From the sequence record NC_047979.1: a DNA stretch of 64,000 nucleotides; one strand, given 5' to 3'. Positions within the stretch are counted from its first letter, which is position 1. Each line of letters begins with the position of its first letter. Below, piece after piece: positions 1-64,000 of the stretch. The notes beneath the pieces were generated by a model. It ran no database searches and was not told where the DNA came from. It saw only the letters and a list, made by a program, of their open reading frames with translations. The position numbers and the translations under genes were made by a program. This stretch comes from Escherichia phage Gostya9.

Positions 1-408
1 AATACAGTAACGTCTATTATTTTCCAGTTTAAGTCAAGGTGACTTAGTGGTTATGCCCTGCGGTATACTGGGGACTCGGTTAGGTTAGGGTCATGACTTC
101 CTACCTTTTTGCTGCTACTCAACAGGAGTTATCGCGAATTACCTGTGCTATTGTGCACCATTAGTGGCATCTCTCATGCCAGCATTTCCCACTTTGTGGA
201 TAGTTTGAAAAACTACTCCGATATGGAGGGAGAACTTCACTATCCTAGAATACCTTCTAAAGTTCTTCTTTAGCCTGGACATAGTTAAATCGTAATAAAA
301 CTATTCAGCAGACTGGTTGGTTAGCCTGGAACCAACTACCGCGTGGTTTAGGCAGTGCGCAACTAACCTCGGAAGCTTTTACGTTAAAAGCACCAGTTAT
401 CCAGTTCT

Positions 409-480
409 TACCGATCGTAGGATTCGAACCTACATCTTCCACCAGTTACGGCTTGATAATACCGTTTATACTAGATCGGC
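409..480 (-). tRNA. tRNA-like element (possibly degenerate tRNA or pseudo-tRNA); anticodon not assignable
   Basis: Minus-strand sequence GCCGATC...GTAGG-TTCGAAT-CCTAC-GATCGGT-A gives a canonical T-arm (5-bp stem, TTCGAAT loop) and a 7-bp acceptor stem with G1-U71 and discriminator A. The 40 nt between them do not fold into standard D and anticodon arms by hand (only an ACGG/CCGT 4-bp stem with a 10-nt loop). It lies directly downstream of an early-type promoter at 557-585. Confidence 0.4.
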
Positions 481-556
481 AGTGTTACTACATAAGTGAT
501 TTCCACACCCCACTATTTATAACTTAGAGAAGAATTACTCTCTAATTTATGAATAT

Positions 557-585
557 ATTATACAGAATTTATAAGCATTTAGCAA
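557..585 (-). promoter_or_regulatory. sigma70-type early promoter (TTGCTA-N17-TATAAT) directed toward the tRNA-like element
   Basis: Minus-strand reading gives TTGCTA, a 17-bp spacer, TATAAT, then the conserved box ATATTCATAAATT. Confidence 0.5.
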
Positions 586-1036
586 ATGAATTTTTAGAAA
601 ACTCGCTAGCAATCAAGGCGGCTGTTTTACCATCATAACGCCCTGGAAATTCTGCCTTAATAGTTTTCATTAAGAGAGCTTTGGTAATGCCTGGGTTTAG
701 TTTAACTAATTCTGCAAAGTATTTACGAATTTCAGTATCAGATAACTGAGGAGGCAGATACTCCTGCAACCACTTATTTAGAATGTATTCATACTGAGCG
801 GACTGCAAGCTATAACTATCAAGATCTTGACCATGAAGTTTAGCTTTCATTTGGTTAATGCTTTTTAGTTGAGCTTTGAGATAAGACACAAATTGTTCAG
901 AAGTGATGAAATCTTTATCAATACGCTGAAGATCCCCGATTATGGTCTGGTAGCTTTTAGCGACTTCTTTATCAGAACCATTAAACTTAGAATCCTGCAA
1001 AGCTCTACGCAAAACAGCTAAAATATTCTCTTCCAT
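569..1036 (-). CDS. hypothetical protein (155 aa)
   Basis: ORF with ATG start at 1036 whose ATG overlaps the TAA of the upstream small ORF (TAATG). No recognisable motif. Confidence 0.6.
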   Translation of the reverse strand: MEENILAVLRRALQDSKFNGSDKEVAKSYQTIIGDLQRIDKDFITSEQFVSYLKAQLKSINQMKAKLHGQDLDSYSLQSAQYEYILNKWLQEYLPPQLSDTEIRKYFAELVKLNPGITKALLMKTIKAEFPGRYDGKTAALIASEFSKNSFAKCL

Positions 1037-1206
1037 TATTTCATCCCCAATGCTTGGTTGAAAGATTGTTCTGTCATAACTGCTGAGACTTTGGCGAAAT
1101 CAAACTTTTTAGGGTTCGTAGTGATCTCAGCAACGTTGGAAGTTTTAACAGTTTTCGTAGTACGAATACCGCGAGTGTTAACACCAATGACGACCAAGTT
1201 TTTCAT
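1036..1206 (-). CDS. small hypothetical protein (56 aa, below the 60-aa ORF-track threshold)
   Basis: ATG at 1206-1204 preceded by GAGAGGAAG RBS and the promoter at 1238-1266. Translates MKNLVVIGVNTRGIRTTKTVKTSNVAEITTNPKKFDFAKVSAVMTEQSFNQALGMK. Its stop overlaps the next ATG. Confidence 0.45.
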   Translation of the reverse strand: MKNLVVIGVNTRGIRTTKTVKTSNVAEITTNPKKFDFAKVSAVMTEQSFNQALGMK

Positions 1207-1237
1207 ATTTCGCTTCCTCTCATTAATTTATGAAAGT

Positions 1238-1266
1238 ATTATACAGAAGTTTAAGTATTTAAGCAA
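1238..1266 (-). promoter_or_regulatory. sigma70-type early promoter (TTGCTT-N17-TATAAT)
   Basis: Minus strand TTGCTT, 17-bp spacer, TATAAT, followed by the CATAAATT box and an RBS. Confidence 0.5.
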
Positions 1267-1281
1267 ATAAATTTTTAAGTT

Positions 1282-1731
1282 TTAAGTTTTAGTGACAGCA
1301 GGCTTATAAAATGTATGCCCCTTAATCTTAGTTGTTTTCTTAAACTTCTTTGTCCAGTACGGTTTATCTTTACCACTATGGAAGTATAAGGCTCCATGTG
1401 TAGGATCTTGTGGTAAATCAACGTAGTATATCACTCTAGCTAAATTCTTGGCGGTTTGCCAAGCCTCATCGGTTTTATCAACTTTTGGTCTCTTAGATAC
1501 CCAAGAGAACTGGTTAGACTGATATACTACTTTACAGTAGGAATCTGGGAATTTACCGGAGTTTACACGGTTTTTAGTAACATGTGCAATCGCCGTCATT
1601 CCCTTTATGCCCTCACCACGACTTTCGAAATAGATATTTTTAGCAATGCAATCTATTTCTTTTGCATCGTGCGATGCCTGACTACTAAAGCTGAAGGTAA
1701 GGGCAGCTACTAAAAGCAAAGCTGCCTTCAT
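1282..1731 (-). CDS. secreted cell-wall hydrolase, SleB-like (Hydrolase_2 family) with N-terminal signal peptide
   Basis: MKAALLLVAALTFSFSSQAS signal-like N-terminus, then NIYFESRGE...AIAHVTKNR..YCKVVYQ..QFSW motifs typical of SleB/CwlJ-type hydrolases. ATG at 1731 has a GGAG RBS; the track start at 1749 is 6 codons upstream. Confidence 0.6.
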   Translation of the reverse strand: MKAALLLVAALTFSFSSQASHDAKEIDCIAKNIYFESRGEGIKGMTAIAHVTKNRVNSGKFPDSYCKVVYQSNQFSWVSKRPKVDKTDEAWQTAKNLARVIYYVDLPQDPTHGALYFHSGKDKPYWTKKFKKTTKIKGHTFYKPAVTKT

Positions 1732-1736
1732 TCTTT

Positions 1737-2054
1737 TTACTCCTGCCAATCGTATTCAATACGATTGGGGTTTTCTTTGTATCCCAAGTCAAGCAAATCA
1801 TTACGCATAGTTTGCTTAGCTACGGGATTCGAGGTTACTAGTACCACTTTCTTTGGTCTCTGCCCAAATTCTAAGAGTAAACGAAGAATTTGATAACCTT
1901 CCATACCATCTACAGCCAAATCGTTGTCGAAATAAACAAAATGGCCAGTGGTATCAGTCTTATTCAGAAACTCAACAGCGGCTTCTGGGGTTCGAATGAT
2001 AATGTCCATTCCGTGAAGATTACGCACATCATCAATCAAAATATGAAAAGTCAT
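1737..2054 (-). CDS. stand-alone receiver (REC)-like domain protein, putative
   Basis: 105 aa with REC-like landmarks: ILIDDV (acidic pair), VYFDNDL (acceptor-Asp position), VVLVTSNP (Thr), then Lys. Motif-level only. RBS GAGG; promoter at 2084-2112. Confidence 0.4.
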   Translation of the reverse strand: MTFHILIDDVRNLHGMDIIIRTPEAAVEFLNKTDTTGHFVYFDNDLAVDGMEGYQILRLLLEFGQRPKKVVLVTSNPVAKQTMRNDLLDLGYKENPNRIEYDWQE

Positions 2055-2083
2055 AATAGCCTCGTTTCACCAATTTAAAATAT

Positions 2084-2112
2084 ATTATACAGAAAACTTA
2101 ATAAATTAGCAA
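2084..2112 (-). promoter_or_regulatory. sigma70-type early promoter (TTGCTA-N17-TATAAT)
   Basis: Minus strand TTGCTA, 17-bp spacer, TATAAT, about 30 nt upstream of the ATG at 2054. Confidence 0.5.
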
Positions 2113-2495
2113 ATACATTTTTAAATTGTGAAACTAGTAAACCGATAAACAGCCTAGGGGCGCCACAGGCCATATCTTATGAGCCATGTACCTTTGATCT
2201 AGGGTTTGAATCATCAACGAATACTTTGCATCTTTTAGCTTTAGAAGTTTAGAAGTTTGAGTTCTTTAAACTTTTCAGCTTTCATACTTAAATGTTGATC
2301 TTTGAAGTTGTGTCGGTAATATCAACGACGCTTTGTTTTTACGTGTCAGATTAAATGTCTGATGTAATAAACATAATCTCCAATAGATTATACTTTATAG
2401 TATGGTCAGCGGTCTTATTTAACCTCGTATTTCAACCGCTGCTGCGAGGTAAGATGCTTGGGCTTTCGTCTACCGATTTACTAGCTTTTAAATTA

Positions 2496-3134
2496 TTACT
2501 CTACTTCAATGAAAGTAGAGGCATTGGACTCAGACAGAACAAAGTCAACATTAGTTGCAAAGTCCTGGTATTCTTCGTCGTGCTGCTTGATCAGCTTTTC
2601 CAGCTCCAGCGGATCAATCAAGAATGGGGTATTCTTGAGTTCCAACAGGTTGAGCTGCATTTTAACTTCATCTTCGGAAGTTTTCTTATCGCGGGTAGCC
2701 ATGCTATCCTGCAAACGCTCATATTTAGCATCAAACTGTGCTTTCTGCGTATTAAACTTAACCGTAGCGGCATGGAACTGCTTACGCATATTAGCCAGCA
2801 ACTGAGCTTTAAGTTCCATAGAACGTTTAGCTTCAATTGCTTCTGCAACAGTCATTTTACGAGAACCAATCTCAACGATTGTTTCCGCATTGCTCTTAAT
2901 CAATGCTGCTTTGATACGATCACGTTGGGACAGCATATCTAGTAGGGATTGGAAATCTGTCTTAATACGATTAGACAGATCTTCTACTTCGATTGCGGCA
3001 CCAACTACAACCTGGTTTTTATCCTTACCTTCACCAACAGCGATCAGAAGCTGTTGTTCAGTAGCTTTACGGATTTTAGCTTCCAGAGATTTGATGGTTG
3101 CCAGAGCACGAGTTTTAGAGATACGAGTGGTCAC
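2496..3134 (-). CDS. hypothetical protein (212 aa), probable GTG start
   Basis: Long ORF with AAGGAAG RBS 7 nt upstream of GTG at 3134 and no in-frame ATG nearby. Charged, coiled-coil-like composition. Confidence 0.5.
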   Translation of the reverse strand: MTTRISKTRALATIKSLEAKIRKATEQQLLIAVGEGKDKNQVVVGAAIEVEDLSNRIKTDFQSLLDMLSQRDRIKAALIKSNAETIVEIGSRKMTVAEAIEAKRSMELKAQLLANMRKQFHAATVKFNTQKAQFDAKYERLQDSMATRDKKTSEDEVKMQLNLLELKNTPFLIDPLELEKLIKQHDEEYQDFATNVDFVLSESNASTFIEVE

Positions 3135-3186
3135 TGTTTCTTCCTTACATGAAGTTTAAGGTTTGAATTTGTTTAAAGTTGGTCTA

Positions 3187-3369
3187 TTACAGACCCATTG
3201 CCAGTAAGGTACGCAGAACAGTATCTTTACTATTATCAATTTTAGGATTAGCACGATTTAGCAGATCAAAGATTTTCTGGACACCTGATTGACGTTCAGC
3301 CATACGACGGATACCCAGATTACGAGTAGCTTTCTTACCATTTTTACGAACATTTTTAGATACTGGCAT
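3187..3369 (-). CDS. small basic hypothetical protein (60 aa)
   Basis: ATG-initiated ORF immediately downstream of the promoter at 3411-3439; Lys/Arg-rich. Confidence 0.45.
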   Translation of the reverse strand: MPVSKNVRKNGKKATRNLGIRRMAERQSGVQKIFDLLNRANPKIDNSKDTVLRTLLAMGL

Positions 3370-3410
3370 ATTTGTTTTCCTTTTATTGTTTTCTCAAATT
3401 TATGAAATAT

Positions 3411-3439
3411 ATTATACAGAATTTTGGAGCCGGAAGCAA
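3411..3439 (-). promoter_or_regulatory. sigma70-type early promoter (TTGCTT-N17-TATAAT)
   Basis: Minus strand TTGCTT, 17-bp spacer, TATAAT, CATAAATTT box. Confidence 0.5.
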
Positions 3440-3440
3440 A

Positions 3441-4142
3441 TCAAATTTTCATTTTTTCGATCATAGCTGCAACACAATAGCTCTCAACTAAGGCATCGAA
3501 TGCTGGGTCGTGCTTAACCGGATATATCCCGTAACGAATGGTGTCCATCTTCTCCATTTTAGCTATTGCCCAGCTAATACCTTCGGTCTCTAGAGCCTTA
3601 TAACTGTATCCAGCTTGCATCCAGAGATTACGAAGGGATCGAACATTACCCAAATTCCAGAATTTCCACGGAACTATTTCTTCATTGGTTCCAGCATGGA
3701 AAGTGTTTGCAGAGTAGATAGTCATATCAAACTCTGGGCCATTGCCATAATACAAAGCATTTTCGCCTAGAGCCAATTCCATAATGTTTTTAGCCATAGA
3801 ATAAGCTGCATAGTTAGAGCCGAGCTTATTAGTACAGTGATGTTTACCATCTTGAAAAGCAATCAGCTTTGGATTACGCTCGTTCATAGCTTCCATAATG
3901 TGGAAAGCAGACGGACTATTTTTAGCTTGATCCATCCAGAATGCTAGAGTAGATGCTGTAACTTTGGCACCAGAATTAAGCTGATCCTGCACATCCAAAG
4001 TAACAAACACTAGATCAGGGTCTTTATCAATTCCGTGCATAGCCACAAAAGCGAAAGAAGGCATTACGATATGAGTAGTACCACAATCTCCCGGAGTTCC
4101 TAGAGATTCAATATCTAACATACCAAATGGTTTTACTTTCAT
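3441..4142 (-). CDS. putative 3'-5' exonuclease (DEDD / DnaQ-like fold)
   Basis: N-terminal FGMLDIESLG resembles DEDD exonuclease motif I (D-x-E); 233 aa. Motif-level inference only. Confidence 0.45.
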   Translation of the reverse strand: MKVKPFGMLDIESLGTPGDCGTTHIVMPSFAFVAMHGIDKDPDLVFVTLDVQDQLNSGAKVTASTLAFWMDQAKNSPSAFHIMEAMNERNPKLIAFQDGKHHCTNKLGSNYAAYSMAKNIMELALGENALYYGNGPEFDMTIYSANTFHAGTNEEIVPWKFWNLGNVRSLRNLWMQAGYSYKALETEGISWAIAKMEKMDTIRYGIYPVKHDPAFDALVESYCVAAMIEKMKI

Positions 4143-4170
4143 AACTTATCCTTTATTGTGTAGAAAACTA

Positions 4171-4407
4171 TTAAAGAGCTGTCTCTTTAATAGACTCCCA
4201 CTTCTTGGGGTCTTTAAAACCAGGAAGCATATCTTCACTAACATCCCAGTTTTCTTCCGTAGAAAAGTCTGGCCATTCATTCCAACTATCTTCCAGCTCT
4301 TCATACCAGGTATCCATTACCTCATGACTAGAAAGTCGTGTATAATCTCTAGCGGATTTATGAGTGCTAGCACGGTTAAAATCATTCTTTGCTACAAAAT
4401 TACGCAT
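4171..4407 (-). CDS. small acidic Trp-rich hypothetical protein (78 aa)
   Basis: ATG at 4407 with GGAG RBS; strongly acidic (EELEDSWNEWPDFSTEENWDVSED). Confidence 0.5.
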   Translation of the reverse strand: MRNFVAKNDFNRASTHKSARDYTRLSSHEVMDTWYEELEDSWNEWPDFSTEENWDVSEDMLPGFKDPKKWESIKETAL

Positions 4408-4415
4408 AGTTTCTC

Positions 4416-4442
4416 CAAAAATATGAGGGGCTTTCGCCCCTC
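4416..4442 (-). terminator. rho-independent terminator
   Basis: Hairpin GAGGGGC-TTTC-GCCCCTC followed on the minus strand by a U-rich tract. Confidence 0.5.
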
Positions 4443-4449
4443 TTATCTA

Positions 4450-4965
4450 TTACTTCGCTTTACGTTTACGAGCTGGTTTAGCGGATTTACGAGCAGAATC
4501 ACCCGTAAATTTAATACCCACACCATAGCATAGAGCACGAACGTTATCTTTGCTATATTCTACGCCGAAGATATTTGGCTTAACAGAACCAAACTGGCCA
4601 CGAGTATCACGCAGTACATCTGCCGTTGGTTTACGCTTCTGGTTAACTGCTTTCTCATAGTCTTTCATGGCCATGCCATTACGAGGGAACAACTCAGCTC
4701 CAGCATTGAAACTCAGTGTTACTGGAACAGATTTGTGACCGTAACCCTGTACATAGGTTACGAGGCGGACTACAGAACGAGTAGCATTCTTAGCCTTCGG
4801 CTTTTGACGAATCGGAGCCGGACGATTCAGTGCCTGTGCAGCTTGAGCATCAGTAGGATGCTTGCGCAGGTGGCGTTCCAGACGAGCTTTGCGGTTAGCC
4901 TCAGTCTGTGGGAAAGTTTTAACTGCCGGAGCTGCTTGAGTTTTTGCGTTTTTCTGCTTAGCCAT
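4450..4965 (-). CDS. basic hypothetical protein (171 aa)
   Basis: ATG start 39 nt downstream of the promoter at 5004-5032; Lys/Arg-rich N- and C-termini. Confidence 0.55.
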   Translation of the reverse strand: MAKQKNAKTQAAPAVKTFPQTEANRKARLERHLRKHPTDAQAAQALNRPAPIRQKPKAKNATRSVVRLVTYVQGYGHKSVPVTLSFNAGAELFPRNGMAMKDYEKAVNQKRKPTADVLRDTRGQFGSVKPNIFGVEYSKDNVRALCYGVGIKFTGDSARKSAKPARKRKAK

Positions 4966-5003
4966 TATTTGTTTTCCTTTTTGTTTATCAATTTATGAAG
5001 TAT

Positions 5004-5032
5004 ATTATACGAGAATTTGAAGCGTTTAGCAA
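5004..5032 (-). promoter_or_regulatory. sigma70-type early promoter (TTGCTA-N17-TATAAT)
   Basis: Minus strand TTGCTA, 17-bp spacer, TATAAT, CATAAATTGATA box. Confidence 0.5.
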
Positions 5033-5048
5033 ATGAATTTTTTAAAAA

Positions 5049-5327
5049 TTATCTGCCAACCATCTTAGCTTGTTCGGCATCTGAGACATATTGATACGCT
5101 CCTTTATTATACGCTGGAGCAGTACACATTTTCTTACGCTCAATCTCTTCTTGAGCTTTTCTTTCGCGTTCAGCTAATTCTTCATCCAGATAAACTAAAC
5201 GTTGTTCTGGAGGAGGTGGAAGACGTGTTTCTGGCTCCCCAATATTAGCCTTTCTTATTTGACGAGGTGATTGTACACGTTTTCTCAACGGTTTAAATCC
5301 TAATGAATTTGAGTTATAAATTCGCAT
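5049..5327 (-). CDS. hypothetical protein (92 aa)
   Basis: ATG with strong GAGGAGG RBS; promoter at 5355-5383. Confidence 0.55.
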   Translation of the reverse strand: MRIYNSNSLGFKPLRKRVQSPRQIRKANIGEPETRLPPPPEQRLVYLDEELAERERKAQEEIERKKMCTAPAYNKGAYQYVSDAEQAKMVGR

Positions 5328-5354
5328 AAAGCCCTCCTCACTTTCAATACGAAT

Positions 5355-5383
5355 ATTATACTAAATTAGAGGGCTTTAAGCAA
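5355..5383 (-). promoter_or_regulatory. sigma70-type early promoter (TTGCTT-N17-TATAAT)
   Basis: Minus strand TTGCTT, 17-bp spacer, TATAAT. Confidence 0.5.
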
Positions 5384-5403
5384 CTGAATTTTTAAATTAT
5401 TTA

Positions 5404-5880
5404 TTACATCTCCGCAAGTTCTTGCTCAGTAATAACTGTGTTACACAGTGCATCTACAGCTTCATTACCACTAATACCAGAATGTCCTTTAACCTTAATA
5501 AAGGTAGGATTAGTATTATGAAAGTTGATATACTGCTGTGTTAATTTAAATGCTTCCTGCCACAGCTCTAGGTTAAGAGGAACTTCACCATCTGCTTTCT
5601 TCCAGCCTTTCCTTTGCCAAGAGAACATCCAGCTTTCCATGCCATTTTTGCAATAAGCAGAGTCAGTATAGATAACACTTGGTCTATTATCCTTTTTAAC
5701 GGACCAACGTAGAGCTTCTACAATAGCCGTGAGTTCCATCTCATTATTTGTAGTTTTAGGATTATAACCAGATTTAGAGCCTAAACGATCGTCATTATCA
5801 TCATAGACAATAAAACCCCAAGCACCCGGGCCAGGGTTGGACTTACAAGCACCATCTGTGTAAATGTGGAAAACCGACAT
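5404..5880 (-). CDS. rnh: ribonuclease H
   Basis: N-terminal IYTDGACKSNPGPGAWG is the hallmark RNase HI motif; 158 aa. Confidence 0.85.
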   Translation of the reverse strand: MSVFHIYTDGACKSNPGPGAWGFIVYDDNDDRLGSKSGYNPKTTNNEMELTAIVEALRWSVKKDNRPSVIYTDSAYCKNGMESWMFSWQRKGWKKADGEVPLNLELWQEAFKLTQQYINFHNTNPTFIKVKGHSGISGNEAVDALCNTVITEQELAEM

Positions 5881-5882
5881 TA

Positions 5883-6392
5883 TTATTCCCCTTCGTAGGT
5901 ATCTTCAGGCCAATGTGATGGTTCACTATCTGCTGGTTTATACATTCTAGGTAGTGCTAATAGTGAGAGAAAAGCTGGCTCACTAAAGTAGTGAGTATAT
6001 TCTTTAAACTCTGAGAACCACTCAGTTACCTCTTGAATATCCTCTTCACAAGGTGAGAGAGTTTCTATGGAACAGGTTGCACCCCTCTTAGGTTTGGTTT
6101 TATAATAGTCATCTAGTACTCTTTGAACCTTCTGTGCTGTTTCCTCAGCAGTTAAAGATTCATCACACTCTATACTATCTATCTCCTCTGCTAGATAGTC
6201 CGGCCATTCCTCTCCCTGACCTACTCCATCATAACGAATGACTGGCTGGCAGTCCTCATCACTATTTAGTGCATGTAGTTCCATATAATGGAACGTTTGG
6301 GCTATTACATCTAGCAGCAACTTTAGTTGCTCTTTTGAGGCTGTCCCTTCTTTGTACTTAATATAGGCATTAGCTACTTTTGGATTAATCAT
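5883..6392 (-). CDS. acidic hypothetical protein (169 aa)
   Basis: ATG-initiated ORF downstream of the promoter at 6427-6455; very Asp/Glu-rich. Confidence 0.55.
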   Translation of the reverse strand: MINPKVANAYIKYKEGTASKEQLKLLLDVIAQTFHYMELHALNSDEDCQPVIRYDGVGQGEEWPDYLAEEIDSIECDESLTAEETAQKVQRVLDDYYKTKPKRGATCSIETLSPCEEDIQEVTEWFSEFKEYTHYFSEPAFLSLLALPRMYKPADSEPSHWPEDTYEGE

Positions 6393-6426
6393 ATTCGTAT
6401 TTATCCTTTGTTTATTAATTGAGTAT

Positions 6427-6455
6427 ATTATATTTAAATTTCACTAAATAAGCAA
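6427..6455 (-). promoter_or_regulatory. sigma70-type early promoter (TTGCTT-N17-TATAAT)
   Basis: Minus strand TTGCTT, 17-bp spacer, TATAAT. Confidence 0.45.
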
Positions 6456-6493
6456 ATGAAATTTAAGTATAATAGCCCCGAAGGCTATTTAAA

Positions 6494-7267
6494 TTATACA
6501 AACTCATACGCCGGGAACTTAGGTGAACGAACTCTATTACCTATAGTCGCTGTGGAACACCCCAATGCTCTAGCTGCTGCACTCATACTAACGTATTCCA
6601 CACCATCCACACGTACTGCCTTAAAGTGAGTAGGAATGGGTGTCTTTCCCTCTCTAATACTTTCTTGGTACTGCTTAGAAGCCTGAGACATCTTGCTCAG
6701 AGCCTCTTCAGTGTGCTTCTTCCCATAAAAGGAGTTATTCTCACCTGTTCGATCCCTACAACTATTACAGTACTCCCCATTAGTGTTATTAAGGGCTAGT
6801 AGGGAACCACAATCAATACATGTTTTTGAGCGAGTAGATACTCCTCCCTTCCAGTTATAGTTTAGCTCGCCTGGTCTACTCCACCGGGCTTTTCTTTCTT
6901 CTTTAGATAAGGACGCTATATGCTTTCTAACACTCTCACTAATTCTCTTAATAATCTCCTCTCTTCGAGGATTATTTGTGAGATTATCCCCGCCACCGTA
7001 GCTACCTATGTTGAACTCTGCTCCCAGCTCCTTAGCCCACTCTTCTTCTAGTAAGAACTGCTGATCTACTTCTTCAGTAGTATCTAAGATGTCAAATACA
7101 AAGTCTTGCTTTCCGGTTTTATCATAAGCTCTCTGTAGAAAAGCGTTATGGTGGTTCCCCTTACTTAGTGAGTAAAAATGTTTACGCTTTCTAGCCTCAA
7201 TATCCTTAGTCGATCCAACGTACTGTCTTCCCGTAGATAGCTGAGTTATACTATAGATGTAAATCAT
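6494..7267 (-). CDS. GIY-YIG homing endonuclease
   Basis: N-terminal IYIYSI...GRQYVGST...R..KH matches the GIY-YIG catalytic module; C-terminal region has repeated NUMOD-like Cys-containing DNA-binding segments. Free-standing gene upstream of thyA. Confidence 0.75.
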   Translation of the reverse strand: MIYIYSITQLSTGRQYVGSTKDIEARKRKHFYSLSKGNHHNAFLQRAYDKTGKQDFVFDILDTTEEVDQQFLLEEEWAKELGAEFNIGSYGGGDNLTNNPRREEIIKRISESVRKHIASLSKEERKARWSRPGELNYNWKGGVSTRSKTCIDCGSLLALNNTNGEYCNSCRDRTGENNSFYGKKHTEEALSKMSQASKQYQESIREGKTPIPTHFKAVRVDGVEYVSMSAAARALGCSTATIGNRVRSPKFPAYEFV

Positions 7268-8097
7268 GCTGCCATTTTACCAGTTAATTTAGGGTGATGT
7301 TTATATTCTTCCAGGATAAAGTCTTTGGGTGTTAGGGCCAGAAGATCTTCTAAGGAAGAGAAGTTTGGCAGTACTAGTCTAGGTAGCTCCAGGGGTTCTC
7401 TAGTTACTTGCTCCTTTACTTGGTCTAGGTGATTTAAGTAAATATGAGTGTCCACAAGATGTCCTGTTACTGACCCAGGTTTCTTTCCTGTGAGTGCAGC
7501 TAAAATATGACAGAGTAAGGCATAGCTAGCTATATTAAATGGTAATCCTAGAAATACATCACAACTAACCTGGTACCATGTTAAGTGTAGGTGTCCATCT
7601 CTTTGGTTTACAGAGAACATTACGTGGCAGGGAGAAAGCACAACGTCGTCAAGTTTTGCAGGATTCCATGCTGAGACTACCATTTTTCTATTATGAAAAA
7701 TATCGGATTTGATATCCTCGATTAGTTTCATAATCTGGTCTGTACCGAAGAAGTCTCTCCAGTTTTTCCCATAAATATATCCCAGATAACCTTCAGTGTA
7801 GCCTTTTTCGACCCCTTGTTTTTCATAATTAGGATGCCAGATAGTACGCTTCTCTCCTCTAGTCCCATGAGTATACTCTTCTAGATCATACAAGTTAGTA
7901 GATCCTGAGAGGAACCACAACAACTCCCCTACCACGGATTTCCACGCTAGTGCTTTTGTTGTTACTGCTGGAAACCCTTTAGTAAGGTCAAAAGAGACAA
8001 TATTATTTAGGGAAGAGATAGTACCTACACCTGTCCGGTCAGACACGTGGGTTCCCTCAGATAAAACTTTATTAATTAAATCAATATACTGTTTCAT
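7264..8097 (-). CDS. thyA: thymidylate synthase
   Basis: PCHVMF...YQVSCDVFLGLPFNIASYALL matches the ThyA active-site region (catalytic Cys in PCH). Confidence 0.9.
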   Translation of the reverse strand: MKQYIDLINKVLSEGTHVSDRTGVGTISSLNNIVSFDLTKGFPAVTTKALAWKSVVGELLWFLSGSTNLYDLEEYTHGTRGEKRTIWHPNYEKQGVEKGYTEGYLGYIYGKNWRDFFGTDQIMKLIEDIKSDIFHNRKMVVSAWNPAKLDDVVLSPCHVMFSVNQRDGHLHLTWYQVSCDVFLGLPFNIASYALLCHILAALTGKKPGSVTGHLVDTHIYLNHLDQVKEQVTREPLELPRLVLPNFSSLEDLLALTPKDFILEEYKHHPKLTGKMAA

Positions 8098-8630
8098 TAA
8101 TAAGTAACCAATTCCTGTACAAATCGCAGGCTGTTATCACTGTTTGCGCCAACTGCATAGACTAATCTAGTGGATTCATAGTTATAATCCAGTATCATAC
8201 TATCTAGGTATGTATCTGCCTCTAGCTTCTGTTCGCTAAAGATTGTAGATACAAAAGCACTTTCTATATGCCCATGTTGGTACATTTCTAGAAGAAGATT
8301 AGCTCCGCCTAGAACTACTGTTTGCTGATCTTTTAGAAAAGTAGGTAATGTATCACCTATCATTGATATGGGAGTGTAAATATCATGTGTAATATCGTCT
8401 GGCAGTGGACGATCAGCACGAATAAATAGGTCAGAAGTTCCAATCATACGTTCCCTAACGGCGTATGGAAGAGCTAAATAAGTACCTGCCCCAATAATAA
8501 TATTATCAGGATTTAGTACATCTAATTGTGAATAAAAAGCATCTAGTTCTTCTTTAAAAGAACCCCAGGGAAGCTTACCTCGGAGGCCGAACTCCCCATT
8601 CGGCCCAACTGCATACATTGCACTAATCAT
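8097..8630 (-). CDS. frd: dihydrofolate reductase
   Basis: MISAMYAVGPNGEFGLRGKLPW N-terminus typical of DHFR; 177 aa; start overlaps the thyA stop. Confidence 0.8.
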   Translation of the reverse strand: MISAMYAVGPNGEFGLRGKLPWGSFKEELDAFYSQLDVLNPDNIIIGAGTYLALPYAVRERMIGTSDLFIRADRPLPDDITHDIYTPISMIGDTLPTFLKDQQTVVLGGANLLLEMYQHGHIESAFVSTIFSEQKLEADTYLDSMILDYNYESTRLVYAVGANSDNSLRFVQELVTY

Positions 8631-9772
8631 AGGAAATCTCCAAATTCATTGCCCAGATCTTTTAGAGTATCAGTAGAAGTCTCAGTTACCTGACCTACAC
8701 GATAGGCTGCACCAATCTGGATTTCTTGTGGAGCAGGCTGTAGAGAAGTAGTATCCAACCAGTTCATGATCCACGGAATAGGGTTTTTAGTGATTACTGG
8801 TAAGTGACTAGGCCATTCTACGCCAATGTGCATAAACGCGTTACGTCCCACAAAGTACAGGTACTCTTCTAGCAGTTCTGCATTCAGACCAATCAGACTG
8901 CGACCTTTGAAAATGAAATGACCCCATTCAATTTCAGTTTTCAGAGTTTTCAGGAGCTGTGCTGGTGCTTTAGCCACTGCCTCATCTACCAGATCTTTGT
9001 CAAACTGCTGGAACATAATCTGGATGATTGTTTTAGACATCTGGGTGTGCAGAGCTTCATCTTTAGCGATCAATTGCAGATTTTTAGCGATACCTTGCAG
9101 AATATCGTTCTCTGCTAACGCAAAGGTGCACGCAAAGGATGCGTAGAATTGCATTGCTTCCAGACCGTAGATTGCAAAATAAGCATCTAACAGTTTAGCC
9201 TGAGTTTCACGCTTAACTTCAGGGAACTCAGTTTCTGGGTACGTATTGTCACCACGATGATCACGTACTGCGATGAAATACTGACCTAACTGGTACAGTT
9301 CATCGAACAGCTCAACAGAATCTGCGATACGTGCAAATGCTTCTTGGTTTTTAGTTACAGAATCAATAAATTCTGCCGGATCAGTCAGCACATTACGAAT
9401 AATGTTACTATAAGCACGGCTATGCAGGTCTTCAAAGTAGCTCCACTGCTTGAGCATACCTTCTAGTTCTGGACGGCTTACCAGCGGCATAATAGCTGCT
9501 TCAGGCGCTCGACTGATAAAGGAATCAGTTTGAGTCTGCCATGCTAAGTTCAGGAGTGTGATTTCCTGAATTTCACGTGGGAGATTGGGCCATTGTTTCT
9601 TATCGGCTTCTAAACTGATTTCTGTCTCAGTCCAAAATTGCGAGCGTTGCAGAAGTGCCAGACGCTCTAATTCTGGGTGTGCTACGCGTACATAATCTGC
9701 GATACCTAGAGAATCGCCCAGGAAAAGATCAGCGTTAGTATGATCCCAATTCAGGTTTAGTAAAGTAGTCAT
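8627..9772 (-). CDS. nrdB: ribonucleotide reductase (class Ia) small subunit
   Basis: 381 aa ferritin-like R2 protein with conserved iron-ligand and tyrosyl-radical region; promoter at 9804-9832. Confidence 0.85.
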   Translation of the reverse strand: MTTLLNLNWDHTNADLFLGDSLGIADYVRVAHPELERLALLQRSQFWTETEISLEADKKQWPNLPREIQEITLLNLAWQTQTDSFISRAPEAAIMPLVSRPELEGMLKQWSYFEDLHSRAYSNIIRNVLTDPAEFIDSVTKNQEAFARIADSVELFDELYQLGQYFIAVRDHRGDNTYPETEFPEVKRETQAKLLDAYFAIYGLEAMQFYASFACTFALAENDILQGIAKNLQLIAKDEALHTQMSKTIIQIMFQQFDKDLVDEAVAKAPAQLLKTLKTEIEWGHFIFKGRSLIGLNAELLEEYLYFVGRNAFMHIGVEWPSHLPVITKNPIPWIMNWLDTTSLQPAPQEIQIGAAYRVGQVTETSTDTLKDLGNEFGDFL

Positions 9773-9803
9773 TGATTTTCCTCTTTCTCACTATTTCAGG
9801 AAT

Positions 9804-9832
9804 ATTATAGCAAATCAGATAGCGATTAGCAA
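9804..9832 (-). promoter_or_regulatory. sigma70-type early promoter (TTGCTA-N17-TATAAT)
   Basis: Minus strand TTGCTA, 17-bp spacer, TATAAT, 32 nt upstream of the nrdB ATG. Confidence 0.5.
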
Positions 9833-9848
9833 GTAAAATTTCAAAGAA

Positions 9849-9872
9849 AAAGGAGACCCGAAGATCTCCTTA
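9849..9872 (-). terminator. rho-independent terminator after nrdA
   Basis: Hairpin AAGGAGATC-TTCG-GGTCTCCTT followed on the minus strand by TTTCTTT. Confidence 0.5.
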
Positions 9873-9878
9873 TTTTTA

Positions 9879-12209
9879 TTAGATAGTACAACCACCAGAA
9901 GCACAGCCCGCTGCTTCTTCACCAGCCCCACCACCATTTGCAGTGTTGAAGTTAGCATAATACCAAGTCTTCCAACCATATTTAACAGCAGTCATGAAAT
10001 CACGAACTACTACTGGGCCAGGAATAATTTCATTCTCAAACTTGGTGTAGTCATAGTACATATTCGTACTGATAGACTGACTGAAGAATTTCTGCATAGT
10101 TGCTACCCATTTGATCCATTCAATACGATCCACATCATAAGCCAGTTTATAGCTCATGAGAGTATCCCAATCAGTTGCACCTGGAGCGATTGCAATTACT
10201 TTATTCACTGCACTACCCTTGATAGATACAATCTTACGAGGTGGTTCAATAGAGTTAGTAACCCCCAACAGAACGGAAGAACTTTCTCCAGGCATCTGCG
10301 CAGTCAGAACAGAGTTACGCATACCGTATTTCAGAATATCTGCACGCAGAGATTCCCAATCCATTTCTAGACCTACGGATACCAGCTCATCAACAGTTTT
10401 CTTATACGTGTCGATTACCAGTGTTCCTTTAGATGGTTTAGTACGATTAAACCATTCACACGCACCTTGCTCTTTGGCTAGACGTACAGAGGCTTTATGC
10501 AGGAAGTAAGACAGTTTTTCAGCTTCACGATGAATCCAGTTACGTGCTTCAACGCCTTCATAAGCCAAACCTTCCGCCGCCATTGCACCTGCTGCGTTCA
10601 TCAGACCAATACCAACGTTACGACGTTTCTTAGCTGTATATTCCATAGTTGGGAACGGGTAATCCTGAATTTCAATGATGGTATCAACGAATTTCAGAAG
10701 AATATAGCAAGTTTTTTCCCACTCAGCCAGAGATTCCATGCGTCCAAGTACAACACCACCTAAGTTACACAGAGATACTTCCCCAATATCCTCCGGCTTC
10801 ATTTGATCAAGTTGTTCTTTTGTTTTATACAGCTCTGTAATGTGGTGGAATGGGCGTGTAGGCTGAGTAATTTCAAGGCATAAGTTACTCATACGGATCG
10901 GATCAAGGAAGTTACCGTGACGATTAGATTCCCCGATGTGGTGCGCATACATACGTCCTGTTTCCATTCGGATACGTAGCCAAGTATCTAGGATTTCTTT
11001 TGCAGAGACTTTAGGAGCTGCTGGAACTGTTTTTCCTTCGTGGTCGATCTTTGTAAGAGATGCCACACGTTTCTCCGCTGCCGCATAGATTTCTTCAAAT
11101 TTAGCCTCGTCATCACTATAAAACGCTTCATGAACTTCTGGAGCATAGAAGTATGACATTAGCGTAATATCTTCATTTTTCAGATAACGTTTTAACAAAA
11201 GATTATTAAAGTTCAGAGAATAATCCATCTTATCGATTTTATTCTCGTCTGTAGCACGTTGTTGCTTAACCTGCATCAACTGAATGATTTCAGGGTCAAA
11301 GTAAGGATAGGATACAGTAGCAGAACCACCACGAGTTTGCTGAGTATTAGCCTTTACTGATCGGTCAATGTGTCGATAATATGGCAGTTTTCCGGAATGC
11401 GGGAATGCCCCGTTTCGCACCGGATCAGCAATTGATCGGCTTTCAAGATGATACCCGATTCCCGCTCTGGCTGCAACCATTTTGAAGACGATGTGTTCGG
11501 CTGTGTCGATTGAATCCAATGTGTCAGTGGAATCAACGAGGCAACAACTAGCAAATCCACGGTCACTAGAGCGCAAGCCAACCAATGGCGGCGTAGGAAC
11601 GTTGATCTTGTGGAGTGACATTGCATTGTAGAGATCGATTGCATCTAGAATTGTCCAGTTAGGTTGAGATAGCATCGCCATTGCCATGCCCATATAGGCA
11701 AACTGCGGGGTTTCGTAAATTTCGCCAGTTGCGATATTACGACGGGAATACTTATCAAAGAATTGTTTCAGTCCTCCACTAGTGAAAAGACGGTCGCGAT
11801 CATGGTCGATAACCTGATTCAGAGCCTCAAACTGCTCATCGGTAATCCATGCACTCATGTCTTCCCATGCACCTACACTAACCATATGATCGTGGAAGAA
11901 GCGTAGAGAAGGCGGTTCGAAGGAATCATAAAGGCGTTTACGCATCTGCGCAAGACGTAATTCCTTTGCTGGCACGTCGTATGCTGGGTTATCTTTGATA
12001 AGACTTTCAGCAGCTTTAATTAACGCATCCATCAGAGTATCGGAATCTACAACCCCTTTAGGTAGAGTTTTTTGAGCAGCCATAGTAATGGCTGACCAAC
12101 TTACATCAACTGTTTTGCAACCATACTCTGCCCAACCATTGAGTTTTTCAGGAGCAAAGTCTTCTACAGTACCGTCACGTTTAATTACTTTTTCAATGCG
12201 ATGGCTCAT
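9879..12209 (-). CDS. nrdA: ribonucleotide reductase (class Ia) large subunit
   Basis: About 777 aa with ATP-cone-like N-terminus (MSHRIEKVIKRDGTVEDF) and a class I R1 catalytic core. Start placed at ATG 12209 with AAAGGAAAA RBS; the track ORF extends upstream from a non-ATG codon. Confidence 0.85.
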   Translation of the reverse strand: MSHRIEKVIKRDGTVEDFAPEKLNGWAEYGCKTVDVSWSAITMAAQKTLPKGVVDSDTLMDALIKAAESLIKDNPAYDVPAKELRLAQMRKRLYDSFEPPSLRFFHDHMVSVGAWEDMSAWITDEQFEALNQVIDHDRDRLFTSGGLKQFFDKYSRRNIATGEIYETPQFAYMGMAMAMLSQPNWTILDAIDLYNAMSLHKINVPTPPLVGLRSSDRGFASCCLVDSTDTLDSIDTAEHIVFKMVAARAGIGYHLESRSIADPVRNGAFPHSGKLPYYRHIDRSVKANTQQTRGGSATVSYPYFDPEIIQLMQVKQQRATDENKIDKMDYSLNFNNLLLKRYLKNEDITLMSYFYAPEVHEAFYSDDEAKFEEIYAAAEKRVASLTKIDHEGKTVPAAPKVSAKEILDTWLRIRMETGRMYAHHIGESNRHGNFLDPIRMSNLCLEITQPTRPFHHITELYKTKEQLDQMKPEDIGEVSLCNLGGVVLGRMESLAEWEKTCYILLKFVDTIIEIQDYPFPTMEYTAKKRRNVGIGLMNAAGAMAAEGLAYEGVEARNWIHREAEKLSYFLHKASVRLAKEQGACEWFNRTKPSKGTLVIDTYKKTVDELVSVGLEMDWESLRADILKYGMRNSVLTAQMPGESSSVLLGVTNSIEPPRKIVSIKGSAVNKVIAIAPGATDWDTLMSYKLAYDVDRIEWIKWVATMQKFFSQSISTNMYYDYTKFENEIIPGPVVVRDFMTAVKYGWKTWYYANFNTANGGGAGEEAAGCASGGCTI

Positions 12210-12289
12210 TTGGTTTTCCTTTTTATGGTTATCAGAATTTAGGAAATAGTTTACTTTATTCTCAGTCATTTGGCAAATAAAATTTTCTG

Positions 12290-12330
12290 ATAGAAAAGGC
12301 CCGGGTATTTTCATACCCAGGCCTTCTGTG
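12290..12330 (-). terminator. rho-independent terminator / hairpin between phoH and nrdA
   Basis: Stem GGCCCGGGTAT / ATACCCAGGCC with one mismatch and U-rich flanks. Confidence 0.4.
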
Positions 12331-12353
12331 TTGTCAGTCTAGTTTTTGGCCAC

Positions 12354-12551
12354 TTAAGTTCTCAGCAGAATATCTATTGAGGTACTTAGTTCATTATAAT
12401 TGAAGGGCCGATTTGGATTTGAGGTTACAATTTTCCACGCTAGGGTAGTCTTAGGACTATCTTCCCCTTCCTTACGTGTAATCATATTAGCAGCGCTCAA
12501 TGAGGTATGATGAATTTTAGTTTTTCGGCGTAGATGTACAACGTTTCCCAT
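12354..12551 (-). CDS. small basic hypothetical protein (65 aa), uncertain
   Basis: ATG at 12551 with GGAAGGTG upstream, in the gap between phoH and the nrdA terminator. May be non-coding. Confidence 0.3.
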   Translation of the reverse strand: MGNVVHLRRKTKIHHTSLSAANMITRKEGEDSPKTTLAWKIVTSNPNRPFNYNELSTSIDILLRT

Positions 12552-12552
12552 A

Positions 12553-13305
12553 CTACACCTTCCCCATGTCTTTAAAAATATCGTAGAATGCTTTAGACTC
12601 AGCAGAACGAACGTTATCAATCAATTCGATCATTGAGAATGGGGCATTTTCATACTTCTCATAAACTTCCATAAGAAGTGCTAGACCTGAGTCACCTTTA
12701 ATGTCTTTTTGGGCTATATCTCCACAGATAATTAAACGGCAGTCTTGTCCTACACGAGTTAGGAGACAAACCATTGCCTCAACGGAAATATTCTGAGCTT
12801 CATCGACAATTACATAGGAGTTGTTGAAAGTTCTGCCACGAGCATGTTCTATAGCCAAAAATTTAATTTTCTGACGTTCGACATATCCCTTATAGGCGTG
12901 ATCACCGATGGCCCATTTCATACCATCAGCTATTGGCTCCAACCAAGGCTCTAGCTTTTCTGCTAGATCACCAGGAAGCATACCAAGAGACTTACCTAGA
13001 GGTTCATTAGGACGGACGAGAATCACTTGCTCAATATCTGAGTGAGTGTCTACGAGTTCCTGAGCTGCAAGAACGGACGGGATAAAGGTTTTACCAGTAC
13101 CTGGCTCACCGATACCCACAGTCACTGTGTTGTTCTTGATCATATTGATATATGATTTTTGCTCGCGGTTTTTACCTACTAGGGATTTAGCAACTGGGTT
13201 GACGTAATCATTAGAAAAATCAGCCTGAATTACGTTACTCTCATATTTGTTGCCACGCTTTCTTGAACCATTGCGGTTCTCTCTTTTTTGACGTGCTTTT
13301 CCCAT
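12553..13305 (-). CDS. phoH: PhoH-like ATPase
   Basis: Walker A GEPGTGKTF and PhoH signature segments (VRP..PLG..LPGD..EK..PW). ATG at 13305 with GGAG RBS; the track start at 13314 is a GTG 3 codons upstream. Confidence 0.8.
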   Translation of the reverse strand: MGKARQKRENRNGSRKRGNKYESNVIQADFSNDYVNPVAKSLVGKNREQKSYINMIKNNTVTVGIGEPGTGKTFIPSVLAAQELVDTHSDIEQVILVRPNEPLGKSLGMLPGDLAEKLEPWLEPIADGMKWAIGDHAYKGYVERQKIKFLAIEHARGRTFNNSYVIVDEAQNISVEAMVCLLTRVGQDCRLIICGDIAQKDIKGDSGLALLMEVYEKYENAPFSMIELIDNVRSAESKAFYDIFKDMGKV

Positions 13306-13381
13306 AAATAACACTCCTATAGTGTACTTCGCTTCTAACAGAGGATCAACAAAAAGATCTTGTTTATCAACTTACAAATAT

Positions 13382-13410
13382 ATTATACCAGTATATATAG
13401 TAAAAAGCAA
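13382..13410 (-). promoter_or_regulatory. sigma70-type early promoter for phoH (TTGCTT-N17-TATAAT)
   Basis: Minus strand TTGCTT, 17-bp spacer, TATAAT. Confidence 0.45.
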
Positions 13411-13547
13411 CTACAATTTTAAATAAGCCTATGATATTGCATTTAAATAAAAAATTTGCTTGCTTATAAAGGTAGAAATATGATACTAGATAATCATTTA
13501 TTTATACGCGAAATATTACAGTATTAGATGGCGAAAGAAAAATTTAA

Positions 13548-13576
13548 TTGACATAGTGGGTAATATTTAGTATAAT
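13548..13576 (+). promoter_or_regulatory. consensus sigma70 promoter for nrdD (TTGACA-N17-TATAAT)
   Basis: Exact TTGACA at 13548-13553, 17-bp spacer, TATAAT at 13571-13576; divergent from the phoH promoter. Confidence 0.6.
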
Positions 13577-13709
13577 AAGTGTAAAAATTCTGAGGAGAAA
13601 ACTAACCCACAGTAACTACTGTAAAGAGTAGAACTGTCAGTACAGAAGTTTTAACGGGGTATAGAGGTCCTCGGTACTGTAGCTACAAAATTTATAGAGG
13701 AAATAATTA

Positions 13710-15536
13710 ATGACAGAGAATGAATTAATTGAGAATTGCAAAGGTCTGCTCACTCTAACTGCGGATAAAGACTTACAACATAATAATGCTAATAAGCCTA
13801 GTGAGATGTTCCATACTCAAAGAGACTTATTGGCCGGAGAAATCAACAAGTATTTAGTATCGCAGGAATTACCCAAACATCTATTAGACGCCCATAATCT
13901 AGGTAAGATACACATTCATGATATGGATTACAGAGCGCAGGGGTACACTAACTGTTGCTTAGTAGACCTTGGTGGCATGCTGAAGAATGGTACTAAAATT
14001 GGTAATGCAAATATTGAAACTCCTAAATCCATAACTACTGCATGTGCAATCACTGCCCAGATTATTGCACAAGTATCTGGTGCTCAGTATGGTGGCACCT
14101 CTATTGATCGTATCGACGAGGTTCTAGCCCCGTATGTCAGAAAGTCTTACAATAAACATCTGGGTCGTGGTCTACGTTGGCTCAAGGATGAAAGAAAAGC
14201 TGCCGTGTACGCTACTGAGCTTACTGAAAAAGAGTGTTATGATGCATTCCAAGCTCTAGAGTATGAAACTAATTCATTATTTAACTCTAACGGGCAGACT
14301 CCTTTTGTTACGCTTGGCTTTGGGCTAGGACAGGGGTGGGAGGAAAGGATGATTCAGAAAGCCATCCTCCAAAATCGTATTAAAGGTTTAGGTGCTGCTG
14401 AGTCAACCCCTATCTTCCCTAAACTAGTATTCTCAGTTAAAGAAGGATTAAATAAAAATCCAGGGGATCCTAACTACGATATAAAACAGCTAGCACTTGA
14501 GTGTTCTGCTACTCGTATGTATCCAGACTATTTAAGTTACGAGAAAGTTGTAGCTGTTACTGGTGATTTTAAAGCCCCTATGGGTTGTCGTAGTTTTTTA
14601 TCTGCTATCCCCTCTGGAGAAATTGCAGGGCGTAATAATTTAGGTGTAGTGTCTATCAATCTACCTATGGTTGCTGCTGAGGCAGATGGAGTTTTTGAAG
14701 ATTTCTGGGATATTCTAGACAAATATGTGGATGAGGCTTTTGAAGCGCATGACTTCTTCTTAAACAGACTGAAGAAAGTTAAGGCTAAACAAGCCCCTAT
14801 TCTTTATATGCACGGCGGTTTTGGTGTACGTTTAGATGGGGAAGAATATGTATGGCCTATTTTTGAAGGTAGATCTTCTGTATCTCTTGGGTACATTGGG
14901 GTCTATGAGATGTGTCAAATAATGTTTAGTTTACCACAGACTCATAGGGACTGTATTGAGTTTACAGAGGAAGTTCTCACTCACCTAAAAAATCGTTGCG
15001 AAGTTAAAGCTAACGAGACTAATCTTGGGTTTAGCTTGTATGCAACTCCTAGTGAGTCTCTATGTAATCGCTTTAATAAACTACTGGAACGTAGATTCCC
15101 AGAGTATTCTTGGCTAACAGATAAAGGCTATCTCACTAATAGTCACCATTTGGACGTAAGAGAGAAGGTAGCTCCGGATACTAAATTTGAGTATGAAGCT
15201 CATTTCACCAAAATAGCTAATGGTGGTAATATATCGTTTGTGGAACTACCACAAATGAAAAAGTTCCATAAAGCTCTTGAATACGTAGTAGATAAGGGAT
15301 TAGAATGTAGCCATTATATTGGTGTTAATATACCAATTGATGAGTGCTTCAACTGTGGGTATATGGGTGAATCTGTTGCCTCTGAACGTGGGTTTGTATG
15401 TCCGAGTTGTGGATCTGAAGAAATAGAGGTTACACGTAGGGTTTGTGGGTACCTGGGATCCCCGGGCAGTAGGCCTTTCAATTCTGGGAAACAAAAAGAA
15501 GTGCTTGGTAGAGTAAAACACTTAAATCTTAAGTAA
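13710..15536 (+). CDS. nrdD: anaerobic ribonucleoside-triphosphate reductase (class III)
   Basis: 608 aa; C-terminal CxxC...CxxC zinc site followed by the glycyl-radical motif RVCGYLG. Confidence 0.85.
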   Translation: MTENELIENCKGLLTLTADKDLQHNNANKPSEMFHTQRDLLAGEINKYLVSQELPKHLLDAHNLGKIHIHDMDYRAQGYTNCCLVDLGGMLKNGTKIGNANIETPKSITTACAITAQIIAQVSGAQYGGTSIDRIDEVLAPYVRKSYNKHLGRGLRWLKDERKAAVYATELTEKECYDAFQALEYETNSLFNSNGQTPFVTLGFGLGQGWEERMIQKAILQNRIKGLGAAESTPIFPKLVFSVKEGLNKNPGDPNYDIKQLALECSATRMYPDYLSYEKVVAVTGDFKAPMGCRSFLSAIPSGEIAGRNNLGVVSINLPMVAAEADGVFEDFWDILDKYVDEAFEAHDFFLNRLKKVKAKQAPILYMHGGFGVRLDGEEYVWPIFEGRSSVSLGYIGVYEMCQIMFSLPQTHRDCIEFTEEVLTHLKNRCEVKANETNLGFSLYATPSESLCNRFNKLLERRFPEYSWLTDKGYLTNSHHLDVREKVAPDTKFEYEAHFTKIANGGNISFVELPQMKKFHKALEYVVDKGLECSHYIGVNIPIDECFNCGYMGESVASERGFVCPSCGSEEIEVTRRVCGYLGSPGSRPFNSGKQKEVLGRVKHLNLK

Positions 15537-15542
15537 GCTAAT

Positions 15543-15576
15543 CAGCCAGGTTGCTAGTCGACCTGGCTTTTATTTT
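15543..15576 (+). terminator. rho-independent terminator after nrdD
   Basis: Hairpin AGCCAGGT-TGCTAGTCG-ACCTGGCT followed by TTTTATTTT. Confidence 0.6.
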
Positions 15577-15578
15577 AT

Positions 15579-15607
15579 TTGCTTTCAGCTAAAAATATAT
15601 GTATAAT
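15579..15607 (+). promoter_or_regulatory. sigma70-type early promoter (TTGCTT-N17-TATAAT)
   Basis: TTGCTT, 17-bp spacer, TATAAT, then ATAAATTTGAGGAGG box/RBS before the ATG at 15637. Confidence 0.55.
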
Positions 15608-15636
15608 AGATTTATAAATTTGAGGAGGTAGGAATT

Positions 15637-16017
15637 ATGGCTTTAAAACCGTATATAGTGGAGTCTACGTGTGGTGGTTTCCACCTGGGTGTGGATGATA
15701 TTGCTGAGGCTGTCTTTGCTGCCACAGGTGATTACTCTCATATAGAGGGTGCTGGATACCCCACCGTTATTGGTGATTGGGTGGAAACAAATCTAGATGT
15801 ATCGCCTTATAACCCGTATTGCTTGTTTGATGAAGACAGAGATGAAGTAAAATGTAATCTTGAATTTGTGTATAATAGAGTGTTAAAAGTATACCAACGT
15901 AGTCCCGAGGGATACGAAGATATTACTTGGAGTATTAAACAGTATCTTAAAGATGTATACTCTAGTTTTTCTGACGAAGGCCTAGAAACAGTTGCAGTGG
16001 AGTTTAATAATGACTAA
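15637..16017 (+). CDS. acidic hypothetical protein (126 aa)
   Basis: ATG with GAGGAGG RBS; acidic composition. Confidence 0.6.
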   Translation: MALKPYIVESTCGGFHLGVDDIAEAVFAATGDYSHIEGAGYPTVIGDWVETNLDVSPYNPYCLFDEDRDEVKCNLEFVYNRVLKVYQRSPEGYEDITWSIKQYLKDVYSSFSDEGLETVAVEFNND

Positions 16018-16243
16018 GAATGTGAAACACCTTAAATATCGTTTAATCTATAACGGACGTATGGAAACTGAAGAGCTAGCTCAATTAGCTATTAACTCTA
16101 ATGAGGTTATGGTGCGTGCGCTAGCAATTGAAAAGTTGCGGGCTTCTTATGAAAGTCGTATTATGGAACTAGAGGAGAAACTTTATGGACTTCTCGAAGC
16201 CGAAGCTAGAAGCAATTCAGAGGACAGGCCTACTAAGCAATAG
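16010..16243 (+). CDS. hypothetical protein (77 aa)
   Basis: ATG at 16010 overlaps the upstream stop (TAATGA coupling). Confidence 0.5.
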   Translation: MTKNVKHLKYRLIYNGRMETEELAQLAINSNEVMVRALAIEKLRASYESRIMELEEKLYGLLEAEARSNSEDRPTKQ

Positions 16244-16311
16244 AAGGTATGTATATAGGGAGTAATTTTACCTCAAAACATTATTGAAGGATTTAAGAGA
16301 GGGATTGTACA

Positions 16312-17139
16312 GTGCGTAGATTAATTATTATTAGCGGTGCAGGTTTGAGTGTTGAAAGTGGTGTACGAGCCTTCCGTACTGATACTGCTAGTGGTAAAGC
16401 ATTGTGGGATGATTATGATCTAGAAGAAGTATGTAATATTCATGCCTTTCGTGGTAATTTTTATCATAAAACTCATATGTTTTACAACAAGCGTCGTGAA
16501 GAGTTAGAAACTGTTGAACCCAATCTTGCACACTTGCGTATTGGTGAATGGCATAAGAAATACCAGGGTCAAGTAGTAAACTTGACTACCAACGTTGATG
16601 ACCTTATTGAGCGTGCTGGCGTTCCACATAGTGACATTCTGCACATTCATGGGTATTTAAAAGAGGTTGTTGTAGCTGATAGCTACAATAGTAGCAATAA
16701 ACGAGTTATTGATGTTGGGTATAGCTCTATTGACCCAGAGGATTATAAATGGGTTAAACCTAATGTAGTCTTCTTTGGTGAGCATGCTCCAGCGTACGCA
16801 GAAATGTACAATATTTTTGATGGTATTACCAGTCAAGATATGATTATTGTGGTTGGTTGCTCTAACCAAGTAATTAACTTCTACTGGGAATTATTCCCTG
16901 TTCTTAACCGTACTGCTGCGAAACTTATGGTGGTTAACTACTACGATATTACCCTCGCGGCAGAACCAGGCTATCAAGGTATGACTCGTAGTGAGATGTA
17001 CCAACTGGAAGAACGGGGTATTCCTTACTGGGGTAAAGGTGCGGTAGATGCTTTCAGTGACCCTGATTTTATTGCTCGTGTGGAAGCCCATTTAGAGGGT
17101 AGACCTTATATGCCGGGGAACAAATATGTCCATAGTTAA
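16312..17139 (+). CDS. Sir2-family (sirtuin-like) NAD+-binding protein lacking the zinc-ribbon module; probable GTG start
   Basis: Sirtuin motifs in order: GAGLSVESGVRAFR (GAGxS..SG..FR), TTNVDDL (TQNxD-like), HIHGY (catalytic His), PNVVFFGE, VVGCSNQV. No CxxC...CxxC Zn-binding insert. GTG at 16312 with AGAGAGGG upstream; no in-frame ATG before the GAG motif. Confidence 0.7.
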   Translation: MRRLIIISGAGLSVESGVRAFRTDTASGKALWDDYDLEEVCNIHAFRGNFYHKTHMFYNKRREELETVEPNLAHLRIGEWHKKYQGQVVNLTTNVDDLIERAGVPHSDILHIHGYLKEVVVADSYNSSNKRVIDVGYSSIDPEDYKWVKPNVVFFGEHAPAYAEMYNIFDGITSQDMIIVVGCSNQVINFYWELFPVLNRTAAKLMVVNYYDITLAAEPGYQGMTRSEMYQLEERGIPYWGKGAVDAFSDPDFIARVEAHLEGRPYMPGNKYVHS

Positions 17140-17308
17140 ATCTGTATGTACACATCCCGATGATATATTTGTATGGGCGGATGGTAGTTGGTGTTATCGA
17201 TGTGAGCTATGGGAAATGGACTATAAATCCGATGACTATGGTGTCATATATGTTGATACGGTTGAGTATGATACGTTCTTAGAAAGGAACAAAAATGGAA
17301 ATAAGTAA
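17126..17308 (+). CDS. small Cys-containing hypothetical protein (60 aa)
   Basis: ATG-initiated ORF overlapping the Sir2 stop; four Cys residues. Confidence 0.4.
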   Translation: MSIVKSVCTHPDDIFVWADGSWCYRCELWEMDYKSDDYGVIYVDTVEYDTFLERNKNGNK

Positions 17309-17681
17309 TACTCCAATTATTTTTCTAGACATTGATGGGGTGCTTAATTCGAGCATCTCCCATCACCATGCACCTGATGATGAAAAGGTTTTCTTTGGAA
17401 GTGACTGGGTTTTTAAACCGCTTCTCAAGGTTTTTCAGGACTTTATTCGTCCTTCTCCAATAATGATTGTTGGGGTATCCTCATGGTTCTCTGTCAGGAA
17501 TGAGATGGAGAACGTTCAGATTATGACCGGATTAGGTCTTATCGATCGTTTTCTTGGTATAACGGGTTTTACTGGTGGTGGGCTATCTAGAGGTAATTCT
17601 GTTCTTCACTTCGTTGAAAAGCATAAGCTCAAACATTGGTGCTATGATGTATCAGTATCCAACGGTTATAGTCAACGGTAG
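17295..17681 (+). CDS. HAD-like hydrolase, putative
   Basis: N-terminal IIFLDIDGVLN resembles HAD motif I (DxDG[TV]); the rest is unassigned. A second ORF (17575-17781) overlaps in another frame. Confidence 0.4.
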   Translation: MEISNTPIIFLDIDGVLNSSISHHHAPDDEKVFFGSDWVFKPLLKVFQDFIRPSPIMIVGVSSWFSVRNEMENVQIMTGLGLIDRFLGITGFTGGGLSRGNSVLHFVEKHKLKHWCYDVSVSNGYSQR

Positions 17682-17783
17682 AACTGGAATAAATCTTCAA
17701 GATTTAAGAGCTGTTAGCTATATGCTAGAATTTAGTCCAGATCTTGAAATGTGTAAAGCTCTACAACAATTTAAGGTGTAAAT

Positions 17784-18212
17784 ATGTTCAATAATGTATT
17801 CTCTAAAGAAGCTAACCCAATATTGGTTAATTTTTGGCGTACTCTTCCAGCCAACCTGTACAATGAGGCTATTAATGCTCTGAAAATATGGTGTGAGAAT
17901 AATGAAATCTCCTTTGCTTTTAAGGATGAGATTGAAGAAGCTCCCTGTATTGGTTTAATTGTGCAGGTAGAGGATGGCTTTGAAGAGATTGTCGGCTGGA
18001 AAGAGTTGGATGAAATGGGATTGGTTTTTGCATTAAACTATAAGCTGTTTATGCCTAATAAACACCGTATTGTTGTTAATTATAAAACCAGTGAATCTCC
18101 TGGTTTTCAAGTTAATGAACATTACGGTTGGTCTTACTCACCGGAAGAAGTAAATGATGGTATCCAAAGACTTCGTCGTTTTGGTTATCAAATTCCGGGT
18201 TTAACTGCCTAA
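17784..18212 (+). CDS. hypothetical protein, paralog A of a tandem pair
   Basis: 142 aa; shares conserved blocks with the next gene (SFAFKDEIEEAPCIGL / KELDEMGLVFALNYKLFMP / FGYQIPGL). Confidence 0.6.
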   Translation: MFNNVFSKEANPILVNFWRTLPANLYNEAINALKIWCENNEISFAFKDEIEEAPCIGLIVQVEDGFEEIVGWKELDEMGLVFALNYKLFMPNKHRIVVNYKTSESPGFQVNEHYGWSYSPEEVNDGIQRLRRFGYQIPGLTA

Positions 18213-18221
18213 GGGGGCACA

Positions 18222-18614
18222 ATGGAACAAGTATATTGGCGTCAGATTGATCCTAGTTTGGTGAAGAGTGCGGAGAAGCTGCTACAACGTTGGTTGGGGG
18301 TAAGACAAGCCTCCTTCACTTTTCCGGAGCAGCAAATAGACGATCCCTGTGTTGGTGTTTTCCTATCAGGCTACGCTAGGGAAGTGGAATTGGATTGGAA
18401 TGAATTGTCTGCTATGGGTTTAATTGTTGCACTAGATTTCTCTTTGTTCCATCCAAGTGGTTTGGCAATATGTCGTGTGCCTGATGACGGTTGTTCGCCC
18501 CATCTTTTACAGGTGGAAGATAATATTTGGGAGTACCCTCCAGATATTCTCAAAGAAGCTAAAGAACAATTAAATCGTGTTGGGATTTATGTTCCAGGCC
18601 TGAATGATGAATGA
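18222..18614 (+). CDS. hypothetical protein, paralog B of a tandem pair
   Basis: 130 aa; aligned blocks SFTFPEQQIDDPCVGV / NELSAMGLIVALDFSLFHP / VGIYVPGL mirror the upstream gene. Confidence 0.6.
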   Translation: MEQVYWRQIDPSLVKSAEKLLQRWLGVRQASFTFPEQQIDDPCVGVFLSGYAREVELDWNELSAMGLIVALDFSLFHPSGLAICRVPDDGCSPHLLQVEDNIWEYPPDILKEAKEQLNRVGIYVPGLNDE

Positions 18615-18638
18615 TTTTTATTAGCTGAACTCTGATTA

Positions 18639-18664
18639 CCGAGTCATTTTGGCTCGGTTTTCTC
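18639..18664 (+). terminator. rho-independent terminator
   Basis: Hairpin ACCGAG-TCATTTTGG-CTCGGT followed by TTTTCTC. Confidence 0.5.
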
Positions 18665-18705
18665 TATGCTCAAAGACACTGGTAGCAGCATCCGGAAAAT
18701 TTTAC

Positions 18706-18734
18706 TTGCATGATGCCCAAAATCTTGATATAAT
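18706..18734 (+). promoter_or_regulatory. sigma70-type early promoter (TTGCAT-N17-TATAAT)
   Basis: TTGCAT, 17-bp spacer, TATAAT; followed by about 600 nt with no ORF of 60 aa or more before the next gene. Confidence 0.5.
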
Positions 18735-19331
18735 ATTTATATTGAATTGAGAGACATTAGTAAAAATTGATTTTGCTAATTTTTCTTAGTGAAGCTGACA
18801 AGGGATTTACGGCGAGAGGAATCGATGACCCGTAAATAGCTGCATAAGGTACGTTGCTAGAGCTTTACGAAAAAGTTTTTTCTTGTTTACAATCCGCGAT
18901 ACGGAACAGTTAGGCTGCCCCATTAAGGGTTGTTTTAACTGTTACGTGTTAGTTTTTAAACAACTAATTAATAGAATACTTAGCGATCTGCGTCCCATAG
19001 GAACCCTGGTAAGGCCTCGAAGCAACCTAGTATGAGGTGGTTGTGAAGTGAGATGGGAGGAGTGAAAAACTACCGAGACGTGATTCTGTAAGTTATATTG
19101 CATCTAGTATGAGCTAGTATATGAAGCATTAGGTGAGCAAATCTGGCTTAGCGGCCATCCTCAAGGATTTGTGCGGTATAATGAGGCAGCAGCGCAGCGT
19201 GAAAGTGGAAGTTGCCACCCCACTTCAGTATTTGCAATTAATTTGTTGAGAAATTGACAGTAACAGTTGTTCTATTCTTTCTGAATAGTCCTAAAGAAAA
19301 CTTATTTCATTTCCAACACAGGAGTATTGTT

Positions 19332-22121
19332 GTGTTTTCAATCCTACAAGGTCATGCAGGATTTCATCGCGATTTAGCCACGGGCAATTGGCGAGAAGTT
19401 AAAGCAGAAGATTATCTTTTTGCTAAAAGATTTTCCTCAAAGCATCCTGAAGGTAAACCAGCTTCAATGCCCTTCAAGTTTGATGTAATTGACGAAGTTG
19501 ATCCTCAAACCCTAGTAGAAATGCTCCCTCTTATGAGACGTTTAACGTCTGACCCTCATATCGTTGCGGTACGAGGTCGATGTCTTGCACCTAAAAATAA
19601 TGTGCGGCGTAAGAAGGGCAACTTTAATGTATCTAATCCTAGTAATATTATTGCTATGGACGTGGATGGTATTGTAGATACAGGTGGTTGTAACAAGTTT
19701 GATCTTGTTGGCATGGCTCGACATATTATTAGGATGTTAAATAGTATTAGTGAGGATATGTTTCCTCTTGATGCAGGGTTTATTGCTCATGCATCGTCTT
19801 CGGCTGGGCTAAAACCAGGTATCCGAATGCACTTAATACTAGAATCTAATGTTAAAGTAACTCAGGGTCAAATCAAGTTCTTATTTACATCTATCAACGA
19901 AAGTAGTAGACAAAAGTATGGCTTTGATATTGCCGACTTAGCTTATTACTCTTCCGTACAGCTCCATTATTTTGCAGATCCTCTATTTATTGATGGTATA
20001 GTTGATCCGTTTAAAGCGGAGGGTGCTTCACGTCTGGTATTTGTTAAGGGTTCTAAAGTAAATTTACCTAATAATCTAGTTGACTATGAAACAACTAGAG
20101 GAGAGTTTAAAGAGGAATTCTACTCTTTACTCGATCAAATTAAAGGTAAAAAAGCTGCCTCTGATAAAGTAGAGGAAACTATCAGTGAGCTAGAAGAGGC
20201 TGATGATGGGGTATACTTACGTATTATTCCAAAGCTATATCACCGAGCGTTAGAGGATGGGGTAGATTTTGGTTGGCTAGAAAAAGAAATCCGCCCAGCT
20301 TTATCAGAATATATTGCAACTAAAGATAATAGCCGTAATATTCAAGACTACTTTAACAACGGTCGAAAACAGGCTCTGAAAGCATTTGTTAATAATTCTA
20401 AACGTGATATACCCGATGTTTTAAAAGGTATTCCGCTTAAAAAGCTAGAAACTAATTCACTAGAGACCGACAACTTCTTGAAATTAAATACTGTACCACC
20501 AGAAGGCTATATGACTTTTGTAAAAGCAAGTCTAGGTACAGGTAAAACCACGGCGGTTGTGCGTTGGCTGGATTCAGGAGTTATTAAAGGTAATTTCTTA
20601 GCAGTTACCAACACTAGAGCACTGGTATCTTCAAATGCTAAGAAATTTAGTGCAGGACAATACGATAAGTCTGTAGATATGCTTAATTTTAAGCGTGGTG
20701 CTATTGACCGTATGTCCACAACCATTCACTCTTTGCATAAGTTTAAGAGTTTTATTGGTCAAATTGATGCAATCTTTATAGATGAATGTGATGCAGTAAT
20801 GAATGACCTATTATTCGCCCCGGTTGTTAAGCAACGTCGTGAGTGTATTCAGGTTCTTCGTGATATTCTTGCAACTGCAAAAATCATTATACTATCCGAT
20901 GGTGATATTAGTGCCGAGACGATTGAAGCATATGGTTCTTTGATTGAGTTCGATAAACCAGTTGCATTCTATAATCATCACCGTAAGATGCTGTCAAAAG
21001 CTCATGCTTATGAGTTCCCTGATGAGTCCAGTATTTGGGTTGCACTTCAGACTTCTCTAGAGATGGGTGAGAAATCTATTCTAGTATCTGATTGTGGCCC
21101 TGATGAGCTGAATGAGAAGGGTATGGCACTACGTCGTAATACTGGTGCATTAGTTAAAGAAATCCATTCAAACTCCACTTCAGATGTGGATATTCGACGT
21201 ATTCTGGATTATACAACTAATGAGCTAATTGATCAACAAATTGATTGCTTATTATGTAGTCCATCCGTAACGAGTGGTGTTGACTTTAACTATTTCGATA
21301 ATGTATTTGTTATTACTAGAACCAGTAATCAGGCGCCAAACATGCGTTTTCAAGCAATCAGGCGCGACCGTGGTGCTCAGAATATCTATTATTTTATTGA
21401 TAAATCCACTAGTGGATTCTCTGCGGGTTCTGAACAATATAATATCGATGAAGGTTGGCTGGAGTTAGCACAGCAATTATATGCACGTCGCAGGGAGCTG
21501 GAGTCTAGGAACTATACTAGTACTTTACGTTATTACTTGCTTGATCAGGGTGCAACTATTGATATTTTCAGTGAAAGCTGGGGAACTATTGAAGGTGCTG
21601 GTAAAGAATACACAGAAGAGCGAATCAAAGCTATTCTACATTCAACTCCTGATTATTGTGCTCCACGTCATGCGGATGCGTATGAGGCTAAACTACTTAT
21701 TGTTCGCTATTATCATCTTGAGTCTATTAAAGATGTAACAGTTGAGCATGTTGAACAATATATCAAAGATAAGCCGAATGATCGAGCTGCATTCTTCCAT
21801 AAGATGCACGAGATGTTCTGGGAAGATATTAAGAAGTGTTCAAATGTGACCATTAAACCATTCATAGAAGCTCTGAAAGGTAAGAAGAAAGATTTCTTCC
21901 TTAAAACAGGTCAGAGTGCTAACCCAAAATATGCTAGAATGTATCTTGGTATGATGGGTATTGGTAAAGATATGAACACGGAGAATATCGTAGACTGGTA
22001 TAGAACCTACTGCAAAATCGAATGTATGCCAATTCCTTTCAAATTCATGACAGAAGAAGAGAAAGCTATGGCAGAAGAAGCAATGTCAGAGCTAGGTGCT
22101 AGAAATGACAGTGAAGAATAA
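19332..22121 (+). CDS. putative replication initiation protein: N-terminal AEP-like primase domain fused to a P-loop helicase/ATPase
   Basis: About 929 aa. N-terminal IIAMDVDG (AEP motif-I-like hhhDhD) and a His-containing segment (FIAHASSSAGLKPGIRMHLIL); central Walker A SLGTGKTT and Walker B IFIDECD. Start placed at GTG 19332 with AGGAG RBS; the track ORF begins upstream at a TTG. Confidence 0.55.
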   Translation: MFSILQGHAGFHRDLATGNWREVKAEDYLFAKRFSSKHPEGKPASMPFKFDVIDEVDPQTLVEMLPLMRRLTSDPHIVAVRGRCLAPKNNVRRKKGNFNVSNPSNIIAMDVDGIVDTGGCNKFDLVGMARHIIRMLNSISEDMFPLDAGFIAHASSSAGLKPGIRMHLILESNVKVTQGQIKFLFTSINESSRQKYGFDIADLAYYSSVQLHYFADPLFIDGIVDPFKAEGASRLVFVKGSKVNLPNNLVDYETTRGEFKEEFYSLLDQIKGKKAASDKVEETISELEEADDGVYLRIIPKLYHRALEDGVDFGWLEKEIRPALSEYIATKDNSRNIQDYFNNGRKQALKAFVNNSKRDIPDVLKGIPLKKLETNSLETDNFLKLNTVPPEGYMTFVKASLGTGKTTAVVRWLDSGVIKGNFLAVTNTRALVSSNAKKFSAGQYDKSVDMLNFKRGAIDRMSTTIHSLHKFKSFIGQIDAIFIDECDAVMNDLLFAPVVKQRRECIQVLRDILATAKIIILSDGDISAETIEAYGSLIEFDKPVAFYNHHRKMLSKAHAYEFPDESSIWVALQTSLEMGEKSILVSDCGPDELNEKGMALRRNTGALVKEIHSNSTSDVDIRRILDYTTNELIDQQIDCLLCSPSVTSGVDFNYFDNVFVITRTSNQAPNMRFQAIRRDRGAQNIYYFIDKSTSGFSAGSEQYNIDEGWLELAQQLYARRRELESRNYTSTLRYYLLDQGATIDIFSESWGTIEGAGKEYTEERIKAILHSTPDYCAPRHADAYEAKLLIVRYYHLESIKDVTVEHVEQYIKDKPNDRAAFFHKMHEMFWEDIKKCSNVTIKPFIEALKGKKKDFFLKTGQSANPKYARMYLGMMGIGKDMNTENIVDWYRTYCKIECMPIPFKFMTEEEKAMAEEAMSELGARNDSEE

Positions 22122-22338
22122 AAAATGGGAAACAAGGAAGTTTCCAGTAAAAGAACGTAAAGTTCCCATTTATGATACTTCGGAGAAGCTATGTAGGGTG
22201 GTACCGCACAGATTAGCTGGCATCCCTAACATATCCGAGTGGCTACTTAAACAACGGAGGACTAGCGTATCCCTTCGCATAGGGTTTGAGTTAGATAAAG
22301 TATATGCTGAACTTTCTTCTTTGCTCAAAGAATCATAA
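22105..22338 (+). CDS. small basic hypothetical protein (77 aa)
   Basis: ATG at 22105 overlapping the end of the upstream gene. Confidence 0.4.
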   Translation: MTVKNKKWETRKFPVKERKVPIYDTSEKLCRVVPHRLAGIPNISEWLLKQRRTSVSLRIGFELDKVYAELSSLLKES

Positions 22339-22347
22339 AAAATTTAT

Positions 22348-22376
22348 TTGCATAGTTCAAAAAATTTCTGTATAAT
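22348..22376 (+). promoter_or_regulatory. sigma70-type early promoter (TTGCAT-N17-TATAAT)
   Basis: TTGCAT, 17-bp spacer, TATAAT, then CATAAATTTGAGAGAGGAG box/RBS. Confidence 0.55.
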
Positions 22377-22407
22377 AGATTCATAAATTTGAGAGAGGAG
22401 TTTAAAT

Positions 22408-23112
22408 ATGGCTGGTTCTCGCAGAAAGAAACATATCCATGAAATCCCGGATGAAGTCTTTAAAAAGGTTATAGAGCATCTGGAGAACGGCGGTACTAAG
22501 AAAGCAGCATGTGAAATGCTCGGCGTATCATCCAACCCAACTATGGAAAGGATGATAGAAGAGTGGCAAGATCGCCAAATTCAAGTTGCCGAGATGAAGA
22601 AAAAGAAACGTGGTACACTCATTGAAGGCATCGAGTTAGCTAACGTTATTGAACAGTATTTATCTGGTGATTCTTTTGAAGAGATTGCCGATCGTAATTA
22701 CCGCTCTGTAGCAATGGTTAAATCTGTTCTGGAACGATATGGTGCTCTACTTCGTTTGAACGATATTGTAGATCCATTGAATCCACCAATTATTCCTGAC
22801 GATGCTGTAGCAGAAGAATTTGAGGTAGGTGAGCTTGTTTGGGTTCCTGGATACCAGTGTATCGGTGAAATCAAAAAAGCAATGGATAATCCTGTTGGTT
22901 GTTACCGTGTATGGCTTCTATCAGAAGGCAAACAACAGAACGTTCATTATATGAATTACGAGCTGGCTTCTGTTAAACATCTGGAAAAGCTAGGGGTTGA
23001 CGTAAAATCTCTGGGGTATAAATGGTCTCGGGAAGAAGTTATCACACTGATTAACGAAGCTGTTAAGGCCGCCCTGAAACTTGATAAAGAAAAAGGAAAA
23101 CGCCGTGAGTAA
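22408..23112 (+). CDS. putative HTH DNA-binding protein (234 aa)
   Basis: N-terminal helix-turn-helix-like segment (GGTKKAACEMLGVSSNPTMERM); strong RBS. Confidence 0.5.
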   Translation: MAGSRRKKHIHEIPDEVFKKVIEHLENGGTKKAACEMLGVSSNPTMERMIEEWQDRQIQVAEMKKKKRGTLIEGIELANVIEQYLSGDSFEEIADRNYRSVAMVKSVLERYGALLRLNDIVDPLNPPIIPDDAVAEEFEVGELVWVPGYQCIGEIKKAMDNPVGCYRVWLLSEGKQQNVHYMNYELASVKHLEKLGVDVKSLGYKWSREEVITLINEAVKAALKLDKEKGKRRE

Positions 23113-23356
23113 ACTAACTGATTTACTTAAAGATGGGGAAGTAAAAACACTATATCGTAGAAGCTGGGGTAACGATAATAACGGCTTAGTGTTACTAACT
23201 TTAGATGCTGACTCGGATGTAGCTACTCAACATACCTGGGTAGCGGGCAACTATCCATATAGCGAGGTTGTTTCATTAACAGTATGCGAAGCTGTTGCAG
23301 ACGATTGGGAGATTGCCAGCATTGATGATATGCTCGCTGTTGGCCTAGTGGAGTAA
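23105..23356 (+). CDS. hypothetical protein (83 aa), probable GTG start
   Basis: ORF overlapping the upstream stop; GTG at 23105 preceded by AAGGAAAA. Confidence 0.4.
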   Translation: MSKLTDLLKDGEVKTLYRRSWGNDNNGLVLLTLDADSDVATQHTWVAGNYPYSEVVSLTVCEAVADDWEIASIDDMLAVGLVE

Positions 23357-23373
23357 CTACTTAAAAATTTCAG

Positions 23374-23402
23374 TTGCTTAATCCTACAATTCTTGATATA
23401 AT
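23374..23402 (+). promoter_or_regulatory. sigma70-type early promoter (TTGCTT-N17-TATAAT)
   Basis: TTGCTT, 17-bp spacer, TATAAT. Confidence 0.5.
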
Positions 23403-23459
23403 ATTCTCATAGTTTGAAAGAACTATTCTGTTTAATTCTTAATTAAGGAAATATAAAAT

Positions 23460-23870
23460 ATGACTACTCCAACTCAGTGGACTGATGAACTGTTTGAAAA
23501 AATGTCTTCCGAATACGTTGCTCGTATGGAGCAATTCCCAGAGGATGAACGTCCGAGTGTTAGCATGGAAATTGTTAGTGAAATTGCCCAGGAAAATGGT
23601 GTAACTCCGAACGGTTTTCGTATGAAGCTGACTAAAGCAGGTTTGTATATCAAGAAAGCTGCTGGCTCCGCTTCTAAATCTAGTGCATCTACTGGAGAAA
23701 AAGCTTCCGGTGGTTCTCGTACCTCCAAAGCCCAGGCCCATGCGGATCTTCGTTCAGCATTCTCTGATGCTGGCTTAGCACCAGATTTTCTGGATGATGC
23801 AATTATCGACAAACTGACTGGTAAAGCGGCTGCTCATCTGGCTGAAGCAATCCGAGCTATCACTAAGTAA
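23460..23870 (+). CDS. hypothetical protein with Ser/Ala-rich linker (136 aa), codon-optimised
   Basis: ATG with AAGGAAA RBS; low-complexity central segment (AAGSASKSSASTGEKASGGSRTSKA); codons biased toward ctg/cgt/ggt. Confidence 0.6.
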   Translation: MTTPTQWTDELFEKMSSEYVARMEQFPEDERPSVSMEIVSEIAQENGVTPNGFRMKLTKAGLYIKKAAGSASKSSASTGEKASGGSRTSKAQAHADLRSAFSDAGLAPDFLDDAIIDKLTGKAAAHLAEAIRAITK

Positions 23871-23884
23871 TAGGGAGATTATAC

Positions 23885-24172
23885 ATGAATAAACAAGAAA
23901 TTATCTCCGCATGTGAAGCCCATAATGAGTTCTACCTTCATTATGAGAAACTACGCCAAAAGGGTACTACATACCTTCAGGGTACTATGGATTTTTCTGA
24001 TAAGTACCTAAGTAAACGTTTTGCTCAGGAGCGTATCCGTCAACCAAAAGATGACGAAATTCTAGTGTTTAGTCGCACTAATGACAGCTTCCGTTTCATT
24101 CCTGTTGCGAAAGTTCGTCGCATTACGAGCCTTCAGTCAGAGTTAGATCGTGCTTCTCCAGTAGGCCGATAA
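23885..24172 (+). CDS. hypothetical protein (95 aa)
   Basis: ATG with GGGAG RBS; followed by the terminator at 24184-24206. Confidence 0.55.
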   Translation: MNKQEIISACEAHNEFYLHYEKLRQKGTTYLQGTMDFSDKYLSKRFAQERIRQPKDDEILVFSRTNDSFRFIPVAKVRRITSLQSELDRASPVGR

Positions 24173-24183
24173 GATAGCAATTA

Positions 24184-24206
24184 AGCCCCTATATGGGGCT
24201 TTTTGT
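24184..24206 (+). terminator. rho-independent terminator
   Basis: Hairpin AGCCCC-TATAT-GGGGCT followed by TTTTT. Confidence 0.65.
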
Positions 24207-24223
24207 GTATTTGAGAAACGTAA

Positions 24224-24532
24224 ATGAGCGATCAGGTAAACCAAAACTATGAAGGACACGTTGATGATCAGTCAATCCTTCTATGGGAAAAAGAAGGGGA
24301 ACAAATAAGATTGACAGTATCTGAATTTCGTGGGAATCTATACATGGGAATTAGGTATTGGCTCCAGGATATTACTGGAGAATGGTTTCCAACGAAATCC
24401 GGCTTCTCTTTTCCGTACACTCTAGAAACTACTTCGCAGCTATTCTATGCTTTTACGCAAATCCTTAGTGAATCTGAGGTTCTTGCCGAAGTACAGAAAC
24501 GAGCTGAAGAACTCAAAGCCAAGAATGCCTAG
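24224..24532 (+). CDS. hypothetical protein (102 aa)
   Basis: ATG-initiated ORF flanked by two terminators. Confidence 0.55.
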   Translation: MSDQVNQNYEGHVDDQSILLWEKEGEQIRLTVSEFRGNLYMGIRYWLQDITGEWFPTKSGFSFPYTLETTSQLFYAFTQILSESEVLAEVQKRAEELKAKNA

Positions 24533-24546
24533 TTCTTGGCTTTTTC
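24518..24546 (+). terminator. rho-independent terminator
   Basis: Hairpin GCCAAGAA-TGCCTAG-TTCTTGGC followed by TTTTT. Confidence 0.65.
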
Positions 24547-24559
24547 TTTATAAATGTAT

Positions 24560-24588
24560 TTGCTTTCAACTCAGTTTTGTTATATAAT
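24560..24588 (+). promoter_or_regulatory. sigma70-type early promoter (TTGCTT-N17-TATAAT)
   Basis: TTGCTT, 17-bp spacer, TATAAT, 30 nt upstream of the ligase N-terminal gene. Confidence 0.55.
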
Positions 24589-24619
24589 ATTTATATAAAT
24601 TAATGAGAGATATAAATAA

Positions 24620-25591
24620 ATGACTAATGTAAAAGAATTTATTAAACGCTGTCAAGAAGCATATTATCAGGGCATGTCTTTAATCTCTGATGAGGAGTAT
24701 GATCGCCTGGTAAAACGCTTCCCGTTAGAGGAAGAGATCGGGCCTAAGGGTGATATTCCACACCTATATCGTATGTATTCTTTACAGAAAGTTTATTATA
24801 ATCGTGGAGATAAACCCCCATTTGACCCGTTAGGTCAAGTAGAAACTGATAAGTTAGATGGTTGTGCGATTTCCCTGCTATATATTAACGGTGAATTTGT
24901 TCAAGCACTAACTCGTGGTAATGGTATTCTGGGAAATGATGTCACAAGCAACGTAAGATTGCTGAACATCCCTAAAAAGATTTCCCAAAAAGTACCTACT
25001 CAAATCACTGGTGAAGTTCTAATTACAAAAGAAGTAGAAAATAAACGTAACTTTGCCTCTGGTGCTATTAACCTCAAAGATAGTGATGATTTCATGCAAC
25101 GTATCGGGGAAGGTGGTTTAATCTTCGTTGCATACGGTATCCAGTGTTCTGCTGAATCTGTAGGTATTACAGAAGCGTATTTAAAAGATATGCTTTGGCT
25201 AGAGAATGAGAACTTCTTAACAGTTGTTAATGTGCGTTCCTTCTTTAAATGGATTCCGACGGACGGTAAAGTTGTTCGTATTAATGACAATAACAAATTC
25301 TTCCGTGAAGGTTGGACTAATAAATTTCCTCGTGGGGCATTCGCTATTAAAGAGGATGAAGAAGGCGAGATTACAACTCTTACTAAAGTTGAATGGCAGG
25401 TAGGGGCTTCTGGTAAAGTAACTCCAGTCGGTTATTTTGAACCAGTAATTATTGATGATGCTACAATTGTTAAAGCGACTCTTAATAATGTTGATTATAT
25501 TAACTCTCTCGATCTAGAGATCGGTTGCCAGATTCGAGTGATTCGTGCTGGTGGTGTAATCCCGTGCATAGTAGAGCGAGTTTATGATTAA
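24620..25591 (+). CDS. ligA: NAD-dependent DNA ligase, N-terminal subunit (adenylation + OB-fold domains)
   Basis: 323 aa with the KxDG adenylation motif (DKLDGCAIS) and an OB-fold segment (EWQVGASGKVTPVGYFEPVIIDDATIVKATLNN); ends before the Zn-finger region. Confidence 0.75.
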   Translation: MTNVKEFIKRCQEAYYQGMSLISDEEYDRLVKRFPLEEEIGPKGDIPHLYRMYSLQKVYYNRGDKPPFDPLGQVETDKLDGCAISLLYINGEFVQALTRGNGILGNDVTSNVRLLNIPKKISQKVPTQITGEVLITKEVENKRNFASGAINLKDSDDFMQRIGEGGLIFVAYGIQCSAESVGITEAYLKDMLWLENENFLTVVNVRSFFKWIPTDGKVVRINDNNKFFREGWTNKFPRGAFAIKEDEEGEITTLTKVEWQVGASGKVTPVGYFEPVIIDDATIVKATLNNVDYINSLDLEIGCQIRVIRAGGVIPCIVERVYD

Positions 25592-25641
25592 TACATAACC
25601 CTTTGCTACCCCTCTACCATATCGGAATTATAAAGTGGTTA

Positions 25642-25670
25642 TTGACATTTTCGCCGCTTAGGTATATACT
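25642..25670 (+). promoter_or_regulatory. sigma70 promoter in the ligase inter-subunit gap (TTGACA-N17-TATACT)
   Basis: TTGACA, 17-bp spacer, TATACT. Confidence 0.45.
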
Positions 25671-25734
25671 ATTATCATTCAGTTGAGGGATAGAAAGTTA
25701 TGGCGAGGGTAAGCAAAGTTAGTTAAAATTGTAG

Positions 25735-25763
25735 TTGCTAAATGCTTAAATACTTGCTATAAT
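25735..25763 (+). promoter_or_regulatory. sigma70-type early promoter (TTGCTA-N17-TATAAT, extended -10 TGcTATAAT)
   Basis: TTGCTA, 17-bp spacer, TATAAT, then ATAAATTGATAAGGAAG box/RBS before the ATG at 25794. Confidence 0.55.
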
Positions 25764-25793
25764 ATTTATATAAATTGATAAGGAAGAAATTTG

Positions 25794-26573
25794 ATGAAAA
25801 TCGAAATTCCAACACAATGTCCCTCTTGTGGTTCTAAGCTAGATCTTGTCAACGGACAATTATTCTGTCGTAATAAGTCCAACTGTCCAGCGCAATCAAG
25901 TAAGTTAATTGAGAACTTCTGTACAAAAATGAAGTTAAAGGGCTTTGGCCCGAAAACTATTGAGAAGCTGGAGCTGACGAAGATTTCAGAACTATTTTAC
26001 CTAACCGAAGAAGATTTGGTTAGAGCCGTGGGTAGCAAGGTTGCCGCTAAGTTAATTAGCGAATTAAATACTAAAGTTCGCGGAGACATTGACTTTGGTT
26101 CAGTTCTCGGTTCTTTAGGAATCCCTCTAATTGGAGAGGTTGCAGCAAAGAAATTATCCCAAAATTGCACTAGCTTCCACGATGTGAAGGCTGACGGCAG
26201 GGCTGGAGAAAACTATAAAGCCTGGCTAAATTCCCCACAAGGCAAGGATGTTATCGAATTACCGTGGAAATTCACAACCGGTATTAAAGGTGCTAAAGCT
26301 GAGGTCAGCATTACTGATGGTCTAGTAGCCCAACCAAATGGAATCACGGTGTGTATTACCGGATCTTTGCAAGATTTTGCAAATAGAACGGATGCAACAA
26401 ACTATCTAGAAGGTCTAGGGTATACTGTTAAAAAATCAGTTACCAAAGACGTTAAATACCTCATCTGTGAGGATGAATCTAAGCGTTCTTCCTCATCTTA
26501 TAAGAAAGCCGAAACGAATGGGATAGAAATCCTGTCGATTAAAGAACTATTGGAGAAAAATAATAATGTCTAA
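25794..26573 (+). CDS. ligB: NAD-dependent DNA ligase, C-terminal subunit (Zn-finger, HhH, BRCT-like)
   Basis: Starts with the four-Cys zinc-finger region (CPSCGSKLDLVNGQLFCRN...C) that follows the OB-fold in bacterial LigA, then HhH-like and C-terminal BRCT-like segments; 259 aa. Confidence 0.7.
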   Translation: MKIEIPTQCPSCGSKLDLVNGQLFCRNKSNCPAQSSKLIENFCTKMKLKGFGPKTIEKLELTKISELFYLTEEDLVRAVGSKVAAKLISELNTKVRGDIDFGSVLGSLGIPLIGEVAAKKLSQNCTSFHDVKADGRAGENYKAWLNSPQGKDVIELPWKFTTGIKGAKAEVSITDGLVAQPNGITVCITGSLQDFANRTDATNYLEGLGYTVKKSVTKDVKYLICEDESKRSSSSYKKAETNGIEILSIKELLEKNNNV

Positions 26574-27333
26574 ACTGAACTGGAACGTAGAAGGTGTAAC
26601 CGAGTCTCTGAAAGCAAAAGCCACTGCTCTGGGTGTTGCTGTAATCTCTCAAGAACAAGTAGCTGCTATCGCTGCTGAACTGGCTGCTGAAACTGGCAAA
26701 GACGTTACCGCTCGCTCTGTTGGCTCTAAGCTGCGTAAAGAAGGTTTCGAAGTACAGAAAGCTAACGAAGTACAGAAATCCCCGTGGACTCCTGAGCAGG
26801 AAGCTGAACTGGTTGATTTCCTGAACTCTCATGCTGGTCAGTATACTTATGCTGAAATCGCTGCTGCTGTAGCTGGTGGTCAATTTGGTGCTAAGCAGGT
26901 ACAGGGTAAGATCCTGAGTCTGGAAATGACCGCTTCTGTTAAACCAACTGAAAAAGCTGCTGCTGTTCGTTCCTTCACTCCTGATGAAGAAACTGATTTT
27001 GTTAATCAGGTTGTTGCTGGTGCTACTATTGAAGCTATTGCTGCTCACTTCGGTCGTAATATCAAGCAGATCCGTGGTAAAGCTCTGAGTCTGCTTCGTG
27101 AAGGTCGTATCGCTGCTATGCCGGTACAGGAAACTTCAAGTGCTAAAACTCGTGAAGATCTGCTAGAAGGTCTGGATCTGGCTAACATGACTGTTGCTGA
27201 GATCGCTGAGAAAACTGGTAAGTCTGAGCGCGGTGTTAAATCTATGCTGTCTCGTCGTGGTCTGGTTGCTAAGGACTATGATGGTGCCGCTAAGCGTGCT
27301 AAACTGGATGCAAAAGCTGCGGCTGCTGAATAA
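26566..27333 (+). CDS. abundant DNA-binding protein candidate with three internal repeats
   Basis: 255 aa; strongly host-optimised codons; three related segments (AAIAAELAAETGK..., YAEIAAAVAGGQFGAKQVQGKILSL, ATIEAIAAHFGRNIKQIRGKALSL) resembling HTH units. Position before helicase/primase/polymerase would fit a D5-like protein. Confidence 0.5.
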   Translation: MSKLNWNVEGVTESLKAKATALGVAVISQEQVAAIAAELAAETGKDVTARSVGSKLRKEGFEVQKANEVQKSPWTPEQEAELVDFLNSHAGQYTYAEIAAAVAGGQFGAKQVQGKILSLEMTASVKPTEKAAAVRSFTPDEETDFVNQVVAGATIEAIAAHFGRNIKQIRGKALSLLREGRIAAMPVQETSSAKTREDLLEGLDLANMTVAEIAEKTGKSERGVKSMLSRRGLVAKDYDGAAKRAKLDAKAAAAE

Positions 27334-27352
27334 TCTGGTAAATTAAACCTAA

Positions 27353-27382
27353 GGGGTGGGGGCTATGCCTCTACCCCTTTTT
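27353..27382 (+). terminator. rho-independent terminator
   Basis: GC-rich hairpin GGGGTGGGGGC / GCCTCTACCCC (with G-U pairs) followed by TTTTT. Confidence 0.55.
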
Positions 27383-27415
27383 GCATTTAGAAGGCACGAA
27401 AGCGTGCAAAGGAGA

Positions 27416-28888
27416 ATGACCTTGTTTAACGTGCAAGCTGTAGTGTTGAAGATGCTTCTAGCTTCCGAACAGAAGCAAATAGCATTGGAAACATTCTCAA
27501 AACTGCATAAAGATCATTTTAATGACGCTTTCTCCTCAATTTACCAAGCCGTCCAGAATTATTATAAAAAATATAACACAATGCCGTCCATTGACGCACT
27601 GATGCTTGAGGCTAATAGGAACGCCCGCCTTTCTCAAGCTCTAGTCGTTTTAGCTAACACTCAAATTCCAGAAGTTAGCATGGAACAGGCACTTGAAGTC
27701 CTAGAGGCCGAGTATACACAGGATTTATTCCTGAAGCTTCTAGAAACAGACGTGCTTCAAGATTTAACAATGCTGGATCAGGGAGAAATTCTTAACCGAG
27801 TTGCCTCCCTTCACTTAAAATTAGAAGAGAAAGTAACGAATACTGGAAAAGTATTCAACGCAGATAACATGCGTATTTTCCAGAGAGAAGAAGATACCAA
27901 ACTGAACTTAATCGCTCTTGGTATTTGTAATGAGTTCGACGCTCAAATTGGTTTAGCTCGCACAGAAACGTTACTGCTTGGTGGTTGGCGTGGTACTGGT
28001 AAATCCATTATCTGTTCAAACATACAGGTTCAGCAATATTTGAATGGAGATATTGCTCCATACTTCTCAATTGAGATGAAAGAACATGAAGTATTTAGAC
28101 GTAATCTAGCTATGTTAGCTGGTGTATCAGCACTAGCAATGCGTAATAATACTCTAGAAGGTGCAGCTCTGTTGAGATTAGCCAGAACTAGAGCTAGGAT
28201 GTTTAACGGTGGTGAAGAGCTTTTCGATAACTTCGTTAAACAGTACACAATGGCTAAGATGAGTGATTTCTACGATATGGAAAGTAAGCTAATAGAAGGA
28301 TATGAGCTACATACTCCTATGATTATTGTTTATGATCCTGAGCTGTCTATTACAACAGTTGACGTAGAATTAAATAAATTAGTTGCTAGATATGGGGATA
28401 AAGTTACAGTAGCTTTACTAGACTATATTAACCAAACCCGACTTCCAGACTCTAAAACCATTGATATGTATGACTGGAAAGAACAGATGGTTGTTAGCTC
28501 GTCTTTCAAATCTATCTGCCAGAAACATAACGTGGCTGGTGTAGCTCCTTACCAGATCGATCAAGATGGTAGAACACGTATGTCGAAGGGGATTCTTGAT
28601 TCCGCAGACATGGCTGCTAATCTTAATGCTGCAAAAGCTGATAATGGTCAAGGTGCTATTATGTTTGACTTCGTTAAGACTCGGTCTTCTGATAGCGTGA
28701 AGTTTATGCCTAAAATGAACTGGGAAACCCTGCGGATGGATAACACTACCAACCTAGCAATGGAAGATATATCTCAAATGGAAGCTGAGTTCGTTATCCC
28801 TATTGAGAAGGATAAGCCGACTCAATCTAAACGTGCTAAGAAAGACAAAGCTGAAAATTCAACAGGTGAACAGGCCAGCGATATATGA
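27416..28888 (+). CDS. DnaB-like replicative DNA helicase
   Basis: About 490 aa with RecA-like P-loop (LLGGWRGTGKSIIC). ATG at 27416 with AAAGGAGA RBS, downstream of the terminator; the track ORF begins upstream inside the hairpin. Confidence 0.6.
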   Translation: MTLFNVQAVVLKMLLASEQKQIALETFSKLHKDHFNDAFSSIYQAVQNYYKKYNTMPSIDALMLEANRNARLSQALVVLANTQIPEVSMEQALEVLEAEYTQDLFLKLLETDVLQDLTMLDQGEILNRVASLHLKLEEKVTNTGKVFNADNMRIFQREEDTKLNLIALGICNEFDAQIGLARTETLLLGGWRGTGKSIICSNIQVQQYLNGDIAPYFSIEMKEHEVFRRNLAMLAGVSALAMRNNTLEGAALLRLARTRARMFNGGEELFDNFVKQYTMAKMSDFYDMESKLIEGYELHTPMIIVYDPELSITTVDVELNKLVARYGDKVTVALLDYINQTRLPDSKTIDMYDWKEQMVVSSSFKSICQKHNVAGVAPYQIDQDGRTRMSKGILDSADMAANLNAAKADNGQGAIMFDFVKTRSSDSVKFMPKMNWETLRMDNTTNLAMEDISQMEAEFVIPIEKDKPTQSKRAKKDKAENSTGEQASDI

Positions 28889-29418
28889 TAACACAGGAAA
28901 GGCTAAAAGAGTTATTTGATTACTCCCCAGTTTCTGGGGAGTTTACTAGAAAAGTATCTAGAGGTAATCAGAAAGCTGGTAGTATAATAACCAGAAAAGA
29001 CTCTAACGGTTATATAATTATTGGTATAGATGGCAAGGATTACAAAGCCCATCGGATGGCTTTTCTATTTATGGAAAATACATTGCCGGAAAAAGTAGAC
29101 CATGTAAACAGAATACCTTTTGATAATAGGTGGTGTAATCTAAGAGACGCCACAGCTCAGGAAAATAGTAGAAATAAAACCGCATGTAGTAAGTCTGGAT
29201 ATTTGGGAGTTGCTTGGGATATCGAAAAACAAAGATGGAGAGTTCAAGTAAGAGACTCTAATAGCACTCTTAAAAATGGTGGCAGATTTAAGTATGAAGA
29301 GCTAGAGCTAGCTGTAAATTCAGCAAATATATTAAGGACTAAGTTACATGGAGAACGTGCTGTTATAGAAATTTTTGATACATCTAATTATCCTTCACTG
29401 GAGGAGTTAAATTCATGA
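28885..29418 (+). CDS. HNH homing endonuclease
   Basis: HVNRIPFDNRWCNLRDATAQENSRN matches the HNH catalytic motif (H...N...N). 177 aa, inserted between helicase and primase with overlapping start/stop codons. Confidence 0.7.
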   Translation: MITQERLKELFDYSPVSGEFTRKVSRGNQKAGSIITRKDSNGYIIIGIDGKDYKAHRMAFLFMENTLPEKVDHVNRIPFDNRWCNLRDATAQENSRNKTACSKSGYLGVAWDIEKQRWRVQVRDSNSTLKNGGRFKYEELELAVNSANILRTKLHGERAVIEIFDTSNYPSLEELNS

Positions 29419-30305
29419 GTCGAATAACAGAATTACTTGATCTTAAGGGAATTGAGTATAAAGATACTGGTGGAGATATTTTAATCTGTTGTCTAAATCC
29501 AGATCATGATGATAAACACCCAAGTTTGCGTATTGACCCTGAAACAGGTATTATGCACTGCTTGAGTTGTGGCTTCGGTAAAGGTATACCGAGCATTTAC
29601 CATTATTTTAATGAGACTCAGTACCGACAGTCCCCAAGACTATCCCAAGTACGTAAAAAGATTTCAGAGATTAGAAATGGATCTACAAATCTTGCAATCC
29701 CAGAATCTGCTTTTCTTTTTGAAGGTGATTTCCGAGGTATCAGTTCTAAGACCTTAAAGAAATATTTTGCTTTCCAACACCAAGAGGACTGGGAGGGCAG
29801 AATTGTATTCCCAATCACAGATGCTGTTGGACGCAATATCCTATTTTTGGGTCGTTCTATAAACAGTTCTGCCCCTCCTAAATACTTAGTAAAACCAAAA
29901 CAAGTTTCACCACCAATTTTCCCTGTACGATATAATACTCCAGTTCTTATTCTAGTTGAAGGCATCTTTGATATGCTGAAGCTAGAGGATAATGGTATAG
30001 ACTATGCTTCCTGCTGTTTTGGTACACATCAGTTTACTTCCGATAACATTGCAGATAAGTTCAGTCCTTATATTATTGCCGGTGTAAAAGTTGTTGTTAT
30101 CTTACTAGATAATGATGCTTCTGGTAATAAAGCTGCCCAGTCTCTAGCGAAGTTAATTCGTACAAAAACGCGTTTAACACCTGTAGTTGCTAACTTTCTT
30201 CTGCCTGAAGGTAAAGACCCTGGTGACTTAAATAAAGAAGAAGTCGATACGTTAGCAAAACGTATTGAAATTTTAGTTGCTGAATCGCTTAAAGATTTGG
30301 TATAA
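29415..30305 (+). CDS. DNA primase (DnaG-type: CHC2 zinc finger + TOPRIM)
   Basis: CLNPDHDDKHPSLRIDPETGIMHCLSCGFGKG (CHC2 Zn-binding) and VLILVEGIFDMLKLEDNG (TOPRIM acidic motif); GGAGG RBS. Confidence 0.75.
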   Translation: MSRITELLDLKGIEYKDTGGDILICCLNPDHDDKHPSLRIDPETGIMHCLSCGFGKGIPSIYHYFNETQYRQSPRLSQVRKKISEIRNGSTNLAIPESAFLFEGDFRGISSKTLKKYFAFQHQEDWEGRIVFPITDAVGRNILFLGRSINSSAPPKYLVKPKQVSPPIFPVRYNTPVLILVEGIFDMLKLEDNGIDYASCCFGTHQFTSDNIADKFSPYIIAGVKVVVILLDNDASGNKAAQSLAKLIRTKTRLTPVVANFLLPEGKDPGDLNKEEVDTLAKRIEILVAESLKDLV

Positions 30306-30367
30306 TATATTGGTAAGTTAGAGAAGAAACACTGAAGTTATACTTACTTACCAAGAGGAGATTAAAT

Positions 30368-33300
30368 TTGAAAATTGCAGTAGTTGATAAAGCTCTAAAC
30401 AACACTCGTTATGATAAACATTTCCAGCTATACGGCGAGGAAGTTGATGTATTCCATATGTGTAACGAGAAGTTATCCGGTCGTTTGCTCAAAAAGCATA
30501 TTACTATCGGGACCCCGGAAAACCCATTTGACCCGAATGATTATGATTTTGTTATACTGGTAGGTGCCGAACCTTTCCTGTACTTTGCGGGTAAGAAAGG
30601 TATTGGTGATTATACTGGTAAACGTGTAGAGTATAATGGATATGCTAACTGGATTGCTAGTATCAGCCCAGCCCAGTTACACTTTAAACCTGAAATGAAA
30701 CCAGTTTTTGATGCAACAGTAGAGAGTATCCACGATATTATCAATGGTCGTGAGAAGATTGCAAAAGCTGGTGATTACCGTCCTATTACTGACCCTGATG
30801 AGGCAGAAGAATATATCAAGATGGTGTATAATATGGTTATCGGACCTGTCGCATTCGACTCCGAAACCTCAGCACTATACTGTCGAGATGGTTATCTGCT
30901 TGGTGTTTCTATTTCTCACCAAGAGTATCAGGGTGTATATATCGATTCTGATTGTCTCACAGAGGTTGCAGTATATTATCTCCAGAAAATTCTGGATAGT
31001 GAAAACCACATTATTGTTTTTCACAACTTGAAGTTTGATATGCACTTTTATAAGTACCATCTGGGACTTACTTTTGATAAAGCACATAAAGAACGCAGGC
31101 TCCATGATACCATGTTGCAGCACTATGTTCTAGATGAACGTCGTGGTACTCATGGCTTGAAATCTCTAGCAATGAAGTATACCGATATGGGTGACTATGA
31201 CTTCGAACTAGATAAGTTCAAAGATGATTACTGCAAAGCACATAAAATCAAGAAAGAAGATTTCACCTATGATCTGATTCCGTTTGATATTATGTGGCCA
31301 TATGCATGTCTTACTCACGATTCCCAAGTTCGGATGGCTTCAGGGAATTGGAAGACTATTGGGGAACTTGTTCGCACCAAATCTACAGAAGCTGTAGTAT
31401 CATTCAACGAGTCAACTGGGCAATTTGAGAACAAACCGATTACTGGATGGTATAAAAATGAACATAAATCCAAGCAATGGAAGAAGTTAATAGTTAAATC
31501 TCAGCAAAGAAACTCTAAGGGTACTATTAATGGGCCAGTATTTACACCAGATCATAGGGTATTAACTCAGAATGGATACATAGAAGTCCAAGATATTATT
31601 CCAGGACAGGATAAAATCCTAACTGAAGAACTTGCTTTACCATCTGATAGTAAGCAAGTATTAATGGCATCCCTATTTGGGGATGGTGCTCTGGTATCTA
31701 GAAATAATTGGGGCGCGGGTCTACAACTGACACAGTCAGAAGCGCATAAAGAGTATCTAGATTTTAAGGCAGCCTCTCAAGTAGAAACACCAACTCTTAG
31801 TTCCTCTACAAAAGGAGATAAAAAAGCATATACGTATAGTTTCCCCTATACCTCGGAGTATTCTGACTTATTCTCTACCTTAGAGGTACGAGATAATACT
31901 ACAAAATATAAGTTAAAAATTACTAAGAAAAATCTAGAAGGGTTAGATGAAAAAGCACTAGCTATTTGGTATCAAGATGATGGTAACCTGCCACAAGGAA
32001 ACGCACGCATTTGGTCTAGAACAGTTGCTGATTGTAAAGAAGAGCAGCAAAATTTCATAGAATGGTGTAAAAATCTAGGCATTACAGCACGCTACCATAA
32101 CGATGGAGAAAATAACCAGTTCTTTGTATTAGATAATGAAGAACTATTCCCTTTGATTGCTCCATATATGCATAGCTCTATGGCTTACAAGGTGCCAGAA
32201 AGATTCAAGCACTTAGTAGGAACAGGAACTTGGGATTTTTCAACATCTAAGTACTACTATGCAGAAGTGTATGGGGTTGAGGATTGGGTAGTTCCAGCCT
32301 CTAGAAGAGGTTACTCTACCAGTTGGTGTATAGATGTAAAAGATAACCATAACTTTGTAACTAAAGTTGGTGTAGTTCACAACTGTAAAGATACAGATGC
32401 TACCATACGTTTGCACAACTTCTTCTTACCAAAAATTGAGAAGAATGAAAAACTTTGCAGTCTATATTACGATGTTCTAATGCCTGGTTGTGTATTCCTA
32501 CAGCGTGTCGAAGATCGTGGTGTACCTATCTCTATTGATCGTTTGAAAGAAGCTCAGTATCAATTGACTCATAATTTGAATAAAGCCCGTGAGAAACTGT
32601 ATACTTATCCAGAAGTTAAACAGCTAGAACAAGATCAGAATGAAGCATTTAACCCGAACTCTGTTAAGCAGCTGCGTGTTCTTCTGTTCGATTATGTTGG
32701 TTTGACTCCAACTGGTAAGTTAACGGATACTGGTGCAGATTCTACGGATGCAGAAGCTCTGAATGAACTGGCTACGCAGCATCCAATTGCTAAAACTCTA
32801 CTAGAGATTCGTAAGCTGACTAAGCTGATCTCTACTTATGTTGAGAAGATTCTTCTGAGTATTGATGCAGATGGTTGCATTCGTACTGGTTTCCATGAAC
32901 ATATGACTACTTCTGGTCGTCTGAGTTCTTCTGGTAAACTGAACCTGCAACAGCTACCTCGTGATGAATCTATCATTAAGGGTTGTGTAGTTGCACCACC
33001 TGGATACCGTGTAATCGCATGGGACTTAACAACTGCGGAAGTTTATTATGCTGCTGTTCTATCTGGTGATAGAAATATGCAACAAGTATTTATCAACATG
33101 AGAAATGAACCCGATAAATACCCTGACTTCCACTCTAACATCGCCCACATGGTATTTAAATTGCAATGTGAACCTCGTGATGTTAAAAAGTTATTCCCAG
33201 CTCTGCGTCAAGCAGCTAAGGCAATTACCTTTGGTATTTTGTACGGTTCTGGCCCGGCTAAAGTAGCACATTCTGTTAACGAAGCATTGCTAGAACAAGC

Positions 33301-34012
33301 AGCCAAAACTGGGGAACCATTTGTTGAATGTACTGTTGCAGATGCTAAAGAGTACATTGAGACTTACTTTGGTCAATTCCCACAGCTTAAGCGTTGGATT
33401 GATAAGTGCCACGATCAAATCAAGAATCATGGGTTTATCTATAGTCACTTTGGTCGTAAACGTCGTCTACATAATATCCACTCTGAAGACCGTGGCGTTC
33501 AGGGTGAAGAAATTCGTTCTGGGTTTAACGCAATCATTCAGTCTGCTTCTTCTGATAGTCTCCTTTTAGGTGCTGTAGATGCAGATAATGAGATCATTTC
33601 TCTTGGCCTAGAACAAGAGATGAAGATTGTTATGCTGGTTCATGACTCCGTAGTTGCTATTGTTCGTGAAGACTTGATTGATCAATACAATGAAATTCTG
33701 ATTCGTAATATTCAGAAAGACCGTGGTATCAGTATTCCTGGCTGTCCGATTGGTATTGATTCAGATTCTGAAGCTGGAGGTTCTCGTGACTATTCTTGTG
33801 GTAAGATGAAGAAACAGCACCCATCAATCGCTTGTATTGATGATGACGAATATACTCGTTACGTTAAAGAAATGCTTCTTGATTCTGAATTCGAGTATAA
33901 GAAATTAGCTGCAATGGATAAAGAGCATCCAGATCATAGCAAATACAAGGATGATAAGTTTATTGCTGTATGTAAGGATCTGGATAACGTGAAAAGGGTT
34001 CTCGGTGCTTAA
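30368..34012 (+). CDS. DNA polymerase (family A, T5 D7-9-like) interrupted by an in-frame intein
   Basis: 1214-aa ORF starting at TTG 30368 with AAGAGGAG RBS. Removing the 359-aa insert leaves 855 aa, the T5 polymerase size as I recall it. C-terminal region carries Pol I palm-like motifs (KAITFGILYGSG; HDSVV). Confidence 0.85.
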   Translation: MKIAVVDKALNNTRYDKHFQLYGEEVDVFHMCNEKLSGRLLKKHITIGTPENPFDPNDYDFVILVGAEPFLYFAGKKGIGDYTGKRVEYNGYANWIASISPAQLHFKPEMKPVFDATVESIHDIINGREKIAKAGDYRPITDPDEAEEYIKMVYNMVIGPVAFDSETSALYCRDGYLLGVSISHQEYQGVYIDSDCLTEVAVYYLQKILDSENHIIVFHNLKFDMHFYKYHLGLTFDKAHKERRLHDTMLQHYVLDERRGTHGLKSLAMKYTDMGDYDFELDKFKDDYCKAHKIKKEDFTYDLIPFDIMWPYACLTHDSQVRMASGNWKTIGELVRTKSTEAVVSFNESTGQFENKPITGWYKNEHKSKQWKKLIVKSQQRNSKGTINGPVFTPDHRVLTQNGYIEVQDIIPGQDKILTEELALPSDSKQVLMASLFGDGALVSRNNWGAGLQLTQSEAHKEYLDFKAASQVETPTLSSSTKGDKKAYTYSFPYTSEYSDLFSTLEVRDNTTKYKLKITKKNLEGLDEKALAIWYQDDGNLPQGNARIWSRTVADCKEEQQNFIEWCKNLGITARYHNDGENNQFFVLDNEELFPLIAPYMHSSMAYKVPERFKHLVGTGTWDFSTSKYYYAEVYGVEDWVVPASRRGYSTSWCIDVKDNHNFVTKVGVVHNCKDTDATIRLHNFFLPKIEKNEKLCSLYYDVLMPGCVFLQRVEDRGVPISIDRLKEAQYQLTHNLNKAREKLYTYPEVKQLEQDQNEAFNPNSVKQLRVLLFDYVGLTPTGKLTDTGADSTDAEALNELATQHPIAKTLLEIRKLTKLISTYVEKILLSIDADGCIRTGFHEHMTTSGRLSSSGKLNLQQLPRDESIIKGCVVAPPGYRVIAWDLTTAEVYYAAVLSGDRNMQQVFINMRNEPDKYPDFHSNIAHMVFKLQCEPRDVKKLFPALRQAAKAITFGILYGSGPAKVAHSVNEALLEQAAKTGEPFVECTVADAKEYIETYFGQFPQLKRWIDKCHDQIKNHGFIYSHFGRKRRLHNIHSEDRGVQGEEIRSGFNAIIQSASSDSLLLGAVDADNEIISLGLEQEMKIVMLVHDSVVAIVREDLIDQYNEILIRNIQKDRGISIPGCPIGIDSDSEAGGSRDYSCGKMKKQHPSIACIDDDEYTRYVKEMLLDSEFEYKKLAAMDKEHPDHSKYKDDKFIAVCKDLDNVKRVLGA
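31307..32383 (+). mobile_element. intein with LAGLIDADG homing-endonuclease domain inside the DNA polymerase
   Basis: Begins with Cys (CLTHDSQVRMASGNW, block A), TPDH (block B TxxH), two LAGLIDADG-like motifs (LMASLFGDGAL and IWYQDDGNL), ends VVHN followed by extein +1 Cys (CKDTD). Confidence 0.75.
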
Positions 34013-34502
34013 TTTCAAATTGCCCGTCTATGCGTTACGGGCGTTTGTATCAATTGAGCAAGAAGGTGATTATTCCGTAATTACAACAAGATATAATAAA
34101 TATGTGCTAGATAACAGGAAGTTGCCTGGCACGTTTTCTCAACGTAGGCTTATTCTATTTGAGAAACGGAAAGAATTACCATATAAGCTCTATCCTATTA
34201 GAGGTAGAATATCAATGTTGTCTCAATTAGTTGGGTCAAAGCGTAACCAATTTATAGATTCTGATGGAAATCTTATTAATTGGAAGAAAACAACGTTCTA
34301 CGATGTTGTCACCTCTAAAGTTTTGCATTCAGCTAGAATTTACAATGGAAAATACCAATGCTACGTGGCTAAAGTCCCTTATCCATTTGTATTATCCTAT
34401 GTTCCAGCTTATATAAGCTATATTCTGGTAAATAATAGCCCTGTTATTTATCAAGTCCATCAAGAGGAGCCTGAAATTCCTAGACTTAGAATAAAATTAT
34501 GA
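34005..34502 (+). CDS. hypothetical protein (up to 165 aa; start uncertain)
   Basis: ORF overlapping the polymerase stop and the D10 start; first in-frame ATG is internal (about 34215); a GTG/TTG start is possible. Confidence 0.4.
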   Translation: MLNFKLPVYALRAFVSIEQEGDYSVITTRYNKYVLDNRKLPGTFSQRRLILFEKRKELPYKLYPIRGRISMLSQLVGSKRNQFIDSDGNLINWKKTTFYDVVTSKVLHSARIYNGKYQCYVAKVPYPFVLSYVPAYISYILVNNSPVIYQVHQEEPEIPRLRIKL

Positions 34503-35851
34503 AGGTTGTTATATCTAATAAAGCCTATTTCAAGCCCGATGATGAACTTTGGGATTATTGTAGTAAGCAAACCACTTACCACATAGAGACAATGACTAGT
34601 AAATACCCTATTATGTATAAGAATAGTGGTGTTGTTGCCAAAGAGATTAAGTGGATTCCTATTACGCGTCTGGATTTACTAGATGCTAAAGGAATAAAAT
34701 ACGAATTAGTTGATAAACGCACGTTAGCTCCGGTAGATATACCAAAACCGTCGTTTAAACTGCGTGAAGAAGATCAGCTTCCAATATACGAAGAGTGCGA
34801 TGATACCTGCATTATTAATGGTAAGCCTGGATTTGGTAAAACTATCCTAGCACTTGCACTTGCGTATAAATTTGGCCAGAAAACTTTGGTAATCTGTACG
34901 AATACATCCATTCGTGAAATGTGGGCGGCGGAAGTTCGTAAATGGTTTGGGTTTGAACCGGGCATCATAGGTTCTGGGAAATACAATATCGATCCACCAA
35001 TTGTAGTCAGTAATATTCAAACAGTGAATAAGCATGCGAATAATCTTTCTAAAGTATTCGGTACTGTTATAGTTGATGAAGTTCACCATTGTGTAGCTAC
35101 AACTTTCACTAACTTCCTAGAAATATCATGTGCTCGCTATAAAATTGGACTATCCGGCACACTAAAACGTAAGGATGGCTTGCAAGTTATGTTCAAAGAT
35201 TTCTTTGGATATAAAATCTTTAGTCCTCCAGTTAATAATACTGTTGCTCCTACAATCCACAGGTACTCCGTACCAGTTGAATTGTCTGGAAACCAAAACG
35301 TACCGTGGGCATTACGTGCTAACGATGTGTATAACCATCCTGAATATCGAGGGGCTATTATAAACCTAGCACATTTATATGTGAATATGGGGCATAAAGT
35401 ACTCATTGTAAGTGATAGAACAGAGTTAATCCAAACAGTACTAGAAGCTCTTACGCAGCGGGGTGTCACAACCTATGAAATTATAGGGGCAACCCACTTA
35501 GATGACCGATTAAAAATTCAGGAAGATATAGCAAAAGGTGGGCCTTGTGTACTTGCAGCAGCTCAAAGTATCTTCTCTGAAGGTATTTCCCTTAATGAGC
35601 TATCTTGTTTAATAATGGGAAGCCTCATTAATAATGAATCTCTCATTGAACAGCTTGCAGGCCGTGTTCAACGTATTGTCGATGGTAAACTCGACCCTAT
35701 TGTTGTAGATCTAATTATGAAAGGTGGCACTGGACTAAGACAGGCTTCTGGACGTATGGCAGTATACCGTAACAATGGGTGGAAAACTATTACTATGACT
35801 CCTGAGAAAGCAGTTCAATTAGCCAAAATTGCATTTGGCAACAGCTCATAA
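34499..35851 (+). CDS. D10: SF2 DNA helicase (T5 D10-like)
   Basis: Walker A GKPGFGKT and DExH box VIVDEVHH; 450 aa. Confidence 0.75.
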   Translation: MKVVISNKAYFKPDDELWDYCSKQTTYHIETMTSKYPIMYKNSGVVAKEIKWIPITRLDLLDAKGIKYELVDKRTLAPVDIPKPSFKLREEDQLPIYEECDDTCIINGKPGFGKTILALALAYKFGQKTLVICTNTSIREMWAAEVRKWFGFEPGIIGSGKYNIDPPIVVSNIQTVNKHANNLSKVFGTVIVDEVHHCVATTFTNFLEISCARYKIGLSGTLKRKDGLQVMFKDFFGYKIFSPPVNNTVAPTIHRYSVPVELSGNQNVPWALRANDVYNHPEYRGAIINLAHLYVNMGHKVLIVSDRTELIQTVLEALTQRGVTTYEIIGATHLDDRLKIQEDIAKGGPCVLAAAQSIFSEGISLNELSCLIMGSLINNESLIEQLAGRVQRIVDGKLDPIVVDLIMKGGTGLRQASGRMAVYRNNGWKTITMTPEKAVQLAKIAFGNSS

Positions 35852-35863
35852 ATGATGTATAAT
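35835..35863 (+). promoter_or_regulatory. sigma70-type promoter (TTGGCA-N17-TATAAT)
   Basis: TTGGCA, 17-bp spacer, TATAAT, then CATAAATTTGAGAGAG box; no convincing ORF follows for about 200 nt. Confidence 0.45.
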
Positions 35864-35934
35864 ATATACATAAATTTGAGAGAGAAAGTTTCGGATTGAT
35901 AAGAAAGTCCGAAGCAGAAAAATAAAAATTTTAG

Positions 35935-35964
35935 TTGCTAAATTCTCTTGAAATCTAGTATAAT
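35935..35964 (+). promoter_or_regulatory. sigma70-type promoter (TTGCTA-N18-TATAAT)
   Basis: TTGCTA, 18-bp spacer, TATAAT, then CATAAATTCGAGGAG box. Confidence 0.45.
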
Positions 35965-36071
35965 ATATACATAAATTCGAGGAGAAAACAAAAATTAAAT
36001 TCTTCGATTATGAAAGGCTATATTTACTAGCTAGAGGAAATTCCGACCTAATTATTAAGCTATTCAAAAGA

Positions 36072-36356
36072 ATGCTTACAGAGCCTGATGCTCACCAATT
36101 ATTGGTCGGTTCCTCATTCATTTTGAATGAATCAACAATAGTTGATAATCCAAATAAATTGTCTAATAGACAACTGGCAGAATATCTAGGAATTTTAAGT
36201 CTACGAAATTATGCCGAATACAAGTTTACAAACGATCCTAGTTTGGACATACAATATGTTCCAGTATGGATACCACGTTTAGTAATCGACACTAACCCAC
36301 TAATCGCAATTAACAAATCGAAATTAATCTTTAAAGAGGAAATAAAATATGGCTAA
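36072..36356 (+). CDS. hypothetical protein (94 aa), uncertain
   Basis: ATG-initiated ORF without a clear RBS; its stop overlaps the start of the next gene. Confidence 0.3.
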   Translation: MLTEPDAHQLLVGSSFILNESTIVDNPNKLSNRQLAEYLGILSLRNYAEYKFTNDPSLDIQYVPVWIPRLVIDTNPLIAINKSKLIFKEEIKYG

Positions 36357-37122
36357 GTCTTGGGGCGAAACTACTGGCGGTTCTAACGATAAAATCGAAT
36401 TCCTGAAGTTCAATAACGGTATCACTCGTGTTCGTATCGTTTCTGGTGTTCTTCCACGTTATGTTTATTGGCTGACTAATAAAGAAGGTGGCGTAGCTCC
36501 TTTCGAATGTCTCCGTTTTAACCGTGACAAAGAGAGCTTTGTTCGTGGTAAAGCTGATCCGGTTCATGAGATGGGCTTCTTTGAGAAAGAGCTGGATAAA
36601 GATGGTAATCGCGTTCCACTGAAACCGAAGAAAAACTATATCGCTTTTGTTATCGACCGTTCTGATAACAAACTGAAAGTAATGGAAGTCAAAGCTACTA
36701 TTCTGAAAGGCATCCAGTCTATCATGAAACAGTTGAATCTGGCAACTCCGTTTGATATTGATATTTCTATCGAGAAAAAAGGCAAAGGTTTCGATACTGA
36801 GTATGATGTACAGCAGATTGCTGCTATGCAGTTCCAGATTAAGCTACAAGATCCTAACAGTGCAGAATCTAAGCAATATGCTGCAGATGTAGATCTGATT
36901 GGTGAAGCTATGTGTGATGAAGATGGCGACATCATTAAGTTCGAGAAAGTTCCTTCTCTGGAACAAACCTATCCGGTTCCTACCTATGAAGAGCAGAAAG
37001 AAGCAATTCAAGCCTTCATGGAAGGTCGTGAGAATAAAGATGATGATGCCAAGTCTGGTAATAGCAATGCTGGTTCCCAGAAAGGTATTGACCAAGAAGC
37101 TGCAAGCGATCTGGACGACTAA
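36349..37122 (+). CDS. putative ssDNA-binding protein (acidic C-terminal tail), D11-position gene
   Basis: 257 aa; strong RBS AAAGAGGAAAT; host-optimised codons; acidic C-terminus ending ...EAASDLDD as in phage SSBs. Function inferred, not demonstrated. Confidence 0.45.
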   Translation: MAKSWGETTGGSNDKIEFLKFNNGITRVRIVSGVLPRYVYWLTNKEGGVAPFECLRFNRDKESFVRGKADPVHEMGFFEKELDKDGNRVPLKPKKNYIAFVIDRSDNKLKVMEVKATILKGIQSIMKQLNLATPFDIDISIEKKGKGFDTEYDVQQIAAMQFQIKLQDPNSAESKQYAADVDLIGEAMCDEDGDIIKFEKVPSLEQTYPVPTYEEQKEAIQAFMEGRENKDDDAKSGNSNAGSQKGIDQEAASDLDD

Positions 37123-37128
37123 TAAATA

Positions 37129-37153
37129 GAGGGGCTTCGGCCCCTTTCTTTTT
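37129..37153 (+). terminator. rho-independent terminator
   Basis: Hairpin GAGGGGC-TTCG-GCCCC followed by TTTCTTTTT. Confidence 0.65.
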
Positions 37154-37158
37154 AACTT

Positions 37159-38136
37159 ATGAGAATATTATTTAGTGCTGATCATCATATTAAGCTGGGC
37201 CAAGATAAGATACCCAAAGAATGGCAGAAGCGTCGCTTCCTGATGCTAGGGGAACGGTTAAATGATATATTCCATAATCATAACTGTGATCTTCATATTA
37301 TTGGTGGTGATTTATTTGATCATTCCGACCCGTCGTCGGAAGAAGTAGAACTTCTAGAAAAATTTATGTCTAGGCTAGATCATATAGGAATGGTATTTAC
37401 AGGTAATCATGAATTAATAACTAAAACCATTTCATGTCTATACCATTATGCGGGAGTTATTAATAAAGTAACTAGTGGAAAGTGGGAAGTAATTACCAAA
37501 CCATATCGTTCCCCTGAATTTGATATTGTTCCGTATGATGAGATTCATAAACCCAAGTGGAAACCTGCTGAATCAAAACTATGTTTCACGCATGTTCGTG
37601 GCGAAATCCCTCCACATGTAAAACCAGAAATTGATCTAACTAAGTACAACTGTTATGATACTGTAATTGCTGGCGATCTACATTCTTATACTAATAGCCA
37701 GACTATCGGATCTACCAGACTTCTCTACCCAGGGTCTCCATTAACTACATCGTTCCATAGAGAACGCACAAAAGGTACGAATGGTTGCTTTATCATTGAT
37801 ACCGACACATTAAAAGTAGAATGGATTGAACTAGGTGATTTACCACAACTGATTCGTAAAACAATCGGAGCTGGTGAAGAAATGGAACCTAGTGATTATG
37901 ATCGTGTAGTCTACGAAGTTACTGGTGACGTTGTTCAATTAAAGTCTATCAAAGACTCTGATTTATTAGATAAGAAGATTAACCATCGAGTTACTAAAGA
38001 CGCTAAGTTAAATCTTGTTGATCTTGATATGTTAGGTGAACTTGAACTTTACTTCCGTGAAGTTGAGAAGCTACCTCAAGGCGACATTGATAGAATCTTG
38101 GCTAGAGCTGCGAAATATGTCAAAGATTACAATTAA
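37159..38136 (+). CDS. D12: SbcD/Mre11-like nuclease (T5 D12-like)
   Basis: Calcineurin-like phosphoesterase motifs: SADHHI (D-x-H), GGDLFDH (GD), FTGNHE (GNHE). Confidence 0.8.
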   Translation: MRILFSADHHIKLGQDKIPKEWQKRRFLMLGERLNDIFHNHNCDLHIIGGDLFDHSDPSSEEVELLEKFMSRLDHIGMVFTGNHELITKTISCLYHYAGVINKVTSGKWEVITKPYRSPEFDIVPYDEIHKPKWKPAESKLCFTHVRGEIPPHVKPEIDLTKYNCYDTVIAGDLHSYTNSQTIGSTRLLYPGSPLTTSFHRERTKGTNGCFIIDTDTLKVEWIELGDLPQLIRKTIGAGEEMEPSDYDRVVYEVTGDVVQLKSIKDSDLLDKKINHRVTKDAKLNLVDLDMLGELELYFREVEKLPQGDIDRILARAAKYVKDYN

Positions 38137-39955
38137 GACACTAAAATTTAGTAACGTTATGTCTTACGGTAAGGACATCGTAATTCATTTCGATAAGAAT
38201 CCAGTTACTCAACTAATTGGCGGCAATGGGCTAGGGAAATCCACTATCGCCACTGTTATAGAAGAGCTATTCTATAATAAAAATTCTCGCGGTATCAAGA
38301 AGGATGCATTGTTCTCTTGGAATGCCCCTAAGAAAGAATACGATATGCACGCTTATTTCTCGAAAGATGATGATGAGTATGAGCTGCATAAAGTTGTCAA
38401 GTCAACTGCTAAGGTTACACTCATTAAGAATGGGGAAGATATTAGTGGACATACGGCAACCCAAACATATAAGATGATTGAGGAGATTATGGGTGGTGAC
38501 TTTCAAACATTCACCAAACTGATTTATCAATCAGTGGGTTCCAACCTAGACTTTCTAAAAGCAACGGATGCAACACGTAAAGCGTTTCTTGTTAATTTGT
38601 TCAATCAAGAGCAATACAAAGAAATGTCGGAAACTATTAAGGCTGACCGTAAAGAAATAGCAAATACCTTAAATAATTTGCAGGGCCAAATGGCTGTAAT
38701 TACGAAAATCCTTAATGGAAAAAATAATCTAGGAACTTTGCAGGAACCTGTAGAAGTACCGGAGTTTAATGAAGAGCCATTAGCACAAGAACTTACTGAA
38801 TCGAAAATTAAGGCGGCATTAGCCAAGTCTCAAGAGGCTAATATTACTAAGTTGCGTAATTTGGACAAAGCTGTACAAGTTGCCGAACAATCTTTCGAAC
38901 CTTTCAAAAATTTGCCCGCGCCCACCGACCAAAATGAAGAGATCTCAAGTGTTACGCGTGACCTAACGATTGTGACCTCACGTGCGAGCGAAGTTAAGAA
39001 ACGTTATCAGAAGTTCAAGCAAGAGGCTTCAAATACTGAATGCCCTACTTGCGGTACTCATCTGGATACAACTGCTGCTCAAAAAGCAATGGATATGGCT
39101 AGAACAGAATATGATCCTCTGTTCAAAGAGAAGCAGTCTCTTGAAGCTAAGCTAGAACAGTTGAAGAAAGAACAACTTGAGTACGTTGCGTATACTAGAG
39201 CAAAAGATGCTTTGGATAAAGCAGTGGCAGCTAGAGACGAGTTCAAAAATTCAATGAGTGATGCTTCTTTTGAAGAACTCAATGTGCAAATCCTACAGGT
39301 GCAAATCCGACAATTAGAACAGGAAATCGCTGATGGCCGCTCTAAAGTTGCGATTGCCAAAGAGCATAATGCAAATGTCGAATTAGCTAATGCAAAATAT
39401 AAAGCGAAACTAGAACAGATTGAGAAAGCTGAAGCAGAAATGACTGAGATTACTTCCAAACTTGATGGAGTAGCCGAAGCTGTAGCTGATCTTGATATTC
39501 TAATTGCTGCTTTGAAAAATCTGGTAGGATATAAACTAGAGCATAGTGTGAAAGTATTTGAAGAACTAATTAATAAATACCTTTCCATTATGACTGGTGG
39601 TAAATTCGCACTTGGATTTGAGCTTGATGAAACGAAATTACAAGTAGTAATCTTCAATGATGGAAACCGTACCAGTATGGAGAACTGCTCTACTGGTCAG
39701 CAAAGTCGAATTAATCTAGCAACCCTGCTAGCTATTCGGATGCTGTTAACATCTATTAGTAAAGTTAATATTAATCTTCTATTCCTTGATGAGGTAATTA
39801 GCTTTATTGATACGAAAGGACTTGATACTCTCGTTGAACTATTAAATGAGGAAGAAAGTCTAAATTCTATCATTGTTTCTCACGGGCATACGCATCCATT
39901 GGCTCATAAGATTACTGTCAAGAAAGATGCAGAAGGATTTTCCTACTTAGAATAA
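38117..39955 (+). CDS. D13: SbcC/Rad50-like ATPase (T5 D13-like)
   Basis: N-terminal Walker A GGNGLGKST, long coiled-coil with a central CPTCGT zinc-hook-like CxxC, C-terminal signature/Walker B region (LLFLDEVISFID). ATG at 38117 overlaps the D12 end. Confidence 0.8.
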   Translation: MSKITIKTLKFSNVMSYGKDIVIHFDKNPVTQLIGGNGLGKSTIATVIEELFYNKNSRGIKKDALFSWNAPKKEYDMHAYFSKDDDEYELHKVVKSTAKVTLIKNGEDISGHTATQTYKMIEEIMGGDFQTFTKLIYQSVGSNLDFLKATDATRKAFLVNLFNQEQYKEMSETIKADRKEIANTLNNLQGQMAVITKILNGKNNLGTLQEPVEVPEFNEEPLAQELTESKIKAALAKSQEANITKLRNLDKAVQVAEQSFEPFKNLPAPTDQNEEISSVTRDLTIVTSRASEVKKRYQKFKQEASNTECPTCGTHLDTTAAQKAMDMARTEYDPLFKEKQSLEAKLEQLKKEQLEYVAYTRAKDALDKAVAARDEFKNSMSDASFEELNVQILQVQIRQLEQEIADGRSKVAIAKEHNANVELANAKYKAKLEQIEKAEAEMTEITSKLDGVAEAVADLDILIAALKNLVGYKLEHSVKVFEELINKYLSIMTGGKFALGFELDETKLQVVIFNDGNRTSMENCSTGQQSRINLATLLAIRMLLTSISKVNINLLFLDEVISFIDTKGLDTLVELLNEEESLNSIIVSHGHTHPLAHKITVKKDAEGFSYLE

Positions 39956-39958
39956 AAC

Positions 39959-40441
39959 ATGGCCGTAGATAGTAGAGAGAAAGGCAAACGTGGTGAATAT
40001 CAGGTAAGAGATATTCTACGTGAGCGTACTGGTCTTGAGTGGGAACGTGTTCCAGGCTCTGGTGCTTTTGGCCAGAGCCACGGACTGAAAGGTGACATTT
40101 ACCTTCCCCCACAAAGTGGACATATTAGTAAATACTGCTTCGAAGTTAAGTGGTATAAAGACGACGCATTATCAAGTAATTTATTTAATGTTGGTGAATC
40201 CACTCTAGAGAAGTGGTGGCAGCAGTGCTCACGTGAAGGTGAGCAGATGAACTCCAAACCTGCATTAATATTCAAAAAAGACAGAGGACAGTGGTTAATA
40301 GCTTTGGATAGCTCAGACCCGATGGTTGACAACTTAATGAGTCGTACCCATATGGTGTTAAATAAGAAAGATATGGAAATTGTAATAGGGTTGTTTGAAC
40401 CGTGGCTACATCATGCATCTGTTGAGGACTTAATTAAATAA
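39959..40441 (+). CDS. PD-(D/E)xK nuclease, Hjc-like Holliday-junction resolvase candidate (D14-position)
   Basis: GKRGEYQVRDILRERTGLEWERVPGSG ... GDIYL ... CFEVKW reproduces the Hjc-type layout (Gly-rich N-term, SG, catalytic D ... E-x-K). Confidence 0.5.
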   Translation: MAVDSREKGKRGEYQVRDILRERTGLEWERVPGSGAFGQSHGLKGDIYLPPQSGHISKYCFEVKWYKDDALSSNLFNVGESTLEKWWQQCSREGEQMNSKPALIFKKDRGQWLIALDSSDPMVDNLMSRTHMVLNKKDMEIVIGLFEPWLHHASVEDLIK

Positions 40442-41316
40442 TGAGTAAATCCTGGGGAAAATTTATTGAAGAAGAGGAAGCTGAAATGGCTTCCCGTCGC
40501 AACCTAATGATTGTCGATGGAACTAACTTAGGCTTTCGCTTCAAACATAATAATAGTAAGAAACCATTTGCCTCAAGTTATGTTTCCACTATTCAGTCTC
40601 TGGCAAAGTCTTATTCTGCTAGAACTACAATAGTTTTAGGGGATAAGGGGAAATCTGTATTTCGTCTAGAACATCTACCAGAGTATAAAGGTAATCGTGA
40701 TGAAAAGTACGCACAACGTACGGAAGAGGAGAAAGCATTAGATGAGCAGTTCTTTGAGTATTTGAAAGATGCTTTCGAGTTGTGTGAAACTACATTCCCA
40801 ACTTTTACCATTCGTGGCGTAGAAGCAGATGATATGGCAGCTTATATTGTTAAACTCATCGGGCATTTATATGATCACGTTTGGTTGATTTCTACTGACG
40901 GTGACTGGGATACCTTATTAACTGATAAAGTTTCTCGTTTCTCTTTCACAACACGTCGTGAATACCACCTTCGTGATATGTATGAGCACCATAATGTTGA
41001 CGATGTAGAGCAGTTTATCTCTCTAAAAGCAATTATGGGTGATCTAGGGGATAATATTCGTGGTGTTGAAGGTATTGGGGCAAAACGCGGGTATAACATT
41101 ATTCGTGAATTCGGTAACGTTCTGGATATTATTGATCAGCTTCCACTGCCTGGAAAACAGAAATATATACAGAATTTAAATGCTTCGGAAGAATTGCTCT
41201 ATCGAAACTTAATTCTGGTTGATTTACCAACCTACTGTGTAGACGCTATTGCTGCTGTAGGTCAAGACGTATTAGATAAGTTTACAAAAGATATTTTGGA
41301 GATTGCAGAACAATGA
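40441..41316 (+). CDS. D15: flap endonuclease / 5'-3' exonuclease (T5 D15-like)
   Basis: N-terminal LMIVDGTNLGFRFKH and downstream acidic clusters typical of the FEN/5'-nuclease family; 291 aa. Confidence 0.85.
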   Translation: MSKSWGKFIEEEEAEMASRRNLMIVDGTNLGFRFKHNNSKKPFASSYVSTIQSLAKSYSARTTIVLGDKGKSVFRLEHLPEYKGNRDEKYAQRTEEEKALDEQFFEYLKDAFELCETTFPTFTIRGVEADDMAAYIVKLIGHLYDHVWLISTDGDWDTLLTDKVSRFSFTTRREYHLRDMYEHHNVDDVEQFISLKAIMGDLGDNIRGVEGIGAKRGYNIIREFGNVLDIIDQLPLPGKQKYIQNLNASEELLYRNLILVDLPTYCVDAIAAVGQDVLDKFTKDILEIAEQ

Positions 41317-41759
41317 TTAAAATTAAGTTAACTCATCCAGATTGTATGCCTAAGATTGGTTCCGAAGATGCCGCAGGTATGGATCTGCGAGCATTCTTTG
41401 GTACTAACCCTGCAGCGGATTTACGTGCTATTGCACCAGGCAAATCCCTAATGATTGACACCGGTGTCGCGGTAGAAATTCCGCGAGGTTGGTTCGGTTT
41501 GGTGGTTCCGCGTAGTTCTTTAGGAAAGCGCCATTTGATGATCGCAAACACCGCAGGAGTGATCGACTCAGACTATCGTGGTACTATTAAGATGAACCTT
41601 TATAACTACGGTTCTGAAATTCAAACTCTGGAGAATTTTGAAAGACTTTGCCAACTAGTGGTACTACCACATTACTCAACTCATAACTTTAAAATCGTTG
41701 ACGAACTAGGGGAGACTAATCGTGGGGAAGGCGGATTTGGAAGTTCAGGAAGTAAATAA
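41313..41759 (+). CDS. dut: dUTP pyrophosphatase
   Basis: dUTPase motifs AGMDLRA, RSSLG, GVIDSDYRG and C-terminal RGEGGFGSSG. Confidence 0.85.
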   Translation: MIKIKLTHPDCMPKIGSEDAAGMDLRAFFGTNPAADLRAIAPGKSLMIDTGVAVEIPRGWFGLVVPRSSLGKRHLMIANTAGVIDSDYRGTIKMNLYNYGSEIQTLENFERLCQLVVLPHYSTHNFKIVDELGETNRGEGGFGSSGSK

Positions 41760-41775
41760 TTTTACTGATCCTAAT

Positions 41776-41985
41776 ATGGTAGGTATTGATACTAATGTGT
41801 CAACTTATCAGACTAAAACTACTGAACCAGAAACATTTATACTAAAAACAGACAAAGAAGGTAATGTTACTTTCTGGGATCCTGAAGGTTTTGTAGAGCT
41901 TTGTACTAATACAGATAATGAGCAGTTAAAATTACTACTAACTATTTATAATCTTGGTATTATAGAAGGTTGTAGAAGAGAATAA
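41776..41985 (+). CDS. small hypothetical protein (69 aa), uncertain start
   Basis: In-frame ATG at 41776 (a GTG at 41722 is also possible); ends just before the bidirectional terminator. Confidence 0.35.
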   Translation: MVGIDTNVSTYQTKTTEPETFILKTDKEGNVTFWDPEGFVELCTNTDNEQLKLLLTIYNLGIIEGCRRE

Positions 41986-41987
41986 TA

Positions 41988-42022
41988 GAAAACCCCAGTG
42001 GACAAAATCCACTGGGGTTTTA
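41988..42022. terminator. bidirectional rho-independent terminator at the early/late convergence point
   Basis: Perfect 9-bp stem CCCCAGTGG / CCACTGGGG with 7-nt loop, flanked by GAAAA upstream and TTTTA downstream. Confidence 0.75.
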
Positions 42023-42042
42023 TTGTACTTAGCATCATAAAA

Positions 42043-42240
42043 CTATGCTAAGTTCTCTATATTAACAAGTTTATTTACAAAGGCTTTAAGTTCTTCAGCG
42101 AAGTTACCGCGACCACCCAAACCGTTACCGATCCAGGAACCAATTAAACCACCGATCGCACCACCGATACCAGCCGCACCAGCTTCACCGCCGAAACCGT
42201 CGCCACCGAGATTAGTAGGTAAAAGAGTCGTGTCAGACAT
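42043..42240 (-). CDS. small glycine-zipper protein (about 65 aa; a longer 106-aa form from ATG 42363 is possible)
   Basis: ATG at 42240 with GGAG RBS 8 nt upstream. MSDTTLLPTNLGGDGFGGEAGAAGIGGAIGGLIGSWIGNGLGGRGNF carries repeated GxxxG motifs; last minus-strand gene before the convergent terminator. Confidence 0.45.
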   Translation of the reverse strand: MSDTTLLPTNLGGDGFGGEAGAAGIGGAIGGLIGSWIGNGLGGRGNFAEELKAFVNKLVNIENLA

Positions 42241-42275
42241 AGGAAAATCTCCATATATGGATTTGTTAAGCGGAT

Positions 42276-42291
42276 GTAACCAACTGGTTAC
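42276..42291. promoter_or_regulatory. perfect 7-2-7 inverted repeat GTAACCA-AC-TGGTTAC, candidate operator
   Basis: Lies about 40 nt upstream of the small-gene ATG; a second 10-bp palindrome CCATATATGG (42251-42260) abuts the RBS. Confidence 0.35.
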
Positions 42292-42461
42292 GCTGGTAAG
42301 TATACTCGTTAACATATTATTTACCATGATATGCGTGTAAATAAATTGTAAATAGTTTGGCATTGGTACTCTTATAATGCAATGGACGTCACGACTTGAA
42401 CAAAATGAGGAAGCTATGTTTAAACGCGGTGCGGTCGCAGGTAAGGTGAGAAAGTAACAAC

Positions 42462-42486
42462 TAAAAAAGGAGCCAAACGGCTCCTT
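42462..42486 (-). terminator. rho-independent terminator after the tail-fibre gene
   Basis: Hairpin GGAGCC-GTTT-GGCTCC followed on the minus strand by TTTTTT. Confidence 0.6.
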
Positions 42487-42497
42487 AATTATTGTGG

Positions 42498-45167
42498 TTA
42501 TGGCAGATCGTTGTTAACCACATTGCCCTTCAACGCAGCTATCTCCGCTTTCAAACTATCAATTTCTGCTTTGAGCGCTTGAGTGGCACCCATCAAGTCC
42601 ATAATAATAGGGTTAGTATCAATTGAAGGTCTGTCTCGGGTCTTCTGTGAAACAATTTTCTTCTCGACTTCACGACGAATAAATTTATGTTCAATGCGTT
42701 GTTCTTTGATTTGTTCTGTAATACCAGTCTCGGGGTCGGTATGATCTACAGTAACCTCTACAGGTACATCCTCATATATATCCTTATAAACATCCTCGTA
42801 TACATCCTCATAAATCTCTTCATTGTGCTTCACATATTGTGGGGTGACTTTCTCCGATTCTTCTGCAATAATACCAAATCTTATTCTTTCTTGTTCATCG
42901 TCCTTATAAATAAAAGTGACCATGCGTTGTGCCATGATGCGGTTTAAAGCATCAATAGGATTACCGTCATTGATCTCCTTTTTATATGCTAAGCCCGATG
43001 TTCCTTGCAGTGCAAGGGTTCCGGCAGCACTCGGAAGTCTAATCCAATGCTCAGGCGAACCTGCTACGGTATATGTTTGAAATCCATAGCTCCCTACAGT
43101 TTCGCTAAACCCCACACGGTTTCGAATAACTCCATTTGCTGCTAAGTTACAAACATAAGACGCTGCACCATTGGATTTAAACGTTGCAGCGTCGGTTCCT
43201 GCGTCCCCGCCACCCGCTGTAATTCGCCCGGTAATATTGGTAGAGAACGCAATTGCAATCCCAGTACCCGCACCCCCAATGGCTAACGGAGTAGAATGAT
43301 ACGAGCCATCCTCATTGTAGTAGTAGAATGCGTAGCCCCCGCTGATAGCAAGCCCTGATCGCCATCTTACAGTAGATGGACTGGAAGGTCCGGTATAAGC
43401 TGTGTAAGCCGAACCCGGTCCCGTCGCTCTAATTAATACGCTGTCTTGACTATAACCCCCAGTTGTCCTGAGCTGACCAACTTCCCCAAATGAACTAGTC
43501 TTGTGAGCTGGTAGCGTGACTGTTTTAGCTGAAGCGCTGTAGTTAAAGACAACATTAGTGTTACCAGTATCGTTCTCCTGGAGTCGTATGTTACCGCCAT
43601 CCATAACCATAACATAGCCAGTTACATCATCTGGGGCGCCAACTTCTTCAAATTTAATTGCTGGGTTAACACTCTTGATTAAAAGAGGATTACCAGCGTT
43701 CGCCCCAAATTCTGCATTAAGGTTAAACTTCTGCTTTTTGGTAAAAGTATTTTCAGCATCAAGTTTAGCTAGGCTGGAGGGGTCCAGTGAATCCGCATAC
43801 CCTTTCGCGCGGTTAGCTTCCTCTGTTGCTAGGGTGGCTTTCTGCCCTGCGGTTGCAGCGCTGCCTGCGGCTGCTGTAGCTTGTTCCACCGCTTCGGTTG
43901 CACTAGCACCAGCTTGAGCTGCAGAAGCTGCGGCAGCGTCTTTTAGCGGGGTTATTGTATTAATTGCTTCCGTCTTAGCGGTGTTGACCGCAGCAACACC
44001 CGATGTTTTAACTGTATTAACTTCTTCGACTGCGTCGGCTTTAGCTATTGCGACTTCAGTCAACGCGGAGTCTTTAATTGCTTGAGTATCTGTTTTTAAC
44101 TGAGTAACGTCAGCTTTAAGCTGGGTAACTGTAGTTACAGCAGCACTAGCTGTGCTAGCAGATCCCGCCGCGTCAGCTTGTGCTTGGCTAGCAGCGTCTT
44201 CACTAGCTTTTGCGTTAGTTTCTGAAGTTTTTGCAGCAGTTTCTGAGTTTTTTGCTGATTCAGCATCAGCAGCAGCTTGTGTAGCGAATATTTCTGCCTC
44301 ATCCCTAAATCCTTTAGAGTCAGAAGCAGCACTAGCACTATTAGCAGCATTAATCTCAGAAGTTTTAGCCGCAGAAGCAGATGCAGCAGCATTAGTTTCT
44401 GAGATGTTTGCTGCGGAGGCCGCGGCAGCTGCAGTAGTTTCGCTAGCGTTTGCATTAGTTTCTGAAGTTTTAGCTGCCAGTTCACTAGCCTTTGCATTGG
44501 TTTCTGAAGTTTTAGCTGCGGTTTCACTATTAGCAGCCGCAGTAGCAGAAGAAGCAGACTGAGTTGCAGATTGCTGAGAAGATGCTGCAGAGATTTCCGC
44601 TTCATTTTCAGAGTCCTTAGCATTTAGCTCTGACTGCTTAGCATTAGTTTCTGATGTTTTAGCTGCTGAAGCAGAAGCAGCCGCAGCAGTTTTACTACTA
44701 TTAGCGTTGGTCTCAGAAGTTCTAGCTGCGGTTTCACTAGCTTTTGCGTTAGTTTCTGAAGTTTTAGCTGCGGTTTCACTAGCTTTTGCGTTAGTTTCTG
44801 AAGTTTTAGCTGCGATTTCACTAGCTTTTGCATTAGTTTCTGAAGTTTTAGCAGCGGTTTTACTATTGGCAGAAGCAGTAGCAGAAGAAGCAGACTGAGC
44901 TGCGGATTGCTGAGAAGATGCCGCAGAAATTTCTGCGGCATCTTCCGAATCTTTAGCATTTAGCTCTGACTGTTTTGCATTAATTTCAGATTGCTTAGCT
45001 GCTGCAGCAGATGCTCTAGAAGACCCTATTGCAGAGGTTAGCTCTCCTGCAGTAATAGAGCTAATTGTGTTTCCCAGAACTACGGTATACTTAGGGTATT
45101 TACTTGCAGTTATACTATTCTGGTCCATAGTGACCATTTGTTGTAGAATTATTTTAGTTATAGCCAT
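42498..45167 (-). CDS. ltf: L-shaped tail fibre protein (pb1-like) with tandem repeats and C-terminal intramolecular chaperone domain
   Basis: 889 aa; central Ala/Ser/Thr-rich tandem repeats (TSETNAKASE x several, plus two about 70-aa duplicated blocks); C-terminal segment (GLAYKKEINDGNPIDALNRIMAQRMVTFIYKDDEQERIRFGIIAEE ... coiled coil) resembles S74-type self-cleaving chaperone domains. ATG overlaps the upstream stop. Confidence 0.7.
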   Translation of the reverse strand: MAITKIILQQMVTMDQNSITASKYPKYTVVLGNTISSITAGELTSAIGSSRASAAAAKQSEINAKQSELNAKDSEDAAEISAASSQQSAAQSASSATASANSKTAAKTSETNAKASEIAAKTSETNAKASETAAKTSETNAKASETAARTSETNANSSKTAAAASASAAKTSETNAKQSELNAKDSENEAEISAASSQQSATQSASSATAAANSETAAKTSETNAKASELAAKTSETNANASETTAAAAASAANISETNAAASASAAKTSEINAANSASAASDSKGFRDEAEIFATQAAADAESAKNSETAAKTSETNAKASEDAASQAQADAAGSASTASAAVTTVTQLKADVTQLKTDTQAIKDSALTEVAIAKADAVEEVNTVKTSGVAAVNTAKTEAINTITPLKDAAAASAAQAGASATEAVEQATAAAGSAATAGQKATLATEEANRAKGYADSLDPSSLAKLDAENTFTKKQKFNLNAEFGANAGNPLLIKSVNPAIKFEEVGAPDDVTGYVMVMDGGNIRLQENDTGNTNVVFNYSASAKTVTLPAHKTSSFGEVGQLRTTGGYSQDSVLIRATGPGSAYTAYTGPSSPSTVRWRSGLAISGGYAFYYYNEDGSYHSTPLAIGGAGTGIAIAFSTNITGRITAGGGDAGTDAATFKSNGAASYVCNLAANGVIRNRVGFSETVGSYGFQTYTVAGSPEHWIRLPSAAGTLALQGTSGLAYKKEINDGNPIDALNRIMAQRMVTFIYKDDEQERIRFGIIAEESEKVTPQYVKHNEEIYEDVYEDVYKDIYEDVPVEVTVDHTDPETGITEQIKEQRIEHKFIRREVEKKIVSQKTRDRPSIDTNPIIMDLMGATQALKAEIDSLKAEIAALKGNVVNNDLP
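44140..44960. repeat. tandem direct repeats (about 39-42-nt units and larger duplicated blocks) inside the tail-fibre gene
   Basis: Near-identical units such as GCGGTTTCACTAGCTTTTGCGTTAGTTTCTGAAGTTTTAGCT recur at 44721, 44761 and 44801, encoding the TSETNAKASE repeats; these also generate spurious poly-Leu/poly-Ala ORFs in other frames. Confidence 0.7.
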
Positions 45168-45589
45168 TATTGAGTCACCCCATCGCTAATATAAATTTTG
45201 CCTTCCATAATACGGAAAGAACTAGCAGCATTACCAACAGCTGTTCTAGTAATAATTACATCATAGTACCCAGCTAATCTCTGTCTGGGGTTATATCTAT
45301 CTCTTTCTTTGGATGCTTTGGAAGCAATAGTAGCTACAGCACTAACAGGTAGACTTATAGAGGCTACCCCCTGTGCAGCATCAACAATAGATGTAGTAAA
45401 AGATGCTAAAGTTTCAGCCCCATCTTCAAAGCTACTTTTAATACTTCCTCTAAGAGAAAAGCCAGTAAGGTCTACTGGTGTAGATGTAGGGGGATAAACA
45501 CTATCATCTACATCCATAAATTGCATAAGTAAACCATAAGGTACGTTCTCATCTACTACTAAATCAATAACTCTATTTTCTGTACTCAT
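45167..45589 (-). CDS. tail collar-like protein (p132-position, 140 aa)
   Basis: Size and position immediately upstream of the tail fibre match the T5 collar protein as I recall it; no diagnostic motif. Confidence 0.45.
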
Positions 45590-45593
45590 TATT

Positions 45594-47678
45594 TTACCTT
45601 ATATGGATATACCCGTTTTGCAGGTCTATCTTCATTTTGTAAGATCCCTCTGGGTTAGAGGATAGTGCTGCTGCACGATCATATATAATATTTACACCTA
45701 TTTGTGATAAGAAAGCATTATTAGCAACAATTTTACTAGCAGTTACCGTACCATTAACTATCATATCACCATGTAAAACCATTGCAGGGCTAGCCCATGC
45801 TGAACCATTCCACTGCCTAGTAAACGCTGTTCCAGGTGCATCACTTTTATACTCAGTCAATACATCATACTTAACAGGGCCACTACCGAAGTTAGATGTA
45901 AAAAACGAATTGGCTTGAGAATCATTCCATGCCGTTAAATTAGTAATAGCAACGGAGTACATACCGGGACCACGTTGTCCATTAGCACCTGGACTACCAT
46001 TGGCCCCTGGCCTACCATCAACCCCTTCTGTACCACTCCATTGAACTACATCTGACCAACTGGTTCCAGATACTAACTGATTAGTAACAGGGTCTAAAGT
46101 ACCAGTAGAACAATAAATATTCTGAGTATTAGATGTTCTATTCGGTGGAGTTTTAGACCAACCTGAAGGTGGGTATGCAGGACTTGTTGGTTTAGCAGGC
46201 AATGAAGTACCTAGAATATAGATAAATACTGTCTGCTTACCTTGTATACCTGTTGCTATATCGATGTCACCGTTAGGTGTACCAATTACAACCCCACTAG
46301 AGATTCTTAACGTATCCCCATCATAACGAATGTACTGTGTAGCATTACCAATGTCCAGTTTTGGTTTAGCAGTAGCGTTATCCATGCCCATCCAAATGCC
46401 GGATTTTGTGTCTCCCCAAGTTTTGCCTTGAGTATAGATTGCTGGGTTGTCTTGACCAGTTAAGTTAGTCATTACAAAGTTCGCAGCATTAATGGTTTTA
46501 GTTATTACACTTCCATCAACGTTAACTATCTTTTTAATAGGGTCAAAAGATATTGGTGCTTTTCCTTCTGCATCTAGAAGACCTATATTAATAGCACCGG
46601 TGGCAGCATCTATTAAGAAGGTTTGTTTCCAGGTCGATCCATCTTTAATTTTACCCTTAATGTGCGCGTAATTTACTTCGATACCAGTTTCATTAACAAA
46701 ACTATTATCTAGTGGAGTACTCTCATTTAATATAAATGTCTGTACTGCGGAATCAGTAACATCTTGGGCATCTGGTCCCCAGGCAATAGATGACACTTTA
46801 AATTTATGTTCTACTTTCCACGGGAATGAGATAATTGTTGCAGCTTGAGCAGCACCAACGTTAATCTTTTGAGCTTTAGTCCAACCACTACGTGCGAACT
46901 CTGCTGAGTCTATATAAGAAACAACAAACTCTCTAACGTTAGCACCAGCACCACGTTCCCAGTCCCATTCTACTCTAACATCATATCGTTCCTTACCATC
47001 TGCAATTCGTGCAGCTTTAAACACGATATTAACAGGAGCTGTAGGAGGCACAAAGTTATATTTAACTTCAAAGACGGTAGGATACTCAAAATACCCTGAG
47101 GAATCAACTGTTACCCCGTCAGGTAGGGTTACTTGTCCTGAGATCCTTACTTTATAGAATCCAATAGGTACTCCACCAAACATAATAGTTGGCATCAAAG
47201 CACCCACGTAATATTTAATCCAAGGACTATCTGCACTAGAATTATCTTTTAACTCTATAGTACAATAATCGGCCTCCCCGGTAGTATCTATATAAACTAT
47301 TGGAGAACCAACACCAACGTCCACCGGTTCTGACTCGCATCGAGCACCCGTGATTCTAGGTGCTGATTTCATTCTAAAAGTTTGTTTGTCAGATAAATTA
47401 ATACCTATCTGAGCATTAAGTAGTTCAGAGTCTATTATAGAATCATAAAATGCACCCTGAACTTCATAAGTTGTCGTAGGTTTTAAGTTATTAATAGTTA
47501 CAGAGAATGTATCAACACCAGTAAAATCCCTACGAGTGATGTTGTTACCTTCTTTAAGCCAGAAGGATCTACCAATAACGTCGTAATCCGAGTAAATGGA
47601 GTGCTGGATATACGCTAAGGTATATCCAGTCAGTACGCTATTTAAGACCATCTTGGCTGGTGCATTATTTGAAATCAT
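45594..47678 (-). CDS. baseplate/tail tip protein (pb4-like) with Ig/FN3-like beta-rich repeats
   Basis: About 694 aa, beta-rich Gly/Thr/Ser composition. ATG at 47678 overlaps the upstream stop (TAATG); the track ORF starts 5 codons upstream at a GTG. Confidence 0.5.
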
Positions 47679-50527
47679 TAAATGGATGCCCACTCCACAG
47701 ACTGTTCTCCATCATCTCCTTCAGCTCTAATACGAAAATACAATTTTCTATTTATACCTAGAGCACCGCTGTTCTGGAGAGCAAAGTCTGCCTTATTATA
47801 TATTAATAAATAGTCATAAGTATACTGATTTTCAATACGTACACTTCTTAACATCCTATTTTGCGAATCGTGTATTTCAAGTGTATAAAATATACTATCT
47901 ATTATATCTTCTTCAGGTATTCTATCCCAAGCTAGTTTCACATCTGGGCCAACAAACTCAGTTACATCTCCAGAAGCAGTATTAGTTACCCTAAAATTAG
48001 ATACTACACTAAGGTTTTTAGCAGAATTAAGTTCTATAGACAGAGTCACCGGGGAACTTCTTCTACCATTAATATCTACTGCCCTTATCTCAAATATAGC
48101 CAGACCTGCTGGTTCCCCAATTATCTCTTGGATCATACGTTCGTTAGGATTATTCTCTAACTGTTGTACTATGTAAGGTTCAGCATGACCGGAATGCACG
48201 ATAGAGTAATAAACTACGTTATTAGTTAAGCTTGGAAGCCAGGATAATTCACCATTTTTTCCTATAGAACCAACTAAACCACCAGGTGTAGGAGTATACT
48301 TAAAATCTCTAGGTGGAAGGACATTGTTACTAATATCTGGTATATCATTACCACTATTATCTACTTGATCAGAGTTGATGAATACATCTTCTCCATACTC
48401 CTGTAGAGTAACATTTATCTTACCTTCTCTAGAGTTTTCCACTTCGTCTACTAGGAAGTACTTCCTATCCCACCCATAACGGCCATATGTGAATGCAATA
48501 GCATCGTTAGGTTCAATACCAATGAATTGATACGGCAATGAGAAAGAAAGTGTTCTTGAGTATCTGGATTTCTTAAGTTCTCTATCAGCAAAACTTCTTG
48601 CAGTATAGTAATTAGTAATATTAGCAAAAGATAGTTGTAATTTTTTATCTAGGTTCTTGTCCTGTTCCTTATACTGGGAGTTATAGAATGTAATGGAATT
48701 AGTTTTCCAGCTAAGGGCTGGATCTACGATAGATGCTTGAACTGAGTTGAATTTATTTCTACCAGTAGTATCTGATAGCTCCAAATCACCGTAAGTATCT
48801 AGAAAATTAATCTCTAACGGAGTATTAGAGTATTTTTCTACAGTAACCCTGTACTGGCCAGATAAGTTGTTAATAGCCCCACCAAAGGATTCTAATATAC
48901 CTTGAACGTTTTTAAATACTGATTCAGAAGTGTCTAGTATGGTGTTTAGTTGAACTATTTGACGATGCTCGGAGTAAGAATCTTCCCAACCAACGTAGCG
49001 CCAGTAGGGTTGCCAGCCAACTTGGTAAGATTCATCAATTATATCTAGAATCTTAGCTTCGGCGATTACCTGCTGCAGCGGGAACTGATCAATGGTGATA
49101 TTAGCCCCGTAACGTTCGGAAGTCAAATAATCCATTAACTGCCAGATACCGTTTAAGCTAGTTTTGTTGGCCACTACAGAACCGTCAGAATGGTAGACTT
49201 TTACTTTTTTACCTTGAATTTCAGCACTAACTTCAGGAATATCAGTTCTGTTTTCATTAATAGTAAAACGCACTACGGCATAAGCGGTATCTAGTAGCTT
49301 ATATCTGGCGTCCCAGTACTCCGGTCCATTGCCATTCATATTCTGAAGGTAGAACCCACGTTCTCTAGCTATATCTACTAGTACTTCAGAAGCCGTTTGA
49401 TTAGACTTTCCGTGGTAAGTCCAAATCCTTATATCACCATTTCCATCATTATACCTATACTCTTGACCATGAACGGATGGACTACTAGAGGAAATTCCAG
49501 ATGCTATCCTCTGCATGGTATCTCCTACTATTTTTTTAGTACCGAAGCAGGTTCTAGCGGAGCTATCATTATCGTCTACACAAATCATAGGGTTATCACC
49601 AAAGGAGAAATCAAGAAAACCATCAATCTCTCCCTCAGCAAAGGCGTATACGACATAAACTATGTTGGGATTGTGTAGTTCTGTATCAGCAAAAATAGGT
49701 ATCCCCGGTATTTTCTGTACACCATAAACTACTGGTATATATTTAGCAGCAAGGTTAAAATCTATATCTACTTCCTTAGTAACAGTTTCATAGTATTTTT
49801 TAAGGCTGTAGCTTCTAGATAAACCAAATAATTTTTTCTTTGATTTTAGCTTGTATCTTTCTTCCTGTACTTGGTACTTTGCCAGTATAGATATACTTTT
49901 ATTAGCATGAAAGAACCCATAGTCTTCTTGGTACTCAGGTCTTTTAGCACCGTTAGATGGTACTAGCTGTCCAGCTACAACTTCAAGCCCCCTATGAGAA
50001 GCATCATCAGTATATCTGCCATTAACCCTATCAAAGTCATAGAATTGGTTAGAACAATTCCAGGTAATTGTAGAAGTTCCTACTCCAGAGGTACTAATGT
50101 TATCTTTAATGCCTCCTCCAGTAATCCTTCCCCTAAAGTACAGTAAAGGACCATTTGTATCTGGGTCTACTGGCAGAATAGAACCATCTTCAGTAATAAT
50201 TGCTTGATGAATTGATACGGTTCTATCTAAGAAGGACACGCCATTTTGTACTAGTTTTAGCACTTCATCCTGTGCTGTGCCAGTAATGGTAAAAGATAGA
50301 CTTCCAATAGATAAATCTCTGTTTTGTTTGTGTGGGCTAATAGACTTAACTTTACCCGCTTGGTATAGGATGCCATTATATATTACATCTCTAAAATAAT
50401 CAGTTAAATAAATAAAAGCAGTACTAGTACCAGTAGAGCCAGGTAACTCTAGAGAAATTAGACTAGCAGTTTTTATTCTGCTATTATTTTTTAAGTAGTT
50501 TCTAGCACTATCTAGTATTTTTTTCAT
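47678..50527 (-). CDS. baseplate hub protein (pb3-like)
   Basis: 949 aa, which matches the T5 pb3 length as I recall it; sits between Dit and pb4-like genes; start overlaps the Dit stop. Confidence 0.6.
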   Translation of the reverse strand: MKKILDSARNYLKNNSRIKTASLISLELPGSTGTSTAFIYLTDYFRDVIYNGILYQAGKVKSISPHKQNRDLSIGSLSFTITGTAQDEVLKLVQNGVSFLDRTVSIHQAIITEDGSILPVDPDTNGPLLYFRGRITGGGIKDNISTSGVGTSTITWNCSNQFYDFDRVNGRYTDDASHRGLEVVAGQLVPSNGAKRPEYQEDYGFFHANKSISILAKYQVQEERYKLKSKKKLFGLSRSYSLKKYYETVTKEVDIDFNLAAKYIPVVYGVQKIPGIPIFADTELHNPNIVYVVYAFAEGEIDGFLDFSFGDNPMICVDDNDSSARTCFGTKKIVGDTMQRIASGISSSSPSVHGQEYRYNDGNGDIRIWTYHGKSNQTASEVLVDIARERGFYLQNMNGNGPEYWDARYKLLDTAYAVVRFTINENRTDIPEVSAEIQGKKVKVYHSDGSVVANKTSLNGIWQLMDYLTSERYGANITIDQFPLQQVIAEAKILDIIDESYQVGWQPYWRYVGWEDSYSEHRQIVQLNTILDTSESVFKNVQGILESFGGAINNLSGQYRVTVEKYSNTPLEINFLDTYGDLELSDTTGRNKFNSVQASIVDPALSWKTNSITFYNSQYKEQDKNLDKKLQLSFANITNYYTARSFADRELKKSRYSRTLSFSLPYQFIGIEPNDAIAFTYGRYGWDRKYFLVDEVENSREGKINVTLQEYGEDVFINSDQVDNSGNDIPDISNNVLPPRDFKYTPTPGGLVGSIGKNGELSWLPSLTNNVVYYSIVHSGHAEPYIVQQLENNPNERMIQEIIGEPAGLAIFEIRAVDINGRRSSPVTLSIELNSAKNLSVVSNFRVTNTASGDVTEFVGPDVKLAWDRIPEEDIIDSIFYTLEIHDSQNRMLRSVRIENQYTYDYLLIYNKADFALQNSGALGINRKLYFRIRAEGDDGEQSVEWASI

Positions 50528-51138
50528 AAACTTTCCCGTAAATTTAATGAGATGCCGGAATATGTTCCGTTATTATTTAATGTAGATCCGAAAGCATCAC
50601 CATTCATGAGTTTTGTTCTAAACAGTATCCCATTAAATACTGGTTTTTCAGCTCCAGTGGTGGTTATAAATAGGTCAGGGTATACGTTAATAGACCATGA
50701 ATTGCCAGATCTATTAAATGATGTTATTTTATAAACTTTTGGGTGATTGGATAATTTAAATAAATCACCTGGTTTAGGGATACCAGTAAGAACACCTCCT
50801 GTATTCATAGTAATATTGGAACCTCTTTGTCCTGCTGGTATATTTACTAAGTTAGTATTGCCCCTAACCCTAAAAGCTTCATACTGAGGTAATATAACAT
50901 CTATATAGCCACCGGTCCTTTTGTACTCTAGAATAAAAGCATCTAGAACACTATATTCATCTGGAAATAATTCTGGATAAGAAATATTTATACCCCAGTA
51001 TTGAGCAGATACCTTAACTTCGTTAACTTTACCATTTGGTAACTCATCACGAATTACTGGGTCATTATCAATCAGGTTAACACTTTCGAATCCTAAGCCT
51101 GAAAGTTCTGGATTCGTGTATGGGTCTGGTAATCTCAT
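50524..51138 (-). CDS. distal tail protein (Dit, pb9-like)
   Basis: 204 aa immediately downstream of the tape-measure gene, the conserved Dit position in siphovirus-like tail modules; AGAGGAG RBS. Confidence 0.6.
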   Translation of the reverse strand: MRLPDPYTNPELSGLGFESVNLIDNDPVIRDELPNGKVNEVKVSAQYWGINISYPELFPDEYSVLDAFILEYKRTGGYIDVILPQYEAFRVRGNTNLVNIPAGQRGSNITMNTGGVLTGIPKPGDLFKLSNHPKVYKITSFNRSGNSWSINVYPDLFITTTGAEKPVFNGILFRTKLMNGDAFGSTLNNNGTYSGISLNLRESL

Positions 51139-51165
51139 AGTTAATTTCTCCTCTTTAATAACAAT

Positions 51166-51194
51166 ATTATAATAGTATTAGAAAATTTTATCAA
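51166..51194 (-). promoter_or_regulatory. sigma70-type promoter (TTGATA-N17-TATAAT) within the late tail operon
   Basis: Minus strand TTGATA, 17-bp spacer, TATAAT, 28 nt upstream of the Dit ATG. Confidence 0.45.
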
Positions 51195-51210
51195 GAAATT
51201 TTTATTTTTC

Positions 51211-51240
51211 CATAAAGAAAAGGAGGACTCAAAGTCCTCC
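51211..51240 (-). terminator. rho-independent terminator/attenuator after the tape-measure gene
   Basis: Hairpin GGAGGAC-TTTGA-GTCCTCC followed on the minus strand by TTTTCTTT. Confidence 0.5.
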
Positions 51241-51247
51241 TCCAGTT

Positions 51248-54200
51248 TTAAGAATTTCCTAGTGTTTTTAGGCTAGCACCATTCTCATTCAGAGCTAATT
51301 CTACTGCATCCCTCAGAGCACCGCTATTACTAGAGGCGAACTCTCTAAAACTAGCAGCATCCATAGCACTAATATTCAGGATGATAGGTCTTCCTGAAGC
51401 TGAATTAGAGGAATTTTTTAACTCATCATTAGGTGTAGCTTTCATAGGAACCATAGGAGTAATTACTTCTGTACCGTGTTCTCCCATCTGGTAGCTAACC
51501 CCTGGGTACATATTACCACCTTCGGCACGCGGCACAAATGAGTTGGCATTACCAATACCTTTCTCACCCCGTACATAAGATAGTTCTCCAGCATTAGCAG
51601 ACATAGATACATCAATGCTCTTCTGACGCTCTCCAAGAGTTAAATAACTAGTGGTATTTGCTCCAGAATCCACAGAGGGCATAGAGGATGCATTAGAAGC
51701 AGCGGCTAAGGATAGTGCGCCTGCAGCAGCCGCAGTGGCCATCATCGTTAACCCTAATGGTAAGAACGGTTGGGTAGCTGCAGCGTTCATCATAGCTACG
51801 GCTGTAGATATGATTATTTGCTTTTTAGCTTCTCGCTGCTGTATCTTAGTCTTTTCTGCCTCCAACTTCTTGATTTTAGCTTTAGATTCCTCAGATTTAC
51901 CATCACGCTTCTGTTCTGCTGCAATAGCCTGGTCTATTGCACTTATTTGCTGGTTAGCAGAATATGCCATCATCTGTCCCACCATCTGCATACCTGCAGA
52001 TATGGTTGTTATGCTATCCAAGCTATCTTGTGCATTAGCCACCACTGCTAAGGAGAAATTACCTATGCTGTTAGCCAATGCTGTAGAAGCAGAATCCACT
52101 TCTGACATCTTAGCTATAGCCTGATCATACATAGACATTCTATTCTCAAAATCAGCAAACTCTTTATCAGCACCAGATAATCCATTGGTAGGAGTGAATG
52201 TACCCCCTAGTGAGGATACGACTGATTTGTACGTTTGATCCTCTCTTTGCTTTTTAAGCTGTTCTAGGGCCGCTGAAGTTTTATAAATCTCATTACGATA
52301 CCTGATCTCTTCCTCGGTATTGCCCTTAGATAGTTCCAGCTGTTGCTGCAGAATGGATAGTCTTTCCGTAAGAATTTGGGATTGGCCAGTAACATTTCTC
52401 TGTGTTTGGCTAACCTCTAATGCATCCATGAGGGCTGATACATGTGAGGCAGTTGCCTGATTTTCTGCTTCCCATAGCTCTCTACTTATTTGTGCCTGAG
52501 CGCGCCTTGACTGTTCTACCTTAGCTTGACCATCCGCTTGTTTAGAGTATAATTCCGTTTTTTCCTGCTCTAACTGCAGCTCTAGTCTTAACTGCTCCAA
52601 ACGATACTGAGTACTCGTCATAGTGCGGTCATTAAGAAGAGCTATTTCTCTATCAATACCAAGAATCTTATCTGTGTAATCCTTGACCTTCTTCTGAGCT
52701 TCCATTCCCTGGTTAGTGAGTTTAATTTTCTCCAGCTGAATTTTTTCAATTTCTCTCTCAACAGCTTTGTTCCCCTGGTTTGTTTGAAGAACACGGCGTA
52801 AAGCAGCTTCTTGCTCTTCTAACTGTTGGAGTTCTAAACGCCTACCAGCTTCCTGTGCCTTTTCTTTATCCTTAGTTTGATTATATACATCAGCTATCTT
52901 CTGTTGAACTGCTAACTGATTTTTAGTTTCATTACCAGTTAGTTTAACGTACTCAGATAGAGCCTGGGATGCAGTTTTCATTTCAGACAGGGTGTTATAA
53001 CCCAGGTTAAGGTTTTTAACGTACTCATCTGCACTTTTACCAGTACCTTGAGATAGTGATTCTATATTTTTTATAGCATCTGCTAGTGTAGCACTAGTTT
53101 TAGCGGCGGTATCTGTACTCTGAGCAACGTTCTGTATATCATTAGCTAGGTCACTAGCAGTTTTCTTAGTTTGATTATATGCTTTCTGTTGTTCAGTTAG
53201 TCCTTTTAGTACTGTAGAGTTAAAGTCATATACAGCACCAGGATCAGTAGTATCCCTATGTAGATTAATCTGTTTCTGGAACTCTGGGTTAGCTTTTGCA
53301 GCAGCCGCACCCGCAGCTTGATAGGCTGACTTCCAAGCATTAAGGTTTTCAGTAGAATCCTCTACTTCCTTATCTAGTCTGGCTACTTGTAGACCCATAG
53401 CCGCTGTTTCTTCTACAAACTTTTTATTAGCTTCGGAAGAACCTATGCGCATCCCTCCTACTTCAAATCCCCCAGCAGCTAACCCAACGGGCATTCCCTC
53501 GCCCACCAACCTAATAGCGGCGGCAGTACTAGCGTCTGCTTGCTCCATTCGTTTATCGAACTCAGATTTTAGCTTATTACGCTTATCCAGGGATTCCCTA
53601 TACATATCTAGAGCTTTATTATACCCCTCTTCAGAGGCAGATAGACTTAAAGCAACAGCACCAACGTTGGTAGGATCTATCTGTCTATTAGTTTTTTCTT
53701 GAGCTCTAGCTGCTTCAGCAGATACAGAAGCCTGAGAAGTATAAAATACTGTGTTGATAGCATCAATTACTGGTCCTAAGTACTTAGCAGCAGCTTGTTG
53801 TATTGTTCTTAGTGCAGCATCTGCGTTAGCAGCAAACTGCTCCCACGGAGTAGCACGTAAAACTTCATCTAAGTAACCAAAACGTTTAGTAGACTCTGCT
53901 ATAACAGCATTAGCATACGCTTGCTGTTTCTGGAAAGTAGTGAGACTATTAATATTATAAGTTATACCCGTGTTAGCAGCATTTAGCTGTTTAACATAGT
54001 CAGCATATGCGTCATTAAGACGAATAGTAACACCAAGTTCATCCAGAAGTTCGATTTCCTGTTTTGATACACCCTTAATTACACGGTTAAGTGCATCAGT
54101 CATATCAACACCAAGAACAGCAGCAGCACGACGGGCTACTAGACCAAATTTATTAAGTTGCTCGGCATCAAATCCGTATGCAGAAGCAGAGGATGCTTGT

Positions 54201-54955
54201 CTCATAGCTTCTTCAAAGGAAATAGCGTACCCGGCTGCTTCTTGTAGTGATCTAGCAAGAGACTGAACAGGAGTACCTGTCTGAGTACCCACTATAACAC
54301 CAAATTCTTCTAGACGATTTAGCTGGTCACCTAGTTTAAGTTGTTCGAGTGCAGATTGCAGAACGAAGATGTTAGAAGCAATAGCAGCGTACAGAAGAGG
54401 TAAACCACCACCAACTTTAGCCATTGCCGCAAAGTTACGAGTAGCTCCGCGTGCTGAACCAGAAGTATTACCAATAGCTCTAGAAGCTCTACCAGCGGCA
54501 CCAGCAGTATCATTAAAACCTCTAGCTGTACCGCCTAAAACTCTATTGGTGTCGTACAATCTATCTTGAACTTTCTCTGTTGCAGCTGCAACATCATTAC
54601 CCATTGCTTTAACAGACCTAGATACTCCATCAAATCCAGCCTCTAGTTTGTCTGCTACTTCAATCATTGCAATAGATAGATCATCCAGCTTAGCACCTAT
54701 ACTATCAATAGATTTAGTGATACCAGCCATACCCCTACTAGCTTGCATTTTAGTAAGACTTTTCGCTGCTCTGTCTGCCGCCCTCTCAATGGAGTATAGA
54801 GTTTTGGGCATTTTACCTAACTGTTCATTTGTCAGTTCGGAAGCAGCAGCAGCATTTTCTAATGCATCAGATACGTTTTCGATAGACTTTGCAGTACGGG
54901 TTGCCCCCTTCTGTTTAACGTCTATTAGTAATTCTCGTATTAGCTTATCAGTCAT
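51248..54955 (-). CDS. tail tape measure protein (pb2-like)
   Basis: 1235 aa, largest late ORF; Ala/Gln/Glu-rich coiled-coil body with Gly-rich hydrophobic segments near the C-terminus, the usual TMP architecture. Confidence 0.8.
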   Translation of the reverse strand: MTDKLIRELLIDVKQKGATRTAKSIENVSDALENAAAASELTNEQLGKMPKTLYSIERAADRAAKSLTKMQASRGMAGITKSIDSIGAKLDDLSIAMIEVADKLEAGFDGVSRSVKAMGNDVAAATEKVQDRLYDTNRVLGGTARGFNDTAGAAGRASRAIGNTSGSARGATRNFAAMAKVGGGLPLLYAAIASNIFVLQSALEQLKLGDQLNRLEEFGVIVGTQTGTPVQSLARSLQEAAGYAISFEEAMRQASSASAYGFDAEQLNKFGLVARRAAAVLGVDMTDALNRVIKGVSKQEIELLDELGVTIRLNDAYADYVKQLNAANTGITYNINSLTTFQKQQAYANAVIAESTKRFGYLDEVLRATPWEQFAANADAALRTIQQAAAKYLGPVIDAINTVFYTSQASVSAEAARAQEKTNRQIDPTNVGAVALSLSASEEGYNKALDMYRESLDKRNKLKSEFDKRMEQADASTAAAIRLVGEGMPVGLAAGGFEVGGMRIGSSEANKKFVEETAAMGLQVARLDKEVEDSTENLNAWKSAYQAAGAAAAKANPEFQKQINLHRDTTDPGAVYDFNSTVLKGLTEQQKAYNQTKKTASDLANDIQNVAQSTDTAAKTSATLADAIKNIESLSQGTGKSADEYVKNLNLGYNTLSEMKTASQALSEYVKLTGNETKNQLAVQQKIADVYNQTKDKEKAQEAGRRLELQQLEEQEAALRRVLQTNQGNKAVEREIEKIQLEKIKLTNQGMEAQKKVKDYTDKILGIDREIALLNDRTMTSTQYRLEQLRLELQLEQEKTELYSKQADGQAKVEQSRRAQAQISRELWEAENQATASHVSALMDALEVSQTQRNVTGQSQILTERLSILQQQLELSKGNTEEEIRYRNEIYKTSAALEQLKKQREDQTYKSVVSSLGGTFTPTNGLSGADKEFADFENRMSMYDQAIAKMSEVDSASTALANSIGNFSLAVVANAQDSLDSITTISAGMQMVGQMMAYSANQQISAIDQAIAAEQKRDGKSEESKAKIKKLEAEKTKIQQREAKKQIIISTAVAMMNAAATQPFLPLGLTMMATAAAAGALSLAAASNASSMPSVDSGANTTSYLTLGERQKSIDVSMSANAGELSYVRGEKGIGNANSFVPRAEGGNMYPGVSYQMGEHGTEVITPMVPMKATPNDELKNSSNSASGRPIILNISAMDAASFREFASSNSGALRDAVELALNENGASLKTLGNS

Positions 54956-54970
54956 AATTTATTTTTCCCA

Positions 54971-55003
54971 ATAAAAAAGGCTCTGGGCAAATCACCCAGA
55001 GCC
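54971..55003 (-). terminator. rho-independent terminator
   Basis: Hairpin GGCTCTGGG-TGATTTG-CCCAGAGCC followed on the minus strand by TTTTTTAT. Confidence 0.55.
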
Positions 55004-55038
55004 AAGCCTCATCGTGGAACGCCCATTGGAGGAAACTT

Positions 55039-55530
55039 TTACCGTGCTCGAGATTTGGCATGTGGCTTAACGTTAGGTATTCTACCGTTTTGCGGTTTAT
55101 GCTTCTCAGCACGTTTACGTGCAGCGTCTACAGCTTTAGCATCAAATATATTGATAATGTGTAGAACAAATTCTTTTTCTATAGGATCGGTAATCCCATA
55201 AATATCGAATAAGACACCTAAAGCAGCTTTGTCTTTGCCTATAAATATAGGAAAGTCACCCGGTATGAAACAGTCAACTAGACTGTTATAGATATTCATA
55301 CTAATAGCTACAATAGGTGGAAAGTCTTCAAGTTCAACAGGCATAGCCTTAGGATCAGGTTCTATACCCATTGACTCACAAAGTATTAAGTATTGTTGTT
55401 TAGTCATTTTAGATGCTGAGCTTTTAATACACTTATCTGCAAAATCAGCAACAGCATCTAGTAGTTCTTTACGCTTTTGAGCTACGAAAAGTGTCGAGGT
55501 GGAACACTGTCTGGTTGATCCAAGAATCAA
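55039..55530 (-). CDS. tail assembly chaperone, downstream ORF (T-like; possibly expressed as a frameshift fusion)
   Basis: Directly upstream of the tape-measure gene; overlaps the preceding ORF by about 60 nt in the +1 frame; the track start is a TTG, and the first in-frame ATG (55407) lacks an RBS. Confidence 0.45.
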   Translation of the reverse strand: MILGSTRQCSTSTLFVAQKRKELLDAVADFADKCIKSSASKMTKQQYLILCESMGIEPDPKAMPVELEDFPPIVAISMNIYNSLVDCFIPGDFPIFIGKDKAALGVLFDIYGITDPIEKEFVLHIINIFDAKAVDAARKRAEKHKPQNGRIPNVKPHAKSRAR

Positions 55531-55873
55531 ACGCAGCAGAGTTCTGCATAAGCATTACAGCATTATCACGACTAAATGGAACTTCAGTAGTAGGATCAGC
55601 ATCTGTTTCAATCAGCATCAGCTTTTCAACGTCGCCTACAGTCAAACCAGTCCAACCTTTAATTGCAGCATCAACGAAAGCTTCAATAAACTTATCGTCA
55701 TCCTGTACTTGAATTAGGGTACCATTAACCCATTCATCGCGTTTGGCAGAAGAGATAACACGTTTAGAAGTAGCACGAGACATATAATTAAGCTCTAGCT
55801 TAAAGTTTGGCATACCTGGGTATGAAAGAGTAATAGTACGGGTATCAAGAGTAATATCTTTTAAGTTAATCAT
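55469..55873 (-). CDS. tail assembly chaperone, upstream ORF (G-like)
   Basis: 134 aa between the tail tube region and the tape-measure gene; ATG overlaps the upstream stop. Confidence 0.5.
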   Translation of the reverse strand: MINLKDITLDTRTITLSYPGMPNFKLELNYMSRATSKRVISSAKRDEWVNGTLIQVQDDDKFIEAFVDAAIKGWTGLTVGDVEKLMLIETDADPTTEVPFSRDNAVMLMQNSAAFDSWINQTVFHLDTFRSSKA

Positions 55874-56769
55874 TATTTTCTTTCTCCAAAGAAGTTTATT
55901 TCTACAGGGTCTGAATCAGCAGTAGGGATTACATCATACTCTACCTGATACAAATCTGAGAAGTTTAGGCGTTTTGAAATACGTGCTAAAGGGAATGTTA
56001 TAGAAACATATTTATTTTTAATAATTAGTGGAGTTCTTGTTTCAGGATCTAGATTCAAGAACTTATCTCCTACCAATCTCTTAACATAATAGAAAGCTAG
56101 CGTTGCGGAAGCATTCATCTCATTGACATAAGCTCGTTTATTAGTATAAACTTTGTTTATATCAAATATACTTCTATCCTCTCTCCAAGAACATTGTTGC
56201 TGGAAGGACATAGATGCTGAAACTAATGCAGGCAATGGTGCGCTATTGGTATACACAGCCGGAGGACTATATGGGAGTACCTCACCTTGTGTAATTGTAT
56301 ATCCATCACGGAAAGTAGATACTTCAGAGAATTTTCCAGACTCAATACCAACATTTAGAATCGGTATACTCTTATCTAGAGAAAAGTCAACTGTTGATAC
56401 ATAACAGTTTTCAAAATAAATACAGCTATTATTATGATTAATAATATACATATTGAACATAATAGGTTCAATATTGGGAGTATTTCTTGGCAAAAATAAA
56501 GAATTTCCCTCACGCGTGAATCCCATCCAGTCAAAGAAATTAGACTCAATAAGCGTAGTACTGAAATTTATTGCCAATGAAATAGATGAAGGATCTTGAG
56601 CATTAATAATAGAGTCTGCATAGTTAGTACGATTATGGATAGTACGCCTAAGGGTTTTAAACTCCTGAAAAGACGTACTAGCATCATAGTTAGAGAGGGC
56701 ATCGAAATGATACCCTCTACCGTCATACTCAATAACTATTTTAGACTCTCGCATGAGAGAATAAAACAT
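55873..56769 (-). CDS. tail protein (298 aa), function unassigned
   Basis: ATG-initiated ORF immediately downstream of the major tail tube gene. Confidence 0.45.
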   Translation of the reverse strand: MFYSLMRESKIVIEYDGRGYHFDALSNYDASTSFQEFKTLRRTIHNRTNYADSIINAQDPSSISLAINFSTTLIESNFFDWMGFTREGNSLFLPRNTPNIEPIMFNMYIINHNNSCIYFENCYVSTVDFSLDKSIPILNVGIESGKFSEVSTFRDGYTITQGEVLPYSPPAVYTNSAPLPALVSASMSFQQQCSWREDRSIFDINKVYTNKRAYVNEMNASATLAFYYVKRLVGDKFLNLDPETRTPLIIKNKYVSITFPLARISKRLNFSDLYQVEYDVIPTADSDPVEINFFGERK

Positions 56770-56773
56770 TTAA

Positions 56774-58168
56774 TTAACCACCTGCTGTTACAGTAATCTG
56801 CTTAGTGCCTTTAACTCCAGAACCATCTTTAGCAGTAGCTTCTATGGTTACTACACCAGTTTTACTAGCATCTGCTGTTAACAGTCCTGCTGCACTGATA
56901 GTAGCTGCGTCACCAGCAGTGATAGCCCAAGTAACTTCCTTATTCTGTGCAGAAGAAGGAGTAACTTCAACACTCATTTGGAGAGTAGCCGAGTTGTTTA
57001 CTGTAGTAACATCACCAGCAGATTTAACAGTAATTGCGGTTACAGCATCAGTAGACCCATCACCATTAACAATCAAGTTATTAATAGTTGTTTTAGTATA
57101 CTTGTTAGAAAATCCAAGATAACCTTCGTCACCAGTATCCAAATCTGTAGGAATAGCCTTAAATTCCACTGAGGTACCAAGTACATCATCAGTTTCAATA
57201 GTAGGAATATTAACGTGCGCCTGTTTAGCTACTAGAATAGCTGCAGGACGTTCTTCGTCATATTCACCACCAAGTACCAGAGCGATTTCGAAGCGGTTAA
57301 CTACTTTCAGAGTTTTGATAAGATCTTTATACAGTTCCATAGAACCAAGAGATTTATCATTCAGATAAGCAGTTAATGAACCCGTTAACTCAAACGCACC
57401 AGTAAATGAACCGATAGGAATATTTACACGGGACATAATATTTGGGGTTAGATATGTGATGTTGTTATTAACGGTAAAAGTACCACCAGTAATAGGTATG
57501 TCATATGCCTTACCAGAATCCATATCCTTAATTTTCAGGATAGTTAACTTGTTCTTAATGTAAGAACTCTGAATAGTCATATAAGTTTCATCATCAATAC
57601 CTAGCGCATCTGGATCAAATGGTTGCTCATCCAGTGGGATTAGCTGATTACCATTACCAGACCAAGTTACACGACCAATATCTTCAATATCAACGTTAAC
57701 TTCTGCCTGGTTGATCTGGCAAGAGTCAATGTAACTCCACGCATTGTCAGTCAGAATGTAAATATGCAGCATAGCCAGTTCGTGATATGCGTTATCTTTG
57801 AAGTTAACCATGAAGTTAGTAGCATTATTATGTGCTCCAGTATCTCCATCAAGGTCAATAGCTTTACCACTAGAAAGTGCATGCCATAACATATAGTCAG
57901 GAACAATTTGTTTACCAGTAGTTGTATCCTCGTATGGTAGGATATAGGTGGAAAAGCTCCACTCAGCCGCGTTCAAGGAATCGTTAAAACGTTTAGAACC
58001 ACGAGTAGGACGCGGACCAGCTTCGTTAACAGTAATATCTGTTGAGTTACTGTCCTGACCCCAAGAAATATCATCCTGAACTAGAATCTCTTGCGTGTTG
58101 GTCGTATCATGACCAGTCTTAACCGTAGACACGAAGATTCGAGTATTACGTAATAGTTGTAAAGACAT
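56774..58168 (-). CDS. major tail tube protein (pb6-like) with C-terminal Ig-like domain
   Basis: 464 aa, which matches the T5 pb6 length as I recall it; C-terminal Big_2-like segment (VTAITVKSAGDVTTV...TWAITAGDAATISAAGLLTA...VTIEATAKDGSG). Confidence 0.7.
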   Translation of the reverse strand: MSLQLLRNTRIFVSTVKTGHDTTNTQEILVQDDISWGQDSNSTDITVNEAGPRPTRGSKRFNDSLNAAEWSFSTYILPYEDTTTGKQIVPDYMLWHALSSGKAIDLDGDTGAHNNATNFMVNFKDNAYHELAMLHIYILTDNAWSYIDSCQINQAEVNVDIEDIGRVTWSGNGNQLIPLDEQPFDPDALGIDDETYMTIQSSYIKNKLTILKIKDMDSGKAYDIPITGGTFTVNNNITYLTPNIMSRVNIPIGSFTGAFELTGSLTAYLNDKSLGSMELYKDLIKTLKVVNRFEIALVLGGEYDEERPAAILVAKQAHVNIPTIETDDVLGTSVEFKAIPTDLDTGDEGYLGFSNKYTKTTINNLIVNGDGSTDAVTAITVKSAGDVTTVNNSATLQMSVEVTPSSAQNKEVTWAITAGDAATISAAGLLTADASKTGVVTIEATAKDGSGVKGTKQITVTAGG

Positions 58169-58194
58169 TTAATTATTTTCTCCTAATCTGTAAC

Positions 58195-58680
58195 TTATCT
58201 GCGAAGTGACCTACGTGGAGGCTGATACCTCACTGTTACATTTATTTCTGCTAAACCATATGGGGCCAGTAGACCCTCATCTGTACTAACTGATGTAATG
58301 CTCATATCAGTCGCCTCACATGGGACGGTCGATCCATTAGGTTTACTAACAGTATATTCTAAATTTCCACCTGTGTCAATAACGGTTTTTATATCCGCCA
58401 CGAGTTTTTCAAGCTGCTCTTGAATGTCTGTTTTCTCTTTATCATAGACCAGAATTGGAAGTTCTAAAAACATCCACTGTTGACCTGAAGGAAGATACTG
58501 CCCAGTTTCAGTTCCGATATGAACTGCAACATAAGGAAACTCTCGTATCTCCTCAAACTTATAAGTTTGACGTGAGACGTTTCCATACAAGTTATTAAAA
58601 TATTCATCTGGTTGAGAGCCATCCATTTGTGTAGCTATTCGGTCAACCAGAGCTTGTGCTATACTTGTTCTGTGATCCAT
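58195..58680 (-). CDS. tail completion/terminator-like protein (161 aa), by position
   Basis: Small ORF between the head-completion genes and the tail tube gene. Confidence 0.35.
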   Translation of the reverse strand: MDHRTSIAQALVDRIATQMDGSQPDEYFNNLYGNVSRQTYKFEEIREFPYVAVHIGTETGQYLPSGQQWMFLELPILVYDKEKTDIQEQLEKLVADIKTVIDTGGNLEYTVSKPNGSTVPCEATDMSITSVSTDEGLLAPYGLAEINVTVRYQPPRRSLRR

Positions 58681-58683
58681 TTA

Positions 58684-59451
58684 TTAGGTCCCTTGATTAA
58701 CCTTAATTTTGTATCTGGAGTGAATTAAGTCTCTTGCAGCTTTAGCTATCGCCTCTCCAATTAGTCTTTGAGGGTTTCTAGCACCAGGGTAGGGTCGTAA
58801 TGATAATCTTCGATATGTAGATACTGCAGGATTAAATACTGAATATGGACGTACCATATAATTATATGTAACATTTAATTCAGGAGCACCTTTGCTAGTC
58901 CCAGCATCTCTAAGCATAACATCTTTAACTTTTAGAGAATTTGCAAAACGACCTGTTCTAAATTTAAGTGGAGCTCCTGCTTTTTTCATATCCTTTATTA
59001 AGTATTCTTTGGCAACCAACTCCAGAATAACCTTCATATTACTATTTGATACAAAACGACCAGAAGCCCCTGTTACTGCACCTGAGTATCCATCCTCAAC
59101 ATCACTAGGGTCCCCAAAGTTTACCTCTACTCTACCAGTAGAGCGTTTTTTACCTACAGAAGATTTCTTACCGGCGGTTGCTTGAATAAGGCTTTCTAAG
59201 GCCCCTAGATCTCCAGTTAGGTCTAAGCTAGAAGAAACTGCTTTTAGAATAGAGGCTGTCCTAACACTAAGGAGATCCTGAGATACCGGTTTTGAGAATT
59301 TAAAAGATACTTGAGCAACAGTACCATCTCTAGTAGGATCCTTTAATCCTGTTTCAACAGAATATACAACAGTATTCTTATTGTTCTCGGAACGCCCAAC
59401 ATTATCTAGCTGCTCTTTAATAATTCGTGTAGCTAAATCAGAAAGAGACAT
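58684..59451 (-). CDS. head-tail joining structural protein (255 aa), by position
   Basis: ATG-initiated ORF in the connector region. Confidence 0.35.
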   Translation of the reverse strand: MSLSDLATRIIKEQLDNVGRSENNKNTVVYSVETGLKDPTRDGTVAQVSFKFSKPVSQDLLSVRTASILKAVSSSLDLTGDLGALESLIQATAGKKSSVGKKRSTGRVEVNFGDPSDVEDGYSGAVTGASGRFVSNSNMKVILELVAKEYLIKDMKKAGAPLKFRTGRFANSLKVKDVMLRDAGTSKGAPELNVTYNYMVRPYSVFNPAVSTYRRLSLRPYPGARNPQRLIGEAIAKAARDLIHSRYKIKVNQGT

Positions 59452-59963
59452 TATACTCTCCTGTAAACTTCAATAATAGTACGAATATGCTCTGGAATAC
59501 CAGACTTAGTATTATTAAAAGTAACTGTTTCACCCCCAATAGTCTTGGCTTGACGATAATCTTGTTTATGCCAGTGATCTACTAATAGACATGCTGCAAG
59601 TTTGAGATCTTCAGGGATTGGGTTAAATCCACCTTGTGTGTACTCTACATCCATATAACCTTCTGGGGGATTAAATTTAAGAAGTATAACCCCATCAGAG
59701 TATAATCTGTATTGCTCGGGGTCTATCTCCTTATCATTAATAGTCATTTTGGTTACTGAAGTAGCTGAGGGAGAACTTAAAAAGTATTTTTTACGAGTAG
59801 GTTTTGTATTGATTAACTGGTCTACCGCGTCAGCATCATCCATACCTAAAAGGCTAGTAATCAGCGCATTGGCAGCAGTAATCATCATCTCTACTCCAGA
59901 TTCTAGTTCAGGTCGTTTTAAACCACCGTATAATCTATAGTCTTCAGCTGTGATGATTTGCAT
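59451..59963 (-). CDS. head completion/adaptor-like protein (170 aa), by position
   Basis: First gene downstream of the major capsid gene. Confidence 0.35.
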   Translation of the reverse strand: MQIITAEDYRLYGGLKRPELESGVEMMITAANALITSLLGMDDADAVDQLINTKPTRKKYFLSSPSATSVTKMTINDKEIDPEQYRLYSDGVILLKFNPPEGYMDVEYTQGGFNPIPEDLKLAACLLVDHWHKQDYRQAKTIGGETVTFNNTKSGIPEHIRTIIEVYRRV

Positions 59964-59974
59964 TTATTTTTCCT

Positions 59975-60006
59975 AATAATAAAAAAGGAGAGCCGAAGCT
60001 CTCCTT
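59975..60006 (-). terminator. rho-independent terminator/attenuator after the major capsid gene
   Basis: Hairpin GGAGAGC-TTCG-GCTCTCC followed on the minus strand by TTTTTTATTATT. Confidence 0.6.
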
Positions 60007-60025
60007 ATCGGCTGAAAAGCCTGTA

Positions 60026-61402
60026 TTAAGATGCAGCGTAAGCACCGGATACAACGCCGTTCTCGAAGTAACGTTGCAGGTTAACACGCTGAGTAACGTA
60101 GTATGCGTCACGCTGTTTGCCAGCTTGGCGCTCACGTTCAACAGTAACAGCACGCTGACGTGGCATCACGAAGTTATCTTTATAAACAATAACCGCGAAC
60201 TCTTTACCAGCTGCTTTAGCTGGGAAGTACTCAGAAACTACAACCGGCAGACCATAAATACGACCAACCTGACCCTGCAGTTTAACAGCATCATTACCAA
60301 CCTGAGCAACATCCTGCCATTCTTCGTCTTCCAGCAGATCGTAGTAAGCATCCATAGATACAATCAGTACCAGTTTGGACAGTTTCAGACCATGACGGCC
60401 CAGCTTACGACGCAGTTTAGAGATAGTTTTAGCAGTTACCAGAACAGAACCATCAGCTTTAGCTTCGGTAGTAACTTTAGCACTATCTTCACTAGCAAGA
60501 GTCAGCAGACCTTTCGGCTTACCGGAACCATCACCAGTCATGAAGGCTTCTTCAATAGAAACAGCGTGTGCTTCAATTAGACGCTTACGAAGCAGTGGCA
60601 GCAGGGAGAAGATTGCATCTTCTTCAGTTTCATCAGTAATGAAGGATTTAGCAGCCAGTTTGTAAGTACTGAAGTGGATTTCTGTAAGAGCGCCTGTAAC
60701 TTCGCTACCAGTAGTATTGTCACTACCATAAGCAGAAGCAGCAACCCAAGTAGCTCTACCAGCATCCGGTTCAACCAACATAGTAAGAATCTTACTGGAC
60801 ATCGGCAGTTCTTCGAACAGTGCGCCAACTACCAGCTCTTTCTGCAGGTCACGGATAATACGCTGAGAGAAAATAGTTTCATAGCTTTCACTAGAAACTT
60901 CTACAGAAGAGGACTGATTCACTGCTTTCAGGTGTTTTTGACCGTGTTCGGTTTCAAATACGCCTTTTTCCATTACATAGGACAACAGAACCAGTTTTTC
61001 TACTTCGTCTTCAAAGTTTTCCTGAGTACCATACAGTGCTTTAGCAACACTATTACCAACGAAGGAACGACCTTCACGAGCTGTTAGCAGGGATTTAATT
61101 TCGTCCTGAAGACCAACAATAGTTTCCTGTTGTTTTTCTACAGTTTGTGCAAACAGTTCTGCACTCTTCTTAGATTTTTCATCCAGGGACTTAACCAGTT
61201 CCAGAGCTTGTTCCAGTTTCTGACGATCTTCGCCAACTGCTTTAGAAACCAGGGCATTCATACGAGCCAGTTCTTTTTCTTCCTGCTCTTTACGCATACG
61301 TTCAGCTTCCTGAGCTTTCTGAGCAGCGGTCAGACCTTCCAGAGATTTAGCCAGATCACCCAGACCAAGTTCTTCTTTCAGCTTATTAATATCAATAGTC
61401 AT
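60026..61402 (-). CDS. major capsid protein precursor (pb8-like, HK97 fold with N-terminal scaffolding domain)
   Basis: 458 aa, which matches the T5 pb8 precursor length as I recall it; N-terminal about 150 aa coiled-coil (KLKEELGLGDL...QEEKELARM...), host-optimised codons. Confidence 0.8.
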   Translation of the reverse strand: MTIDINKLKEELGLGDLAKSLEGLTAAQKAQEAERMRKEQEEKELARMNALVSKAVGEDRQKLEQALELVKSLDEKSKKSAELFAQTVEKQQETIVGLQDEIKSLLTAREGRSFVGNSVAKALYGTQENFEDEVEKLVLLSYVMEKGVFETEHGQKHLKAVNQSSSVEVSSESYETIFSQRIIRDLQKELVVGALFEELPMSSKILTMLVEPDAGRATWVAASAYGSDNTTGSEVTGALTEIHFSTYKLAAKSFITDETEEDAIFSLLPLLRKRLIEAHAVSIEEAFMTGDGSGKPKGLLTLASEDSAKVTTEAKADGSVLVTAKTISKLRRKLGRHGLKLSKLVLIVSMDAYYDLLEDEEWQDVAQVGNDAVKLQGQVGRIYGLPVVVSEYFPAKAAGKEFAVIVYKDNFVMPRQRAVTVERERQAGKQRDAYYVTQRVNLQRYFENGVVSGAYAAS

Positions 61403-61419
61403 TTTTAAATAATTCTCCG

Positions 61420-62052
61420 TTATTCTTTAACGTAGCCTAAAGCTATCGCAAGTTTTTCTAGTTCAGAAAGATTACGTTCTTGAGCTGGGACAGCTTTAGA
61501 ACTTATTGCAGTAAAAGATTTACGCCATTCAGTATAATCATGACCATTCATACTCTTAGCGAGATTGAATGTTGAGTCCTGATTACAAGGTACAGAAACT
61601 ACCGAAACTTCGTATAGTTCTAAATCTTTAATAATAAATATATCAGTAGCTTCATCCCATTCTGCATCTAGGCAGCGGAATCCGATACTAAAAGTTTTCA
61701 GTACACCGTTTTTAATTAGTGAAAAGATAGCTGGGTCAGAACTTTCATAGATCTCACATTCAATTTCGAGACCCATTTCAGTAGGGTTAAGATCAATACA
61801 CTTACCGATTGGACGACGATGATCGTGTCCGAAAAGAATAATCGGGTTTTTCATGTAGTTAGTAAGTGCATTAGACGTTTTCCACGCAGAAGCAGGAATT
61901 ACATCACCAGCGCGATCTTTACTAATTGTATTAGCGAATCCACGGATTTTTACAACGCCCTCTTTGGATTCGCTATCAATAGATTTAATATAAGCATCTA
62001 AATGAACGGGTGCTGATTTTAACTTGTTATAGTCAATAGCAGCTTGTGTCAT
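61420..62052 (-). CDS. prohead maturation protease (pb11-like, HK97-type)
   Basis: 210 aa immediately upstream of the capsid gene; the ILFGHDHRRPIGK segment resembles HK97-family protease catalytic regions. Confidence 0.65.
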   Translation of the reverse strand: MTQAAIDYNKLKSAPVHLDAYIKSIDSESKEGVVKIRGFANTISKDRAGDVIPASAWKTSNALTNYMKNPIILFGHDHRRPIGKCIDLNPTEMGLEIECEIYESSDPAIFSLIKNGVLKTFSIGFRCLDAEWDEATDIFIIKDLELYEVSVVSVPCNQDSTFNLAKSMNGHDYTEWRKSFTAISSKAVPAQERNLSELEKLAIALGYVKE

Positions 62053-62055
62053 TTA

Positions 62056-62793
62056 TTAGTCTCCAGGAACAACAGGATTAACTGTCACAGCACATATAGT
62101 AGAGTCCTTGCTTACTTGCTTACTATCTGTTACAGTTACTTTATAAGAGCCGGCATCCTCAGCTGCTGCTGCAGGCTTAGTATAGGTAGCTTCTGAAGCA
62201 TCCGGAATAGGAGAACCATCTTTAGTCCATGCATAAGTATATGGACCAGTACCACCAGTTGCAGTAACAGAAAGTGTTAATGCTGCTCCCTCTTCGACTG
62301 ACATGCTAGCAGCTAAATCTGTAGAAAGAGTTAATGGTGGAATAACTGTAGTCACACACTCAACAGACGTTATACTAGCTTGTTTACTATCAGTAACTAC
62401 TACTTTATAAGTACCAGCGTCTTCCGCAGCTGCTGTAGCTTTAGTAAAGTTAGGTCCTGATGCTTCTAGAGGAGAACCATCCTTAGTCCAAGCATACGTA
62501 TATGGAGCTGTACCGCCACTAACTGTTACGCTTAGATTAATTGCCTCTCCAGTATCAACTTCCAAAGTGCTATCTAGATCCTTAGTAAAAGCCAGAGGAG
62601 GAAATGCTTTATCATAAGCCTCTACAAATTTCTTCCATACTTTACGGTTAGTATGCGCAGATGAAAGTCCTAGTTCTCTACGCAGAAAAGCATAGCTAGG
62701 AACATATTCATGCGCAGCGACCGTAGCAAAGAAGATATGAGATTCTGGCAGGTTTTCACCAAAAATGGTCTTTAGACCATTATAATCAATCAT
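62056..62793 (-). CDS. capsid decoration-like protein with two tandem Ig-like domains
   Basis: Two near-identical about 50-aa repeats (SVTVSGGTAPYTYAWTKDGSP... and SVTATGGTGPYTYAWTKDGSP...); sits between portal and protease. Confidence 0.5.
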   Translation of the reverse strand: MIDYNGLKTIFGENLPESHIFFATVAAHEYVPSYAFLRRELGLSSAHTNRKVWKKFVEAYDKAFPPLAFTKDLDSTLEVDTGEAINLSVTVSGGTAPYTYAWTKDGSPLEASGPNFTKATAAAEDAGTYKVVVTDSKQASITSVECVTTVIPPLTLSTDLAASMSVEEGAALTLSVTATGGTGPYTYAWTKDGSPIPDASEATYTKPAAAAEDAGSYKVTVTDSKQVSKDSTICAVTVNPVVPGD

Positions 62794-64000
62794 TCTTTAT
62801 CTCCCTCGGTGGAACCTTGAGGTCTACCACCTTCTTGACCAGATACACCTGTTGCAGAACCAGCAACGTTAGCAGGAATACGAATCCTATTCATCTGCTC
62901 ATCATCTAAAGGTTCAAGGTTCAGCTCTAAACGAGCTTCGTTACCAGTCATAATACCATTATTAACCAATGAGGTTAAATGTTTAGCCTCAGCTTCTTTA
63001 TCTGGTGTTAATGCAGCTACCTCCTTAGTATTAGGGGTAATCCTATAACCAAAAAAGAAAGTAAGAGAACTAGTCAGTTTGTTCAGCATAGGAATGATAG
63101 TCATATAATAGAACAATTCGATGTTTGGTCGAATATTCGCATTATTACCACCATCAATCAGTACTTGCGGAACACCAAAGGCTAGACAGATAGATTTATT
63201 AAATCCTGCGATGTCTTCCTTAAAGTCTAGATCTTTAAAAGAGGATATTTGGGAGTACGGTTTAGCTTTCATACCACCATCTAGAATCAGGACAGAAGAC
63301 TGACCCGTACTAGGATTATAATCGAGTTGTAATTCTTCTTGTTTACGCTCACGCAATTTCTTGTTCAGGATTTCATCCGTTTCAAGAATAAGACCAATCA
63401 CGGTTCCGTTATCTAGGAACTTCTCTTTAAAGTTAAGCATTTTAGAACGCTTCTCAAGAGAATCAATAACAGTAGCAACACGAGATTGTCCAGAAATTTG
63501 AGAATTTGTGCCACACACGTAACTGTTATCCTTTATAAAGATAATCTCATCTACGCGATAGTTTATCTGATTATTAAATATAAATTTTTTGATAAACTTA
63601 TTGGCATCTGCCTCGACCTGCATAAGAGCGGCCGGGACGTGGTAAAGCGATGTGCCATCCCAATAGATGTATGCACAACCCTCAAAAAGTAGGTCAGTGA
63701 CTACAAGTCTACGGAATGTGCTTATATCCATGAATGGATTAGGTCGTACATTTAAGAGAGTGTCTAGAGTCTTTGTTTTGACGCCATTAGCGTACGTAAC
63801 AATATTATATTTATCTCCGACAGTATAAGAACACTCCGCCGCACTATCTATAACCATATTGGCAGTTCGATTGAGAATCTCAATCTTGCTATAGGCTTGT
63901 CCAGTGGTAAAAGGCTTACGGTTAGTGCGATGACTAACTGGTTCCATGTCTCTTATAATACGTTGACCCGGATTTAGCTTTTCAGTAATCCAGCTTTTAA
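62790..64000 (-). CDS. portal protein (pb7-like), 5' end probably beyond the window
   Basis: At least 385 aa from ATG 63947; the reading frame stays open for the remaining 53 nt to the window edge, so the true start may lie just outside. Confidence 0.6.
   Translation of the reverse strand, partial: KSWITEKLNPGQRIIRDMEPVSHRTNRKPFTTGQAYSKIEILNRTANMVIDSAAECSYTVGDKYNIVTYANGVKTKTLDTLLNVRPNPFMDISTFRRLVVTDLLFEGCAYIYWDGTSLYHVPAALMQVEADANKFIKKFIFNNQINYRVDEIIFIKDNSYVCGTNSQISGQSRVATVIDSLEKRSKMLNFKEKFLDNGTVIGLILETDEILNKKLRERKQEELQLDYNPSTGQSSVLILDGGMKAKPYSQISSFKDLDFKEDIAGFNKSICLAFGVPQVLIDGGNNANIRPNIELFYYMTIIPMLNKLTSSLTFFFGYRITPNTKEVAALTPDKEAEAKHLTSLVNNGIMTGNEARLELNLEPLDDEQMNRIRIPANVAGSATGVSGQEGGRPQGSTEGDKE

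What the first reader, a model, noticed from the sequence alone, without database searches (positions are those of the whole stretch)
409..585. Promoter-driven tRNA-like element with canonical acceptor and T-arm but aberrant D/anticodon arms
The minus-strand element has a textbook T-arm (GTAGG-TTCGAAT-CCTAC) and a 7-bp acceptor stem, but I could not fold the 40 internal nucleotides into D and anticodon arms. It may be a decoy or regulatory tRNA-like RNA, a processing signal, or a decayed member of the phage tRNA cluster that probably continues beyond the window start. A typical early promoter at 557-585 points into it.
Basis: seen in the sequence. Interest (0 to 1): 0.45.

Follow-up and report, generated by a model that had tools for sequence, protein, structure and literature searches.

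The report
tRNA-shaped domain inside phage RNAX
The tRNA look-alike is real, but it is not a working tRNA gene: it is a conserved tRNA-shaped domain built into a roughly 640-base non-coding transcript ('RNAX') of T5-type phages, which a few database records already list and whose function is still unknown.

Summary
On the minus strand, 480..409 has a 7-bp acceptor stem, a GTAGG-TTCGAAT-CCTAC T arm, and a TTGCTA-17-TATAAT promoter at 585..557. ARAGORN and Rfam both call it a tRNA, but only by skipping or forcing the anticodon arm.

The window is a T5-like phage, 98% identical to DT571/2 here. GenBank already annotates this element as a tRNA pseudogene (T5) or as part of 'rnaX, stable RNA with unknown functions'.

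Comparison across Tequinta-, Epseptima- and Sugarlandviruses shows:
- Acceptor, D and T stems covary, and the nucleotides that form the tRNA elbow are invariant.
- The anticodon arm is a slipped 3-bp stem with a 6-nt loop. Elsewhere it is replaced by unrelated hairpins.
- There is no CCA, although all 22 other T5 tRNAs encode one.
- The ends are clamped by a covarying leader-trailer helix of about 12 bp.
- In 32 phages another insert replaces the whole cloverleaf.

The rest of RNAX is also structured and matches no Rfam family. The locus is missing from the T5 st0 deletion mutant.

Best reading: a non-decoding tRNA mimic embedded in a large phage RNA, probably recognised by RNase P and other tRNA enzymes. 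Its existence is already known. The architecture and function are not described in the literature I could search.

The parts
557..585 (-). Sigma-70-type T5 early promoter: -35 TTGCTA at 585-580, 17-nt spacer, -10 TATAAT at 562-557. It overlaps the stop codon of the upstream YqeY-like ORF. The transcription start is inferred at about 551-543.
   Evidence: 10 of 12 consensus positions. The homologous site is annotated 'promoter P16-17' in AJ604531, with the rnaX start 13-14 nt after the -10.
1..550 (-). The part of the RNAX transcript that lies in the window. RNAX is a misc_RNA, 'stable RNA with unknown functions', 636 nt long in DT571/2. The last ~95 nt and the following tRNA-Arg(UCU) lie beyond window position 1.
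   Evidence: Window 1-600 is 98% identical over its full length to KM979355 rnaX. AJ604531 carries the same annotation.
501..515 (-). Conserved leader block UAGUGGGGUGUGGAA. GUGGGGUG is invariant across genera.
   Evidence: Alignment A1 invariant columns.
487..500 (-). 5' strand of the closing (leader-trailer) helix: AUCA-C-UUAU-G-UAGU.
   Evidence: The 12 pairs are 100% paired in 22 distinct sequences. Seven pairs show changes on both sides, and RNAalifold predicts the helix independently.
481..486 (-). Invariant 5' linker AACACU, with U at -1 before G1.
   Evidence: A1 invariant columns.
409..480 (-). tRNA-like cloverleaf of 72 nt. Acceptor stem 480-474 with 416-410. D arm 471-456. Slipped anticodon-like arm 453-440 with 6-nt loop GUAACU at 449-444. 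T arm 433-417. Discriminator A409. No CCA.
406..409 (-). Invariant 3' linker AAGA. A409 doubles as the discriminator.
   Evidence: A1 invariant columns.
392..405 (-). 3' strand of the closing helix: ACUG-G-AUAA-C-UGGU.
375..391 (-). Trailer hairpin GCUUUU-AACGU-AAAAGC.
   Evidence: Two pairs show double changes (C-G/G-C and U-A/C-G/A-U).
196..374 (-). RNAX central domain, made of several hairpins. Examples: GUUGGUU-CCAGGCU-AACCAAC, CUAAAG-AAGAA-CUUUAG, UAGAA-GGUA-UUCUA, GAUAG...CUAUC.
   Evidence: The consensus fold has 58 pairs, 7 of them with compensatory changes in only 6 sequences.
20..195 (-). RNAX 3' domain with invariant motifs: AAGUGGGAAA, GGAGUCAUGACC (palindrome GUCAUGAC at 97-90), AUAACCAC, and AGUCA-CCU-UGACU followed by UAAACUGGAA. 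It also has a strongly covarying hairpin.
569..1036 (-). Upstream neighbour and possible partner, not part of the RNA: a 155-aa YqeY-like protein. The similarity to the tRNA-binding GatB tail family is weak.
   Evidence: Pfam YqeY 19.7 bits, below the cut-off of 27. PDB 1ng6, E = 0.088. PHROG 1460 'tRNA amidotransferase', 1e-44. The gene is adjacent to RNAX in Tequinta- and Epseptimaviruses but not in Sugarlandviruses.

Best explanation
The element is the tRNA-shaped domain of RNAX. RNAX is a promoter-driven, non-coding, highly structured RNA of about 640 nt. It heads the tRNA island of T5-like phages and ends at tRNA-Arg(UCU).

The domain keeps everything a tRNA needs to fold into an L shape:
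- a 7-bp acceptor stem stacked on a 5-bp T stem;
- the T loop UUCGAAU;
- the D loop GG;
- U8, A14 and A21.

It has lost everything needed to decode or be charged:
- the anticodon stem is slipped to 3 bp with a 6-nt loop;
- there is no CCA;
- its 5' and 3' ends are joined by invariant linkers (AACACU and AAGA) to a covarying leader-trailer helix of about 12 bp.

It therefore acts as a tRNA mimic, a recognition handle, inside a larger RNA, not as a translation adaptor.

Most likely mechanism (inferred, not shown; about 0.4 given the identity above): host enzymes that read the acceptor/T-stem stack and the elbow act on it. These would be RNase P cutting between U481 and G480, and the T- and D-loop modification enzymes. 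That would give RNAX tRNA-type processing and stability. The closing helix would keep the cut pieces together, as happens in M. smegmatis YrlA.

The domain is a peripheral, exchangeable module. Its anticodon arm is replaced freely, and in some phages another insert replaces the whole cloverleaf.
For: Identity and context:
- 98-100% identity to DT571/2 rnaX, and the same annotation in AJ604531.
- T5 AY587007 annotates it as a tRNA pseudogene.

Structure under selection (A1, 22 distinct sequences from three genera):
- 90.6% of cells are paired, against 33-45% when the partners are slid.
- 15 pairs show double changes, against 1-3 in the slid controls.
- 0 of 500 shuffles reach the observed value on four of the five measures (the count of further pair types is not above shuffled, 325/500); the closing helix and the T stem are 100% paired.
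- RNAalifold independently finds and extends the closing helix.
- G18, G19, A21, G53, U54, U55, C56, A58 and C61 are invariant. U8 and A14 are at least 90% conserved.

Not a decoder:
- Rfam skips the anticodon arm.
- ARAGORN calls ACT here, RefSeq's tRNA annotation calls TAA, and Epseptimavirus homologs are called UCA.
- The arm varies between lineages: GCC-GUAACU-GGU, GGC-GUAACU-GCC, GGGC-UUCACU-GCCU, a 6-bp stem with a 5-nt loop, or a long arm with a covarying inner hairpin.
- All 22 other ARAGORN-predicted tRNAs of the T5 cluster end in an encoded CCA. This element ends ...GGTAA.

Module character:
- A 47-nt non-tRNA insert replaces it in 32 phage records, including EPS7, while the closing helix is kept.
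- The Klebsiella-type long-arm module occurs in a Tequintavirus backbone (L074).

The rest of RNAX is structured:
- Covarying hairpins in the central and 3' domains.
- Frame-breaking 1-nt indels in the only ORFs.

Precedent:
- YrlA with a 7-bp acceptor stem is cleaved by RNase P and receives CCA. YrlA is modified by TruB and DusA (PMC4201824).
Against: - No expression, end-mapping or modification data were available to me. 'Stable RNA' rests only on a GenBank note.
- Sequence diversity is low (effective sequence number 1.21 in model R1), so relatedness inflates the shuffle statistics. The slid-partner control is the fairer one.
- Some natural variants carry damaged stems. Most sequences have U5.U68. 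L078 has a G.A pair in the T stem. L070 has GTAGG/CCCAC. L080 lacks the D arm.
- The domain is absent from 32 phages, and the whole locus is absent from the viable T5 st0 mutant. Any function is therefore conditional.
- A leader-trailer helix next to the acceptor stem could hinder RNase P rather than help it.
- The single-sequence minimum-free-energy fold of the window copy prefers an alternative pairing in the D/anticodon region.
Confidence: 0.72

Rival explanations
1. It is a functionless relic: a tRNA gene of the cluster that is decaying. It looks conserved only because T5-like phages are closely related.
For: - Annotated as a tRNA pseudogene or 'tRNA-OTHER' in T5 and RefSeq records.
- Broken pairs in several natural variants, and a D-arm deletion in L080.
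- Replaced in 32 phages.
- The region is dispensable in T5 st0.
- ARAGORN calls it in only some relatives.
Against: - Compensatory changes occur in all four stems and in the closing helix across Tequinta-, Epseptima- and Sugarlandviruses.
- The tertiary-contact nucleotides are invariant.
- The anticodon arm is not randomised. It is rebuilt as different well-paired hairpins, and one of them has its own covariation: GGGGA/UCCCC against GGAGAU/AUCUCC.
- The flanking linkers are invariant.
Confidence: 0.12
2. It is an anti-defence decoy or sponge. The tRNA-shaped domain soaks up a host tRNA-targeting nuclease or another tRNA-binding factor during infection, and the variable arm tracks the host's defences.
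For: - T5 tRNAs are known counter-measures to PARIS. The BF23 paper also reports that T5 tRNA-Tyr rescues retron Eco7 toxicity. tRNA-cleaving defences act on T5.
- The arm that such nucleases usually cut is the hypervariable part.
- The locus is dispensable in the laboratory.
Against: - There is no direct evidence.
- Most known anticodon nucleases read a canonical 7-nt loop, which this RNA lacks.
- A single-copy embedded domain is a weak sponge unless it is very abundant.
- The T5 deletion that makes the phage PARIS-sensitive (30661-38625) does not appear to include this locus, which lies at about 41.35-41.42 kb in AY587007. This assumes the two sources use comparable coordinates.
Confidence: 0.08
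3. It is a genuine but unusual decoding tRNA. Candidates are Ser-ACU or Leu-UAA in Tequintaviruses, or a UGA-reading suppressor or Sec tRNA in Epseptimaviruses.
For: - ARAGORN calls tRNA-Ser(ACT).
- Rfam scores it above the gathering threshold.
- Some records annotate it as tRNA-Ser or tRNA-Sec.
- The Epseptimavirus version can be drawn with a 7-nt loop, CUUCACU.
Against: - There is no conserved anticodon.
- The covariation-supported register gives a 6-nt loop.
- Some lineages have a tetra- or pentaloop hairpin or a 30-nt arm instead.
- There is no CCA, unlike all 22 other T5 tRNAs.
- The ends are locked in a helix.
- tRNA-Sec hallmarks are absent: no long variable arm and no 6-bp D stem.
Confidence: 0.03
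4. The stretch is protein-coding. The candidates are the 45-aa GTG ORF at 442..305 or the 44-aa ORF at 282..148, as several automatic annotations imply.
For: These ORFs exist. Some records annotate 'hypothetical protein' or 'recombination-related exonuclease' over the region.
Against: - Relatives have 1-nt indels inside both ORF ranges: A1 column 141 and A3 column 154.
- The substitution pattern preserves RNA pairs, not codons.
- Manually curated records call the region RNA.
Confidence: 0.01

Closest known systems
RNAX (misc_RNA rnaX) and the tRNA pseudogene annotated in T5-like phage GenBank records (AJ604531, KM979355, AY587007)
   Same: It is the same locus and nearly the same sequence. The same promoter lies upstream and tRNA-Arg(UCU) lies downstream.
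   Different: Those records give only 'stable RNA with unknown functions' or 'pseudo'. The embedded cloverleaf, closing helix, module swapping and covariation described here are not in those annotations, nor in any paper I could find.
Bacterial Y RNA YrlA, a tRNA-mimicking domain on a stem (PMC4201824)
   Same: - A T arm, D arm and acceptor-like stem mimic a tRNA and sit on a helix made from the flanking strands.
- The anticodon region is reduced. Yrn1 has a 6-nt 'anticodon loop'.
- YrlA-like RNAs are also reported in phage genomes.
- The version with a 7-bp acceptor stem is cut by RNase P and receives CCA.
   Different: - No Rfam family other than tRNA matches RNAX.
- I did not look for a Ro60/Rsr (TROVE) gene, and none is among the genes annotated next to RNAX in the relatives examined.
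- RNAX is 4-5 times longer.
- The Ro-binding helix motif was not identified.
GOLLD and ROOL, large ornate phage and prophage RNAs
   Same: They are large structured non-coding RNAs encoded by phages, often near tRNA islands. tRNAs are sometimes embedded in the GOLLD linker. Their function is unknown (PMC12286853).
   Different: There is no match to either covariance model, even at E <= 10. The sequence and fold appear unrelated. Oligomerisation was not tested. The embedded element here is a non-decoding mimic, not a real tRNA.
Canonical elongator tRNA (Rfam RF00005)
   Same: Acceptor stem, D arm, T arm, overall length (72 nt) and tertiary-contact nucleotides. It scores above the Rfam gathering threshold.
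   Different: The anticodon stem-loop is slipped and variable. There is no CCA. The ends are closed by a helix.
tmRNA tRNA-like domain
   Same: A tRNA-like acceptor and T-arm module that forms part of a larger RNA.
   Different: - In tmRNA the tRNA-like domain is formed by the RNA's two ends and is alanine-charged through G3:U70 (from general knowledge).
- Here the cloverleaf is contiguous, pair 3:70 is C-G, and there is no CCA.
- ARAGORN finds no tmRNA.
Phage T4 stable RNAs C and D (species 1 and 2) in the T4 tRNA cluster
   Same: They are stable RNAs of unknown function co-transcribed with phage tRNAs and matured by tRNA-processing enzymes. This is from my own knowledge and was not checked here.
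   Different: They are much smaller (about 120-140 nt). No sequence comparison was made.

Membership tests
Functional elongator tRNA | 7-bp acceptor stem plus a discriminator base | tested here: met
   480-474 pairs with 416-410, with G1.U72 and discriminator A409. Pair 5:68 is A-U, U.U or U-A across relatives, and pair 6:67 is U-A or C-G.
Functional elongator tRNA | 5-bp T stem with a UUCRANY loop, and a D arm with A14, G18G19 and A21 (the elbow) | tested here: met
   The T stem is 100% paired with two covarying pairs. The elbow nucleotides are invariant in 22 sequences.
Functional elongator tRNA | 5-bp anticodon stem, 7-nt loop with U33 and a purine at 37, and an anticodon conserved among orthologs | tested here: not met
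   The stem has 3 bp and the loop 6 nt (GUAACU). Rfam puts a local end over the arm. Different tools and relatives give different 'anticodons' and arm lengths.
Functional elongator tRNA | A free 3' end with CCA, which is encoded in all other T5 tRNA genes | tested here: not met
   22 of 22 other T5 tRNAs end in CCA. This element ends GGTAA and continues into the closing helix.
RNAX of T5-like phages (GenBank misc_RNA rnaX) | Lies between promoter P16-17 (after the YqeY-like ORF) and tRNA-Arg(UCU), with sequence identity to annotated rnaX | tested here: met
   98% identity over window 1-600 to KM979355 rnaX. The same annotation is in AJ604531.
RNAX of T5-like phages (GenBank misc_RNA rnaX) | Accumulates as a stable RNA in infected cells | not testable with these tools
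   The only evidence is the depositor's note. No paper was found.
tRNA-Sec (as annotated for Epseptimavirus homologs) | 8+5 or 9+4 acceptor/T helices, a 6-bp D stem, a long variable arm and a UCA anticodon | tested here: not met
   The variable region is 4-5 nt and the D stem is 4 bp. UCA appears only in one lineage and only in one of two possible registers.
GOLLD / ROOL | Match to the family covariance model | tested here: not met
   No hit at E <= 10 on full RNAX from L031 or L035, nor at E <= 1 on five loci.
GOLLD / ROOL | Large, phage-encoded, next to a tRNA island, and may embed tRNAs | tested here: met
GOLLD / ROOL | Homo-oligomeric RNA cage | not testable with these tools
   The only relevant observation is an invariant palindrome, GUCAUGAC, at 97-90.
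YrlA-type bacterial Y RNA | A tRNA-like domain (T arm, D arm, acceptor-like stem) carried on a helix formed by the flanking strands | tested here: met
   compared with PMC4201824.
YrlA-type bacterial Y RNA | Encoded next to a Ro60/Rsr (TROVE) gene and carrying the Ro-binding helix motif | not tested
   The neighbouring genes are YqeY-like, DUF7616 and SleB-type hydrolase upstream, and tRNA-Arg plus a membrane protein downstream. The rest of the window was not scanned for a TROVE domain.
tmRNA | A tRNA-like domain made from the 5' and 3' ends, a G3:U70 alanine identity pair, and a tag reading frame | tested here: not met
   ARAGORN's tmRNA search was negative. Pair 3:70 is C-G.

The most novel reading that the evidence does not exclude
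RNAX is an undescribed class of large, modular, structured phage RNA of about 0.6-1.5 kb, found in Tequinta-, Epseptima- and Sugarlandviruses. It would be functionally analogous to GOLLD and ROOL. The tRNA-shaped domain would be its exchangeable 'cargo' or docking module. It could be displayed to host tRNA enzymes, to the ribosome, or to the adjacent YqeY-like protein. The invariant GUCAUGAC palindrome could help RNAX self-associate. If so, phage T5 would give a genetically tractable E. coli model for this kind of RNA.
Probability: 0.2. Interest if true: 0.75.

Novelty: already known. Interest (0 to 1): 0.4.

Why it matters
The element itself is not new. It is in GenBank as a T5 tRNA pseudogene and as part of 'RNAX'.

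What this analysis adds:
- The 'pseudogene' is under structural selection.
- It is built into a much larger structured RNA through a covarying closing helix.
- It behaves as a swappable tRNA-mimic module.

Practical consequences:
- Dozens of RefSeq and GenBank records mislabel it as tRNA-Ser, tRNA-Sec or a hypothetical protein.
- Counts of T5-type 'tRNAs', and claims of a phage selenocysteine tRNA, should exclude it.

Scientific interest:
- T5 tRNAs are currently studied as counter-measures to tRNA-cleaving defences.
- Large phage RNAs near tRNA islands (GOLLD, ROOL) have just been shown to form RNA cages of unknown purpose.
- A conserved large RNA with an embedded tRNA mimic, absent from Rfam, in a classic E. 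coli phage would be an accessible system for asking what such RNAs do.

Tried and rejected
- **Rfam, rest of RNAX.** Scans at gathering threshold and at E <= 10 over the window and over full RNAX from three lineages found only the tRNA piece. There was no GOLLD, ROOL, tmRNA, RNase P, intron or Y-RNA hit.
- **Covariance model R1 of the 5' domain.** It found one copy in the window and none in the loci fetched from Priunavirus PR1, Myunavirus My1 or Serratia phage Kamaji. Those loci were only promoter matches, so absence from those genera is not established.
- **Leader-pattern scans.** Bacterial genome representatives gave 0 hits. Metagenomes gave 11 contigs, all T5-like. IMG/VR gave 26 stretches containing a shorter leader pattern, all T5-like.
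- **Literature.** Searches for RNAX, T5 stable RNA and T5 tRNA pseudogene found nothing describing it.
- **Paralog among T5 tRNAs.** The best identity was 0.70, against a background mean of 0.63 and a maximum of 0.76, so no source tRNA could be named.
- **Leader hairpin.** I first read a small hairpin (GUG...CAC) in the leader. I dropped it in favour of the covarying long-range leader-trailer helix.
- **Single-sequence folding.** It is ambiguous in the D/anticodon region and is not significant for the 155-nt domain (z = -0.8). The structural case therefore rests on comparison, not thermodynamics.
- **YqeY-like neighbour as a tRNA-binding partner.** The similarity is weak and the gene is not adjacent in Sugarlandviruses. 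I kept it only as a lead.
Full report
**1. Observation**

All coordinates below are on the minus strand.
- Window 480..409 reads GCCGATC-TA-GTAT-AAACGGTA-TTAT-C-AAGCCGTAACTGGTGGA-AGAT-GTAGG-TTCGAAT-CCTAC-GATCGGT-A.
- The acceptor stem has 7 bp, with G1.U72.
- A TTGCTA-17-TATAAT promoter lies at 585..557.
- ARAGORN reports tRNA-Ser(ACT) at 481..408.
- Rfam's tRNA model scores 39 bits against a gathering score of 29. It does so only by placing a local end over the 18 nt of the anticodon arm.
It has three pairs plus U13.U22, with A14, G18G19 and A21 in place.
- The anticodon arm is the aberrant part.

**2. What the locus is**

- The window is a T5-like phage (Tequintavirus). Positions 1-600 are 98% identical, end to end, to Escherichia phage DT571/2.
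- In that record, and in the 'phage 5' tRNA-region record AJ604531, the whole stretch from this promoter (named P16-17 in AJ604531) to the next tRNA-Arg(UCU) is annotated as misc_RNA rnaX, 'stable RNA with unknown functions'. It is 636 nt in one record and 785 nt in the other.
- The wild-type T5 record AY587007 annotates a tRNA pseudogene here. The tRNA coordinates of that record are uniformly displaced by 68 nt from the sequence.
- Other records call the element tRNA-Ser, tRNA-OTHER/Pseudo-TAA or tRNA-Sec. Some lay hypothetical proteins over it.
- The window starts inside RNAX. About 95 nt of RNAX, tRNA-Arg and the rest of the tRNA island lie beyond position 1.
- The heat-stable T5 st0 deletion mutant lacks the whole locus, so it is dispensable in the laboratory.

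**3. Comparative anatomy of the 5' domain**

I collected relatives from IMG/VR, INPHARED and metagenomes. Twenty-two distinct sequences from Tequinta-, Epseptima- and Sugarlandviruses were aligned as A1.

I proposed a structure and tested it with pair counting:
- 90.6% of cells are paired, against 33-45% when the 3' partners are slid by 1-3 columns.
- 15 pairs show changes on both sides, against 1-3 in the slid controls.
- No shuffle out of 500 reached the observed value on four of the five measures. The fifth measure, further standard pair types, was not above shuffled (325 of 500).

Stem by stem:
- The T stem is always paired (U-A/C-G and A-U/G-C).
- The D stem covaries (U-A/G-C and A-U/U-A).
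- Acceptor pair 5:68 runs A-U, U.U, U-A. Pair 6:67 is U-A or C-G.
- G18, G19, A21, G53, U54, U55, C56, A58 and C61 are invariant. U8 and A14 are nearly so. The elbow-forming core of a tRNA is therefore preserved.

The anticodon arm behaves differently:
- Covariation supports a register slipped by one base: G29-U40, C30-G39, C31-G38.
- The loop has six nucleotides, GUAACU. Pair C-G switches to G-C in Klebsiella phages.

**4. The element is not free-standing**

- The leader AUCACUUAUGUAGU (500-487) pairs with the trailer ACUGGAUAACUGGU (405-392).
- I saw this by eye. It is 100% paired, and RNAalifold independently predicts and extends it.
- Seven of its 12 pairs show double changes.
- Invariant linkers join this helix to the acceptor stem: AACACU on the 5' side and AAGA on the 3' side.
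- No CCA follows the discriminator. All 22 other ARAGORN-predicted tRNAs of the T5 island end in an encoded CCA.

**5. The cloverleaf is an exchangeable module**

| Lineage | Anticodon-arm form | Evidence |
|---|---|---|
| Tequintavirus | GCC-GUAACU-GGU; 328 phage records match a 55-nt probe | |
| Some Klebsiella phages | GGC-GUAACU-GCC | |
| Epseptimavirus | GGGC-UUCACU-GCCU; source of the 'tRNA-Sec(UCA)' calls; about 76-91 records | |
| Citrobacter phage YZU-L1 | AGG-AGUAAAUG-CCU | |
| Klebsiella phage AmPh_EK80 | 6-bp stem with a 5-nt loop | |
| Sugarlandvirus | 5-bp stem carrying a further hairpin; 41 records | |

- The inner hairpin of the Sugarlandvirus form covaries (GGGGA/UCCCC against GGAGAU/AUCUCC) in a metagenomic Tequintavirus-backbone contig.
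- In 32 records, including EPS7, the entire cloverleaf is replaced by an unrelated insert of about 47 nt. That insert is closed by CCAGA/UCUGG, while the linkers and closing helix are kept.
- A few natural variants carry damaged stems or lack the D arm.

**6. The rest of RNAX**

- The central domain (374-196) and the 3' domain (195-20) contain many hairpins with compensatory changes.
  - UAGAA/UUCUA alternates with UAGGC/GCCUA and UAGUC/GACUA.
  - GUUGGUU/AACCAAC alternates with GUUGAUU/AAUCAAC.
  - A 5-bp hairpin in the 3' domain has three to six double changes per pair.
- Invariant motifs include AAGUGGGAAA, GGAGUCAUGACC, AUAACCAC and UAAACUGGAA.
- The only ORFs are broken by 1-nt indels in relatives.
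- RNAX is mosaic. Blocks are exchanged between genera, and length ranges from about 0.6 to 1.5 kb.
- No Rfam family other than tRNA matches it, even at E <= 10.
- The conserved leader pattern occurs in no representative bacterial genome.

**7. How it most likely works**

Shown:
- The element is a conserved, L-shape-competent tRNA mimic.
- It lacks decoding and charging features.
- It is embedded through a covarying helix in a large structured phage RNA that lies behind a consensus-type promoter annotated as such in a relative (transcription itself was not tested).

Inferred:
- It serves as a recognition handle for factors that read the acceptor/T-stem stack and the elbow.
- The best precedent is YrlA. 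The M. smegmatis form has a 7-bp acceptor stem, is cut by RNase P and receives CCA. Salmonella YrlA is modified by TruB and DusA (PMC4201824).
- I therefore favour RNase P cleavage at U481/G480 together with T- and D-loop modification. The closing helix would hold the pieces together.
- I put this at about 0.4, given the identity of the element.

Alternatives within the same frame:
- a docking site for a protein. The upstream YqeY-like gene is a weak lead;
- a displayed module of a GOLLD/ROOL-like assembly.

Rivals, with my confidence in each:
- functionless relic, 0.12;
- anti-defence decoy, 0.08;
- real tRNA, 0.03;
- protein-coding, 0.01.

**8. Novelty and verdict**

- The element and RNAX are already in public annotation, so the finding is 'already known' as an object.
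- Its architecture and function are not described in anything I could search.
- Interest is moderate, at 0.4.
- It corrects widespread mis-annotation as tRNA-Ser, tRNA-Sec or hypothetical proteins.
- It points to an uncharacterised large structured RNA in a model phage. This comes at a time when phage tRNA islands and large phage RNAs are both under active study.

Noticed in passing
L031:72-225 (AJ604531); absent from the window between about 545 and 520: Most Tequintaviruses carry an extra GC-rich segment of about 150 nt in the RNAX leader, between the promoter and the conserved leader block. The window, T5 and DT571/2 lack it. It looks like another optional RNAX module.
   Followed up: partly
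L028:3480-3590 (T5); corresponds to window about 45-25: T5 has an insert of about 85 nt in the RNAX 3' region. It is flanked by the direct repeat GTCACCTTGAC(T/A)TAAACTGGAA and contains an inverted repeat (TACTTACTT...AAGTAAGTA). This resembles a small mobile insertion with a target duplication.
   Followed up: no
AY587007.1 tRNA features (L084, L069): All tRNA feature coordinates in this T5 record are displaced by 68 nt from the sequence, so the features overlap CDS ends. ARAGORN positions and a BLAST of the element show the true location of the 'pseudo' tRNA to be about 41351-41422.
   Followed up: yes
L032:2064-2137, L033:1795-1868, and about 76-91 Epseptimavirus records: The 'tRNA-Sec' or 'tRNA-SeC(tca)' annotated in many Salmonella and E. 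coli Epseptimavirus genomes is the UCA-type variant of this RNAX domain. It is not a selenocysteine tRNA.
   Followed up: yes
window 97..90 (minus strand): An invariant self-complementary octamer, GUCAUGAC, sits within the invariant GGAGUCAUGACC of the RNAX 3' domain. It could pair within the molecule or mediate RNA-RNA dimerisation.
   Followed up: no
L068 (AY692264, T5 st0) 31811-33086: The T5 tRNA island holds further annotated small RNAs with no function given in the record: rna2H (172 nt), RNAIV (103 nt) and rna2 (125 nt).
   Followed up: no
window 1266..1238 (minus strand): A second T5-type promoter, TTGCTT-17-TATAAT, lies upstream of the DUF7616 and YqeY-like ORFs. The scanner missed it because its -35 matches only 3 of 6 positions. 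Transcripts from it could read through into RNAX, since no terminator was found in 1-1500.
   Followed up: partly
L070/L075, L078, L080 (metagenome contigs): Some natural variants have a disrupted cloverleaf. One has a hybrid T stem, GTAGG/CCCAC, which looks like a recombination joint inside the T loop. One has a G.A mismatch in the T stem. One has a 10-nt deletion that removes the D arm.
   Followed up: partly
window 1039-1206 (minus strand): The 56-aa ORF between the SleB-type hydrolase gene and the YqeY-like gene is a full-length member of Pfam DUF7616 (109 bits).
   Followed up: no

Follow-up and report, generated by a model that had tools for sequence, protein, structure and literature searches.

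The window analysed here, the whole 64,000-nucleotide stretch of Escherichia phage Gostya9 DNA (NC_047979.1), belongs to a T5-like phage (Tequintavirus) with 94–98% identity to HildyBeyeler, DT571/2 and DT57C, and it carries one promoter family of 19 sites distributed over both strands. Very probably, these modules are early-class sigma-70 promoters that are read by the unmodified host RNA polymerase and in which a conserved (C/T)ATAAATT box occupies positions -1 to +7. The 'downstream box' thus comprises the start of transcription and the initial seven bases of the transcript.

In 5' to 3' direction, the family is laid out as A-tract, TTGCTw, 17–18 bp, TATAAT, AT-rich discriminator, (C/T)ATAAATT and purine run. 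The module is repeated far beyond chance. Its strict form TTGCTW-N17-TATAAT occurs 13 times in the window compared with 0.03 expected, and this number was reached in none of 100 shuffles. The earlier note, which had described approx. 20 copies of a single module, was therefore right on this point, and all 17 coordinates it listed bear a -35/-10 pair on the strand given. Four of these are not strict, namely 13548 with TTGACA, 18706 and 22348 with TTGCAT and 35935 with an 18-bp spacer. Two copies could be added at 30277(+), before the DNA polymerase gene, and at 35835(+). The -35 hexamer TTGCTw is exact in 13 of the 19 sites and starts with TTGC in 16; besides the TTGACA and TTGCAT sites, the exceptions comprise TTGGCA (35835) and TTGCTG (30277). 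The spacer measures 17 bp in 17 sites and 18 bp in the other two. TATAAT, itself the selection criterion, is followed by A in all 19 sites. Further upstream, A was found in 16–18 of the 19 sites at columns -38 to -35 counted from the last T of TATAAT, which corresponds to approx. -45 to -42 relative to the start, and in 13 out of 18 sites the -35 is preceded by AAAA. An extended -10 (TGnTATAAT with TG at -15/-14) is absent, the scan tool having returned 'TG_before_second: no' at the sites scanned. The common cTG abuts the hexamer (TGTATAAT), so that its TG is one position too close. Many copies are akin to one another, as seen from paralog matches, and the 19 copies are thus not fully independent samples. 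Approximately 19–21 promoters serve about 51 early ORFs, which is not compatible with a module before nearly every early gene, as had been claimed, and corresponds to roughly one promoter per transcription unit of two to three genes.

In the T5 record AY692264, 15 of the 19 early sites coincide with annotated promoters at 89–100% identity. Named matches are P-D/E33, P-H207, P-N25, P-N26 and P-K28a, while the rest are labelled 'putative'; P-K28b and P-G25 also map to the window. On the minus strand, the promoter at 544–601 (TTGCTA-N17-TATAAT, ATATT, CATAAATT) serves a tRNA-like gene and no ORF. This gene at 408–481(-), the first one downstream of the 557(-) promoter, was recognised by Rfam tRNA (39 bits) and ARAGORN. 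The promoter at 1225–1282 matches T5 P-D/E33 (72/72 identical) and has the exact CATAAATT, and the counterparts of the T5 putative promoters 34860–34927 and 36186–36253 lie at 2071–2128 (box variant TTTAAATT) and 3397–3455 (exact CATAAATT, 7 nt past the -10), respectively. The site at 4990–5048 shares 100% identity with T5 P-H207 and has the exact CATAAATT. Degenerate boxes occur at 5342–5399 (GTATTGAAAG; T5 putative 38131–38197), at 6414–6471 (TCAATTAAT) and, before nrdB, at 9791–9848 (T5 putative 41858–41921), and the promoter before phoH at 13369–13426 (T5 putative 45431–45497) has the box variant TGTAAGTT. The plus strand begins with the weakest family member before nrdD at 13532–13589 (TTGACA-N17-TATAAT). 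Copies 6427 and 13548 of the window have no close T5 counterpart. TATAAATT is found at 15563–15620 (T5 putative 47660–47727), before ligA at 24544–24601 (T5 putative 57237–57304) and before ligB at 25719–25776 (100% identity to T5 P-K28a). The promoter upstream of D2 at 18690–18747 (T5 putative 50951–51018; TATTGAATT) has a long leader, the T5 P-N25 ortholog lies before D3 at 22332–22389, and the site at 23358–23415 is 100% identical to T5 P-N26 with the box variant CATAGTTT. The DNA polymerase gene is preceded by TTGCTG-N18-TATAAT and GGTAAGTT at 30261–30319. Two promoters with the exact CATAAATT stand in tandem at 35819–35876 (TTGGCA-N17-TATAAT), a further family site that is conserved in T5 yet unannotated there, and at 35919–35977 (TTGCTA-N18-TATAAT). 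Outside the early-module profile, T5 P-K28b was located at 25642–25670(+) as TTGACA-N17-TATACT without a box. TTGACA-N17-TATACT at 58351–58379(-), within an ORF and likewise without a box, was read as the T5 late promoter P-J5, with whose sequence it agrees in the -35, the spacer and the -10.

The start site was taken from the published numbering of T5 P-N25, where -12 to +2 reads TATAATAGATTCAT. Therefore, +1 is the A of CATAAATT and the box extends from -1 to +7, in line with the earlier suggestion of a shared initiation element; the start sites of the other 18 of the 19 copies were assigned by homology. In the literature, both the position of the start and the influence of the first transcribed bases have been shown for P-N25 alone. 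According to a summary of Kammerer et al. (1986), a swap of N25 +3 to +20 (antiDSR) lowered the full-length, productive RNA about 10-fold. The fastest escape is given by the native AT-rich initial sequence. In the N25 work consulted, +3 to +20 was exchanged as a block, so that the share of +1 to +7 was not separated. A simple motif that holds universally for rapid escape did not emerge from large-scale studies of initial transcribed regions.

The exact ATAAATT stands 5–7 nt past TATAAT in 10 of 19 sites (0.53 expected, shuffle maximum 4), and the remaining nine bear variants, e.g. TAAGTT, TGAATT or TAGTTT. Against AT-rich background, the comparison that the earlier note had proposed, the box stood out clearly: its best eight columns hold 5.17 bits of information versus 1.35±0.25 after dinucleotide shuffling of this AT-rich DNA, none of 2000 shuffles being as high. 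Individual downstream columns +1 to +13 contain 0.3–1.4 bits each (null mean 0.12, 99.9th percentile 0.63). The exact box follows 10 of the 24 TATAAT hexamers with an upstream TTG and none of the 64 others (Fisher 4e-7). Since roughly every second copy departs from the exact box, it is a preference and not a requirement. Non-exact boxes are present at the working promoters P-N26 (CATAGTTT) and the polymerase promoter (GGTAAGTT), and Ppol was reported to be active in vivo.

P-N25 is a standard model for promoter escape, and its mechanism would, by analogy, extend to the other 18 copies. Very fast and very stable binding of the polymerase would be provided by the upstream parts, comprising a UP-element-like A-tract (AAAAATT) separated from the -35 by approx. 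3 nt, a deliberately non-consensus -35 (TTGCTw) with a spacer of 17–18 bp and a perfect -10 (TATAAT then A) with an AT-rich discriminator (ATaTT). Transcription is predicted to start at the A of (C/T)ATAAATT and to proceed through an initial transcribed sequence that is AT-rich and then purine-rich (AUAAAUUnGAGAG). In 11 of the 19 cases, this sequence runs straight into the Shine-Dalgarno. The AT-rich start region most likely favours initiation at a fixed A and a quick clearance of the tightly bound promoter with little abortive cycling. Recognition by host sigma-70 with early kinetics is known for T5 promoters from the literature and would apply to the copies in the window.

The site at 51166–51194 belongs to another class: it is P-G25, a late promoter that is already known and proven late in T5. 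It lies at 51153–51210(-) before the gene of the distal tail protein pb9 (Dit), with TTGATA-N17-TATAAT, ATTGTT and ATTAAAGAGGAG, and shows 98.6% identity over 74 nt to the annotated T5 P-G25 in the same pb2–pb9 gap. Primer extension on T5 P-G25 revealed late kinetics with a transcript appearing 30 min after infection. The same architecture as in front of the early genes had been claimed for this site, which is true for the generic parts, i.e. the A-tract, the -35/-10 pair with N17 and a strong Shine-Dalgarno (SD). However, TTGCTw and the exact box are absent at 51166–51194, where the box position reads TTATTAAAG, and the profile of the 19 early modules yielded no nhmmer match at this site at E<=10. 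Its position-weight total was 4.7 bits compared to an early leave-one-out mean of 41 (range 2.6–58). P-G25 thus differs from the early module by TTGATA in place of TTGCTw, a shifted phase of the A-tract, the lack of an exact box and a terminator before the promoter. This intrinsic-terminator-like hairpin of 11 pairs and a T run is located at 51219–51243(-), where it directly follows the stop codon of pb2, the tape-measure gene, and P-G25 very probably restarts transcription past it. The junction is built alike in relatives, with a terminator and then a TTGAnn promoter in phages of Salmonella and Klebsiella and in three of Vibrio. An early-type module inside the late operon was considered for 51166–51194 and ruled out by the orthology to P-G25 and the terminator-promoter junction.

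The module is specific for the early class. When applied to T5, the 19-site profile gave 24 matches, all between 16 and 68 kb, of which 23 are annotated promoters; neither the annotated promoters within the pre-early terminal repeat (1–9749) nor any late promoter was matched. This strict class specificity in T5 and the window, together with the retention of the module across genera with different hosts, would also suit a function of the box and the AT-rich discriminator as a cis mark of the early class, by which a phage factor or a phage-modified polymerase, e.g. with gpT5.026 bound, shuts off early promoters at late onset. Such a role is compatible with the initiation function preferred here, but fairly unlikely. 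Published data in its favour are that gpT5.026 cuts polymerase binding to the N25 -5/+2 non-template strand about 8-fold, that early RNA is raised and late RNA reduced in a gene-026 mutant, and that the early discriminator ATATT was proposed as the discriminating element by the authors of the gpT5.026 study. On the other hand, segment-by-segment scoring revealed that P-G25 departs from the early promoters mainly upstream (A-tract phase, TTGATA, spacer), while the values for its discriminator ATTGT and its start region TATTAAAG fall inside the early range, with a late comparison set of only two promoters. Moreover, gpT5.026 was published to alter in vitro transcription by no more than 2-fold, class switching still takes place in the mutant, and no operator-like dyad symmetry beyond AT-rich self-complementarity can be read from the box. 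There is a small chance that the discriminator and CATAAATT, kept from E. coli to Vibrio Demerecviridae phages, serve as a cis mark for the selective shut-off of early promoters by polymerase-binding phage proteins, e.g. gpT5.026; if true, this would give a concrete point of entry to the early-to-late switch of T5, which is unsolved.

AU-rich leaders enhance translation, and the box might act mainly in the RNA instead of in transcription, as an AU-rich 5' leader that aids ribosome (S1) loading or the stability of the mRNA 5' end. In agreement with this, the leader is just ~20–35 nt long in 11 of 19 cases, with a Shine-Dalgarno of the GAGAGG/AGGAG type a few bases past the box. Nevertheless, a role mainly in the RNA is unlikely. 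The distance of the box to the -10 is constant with 5–7 nt, while its distance to the start codon varies from 27 to >400 nt, and consequently the box is tied to the -10 and not to the ribosome-binding site. In addition, exact boxes occur where no ORF follows, namely before the tRNA-like gene of the window (408–481), at 35835(+) ahead of a second promoter and at T5 P13b, after which the annotated stable RNA rna2H follows directly without an intervening ORF. That the box is unselected, arising from AT-rich intergenic background or the recent spread of one promoter cassette, is scarcely credible and largely refuted: the promoter regions do have a local background of 73% A+T, some copies are clearly paralogous (90–97% over 30–54 nt), several copies of Vibrio phage Thalassa are near-identical over >25 nt and the bare word ATAAATT is only mildly enriched across the window (38 versus 24 expected), but the dinucleotide shuffles never matched the observed conservation, the 64 non-promoter TATAAT hexamers are without a box, the N25 ortholog differs from T5 only in the last two -35 bases and the spacer, and at syntenic promoters across genera the box persists with 66% identity despite divergence of the spacer to 46% and of the far flanks to 37–43%.

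The early promoters of T5 rank with the strongest sigma-70 promoters known and form the basis of widely used expression vectors. At syntenic positions, they (Gentz and Bujard 1985; record AY692264) share the A-tract, TTGCTw, 17-bp spacer, TATAAT and AT-rich discriminator with the window copies, and the start region CATAAATT and the purine-rich initial transcribed sequence are likewise common to both, without any difference of substance. Compared with T5 P-N25, the ortholog in the window has TTGCAT and an altered spacer. In the N25 initial transcribed or downstream sequence region (Kammerer et al. 1986; Hsu laboratory), the box represents the first 7 nt of the element studied, AUAAAUUUGAGAGAGGAG; this work covers one promoter, and that +1 to +7 is conserved repeatedly and throughout the family becomes visible only by genome comparison. 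The module as such is already known, since promoters are annotated in the T5 record and a consensus with a +1 TAAATT is in print for AKFV33, and T5-type early promoters in a T5-like genome are a correct annotation and not a discovery. For the T5-like phage AKFV33, Niu et al. (2012, PMC3326045) reported 32 promoters per genome with TTGCTw, TATAATA, a spacing of 17–18 bp, AAAAATT as an AT-rich stretch around -43 and TAAATT at +1, so that the module of the earlier note is given there almost literally. In that paper (PMC3326045), the +1 region was treated as general AT-richness, and class specificity and conservation outside the genus were not addressed. These two aspects are the modest addition made here. 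Phages of Klebsiella, Pectobacterium and Vibrio from this family also have the module and its box, and the box was found there with at most one mismatch at 8 of 18, 9 of 15 and 14 of 22 promoters, respectively, versus ~1 in shuffles. This class-specific and family-wide conservation is a small supporting observation on how a single host polymerase can serve the three temporal classes of promoters one after the other.

A search for TTGCTW-N17-TATAAT returned 13 occurrences in the window against 0.03 expected, and a relaxed scan with alignment on the -10 hexamer united 19 early sites in one family. Their consensus is tTtAAAAtTTtAT-TTGCTt-A.tgCT.aAAAaTTt.G-TATAAT-ATaTt-tATAAATT-.gagAaAgA. The earlier note had listed 17 copies of this module and read them as promoters with a conserved box, (C/T)ATAAATT, in the initiation region. 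All 17 coordinates proved correct and so did the reading: the module is the T5 early promoter with its start region. Four of these copies are variants, with TTGACA (13548) or TTGCAT (18706 and 22348) as -35 hexamer or with an 18-bp spacer (35935). Two further copies at 30277 and 35835 had not been listed. The claim that nearly every early gene is preceded by a module was overstated, as approx. 19–21 promoters stand for approx. 51 early ORFs, which is about one per transcription unit and not one per gene. A reading of the conserved cTG as an extended -10 element was dropped because its spacing is wrong. Rfam scans at the modules detected no known leader or sRNA family, the sole match being one tRNA. 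Between phoH and nrdD, a divergent early control region contains back-to-back promoters, one of them at 13382-13410 (-). An extra TTGCTT-N17-TATGAT in the same region at 13456-13484 (+) lacks the box and is not annotated in T5.

The earlier note had itself named AT-rich background as the explanation that would speak against the box, and the box survived this comparison by column information, shuffling and hexamers. Each of the 13 columns after the -10 hexamer holds 0.3–1.4 bits, with a mean of 0.12 and a 99.9th percentile of 0.63 for a null that has the same base composition as these promoter regions (73% A+T). The best sum over eight columns was 5.17 bits, a value that none of 2000 dinucleotide-preserving shuffles reached (1.35 ± 0.25). 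Ten of the 19 sites contain exact ATAAATT (shuffle mean 0.53, maximum 4). When all 88 TATAAT of the window were considered, the exact box followed 10 of the 24 with TTG at -35 distance, but was absent after the remaining 64 (Fisher 4e-7). Whole-window k-mer enrichment with Markov models was rejected as a test of the box; it is insensitive, with 38 occurrences of the bare word ATAAATT versus 24 expected. The signal lies in the position relative to the -10 hexamer and not in the word count. The module is genuine, functional and statistically well supported.

Klimuk et al. 2020 gave positions -12 to +2 of the T5 promoter N25 as TATAATAGATTCAT. Therefore, +1 is the A of CATAAATT and the box extends from -1 to +7. 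By this numbering, the box corresponds to the known start site and the beginning of the initial transcribed sequence of N25. According to a later summary of work by Kammerer 1986 and the Hsu laboratory, replacement of +3 to +20 in N25 lowered full-length RNA ~10-fold, and the native AT-rich initial transcribed sequence allowed the fastest promoter escape. The distance from the box to the -10 hexamer is constant (5–7 nt), while the first start codon follows 27 to >400 nt after the box. Exact boxes also occur with no ORF behind them, namely, at 557(-), where the first downstream gene is tRNA-like (408-481), at 35835(+), where a hairpin and a second promoter come next, and at T5 P13b, with the annotated rna2H directly downstream. 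The fixed -10 spacing, the variable start-codon distance and these boxes without a following ORF favour a role in initiation and escape rather than a purely translational one. Still, 11 copies have a leader short enough for the two roles to be combined.

The tRNA-like gene at 408-481 (-) lies ~70 nt downstream of the 557(-) promoter. It scores 39 bits in Rfam, and ARAGORN assigned the unusual anticodon ACT. A small 5' hairpin may form at the start of the 557(-) transcript, AUAAAUUAGAGAGUAAUUCUUCUCU. At 35835-35977 (+), two full early modules are arranged in tandem, 100 bp apart, with a stable 10-bp hairpin between them (-14.2 kcal/mol, z = -3.2) that is not flanked by a U run. The first promoter (35835), whose sequence is kept in T5 and is unannotated there, may produce a short RNA only or read through into the second.

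Conservation and class specificity of the module are what this analysis adds. Early regions from three further genera of the family contain the module including the box. At most one mismatch to the box was present in 8 of 18 promoters of Klebsiella phage Roth50, 9 of 15 of Pectobacterium phage DU_PP_V and 14 of 22 of Vibrio phage Thalassa (shuffles ~1). When syntenic promoters were compared across genera, the box was 66% identical, the discriminator 58%, the spacer 46% and the far flanks 37–43%; the hexamers are uninformative here because they served as selection criteria. Five Thalassa promoters (39122, 40312, 40722, 45835 and 46223, all +), all in the tRNA region, have a near-identical 25-nt start region, AGTTACATAAAGTTGAGAAACGGAGAT, which suggests that a promoter cassette recently underwent duplication or gene conversion. 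On 100 kb of T5, the profile of the 19 window sites gave 24 matches, all within 16–68 kb. Annotated promoters account for 23 of them, and eight lie in regions outside the coverage of the window. The profile matched no annotated pre-early promoter of the T5 terminal repeat (e.g. P-D/E20 and P-H22) and no late one (P-G25, P-J5 and two putative). A role of the class-specific start region in temporal shut-off is rather unlikely.

The site before the Dit (pb9) gene at 51166-51194(-), TTGATA-N17-TATAAT-ATTGTT-ATTAAAGAGGAG, had been described as the same architecture inside the late tail operon. It is 98.6% identical to annotated T5 P-G25 in the same pb2-pb9 gap, and transcripts from P-G25 and P-J5 appear late in infected cells (Klimuk et al. 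2020). An early-type promoter for early expression of tail genes was thus rejected. The description holds in a generic sense, for a strong sigma-70 promoter whose start is AT-rich, but not for an early module, because the 19-site profile did not detect the site in the window and its A-tract phase, -35 hexamer and spacer score short of the early modules. For the discriminator and the start region (TATTAAAG) of P-G25, scores are inside the early range. In this small sample, upstream sequences therefore separate early from late promoters no less than the discriminator does, to which Klimuk et al. 2020 had assigned the difference. P-G25 directly follows an intrinsic-terminator-like hairpin (51243-51219) and therefore opens a new late unit instead of lying inside one. 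This junction of terminator and TTGAnn promoter is kept in Salmonella, Klebsiella and three Vibrio relatives. The known late promoter P-J5 at 58351-58379 (-), TTGACA-N17-TATACT without the box, lies within an ORF and upstream of the gene for the major tail protein. The Dit leader at 51139-51162 (-), ATTAAAGAGGAGAAATTAACTATG, is the ribosome-binding sequence of common E. coli expression constructs, and its last 21 nt, AAAGAGGAGAAATTAACTATG, are present in 14 papers. 'RBSII' of the pDS/pQE vectors was presumably derived from the ribosome-binding site of T5 P-G25; a literature search found no usable account of this origin.

A 13-kb piece of the window is 94–98% identical to the T5-like phages HildyBeyeler, DT571/2 and DT57C, and the late half ~90% to other T5-like phages. 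The T5 gene order is kept, with two divergent early arms (minus-strand genes to ~13.3 kb, plus-strand genes at 13.7–42 kb) followed by a late block of tail and head genes on the minus strand. The DNA polymerase ORF at 30368-34012 (+) encodes 1214 aa versus 855 aa in T5. Between its exonuclease and polymerase domains, Pfam detected a LAGLIDADG endonuclease at aa 430-578 as well as an intein-splicing match at aa 323-672, which is weak and below the Pfam cutoff. This suggests an intein that is absent from T5.

In comparison with the promoters annotated in T5 (T5 st0, GenBank AY692264), 1238(-), 5004(-), 23374(+) and 25735(+) are 100% identical to P-D/E33, P-H207, P-N26 and P-K28a, respectively. 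The site at 22348(+) is 89% identical to P-N25, with differences confined to the spacer and the final two positions of the -35 hexamer, and ten more sites correspond to 'putative promoter' features. P-K28b, also 100% identical, is located at 25642-25670(+) before ligB, 93 bp upstream of P-K28a; with TTGACA-N17-TATACT and no box, it differs in promoter type from the early module, as does P-J5. Literature searches found no usable report of genome-wide start-site mapping of T5. The module is the textbook T5 early promoter, already known and with its consensus already in print: for T5-like AKFV33, with 32 promoters per genome, TTGCTw and TATAATA at 17–18 bp spacing were published together with AAAAATT at -43 and TAAATT at +1 (Niu et al. 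2012, PMC3326045).

What the first reader, a model, noticed from the sequence alone, without database searches (positions are those of the whole stretch)
1036..1206. 56-aa gene hidden below the ORF-track threshold
The promoter at 1238-1266 is followed by an RBS and a 56-codon ORF whose stop overlaps the ATG of the next gene. The track instead shows a 70-aa antisense ORF on the plus strand. Other promoter-proximal gaps may hide similar short genes.
Basis: seen in the sequence. Interest (0 to 1): 0.35.

Follow-up and report, generated by a model that had tools for sequence, protein, structure and literature searches.

The report
Known small phage T5 early gene
The 56-codon reading frame is a real, conserved and transcribed small gene of T5-like phages, but it is already annotated (T5.082) and already has a Pfam family (DUF7616), so only its function remains unknown.

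Summary
On the minus strand there is a T5-type promoter (TTGCTT-17-TATAAT, 1266-1238), a GAGAGGA ribosome-binding site, and a 56-codon ORF (1206-1036). Its TAA stop overlaps the ATG of the next gene (TAATG). The window is a Tequintavirus (T5-like phage).

The ORF is the orthologue of T5.082, 98% identical. It is annotated as a hypothetical protein in essentially every annotated record examined, out of 437 that encode it, and the T5 record names the promoter P-D/E 33. It matches Pfam DUF7616 end to end (109 bits, cut-off 27) and PHROG 5077.

Evidence that it codes:
- It is intact in all 33 related loci.
- Variable columns are concentrated at third codon positions (14/8/33).
- dN/dS is 0.05-0.25.
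- Its codon-usage score equals the mean of the phage's own genes.
- AlphaFold gives a confident fold (pLDDT 92).
- The Bas33 orthologue is transcribed at about 1,000 TPM.

The 70-aa plus-strand ORF is a shadow frame. It stays open because the protein has no Tyr or His, and it is broken in one relative.

The gene was "hidden" only by the first stage's 60-aa display threshold. Function is unknown: there is no significant fold or sequence relative outside T5-like phages. The finding is ordinary and of low interest.

The parts
1238..1266 (-). Sigma-70 early promoter: -35 TTGCTT (1266-1261), 17-nt spacer, -10 TATAAT (1243-1238). Equivalent to the promoter annotated 'P-D/E 33' in T5.
   Evidence: Sequence read. 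Motif class is 13 observed against 0.03 expected. Both hexamers and the spacer length are conserved in 33 related loci, including KKP_3711. The T5 record annotates a promoter at the homologous place.
1215..1221 (-). Shine-Dalgarno sequence GAGAGGA; the AGGA core ends 8 nt upstream of the ATG.
   Evidence: It is invariant in the Tequintavirus and Epseptimavirus loci. KKP_3711 has ACGGAGA at the same place.
1036..1206 (-). Protein-coding gene of 56 aa (6.1 kDa, pI 10.4). Orthologue of T5.082, Pfam DUF7616, PHROG 5077.
   Evidence: ORF. 98% identical to T5. Pfam 109 bits against a cut-off of 27, covering 1-56 of 56. PHROG 5077 at 1.4e-40. Intact in 33 of 33 loci. dN/dS 0.05-0.25 and variable columns 14/8/33 by codon position. 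Codon log-odds +0.42 bits per codon, equal to the mean of true genes. AF2 pLDDT 92. Bas33 orthologue at about 1,000 TPM.
1034..1038 (-). TAATG stop/start overlap that couples the 56-aa gene to the downstream gene.
   Evidence: TAATG is present in all 33 Markadamsvirinae loci, while the preceding bases that could serve as an SD vary. It is replaced by a longer overlap in the distant metagenomic contig L034.
569..1036 (-). Second cistron of the operon: 155-aa T5.081-like protein (PHROG 1460 'tRNA amidotransferase'; weak YqeY-like match).
   Evidence: YqeY 19.7 bits, below the cut-off of 27. PDB 1ng6 YqeY at E 0.088. Found in 459 phage records.
1058..1270 (+). 70-aa antisense 'shadow' ORF, not a gene. 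It runs through the promoter and RBS of the real gene.
   Evidence: No Pfam or PHROG match. Codon log-odds -0.13 bits per codon, against a shadow-frame mean of -0.09. Its third codon positions are in register with those of the real gene, and stops in it would need Tyr or His/Gln codons in particular contexts that the gene lacks. It is interrupted by a stop in L028, where the protein has R12H.

Best explanation
Window 1036-1206 (minus strand) is a genuine protein-coding gene, the orthologue of bacteriophage T5 gene T5.082 and a member of Pfam DUF7616.

It is the first cistron of a two-gene operon. Host sigma-70 RNA polymerase transcribes the operon from the T5-type promoter at 1266-1238 (T5 'P-D/E 33'). 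Ribosomes load at a strong Shine-Dalgarno sequence. After terminating at TAA they can re-initiate on the overlapping ATG of the T5.081-like (YqeY-like) gene.

The product is a small (6.1 kDa), basic (pI 10.4), soluble protein with a compact beta-beta-alpha-beta-alpha fold. It is confined to T5-like phages (Markadamsvirinae and close metagenomic relatives).

Shown here: the gene is real, conserved under purifying selection, transcribed in a close relative only after second-step DNA transfer, and always sits in this operon position.

Inferred: translational coupling, and the time of expression (it lies in the region that the T5 literature maps as early genes).

Molecular function is not established. 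My best guess, at roughly 25-30%, is a non-essential accessory protein that binds RNA or tRNA, or the co-translated YqeY-like protein, within the phage's tRNA-gene region. The alternative, of about equal weight, is a stand-alone binder or inhibitor of a host protein, as for many small early phage proteins.
For: - Identity: tblastn finds the protein in 437 phage records. All cover at least 80% of the query, and all but 12 are 80% identical or more. T5 is 98.2% identical, and annotated records carry a CDS there. Exact CDS coordinates match in six records checked.
- Family: Pfam DUF7616 at 8e-32, full length. PHROG 5077.
- Coding: intact in 33 of 33 loci. Variable columns 14/8/33 by codon position and dN/dS 0.05-0.25. 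Sixteen invariant residues across members down to 54% identity. Codon-usage log-odds +0.42 bits per codon against a true-gene mean of 0.419.
- Structure: AF2 pLDDT 92, pTM 0.73.
- Expression: promoter, SD, ATG and TAATG are conserved. The promoter motif class is 13 observed against 0.03 expected. The T5 record annotates promoter 'P-D/E 33'. In Bas33 RNA-seq, bas33_0078 reads 1094 and 977 TPM at 20 min, and 8 and 7 TPM when second-step transfer is blocked (PMC13250531).
- Context: the order cREC_REC, SleB-type hydrolase, DUF7616, YqeY-like is kept even in a contig whose DUF7616 protein is only 54% identical to the window's.
Against: - No direct protein-level evidence (peptides or ribosome footprints) was available to me. 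The proteome table of PMC13250531 is not among the held supplements.
- I did not confirm that the RNA-seq is strand-specific.
- dN/dS alone discriminates poorly from the antisense frame, because third positions coincide.
- Against the 'partner of the YqeY-like protein' idea: the YqeY-like gene exists without any DUF7616 gene in Pectobacterium phage DU_PP_V and Proteus phage PM135. In Bas33 the downstream gene has about 4 times the TPM of the 56-aa gene.
Confidence: 0.93

Rival explanations
1. The plus-strand 70-aa ORF (1058-1270) is the real gene and the 56-aa ORF is its antisense shadow.
For: It is the longer ORF and stays open in most relatives. Its apparent dN/dS is also below 1 (0.15-0.50).
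Against: - It starts with TTG, I saw no SD, and it reads through the promoter and RBS of the opposite strand.
- It has no Pfam or PHROG match.
- Its codon score is -0.13 bits per codon, typical of shadow frames.
- Its low dN/dS follows from sharing third positions with the true gene.
- It is open only because the real protein lacks Tyr and His.
- It is broken by a stop in L028.
- All six annotated records inspected in detail call the other strand.
Confidence: 0.01
2. The 56-codon ORF is translated only as a leader (upstream ORF). Its translation delivers ribosomes to the T5.081-like gene, and the peptide itself has no function.
For: TAATG coupling is conserved, while the bases that could act as an SD for the downstream gene vary (GGGGATGAAA, GGAATGAAA, GAAGCAAAA, GAGGCCGAA). 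The ORF has a strong SD of its own.
Against: - The amino-acid sequence is constrained: dN/dS 0.05-0.25.
- Sixteen residues are invariant across members down to 54% identity.
- A profile finds homologues of 54-59 aa at E as low as 1e-19.
- AF2 gives a confident globular fold, pLDDT 92.
- Distant Demerecviridae express the YqeY-like gene without this ORF.
Confidence: 0.03
3. Function rival A: the protein is a dedicated subunit or chaperone of the co-translated YqeY-like protein, acting on phage or host tRNA.
For: Stop/start overlap in all 33 Markadamsvirinae loci. Synteny is kept at 54% identity. The protein is basic, pI 10.4. The operon lies next to the RNAX/tRNA region. The partner is annotated 'tRNA amidotransferase'/YqeY-like.
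Against: The YqeY-like gene occurs without it in DU_PP_V and PM135. The YqeY assignment is itself below Pfam's threshold. No interaction was tested.
Confidence: 0.28
4. Function rival B: the protein is a stand-alone small early protein that binds and modulates a host protein (host takeover or anti-defence), like T7 Gp2, T4 Dmd or phi29 p56.
Against: All fold matches are below significance. The protein was not scanned against PADLOC or any anti-defence collection, and no genetic data exist.
Confidence: 0.28

Closest known systems
Bacteriophage T5 gene T5.082 (AAS77128.1, AY543070 complement 42051..42221) with promoter 'P-D/E 33'
   Same: Same length (56 aa) and 98% identity. Same position between the SleB-type hydrolase gene (T5.083) and T5.081. 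The 75 nt upstream, including promoter and RBS, are identical. Same TAATG overlap.
   Different: One amino-acid difference (V5 in place of I5). The downstream partner gene in this window is of the SP3/T5_ev219 type and diverges from T5's over its first ~95 codons.
Pfam DUF7616 (PF24592) / PHROG 5077
   Same: End-to-end match, 1-56 of a 56-position model, at 109 bits and 138 bits respectively.
   Different: None. Both families are of unknown function, so membership adds no mechanism.
Small early phage proteins that bind host macromolecules (T7 Gp2, T4 Dmd, phi29 p56)
   Same: Size (50-65 aa), a small alpha/beta fold, and a gene sitting directly behind its own strong promoter.

Membership tests
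Pfam DUF7616 (PF24592) | Score above the curated gathering threshold (27 bits) against the family HMM. | tested here: met
   109.4 bits, E 8.2e-32.
Pfam DUF7616 (PF24592) | Full-length coverage of the 56-position model. | tested here: met
   Residues 1-56 align to model positions 1-56 of 56. All 21 database homologues carry a precomputed PF24592 hit.
Orthologue of T5.082 | High identity to AAS77128.1 and the same genomic position (between T5.083 SleB-type hydrolase and T5.081). | tested here: met
   98.2% identity over 56 aa. Neighbours match Hydrolase_2 and PHROG 1460. The order is the same as in AY543070.
T5 early-class sigma-70 promoter | -35 TTGCTW, 17-nt spacer, -10 TATAAT. | tested here: met
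   TTGCTT-17-TATAAT at 1266-1238. Motif class is 13 observed against 0.03 expected. Conserved in relatives.
T5 early-class sigma-70 promoter | ATATT discriminator downstream of -10, said to be shared by the early promoters identified to date (PMC7472727). | tested here: not met
   The discriminator is ACTTT here, and ACTTT or ACTTC in all Tequintavirus and Epseptimavirus relatives. The neighbouring promoters at 585-557 and 2112-2084 do have ATATT.
T5 early-class sigma-70 promoter | Early temporal class of the transcript. | tested here: inconclusive
   The Bas33 orthologue is expressed at 20 min and depends on second-step DNA transfer. There is only one time point, and no 5'-end mapping.
Small phage inhibitor folds (T7 Gp2, T4 Dmd, phi29 p56) | Significant structural similarity to a solved member. 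| tested here: not met
YqeY/GatB_Yqey domain (for the coupled downstream gene 569-1036) | Pfam PF09424 score above the gathering threshold. | tested here: not met
   19.7 bits against a cut-off of 27. PDB YqeY 1ng6 at E 0.088. PHROG 1460 at 1e-44 carries the label 'tRNA amidotransferase'. The relationship is plausible but remote, and the structure was not modelled.

The most novel reading that the evidence does not exclude
DUF7616 is a lineage-specific gene that arose or was inserted, together with its own strong promoter, between the SleB-type hydrolase gene and the YqeY-like gene in the ancestor of the Markadamsvirinae. It encodes a new small fold that acts on tRNA/RNA metabolism or disables a host factor, for example a defence system that targets tRNAs.
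Probability: 0.2. Interest if true: 0.4.

Novelty: already known. Interest (0 to 1): 0.08.

Why it matters
It matters mainly as a calibration point. A 60-aa ORF display threshold hides real phage genes, and the longer antisense 'shadow' ORF can mislead a reader. Biologically, this is one more conserved small gene of T5-like phages whose function is unknown. It is well folded, transcribed and lineage-restricted, so it is a reasonable but not outstanding candidate for a functional screen.

Tried and rejected
- Generic sigma-70 scan: it did not list this promoter, and overall it found fewer sites than the shuffles did (7 against 9.9). I replaced it with the phage-specific motif.
- dN/dS as a discriminator between the two strands: weak, because the third positions coincide. 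I relied instead on ORF integrity, codon usage, family matches and expression signals.
- NCBIfam: no hit.
- Exhaustive HMM search of 1.84 billion representatives: 9 hits. Three are long, mostly repetitive proteins matched only over short partial stretches, which I judged spurious. One is a frameshifted fragment. No remote family emerged.
- Literature: searches for T5.082, DUF7616 and T5p08x found nothing.
- Proteome evidence from PMC13250531: the table is not among the held supplements.
- 'Obligate partner of the YqeY-like protein': weakened by DU_PP_V and PM135, which lack the gene.
- 'More hidden short genes behind promoters': not supported.
- PADLOC and anti-defence libraries were not searched for this protein.

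Full report
**What is in the sequence.** Read on the minus strand, window 1300-1015 contains the following, in order:
- TTGCTT at 1266-1261;
- a 17-nt spacer;
- TATAAT at 1243-1238;
- GAGAGGA at 1221-1215;
- ATG at 1206;
- a 56-codon ORF ending in TAA at 1038-1036.

The last A of the stop is the first base of the ATG of the next ORF (1036-569, 155 aa). The plus strand carries a 70-aa ORF with a TTG start at 1058-1270.

ORF length alone proves nothing. The same 3.5 kb holds several clearly non-genic ORFs of 60-195 aa. The generic sigma-70 scan did not list this promoter because TTGCTT matches TTGACA at only 3 of 6 positions. The phage's own promoter type, TTGCTW-N17-TATAAT, occurs 13 times in the window against 0.03 expected from shuffles, and this site is one of the 13.

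**Where the window comes from.** The region is 94-95% identical at the nucleotide level to Tequintavirus genomes such as SP3 and T5_ev219, and 443 phage records match it.

The 56-aa protein is found by tblastn in 437 records. All cover at least 80% of the query, and all but 12 are 80% identical or more. In a spread sample of 60 records, every annotated one has a CDS under the match.

In T5 itself (AY543070) it is T5.082/AAS77128.1, 98% identical. The record annotates a promoter named 'P-D/E 33' directly upstream. Matching CDS calls are present in SP3, T5_ev219, KKP_3711, S124 and HildyBeyeler/Bas33.

The protein matches Pfam DUF7616 end to end (109 bits, cut-off 27) and PHROG 5077. So the gene is already known and already has a family. 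It was 'hidden' only by the 60-aa display threshold of the first stage.

**Is it really coding?**
- The ORF is intact in all 33 related loci, including one at 57% identity with a two-codon length difference.
- Among 20 distinct nucleotide versions, variable columns fall 14/8/33 on codon positions 1/2/3. Pairwise dN/dS against the window is 0.05-0.25.
- A codon log-odds model trained on the window's 33 ORFs of 200 aa or more gives +0.42 bits per codon. That equals the mean of 56-codon windows taken from true genes (0.419). The antisense ORF gives -0.13, typical of shadow frames (mean -0.09).
- An alignment reaching 54% identity keeps 16 invariant residues.
- AlphaFold2 on 21 sequences gives a confident compact fold, E2-10, E15-22, H26-35, E37-45, H46-53, with pLDDT 92 and pTM 0.73.
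- Promoter hexamers, spacer length, SD, ATG and TAATG are conserved in all the Markadamsvirinae loci.

**Expression.** A 2026 study of Bas33 (phage HildyBeyeler), whose copy is 98% identical, lists bas33_0078 at 3537 and 2608 reads (1094 and 977 TPM) 20 min after infection. [quoted passage not shown]

This shows transcription that depends on second-step DNA entry, as expected for a gene outside the pre-early region. I did not confirm that the library was strand-specific, and I could not see the proteome table. Translation is therefore inferred, not shown.

**Why the antisense ORF is there.** The 70-aa frame has its third codon positions in register with those of the real gene. In that register an antisense stop requires one of two contexts in the gene: a codon ending in a pyrimidine followed by TAN, or a codon ending in T followed by CAN. 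The protein has no Tyr and no His, and neither of its Gln codons sits in that context. So the frame is open by default.

In phage STG2 (L028) the protein has R12H, and the antisense frame acquires a stop at the corresponding place. The antisense ORF also has no family match, has a TTG start, and runs across the promoter and RBS. It is a by-product of the real gene.

**How it works, as far as the evidence goes.** The gene is the first cistron of a two-gene unit, promoter, DUF7616, then the T5.081-like gene. That unit is followed by another promoter (585-557, T5 'P 16-17') driving the RNAX/tRNA region.

The TAATG overlap is invariant in Markadamsvirinae, while the bases upstream of the second ATG vary. 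This fits termination-reinitiation coupling, which is an inference.

The product is basic (pI 10.4) and has a negative mean hydropathy (GRAVY -0.18), as expected of a soluble protein. The partner is remotely YqeY-like: Pfam 19.7 bits, below threshold; PDB 1ng6 at E 0.088; PHROG label 'tRNA amidotransferase'.

The order cREC_REC, SleB-type hydrolase, DUF7616, YqeY-like is kept in a metagenomic contig whose DUF7616 protein is only 54% identical to the window's. cREC domains have been proposed to process cyclic phosphates in RNA-repair or NAD-conflict contexts (PMC7824862), but here that gene lies in the separate upstream transcription unit.

Pectobacterium phage DU_PP_V and Proteus phage PM135 have the SleB-type and YqeY-like genes without any DUF7616 gene. 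The small gene and its promoter are therefore an addition specific to Markadamsvirinae, not an obligate partner.

I therefore commit only weakly on function. It is either an accessory RNA/tRNA-related factor working with the YqeY-like protein, or a stand-alone binder of a host protein. I give each about a quarter to a third probability.

Of 19 promoter matches in the window, only two lead into ORFs of 60 aa or fewer: this one, and 3187-3369 (60 aa), which corresponds to annotated T5.086. Of the five matches my script flagged as having no ORF:
- 585-557 drives the non-coding RNAX/tRNA region;
- 24560 and the 35835/35935 pair precede ordinary larger genes that simply failed my crude SD filter;
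- 52526 was not examined.

I found no sign of further hidden genes of this kind.

**Verdict.** It is not new: the gene is T5.082/DUF7616, annotated across the family. Interest is low. The only open question is the function of a lineage-restricted small protein.

Noticed in passing
window 1-585 (minus strand): The stretch downstream of promoter 585-557 has no credible ORF. It maps inside T5's annotated 'RNAX', a 719-nt stable RNA of unknown function (AY543070 40848-41566). It contains a tRNA-like element at 408-481 that ARAGORN calls tRNA-Ser with the odd anticodon ACT (Rfam tRNA 39 bits). Some records annotate it as tRNA-Ser-ACT; T5 does not.
   Followed up: partly
window 569-1036 (minus strand): The downstream T5.081-like gene is mosaic. 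Nucleotide similarity to T5 stops just after the 56-aa gene's stop codon and resumes near window 748. Protein identity among tequintaviruses falls into bands from 50% to 97%. Records name it variously as 'tRNA amidotransferase', 'recombination-related exonuclease' or 'YqeY-like', while the Pfam YqeY match is below threshold.
   Followed up: partly
L035 (Pectobacterium phage DU_PP_V) 1040-1950; L036 (Proteus phage PM135) 212-1923: More distant Demerecviridae lack the DUF7616 gene and its promoter. In DU_PP_V the SleB-type gene sits 8 nt from the YqeY-like gene. In PM135 a Clp-protease-like gene is inserted between them. This dates the 56-aa gene to the Markadamsvirinae lineage.
   Followed up: yes
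window 1231-1237 (minus strand), compared with 550-556 and 2077-2083: The discriminator of this promoter is ACTTT (ACTTC in some relatives). It is not the ATATT reported as common to the T5 early promoters identified to date (PMC7472727), although the two neighbouring promoters do have ATATT.
   Followed up: partly
Bas33 RNA-seq (PMC13250531 Dataset S1), genes bas33_0077 to 0079: Within the presumed operon, the second gene (bas33_0079) has about 4 times the TPM of the 56-aa gene (bas33_0078). This suggests differential mRNA stability or processing, an internal start, or a short-gene counting bias.
   Followed up: no
L033 (phage HildyBeyeler/Bas33) 1-670: The cREC_REC-domain gene (T5.084 homologue) upstream of the SleB-type gene is annotated as intein-containing in Bas33. 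The window's copy (1737-2054, 105 aa) has no intein.
   Followed up: no
window 2113-2495: This is a gap of about 380 bp between the T5.085-like gene (2496-3134) and the promoter at 2112-2084. It has no annotated feature in T5 or its relatives and holds only ORFs of about 30 aa or fewer on the minus strand.
   Followed up: no
database entries P0010; OR848534.1; host labels: Near-identical T5-like sequences are labelled 'Enterococcus faecalis', 'Listeria phage' and 'Campylobacter' in public databases. These are probably contamination or mislabelling rather than real host range.
   Followed up: no
L034 4001-4607 (JGI metagenome contig): In the most divergent relative the DUF7616 ORF has lost the TAATG stop. 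It runs 59 nt into the next gene (73 aa instead of 56), so the coupling geometry is not universal.
   Followed up: partly
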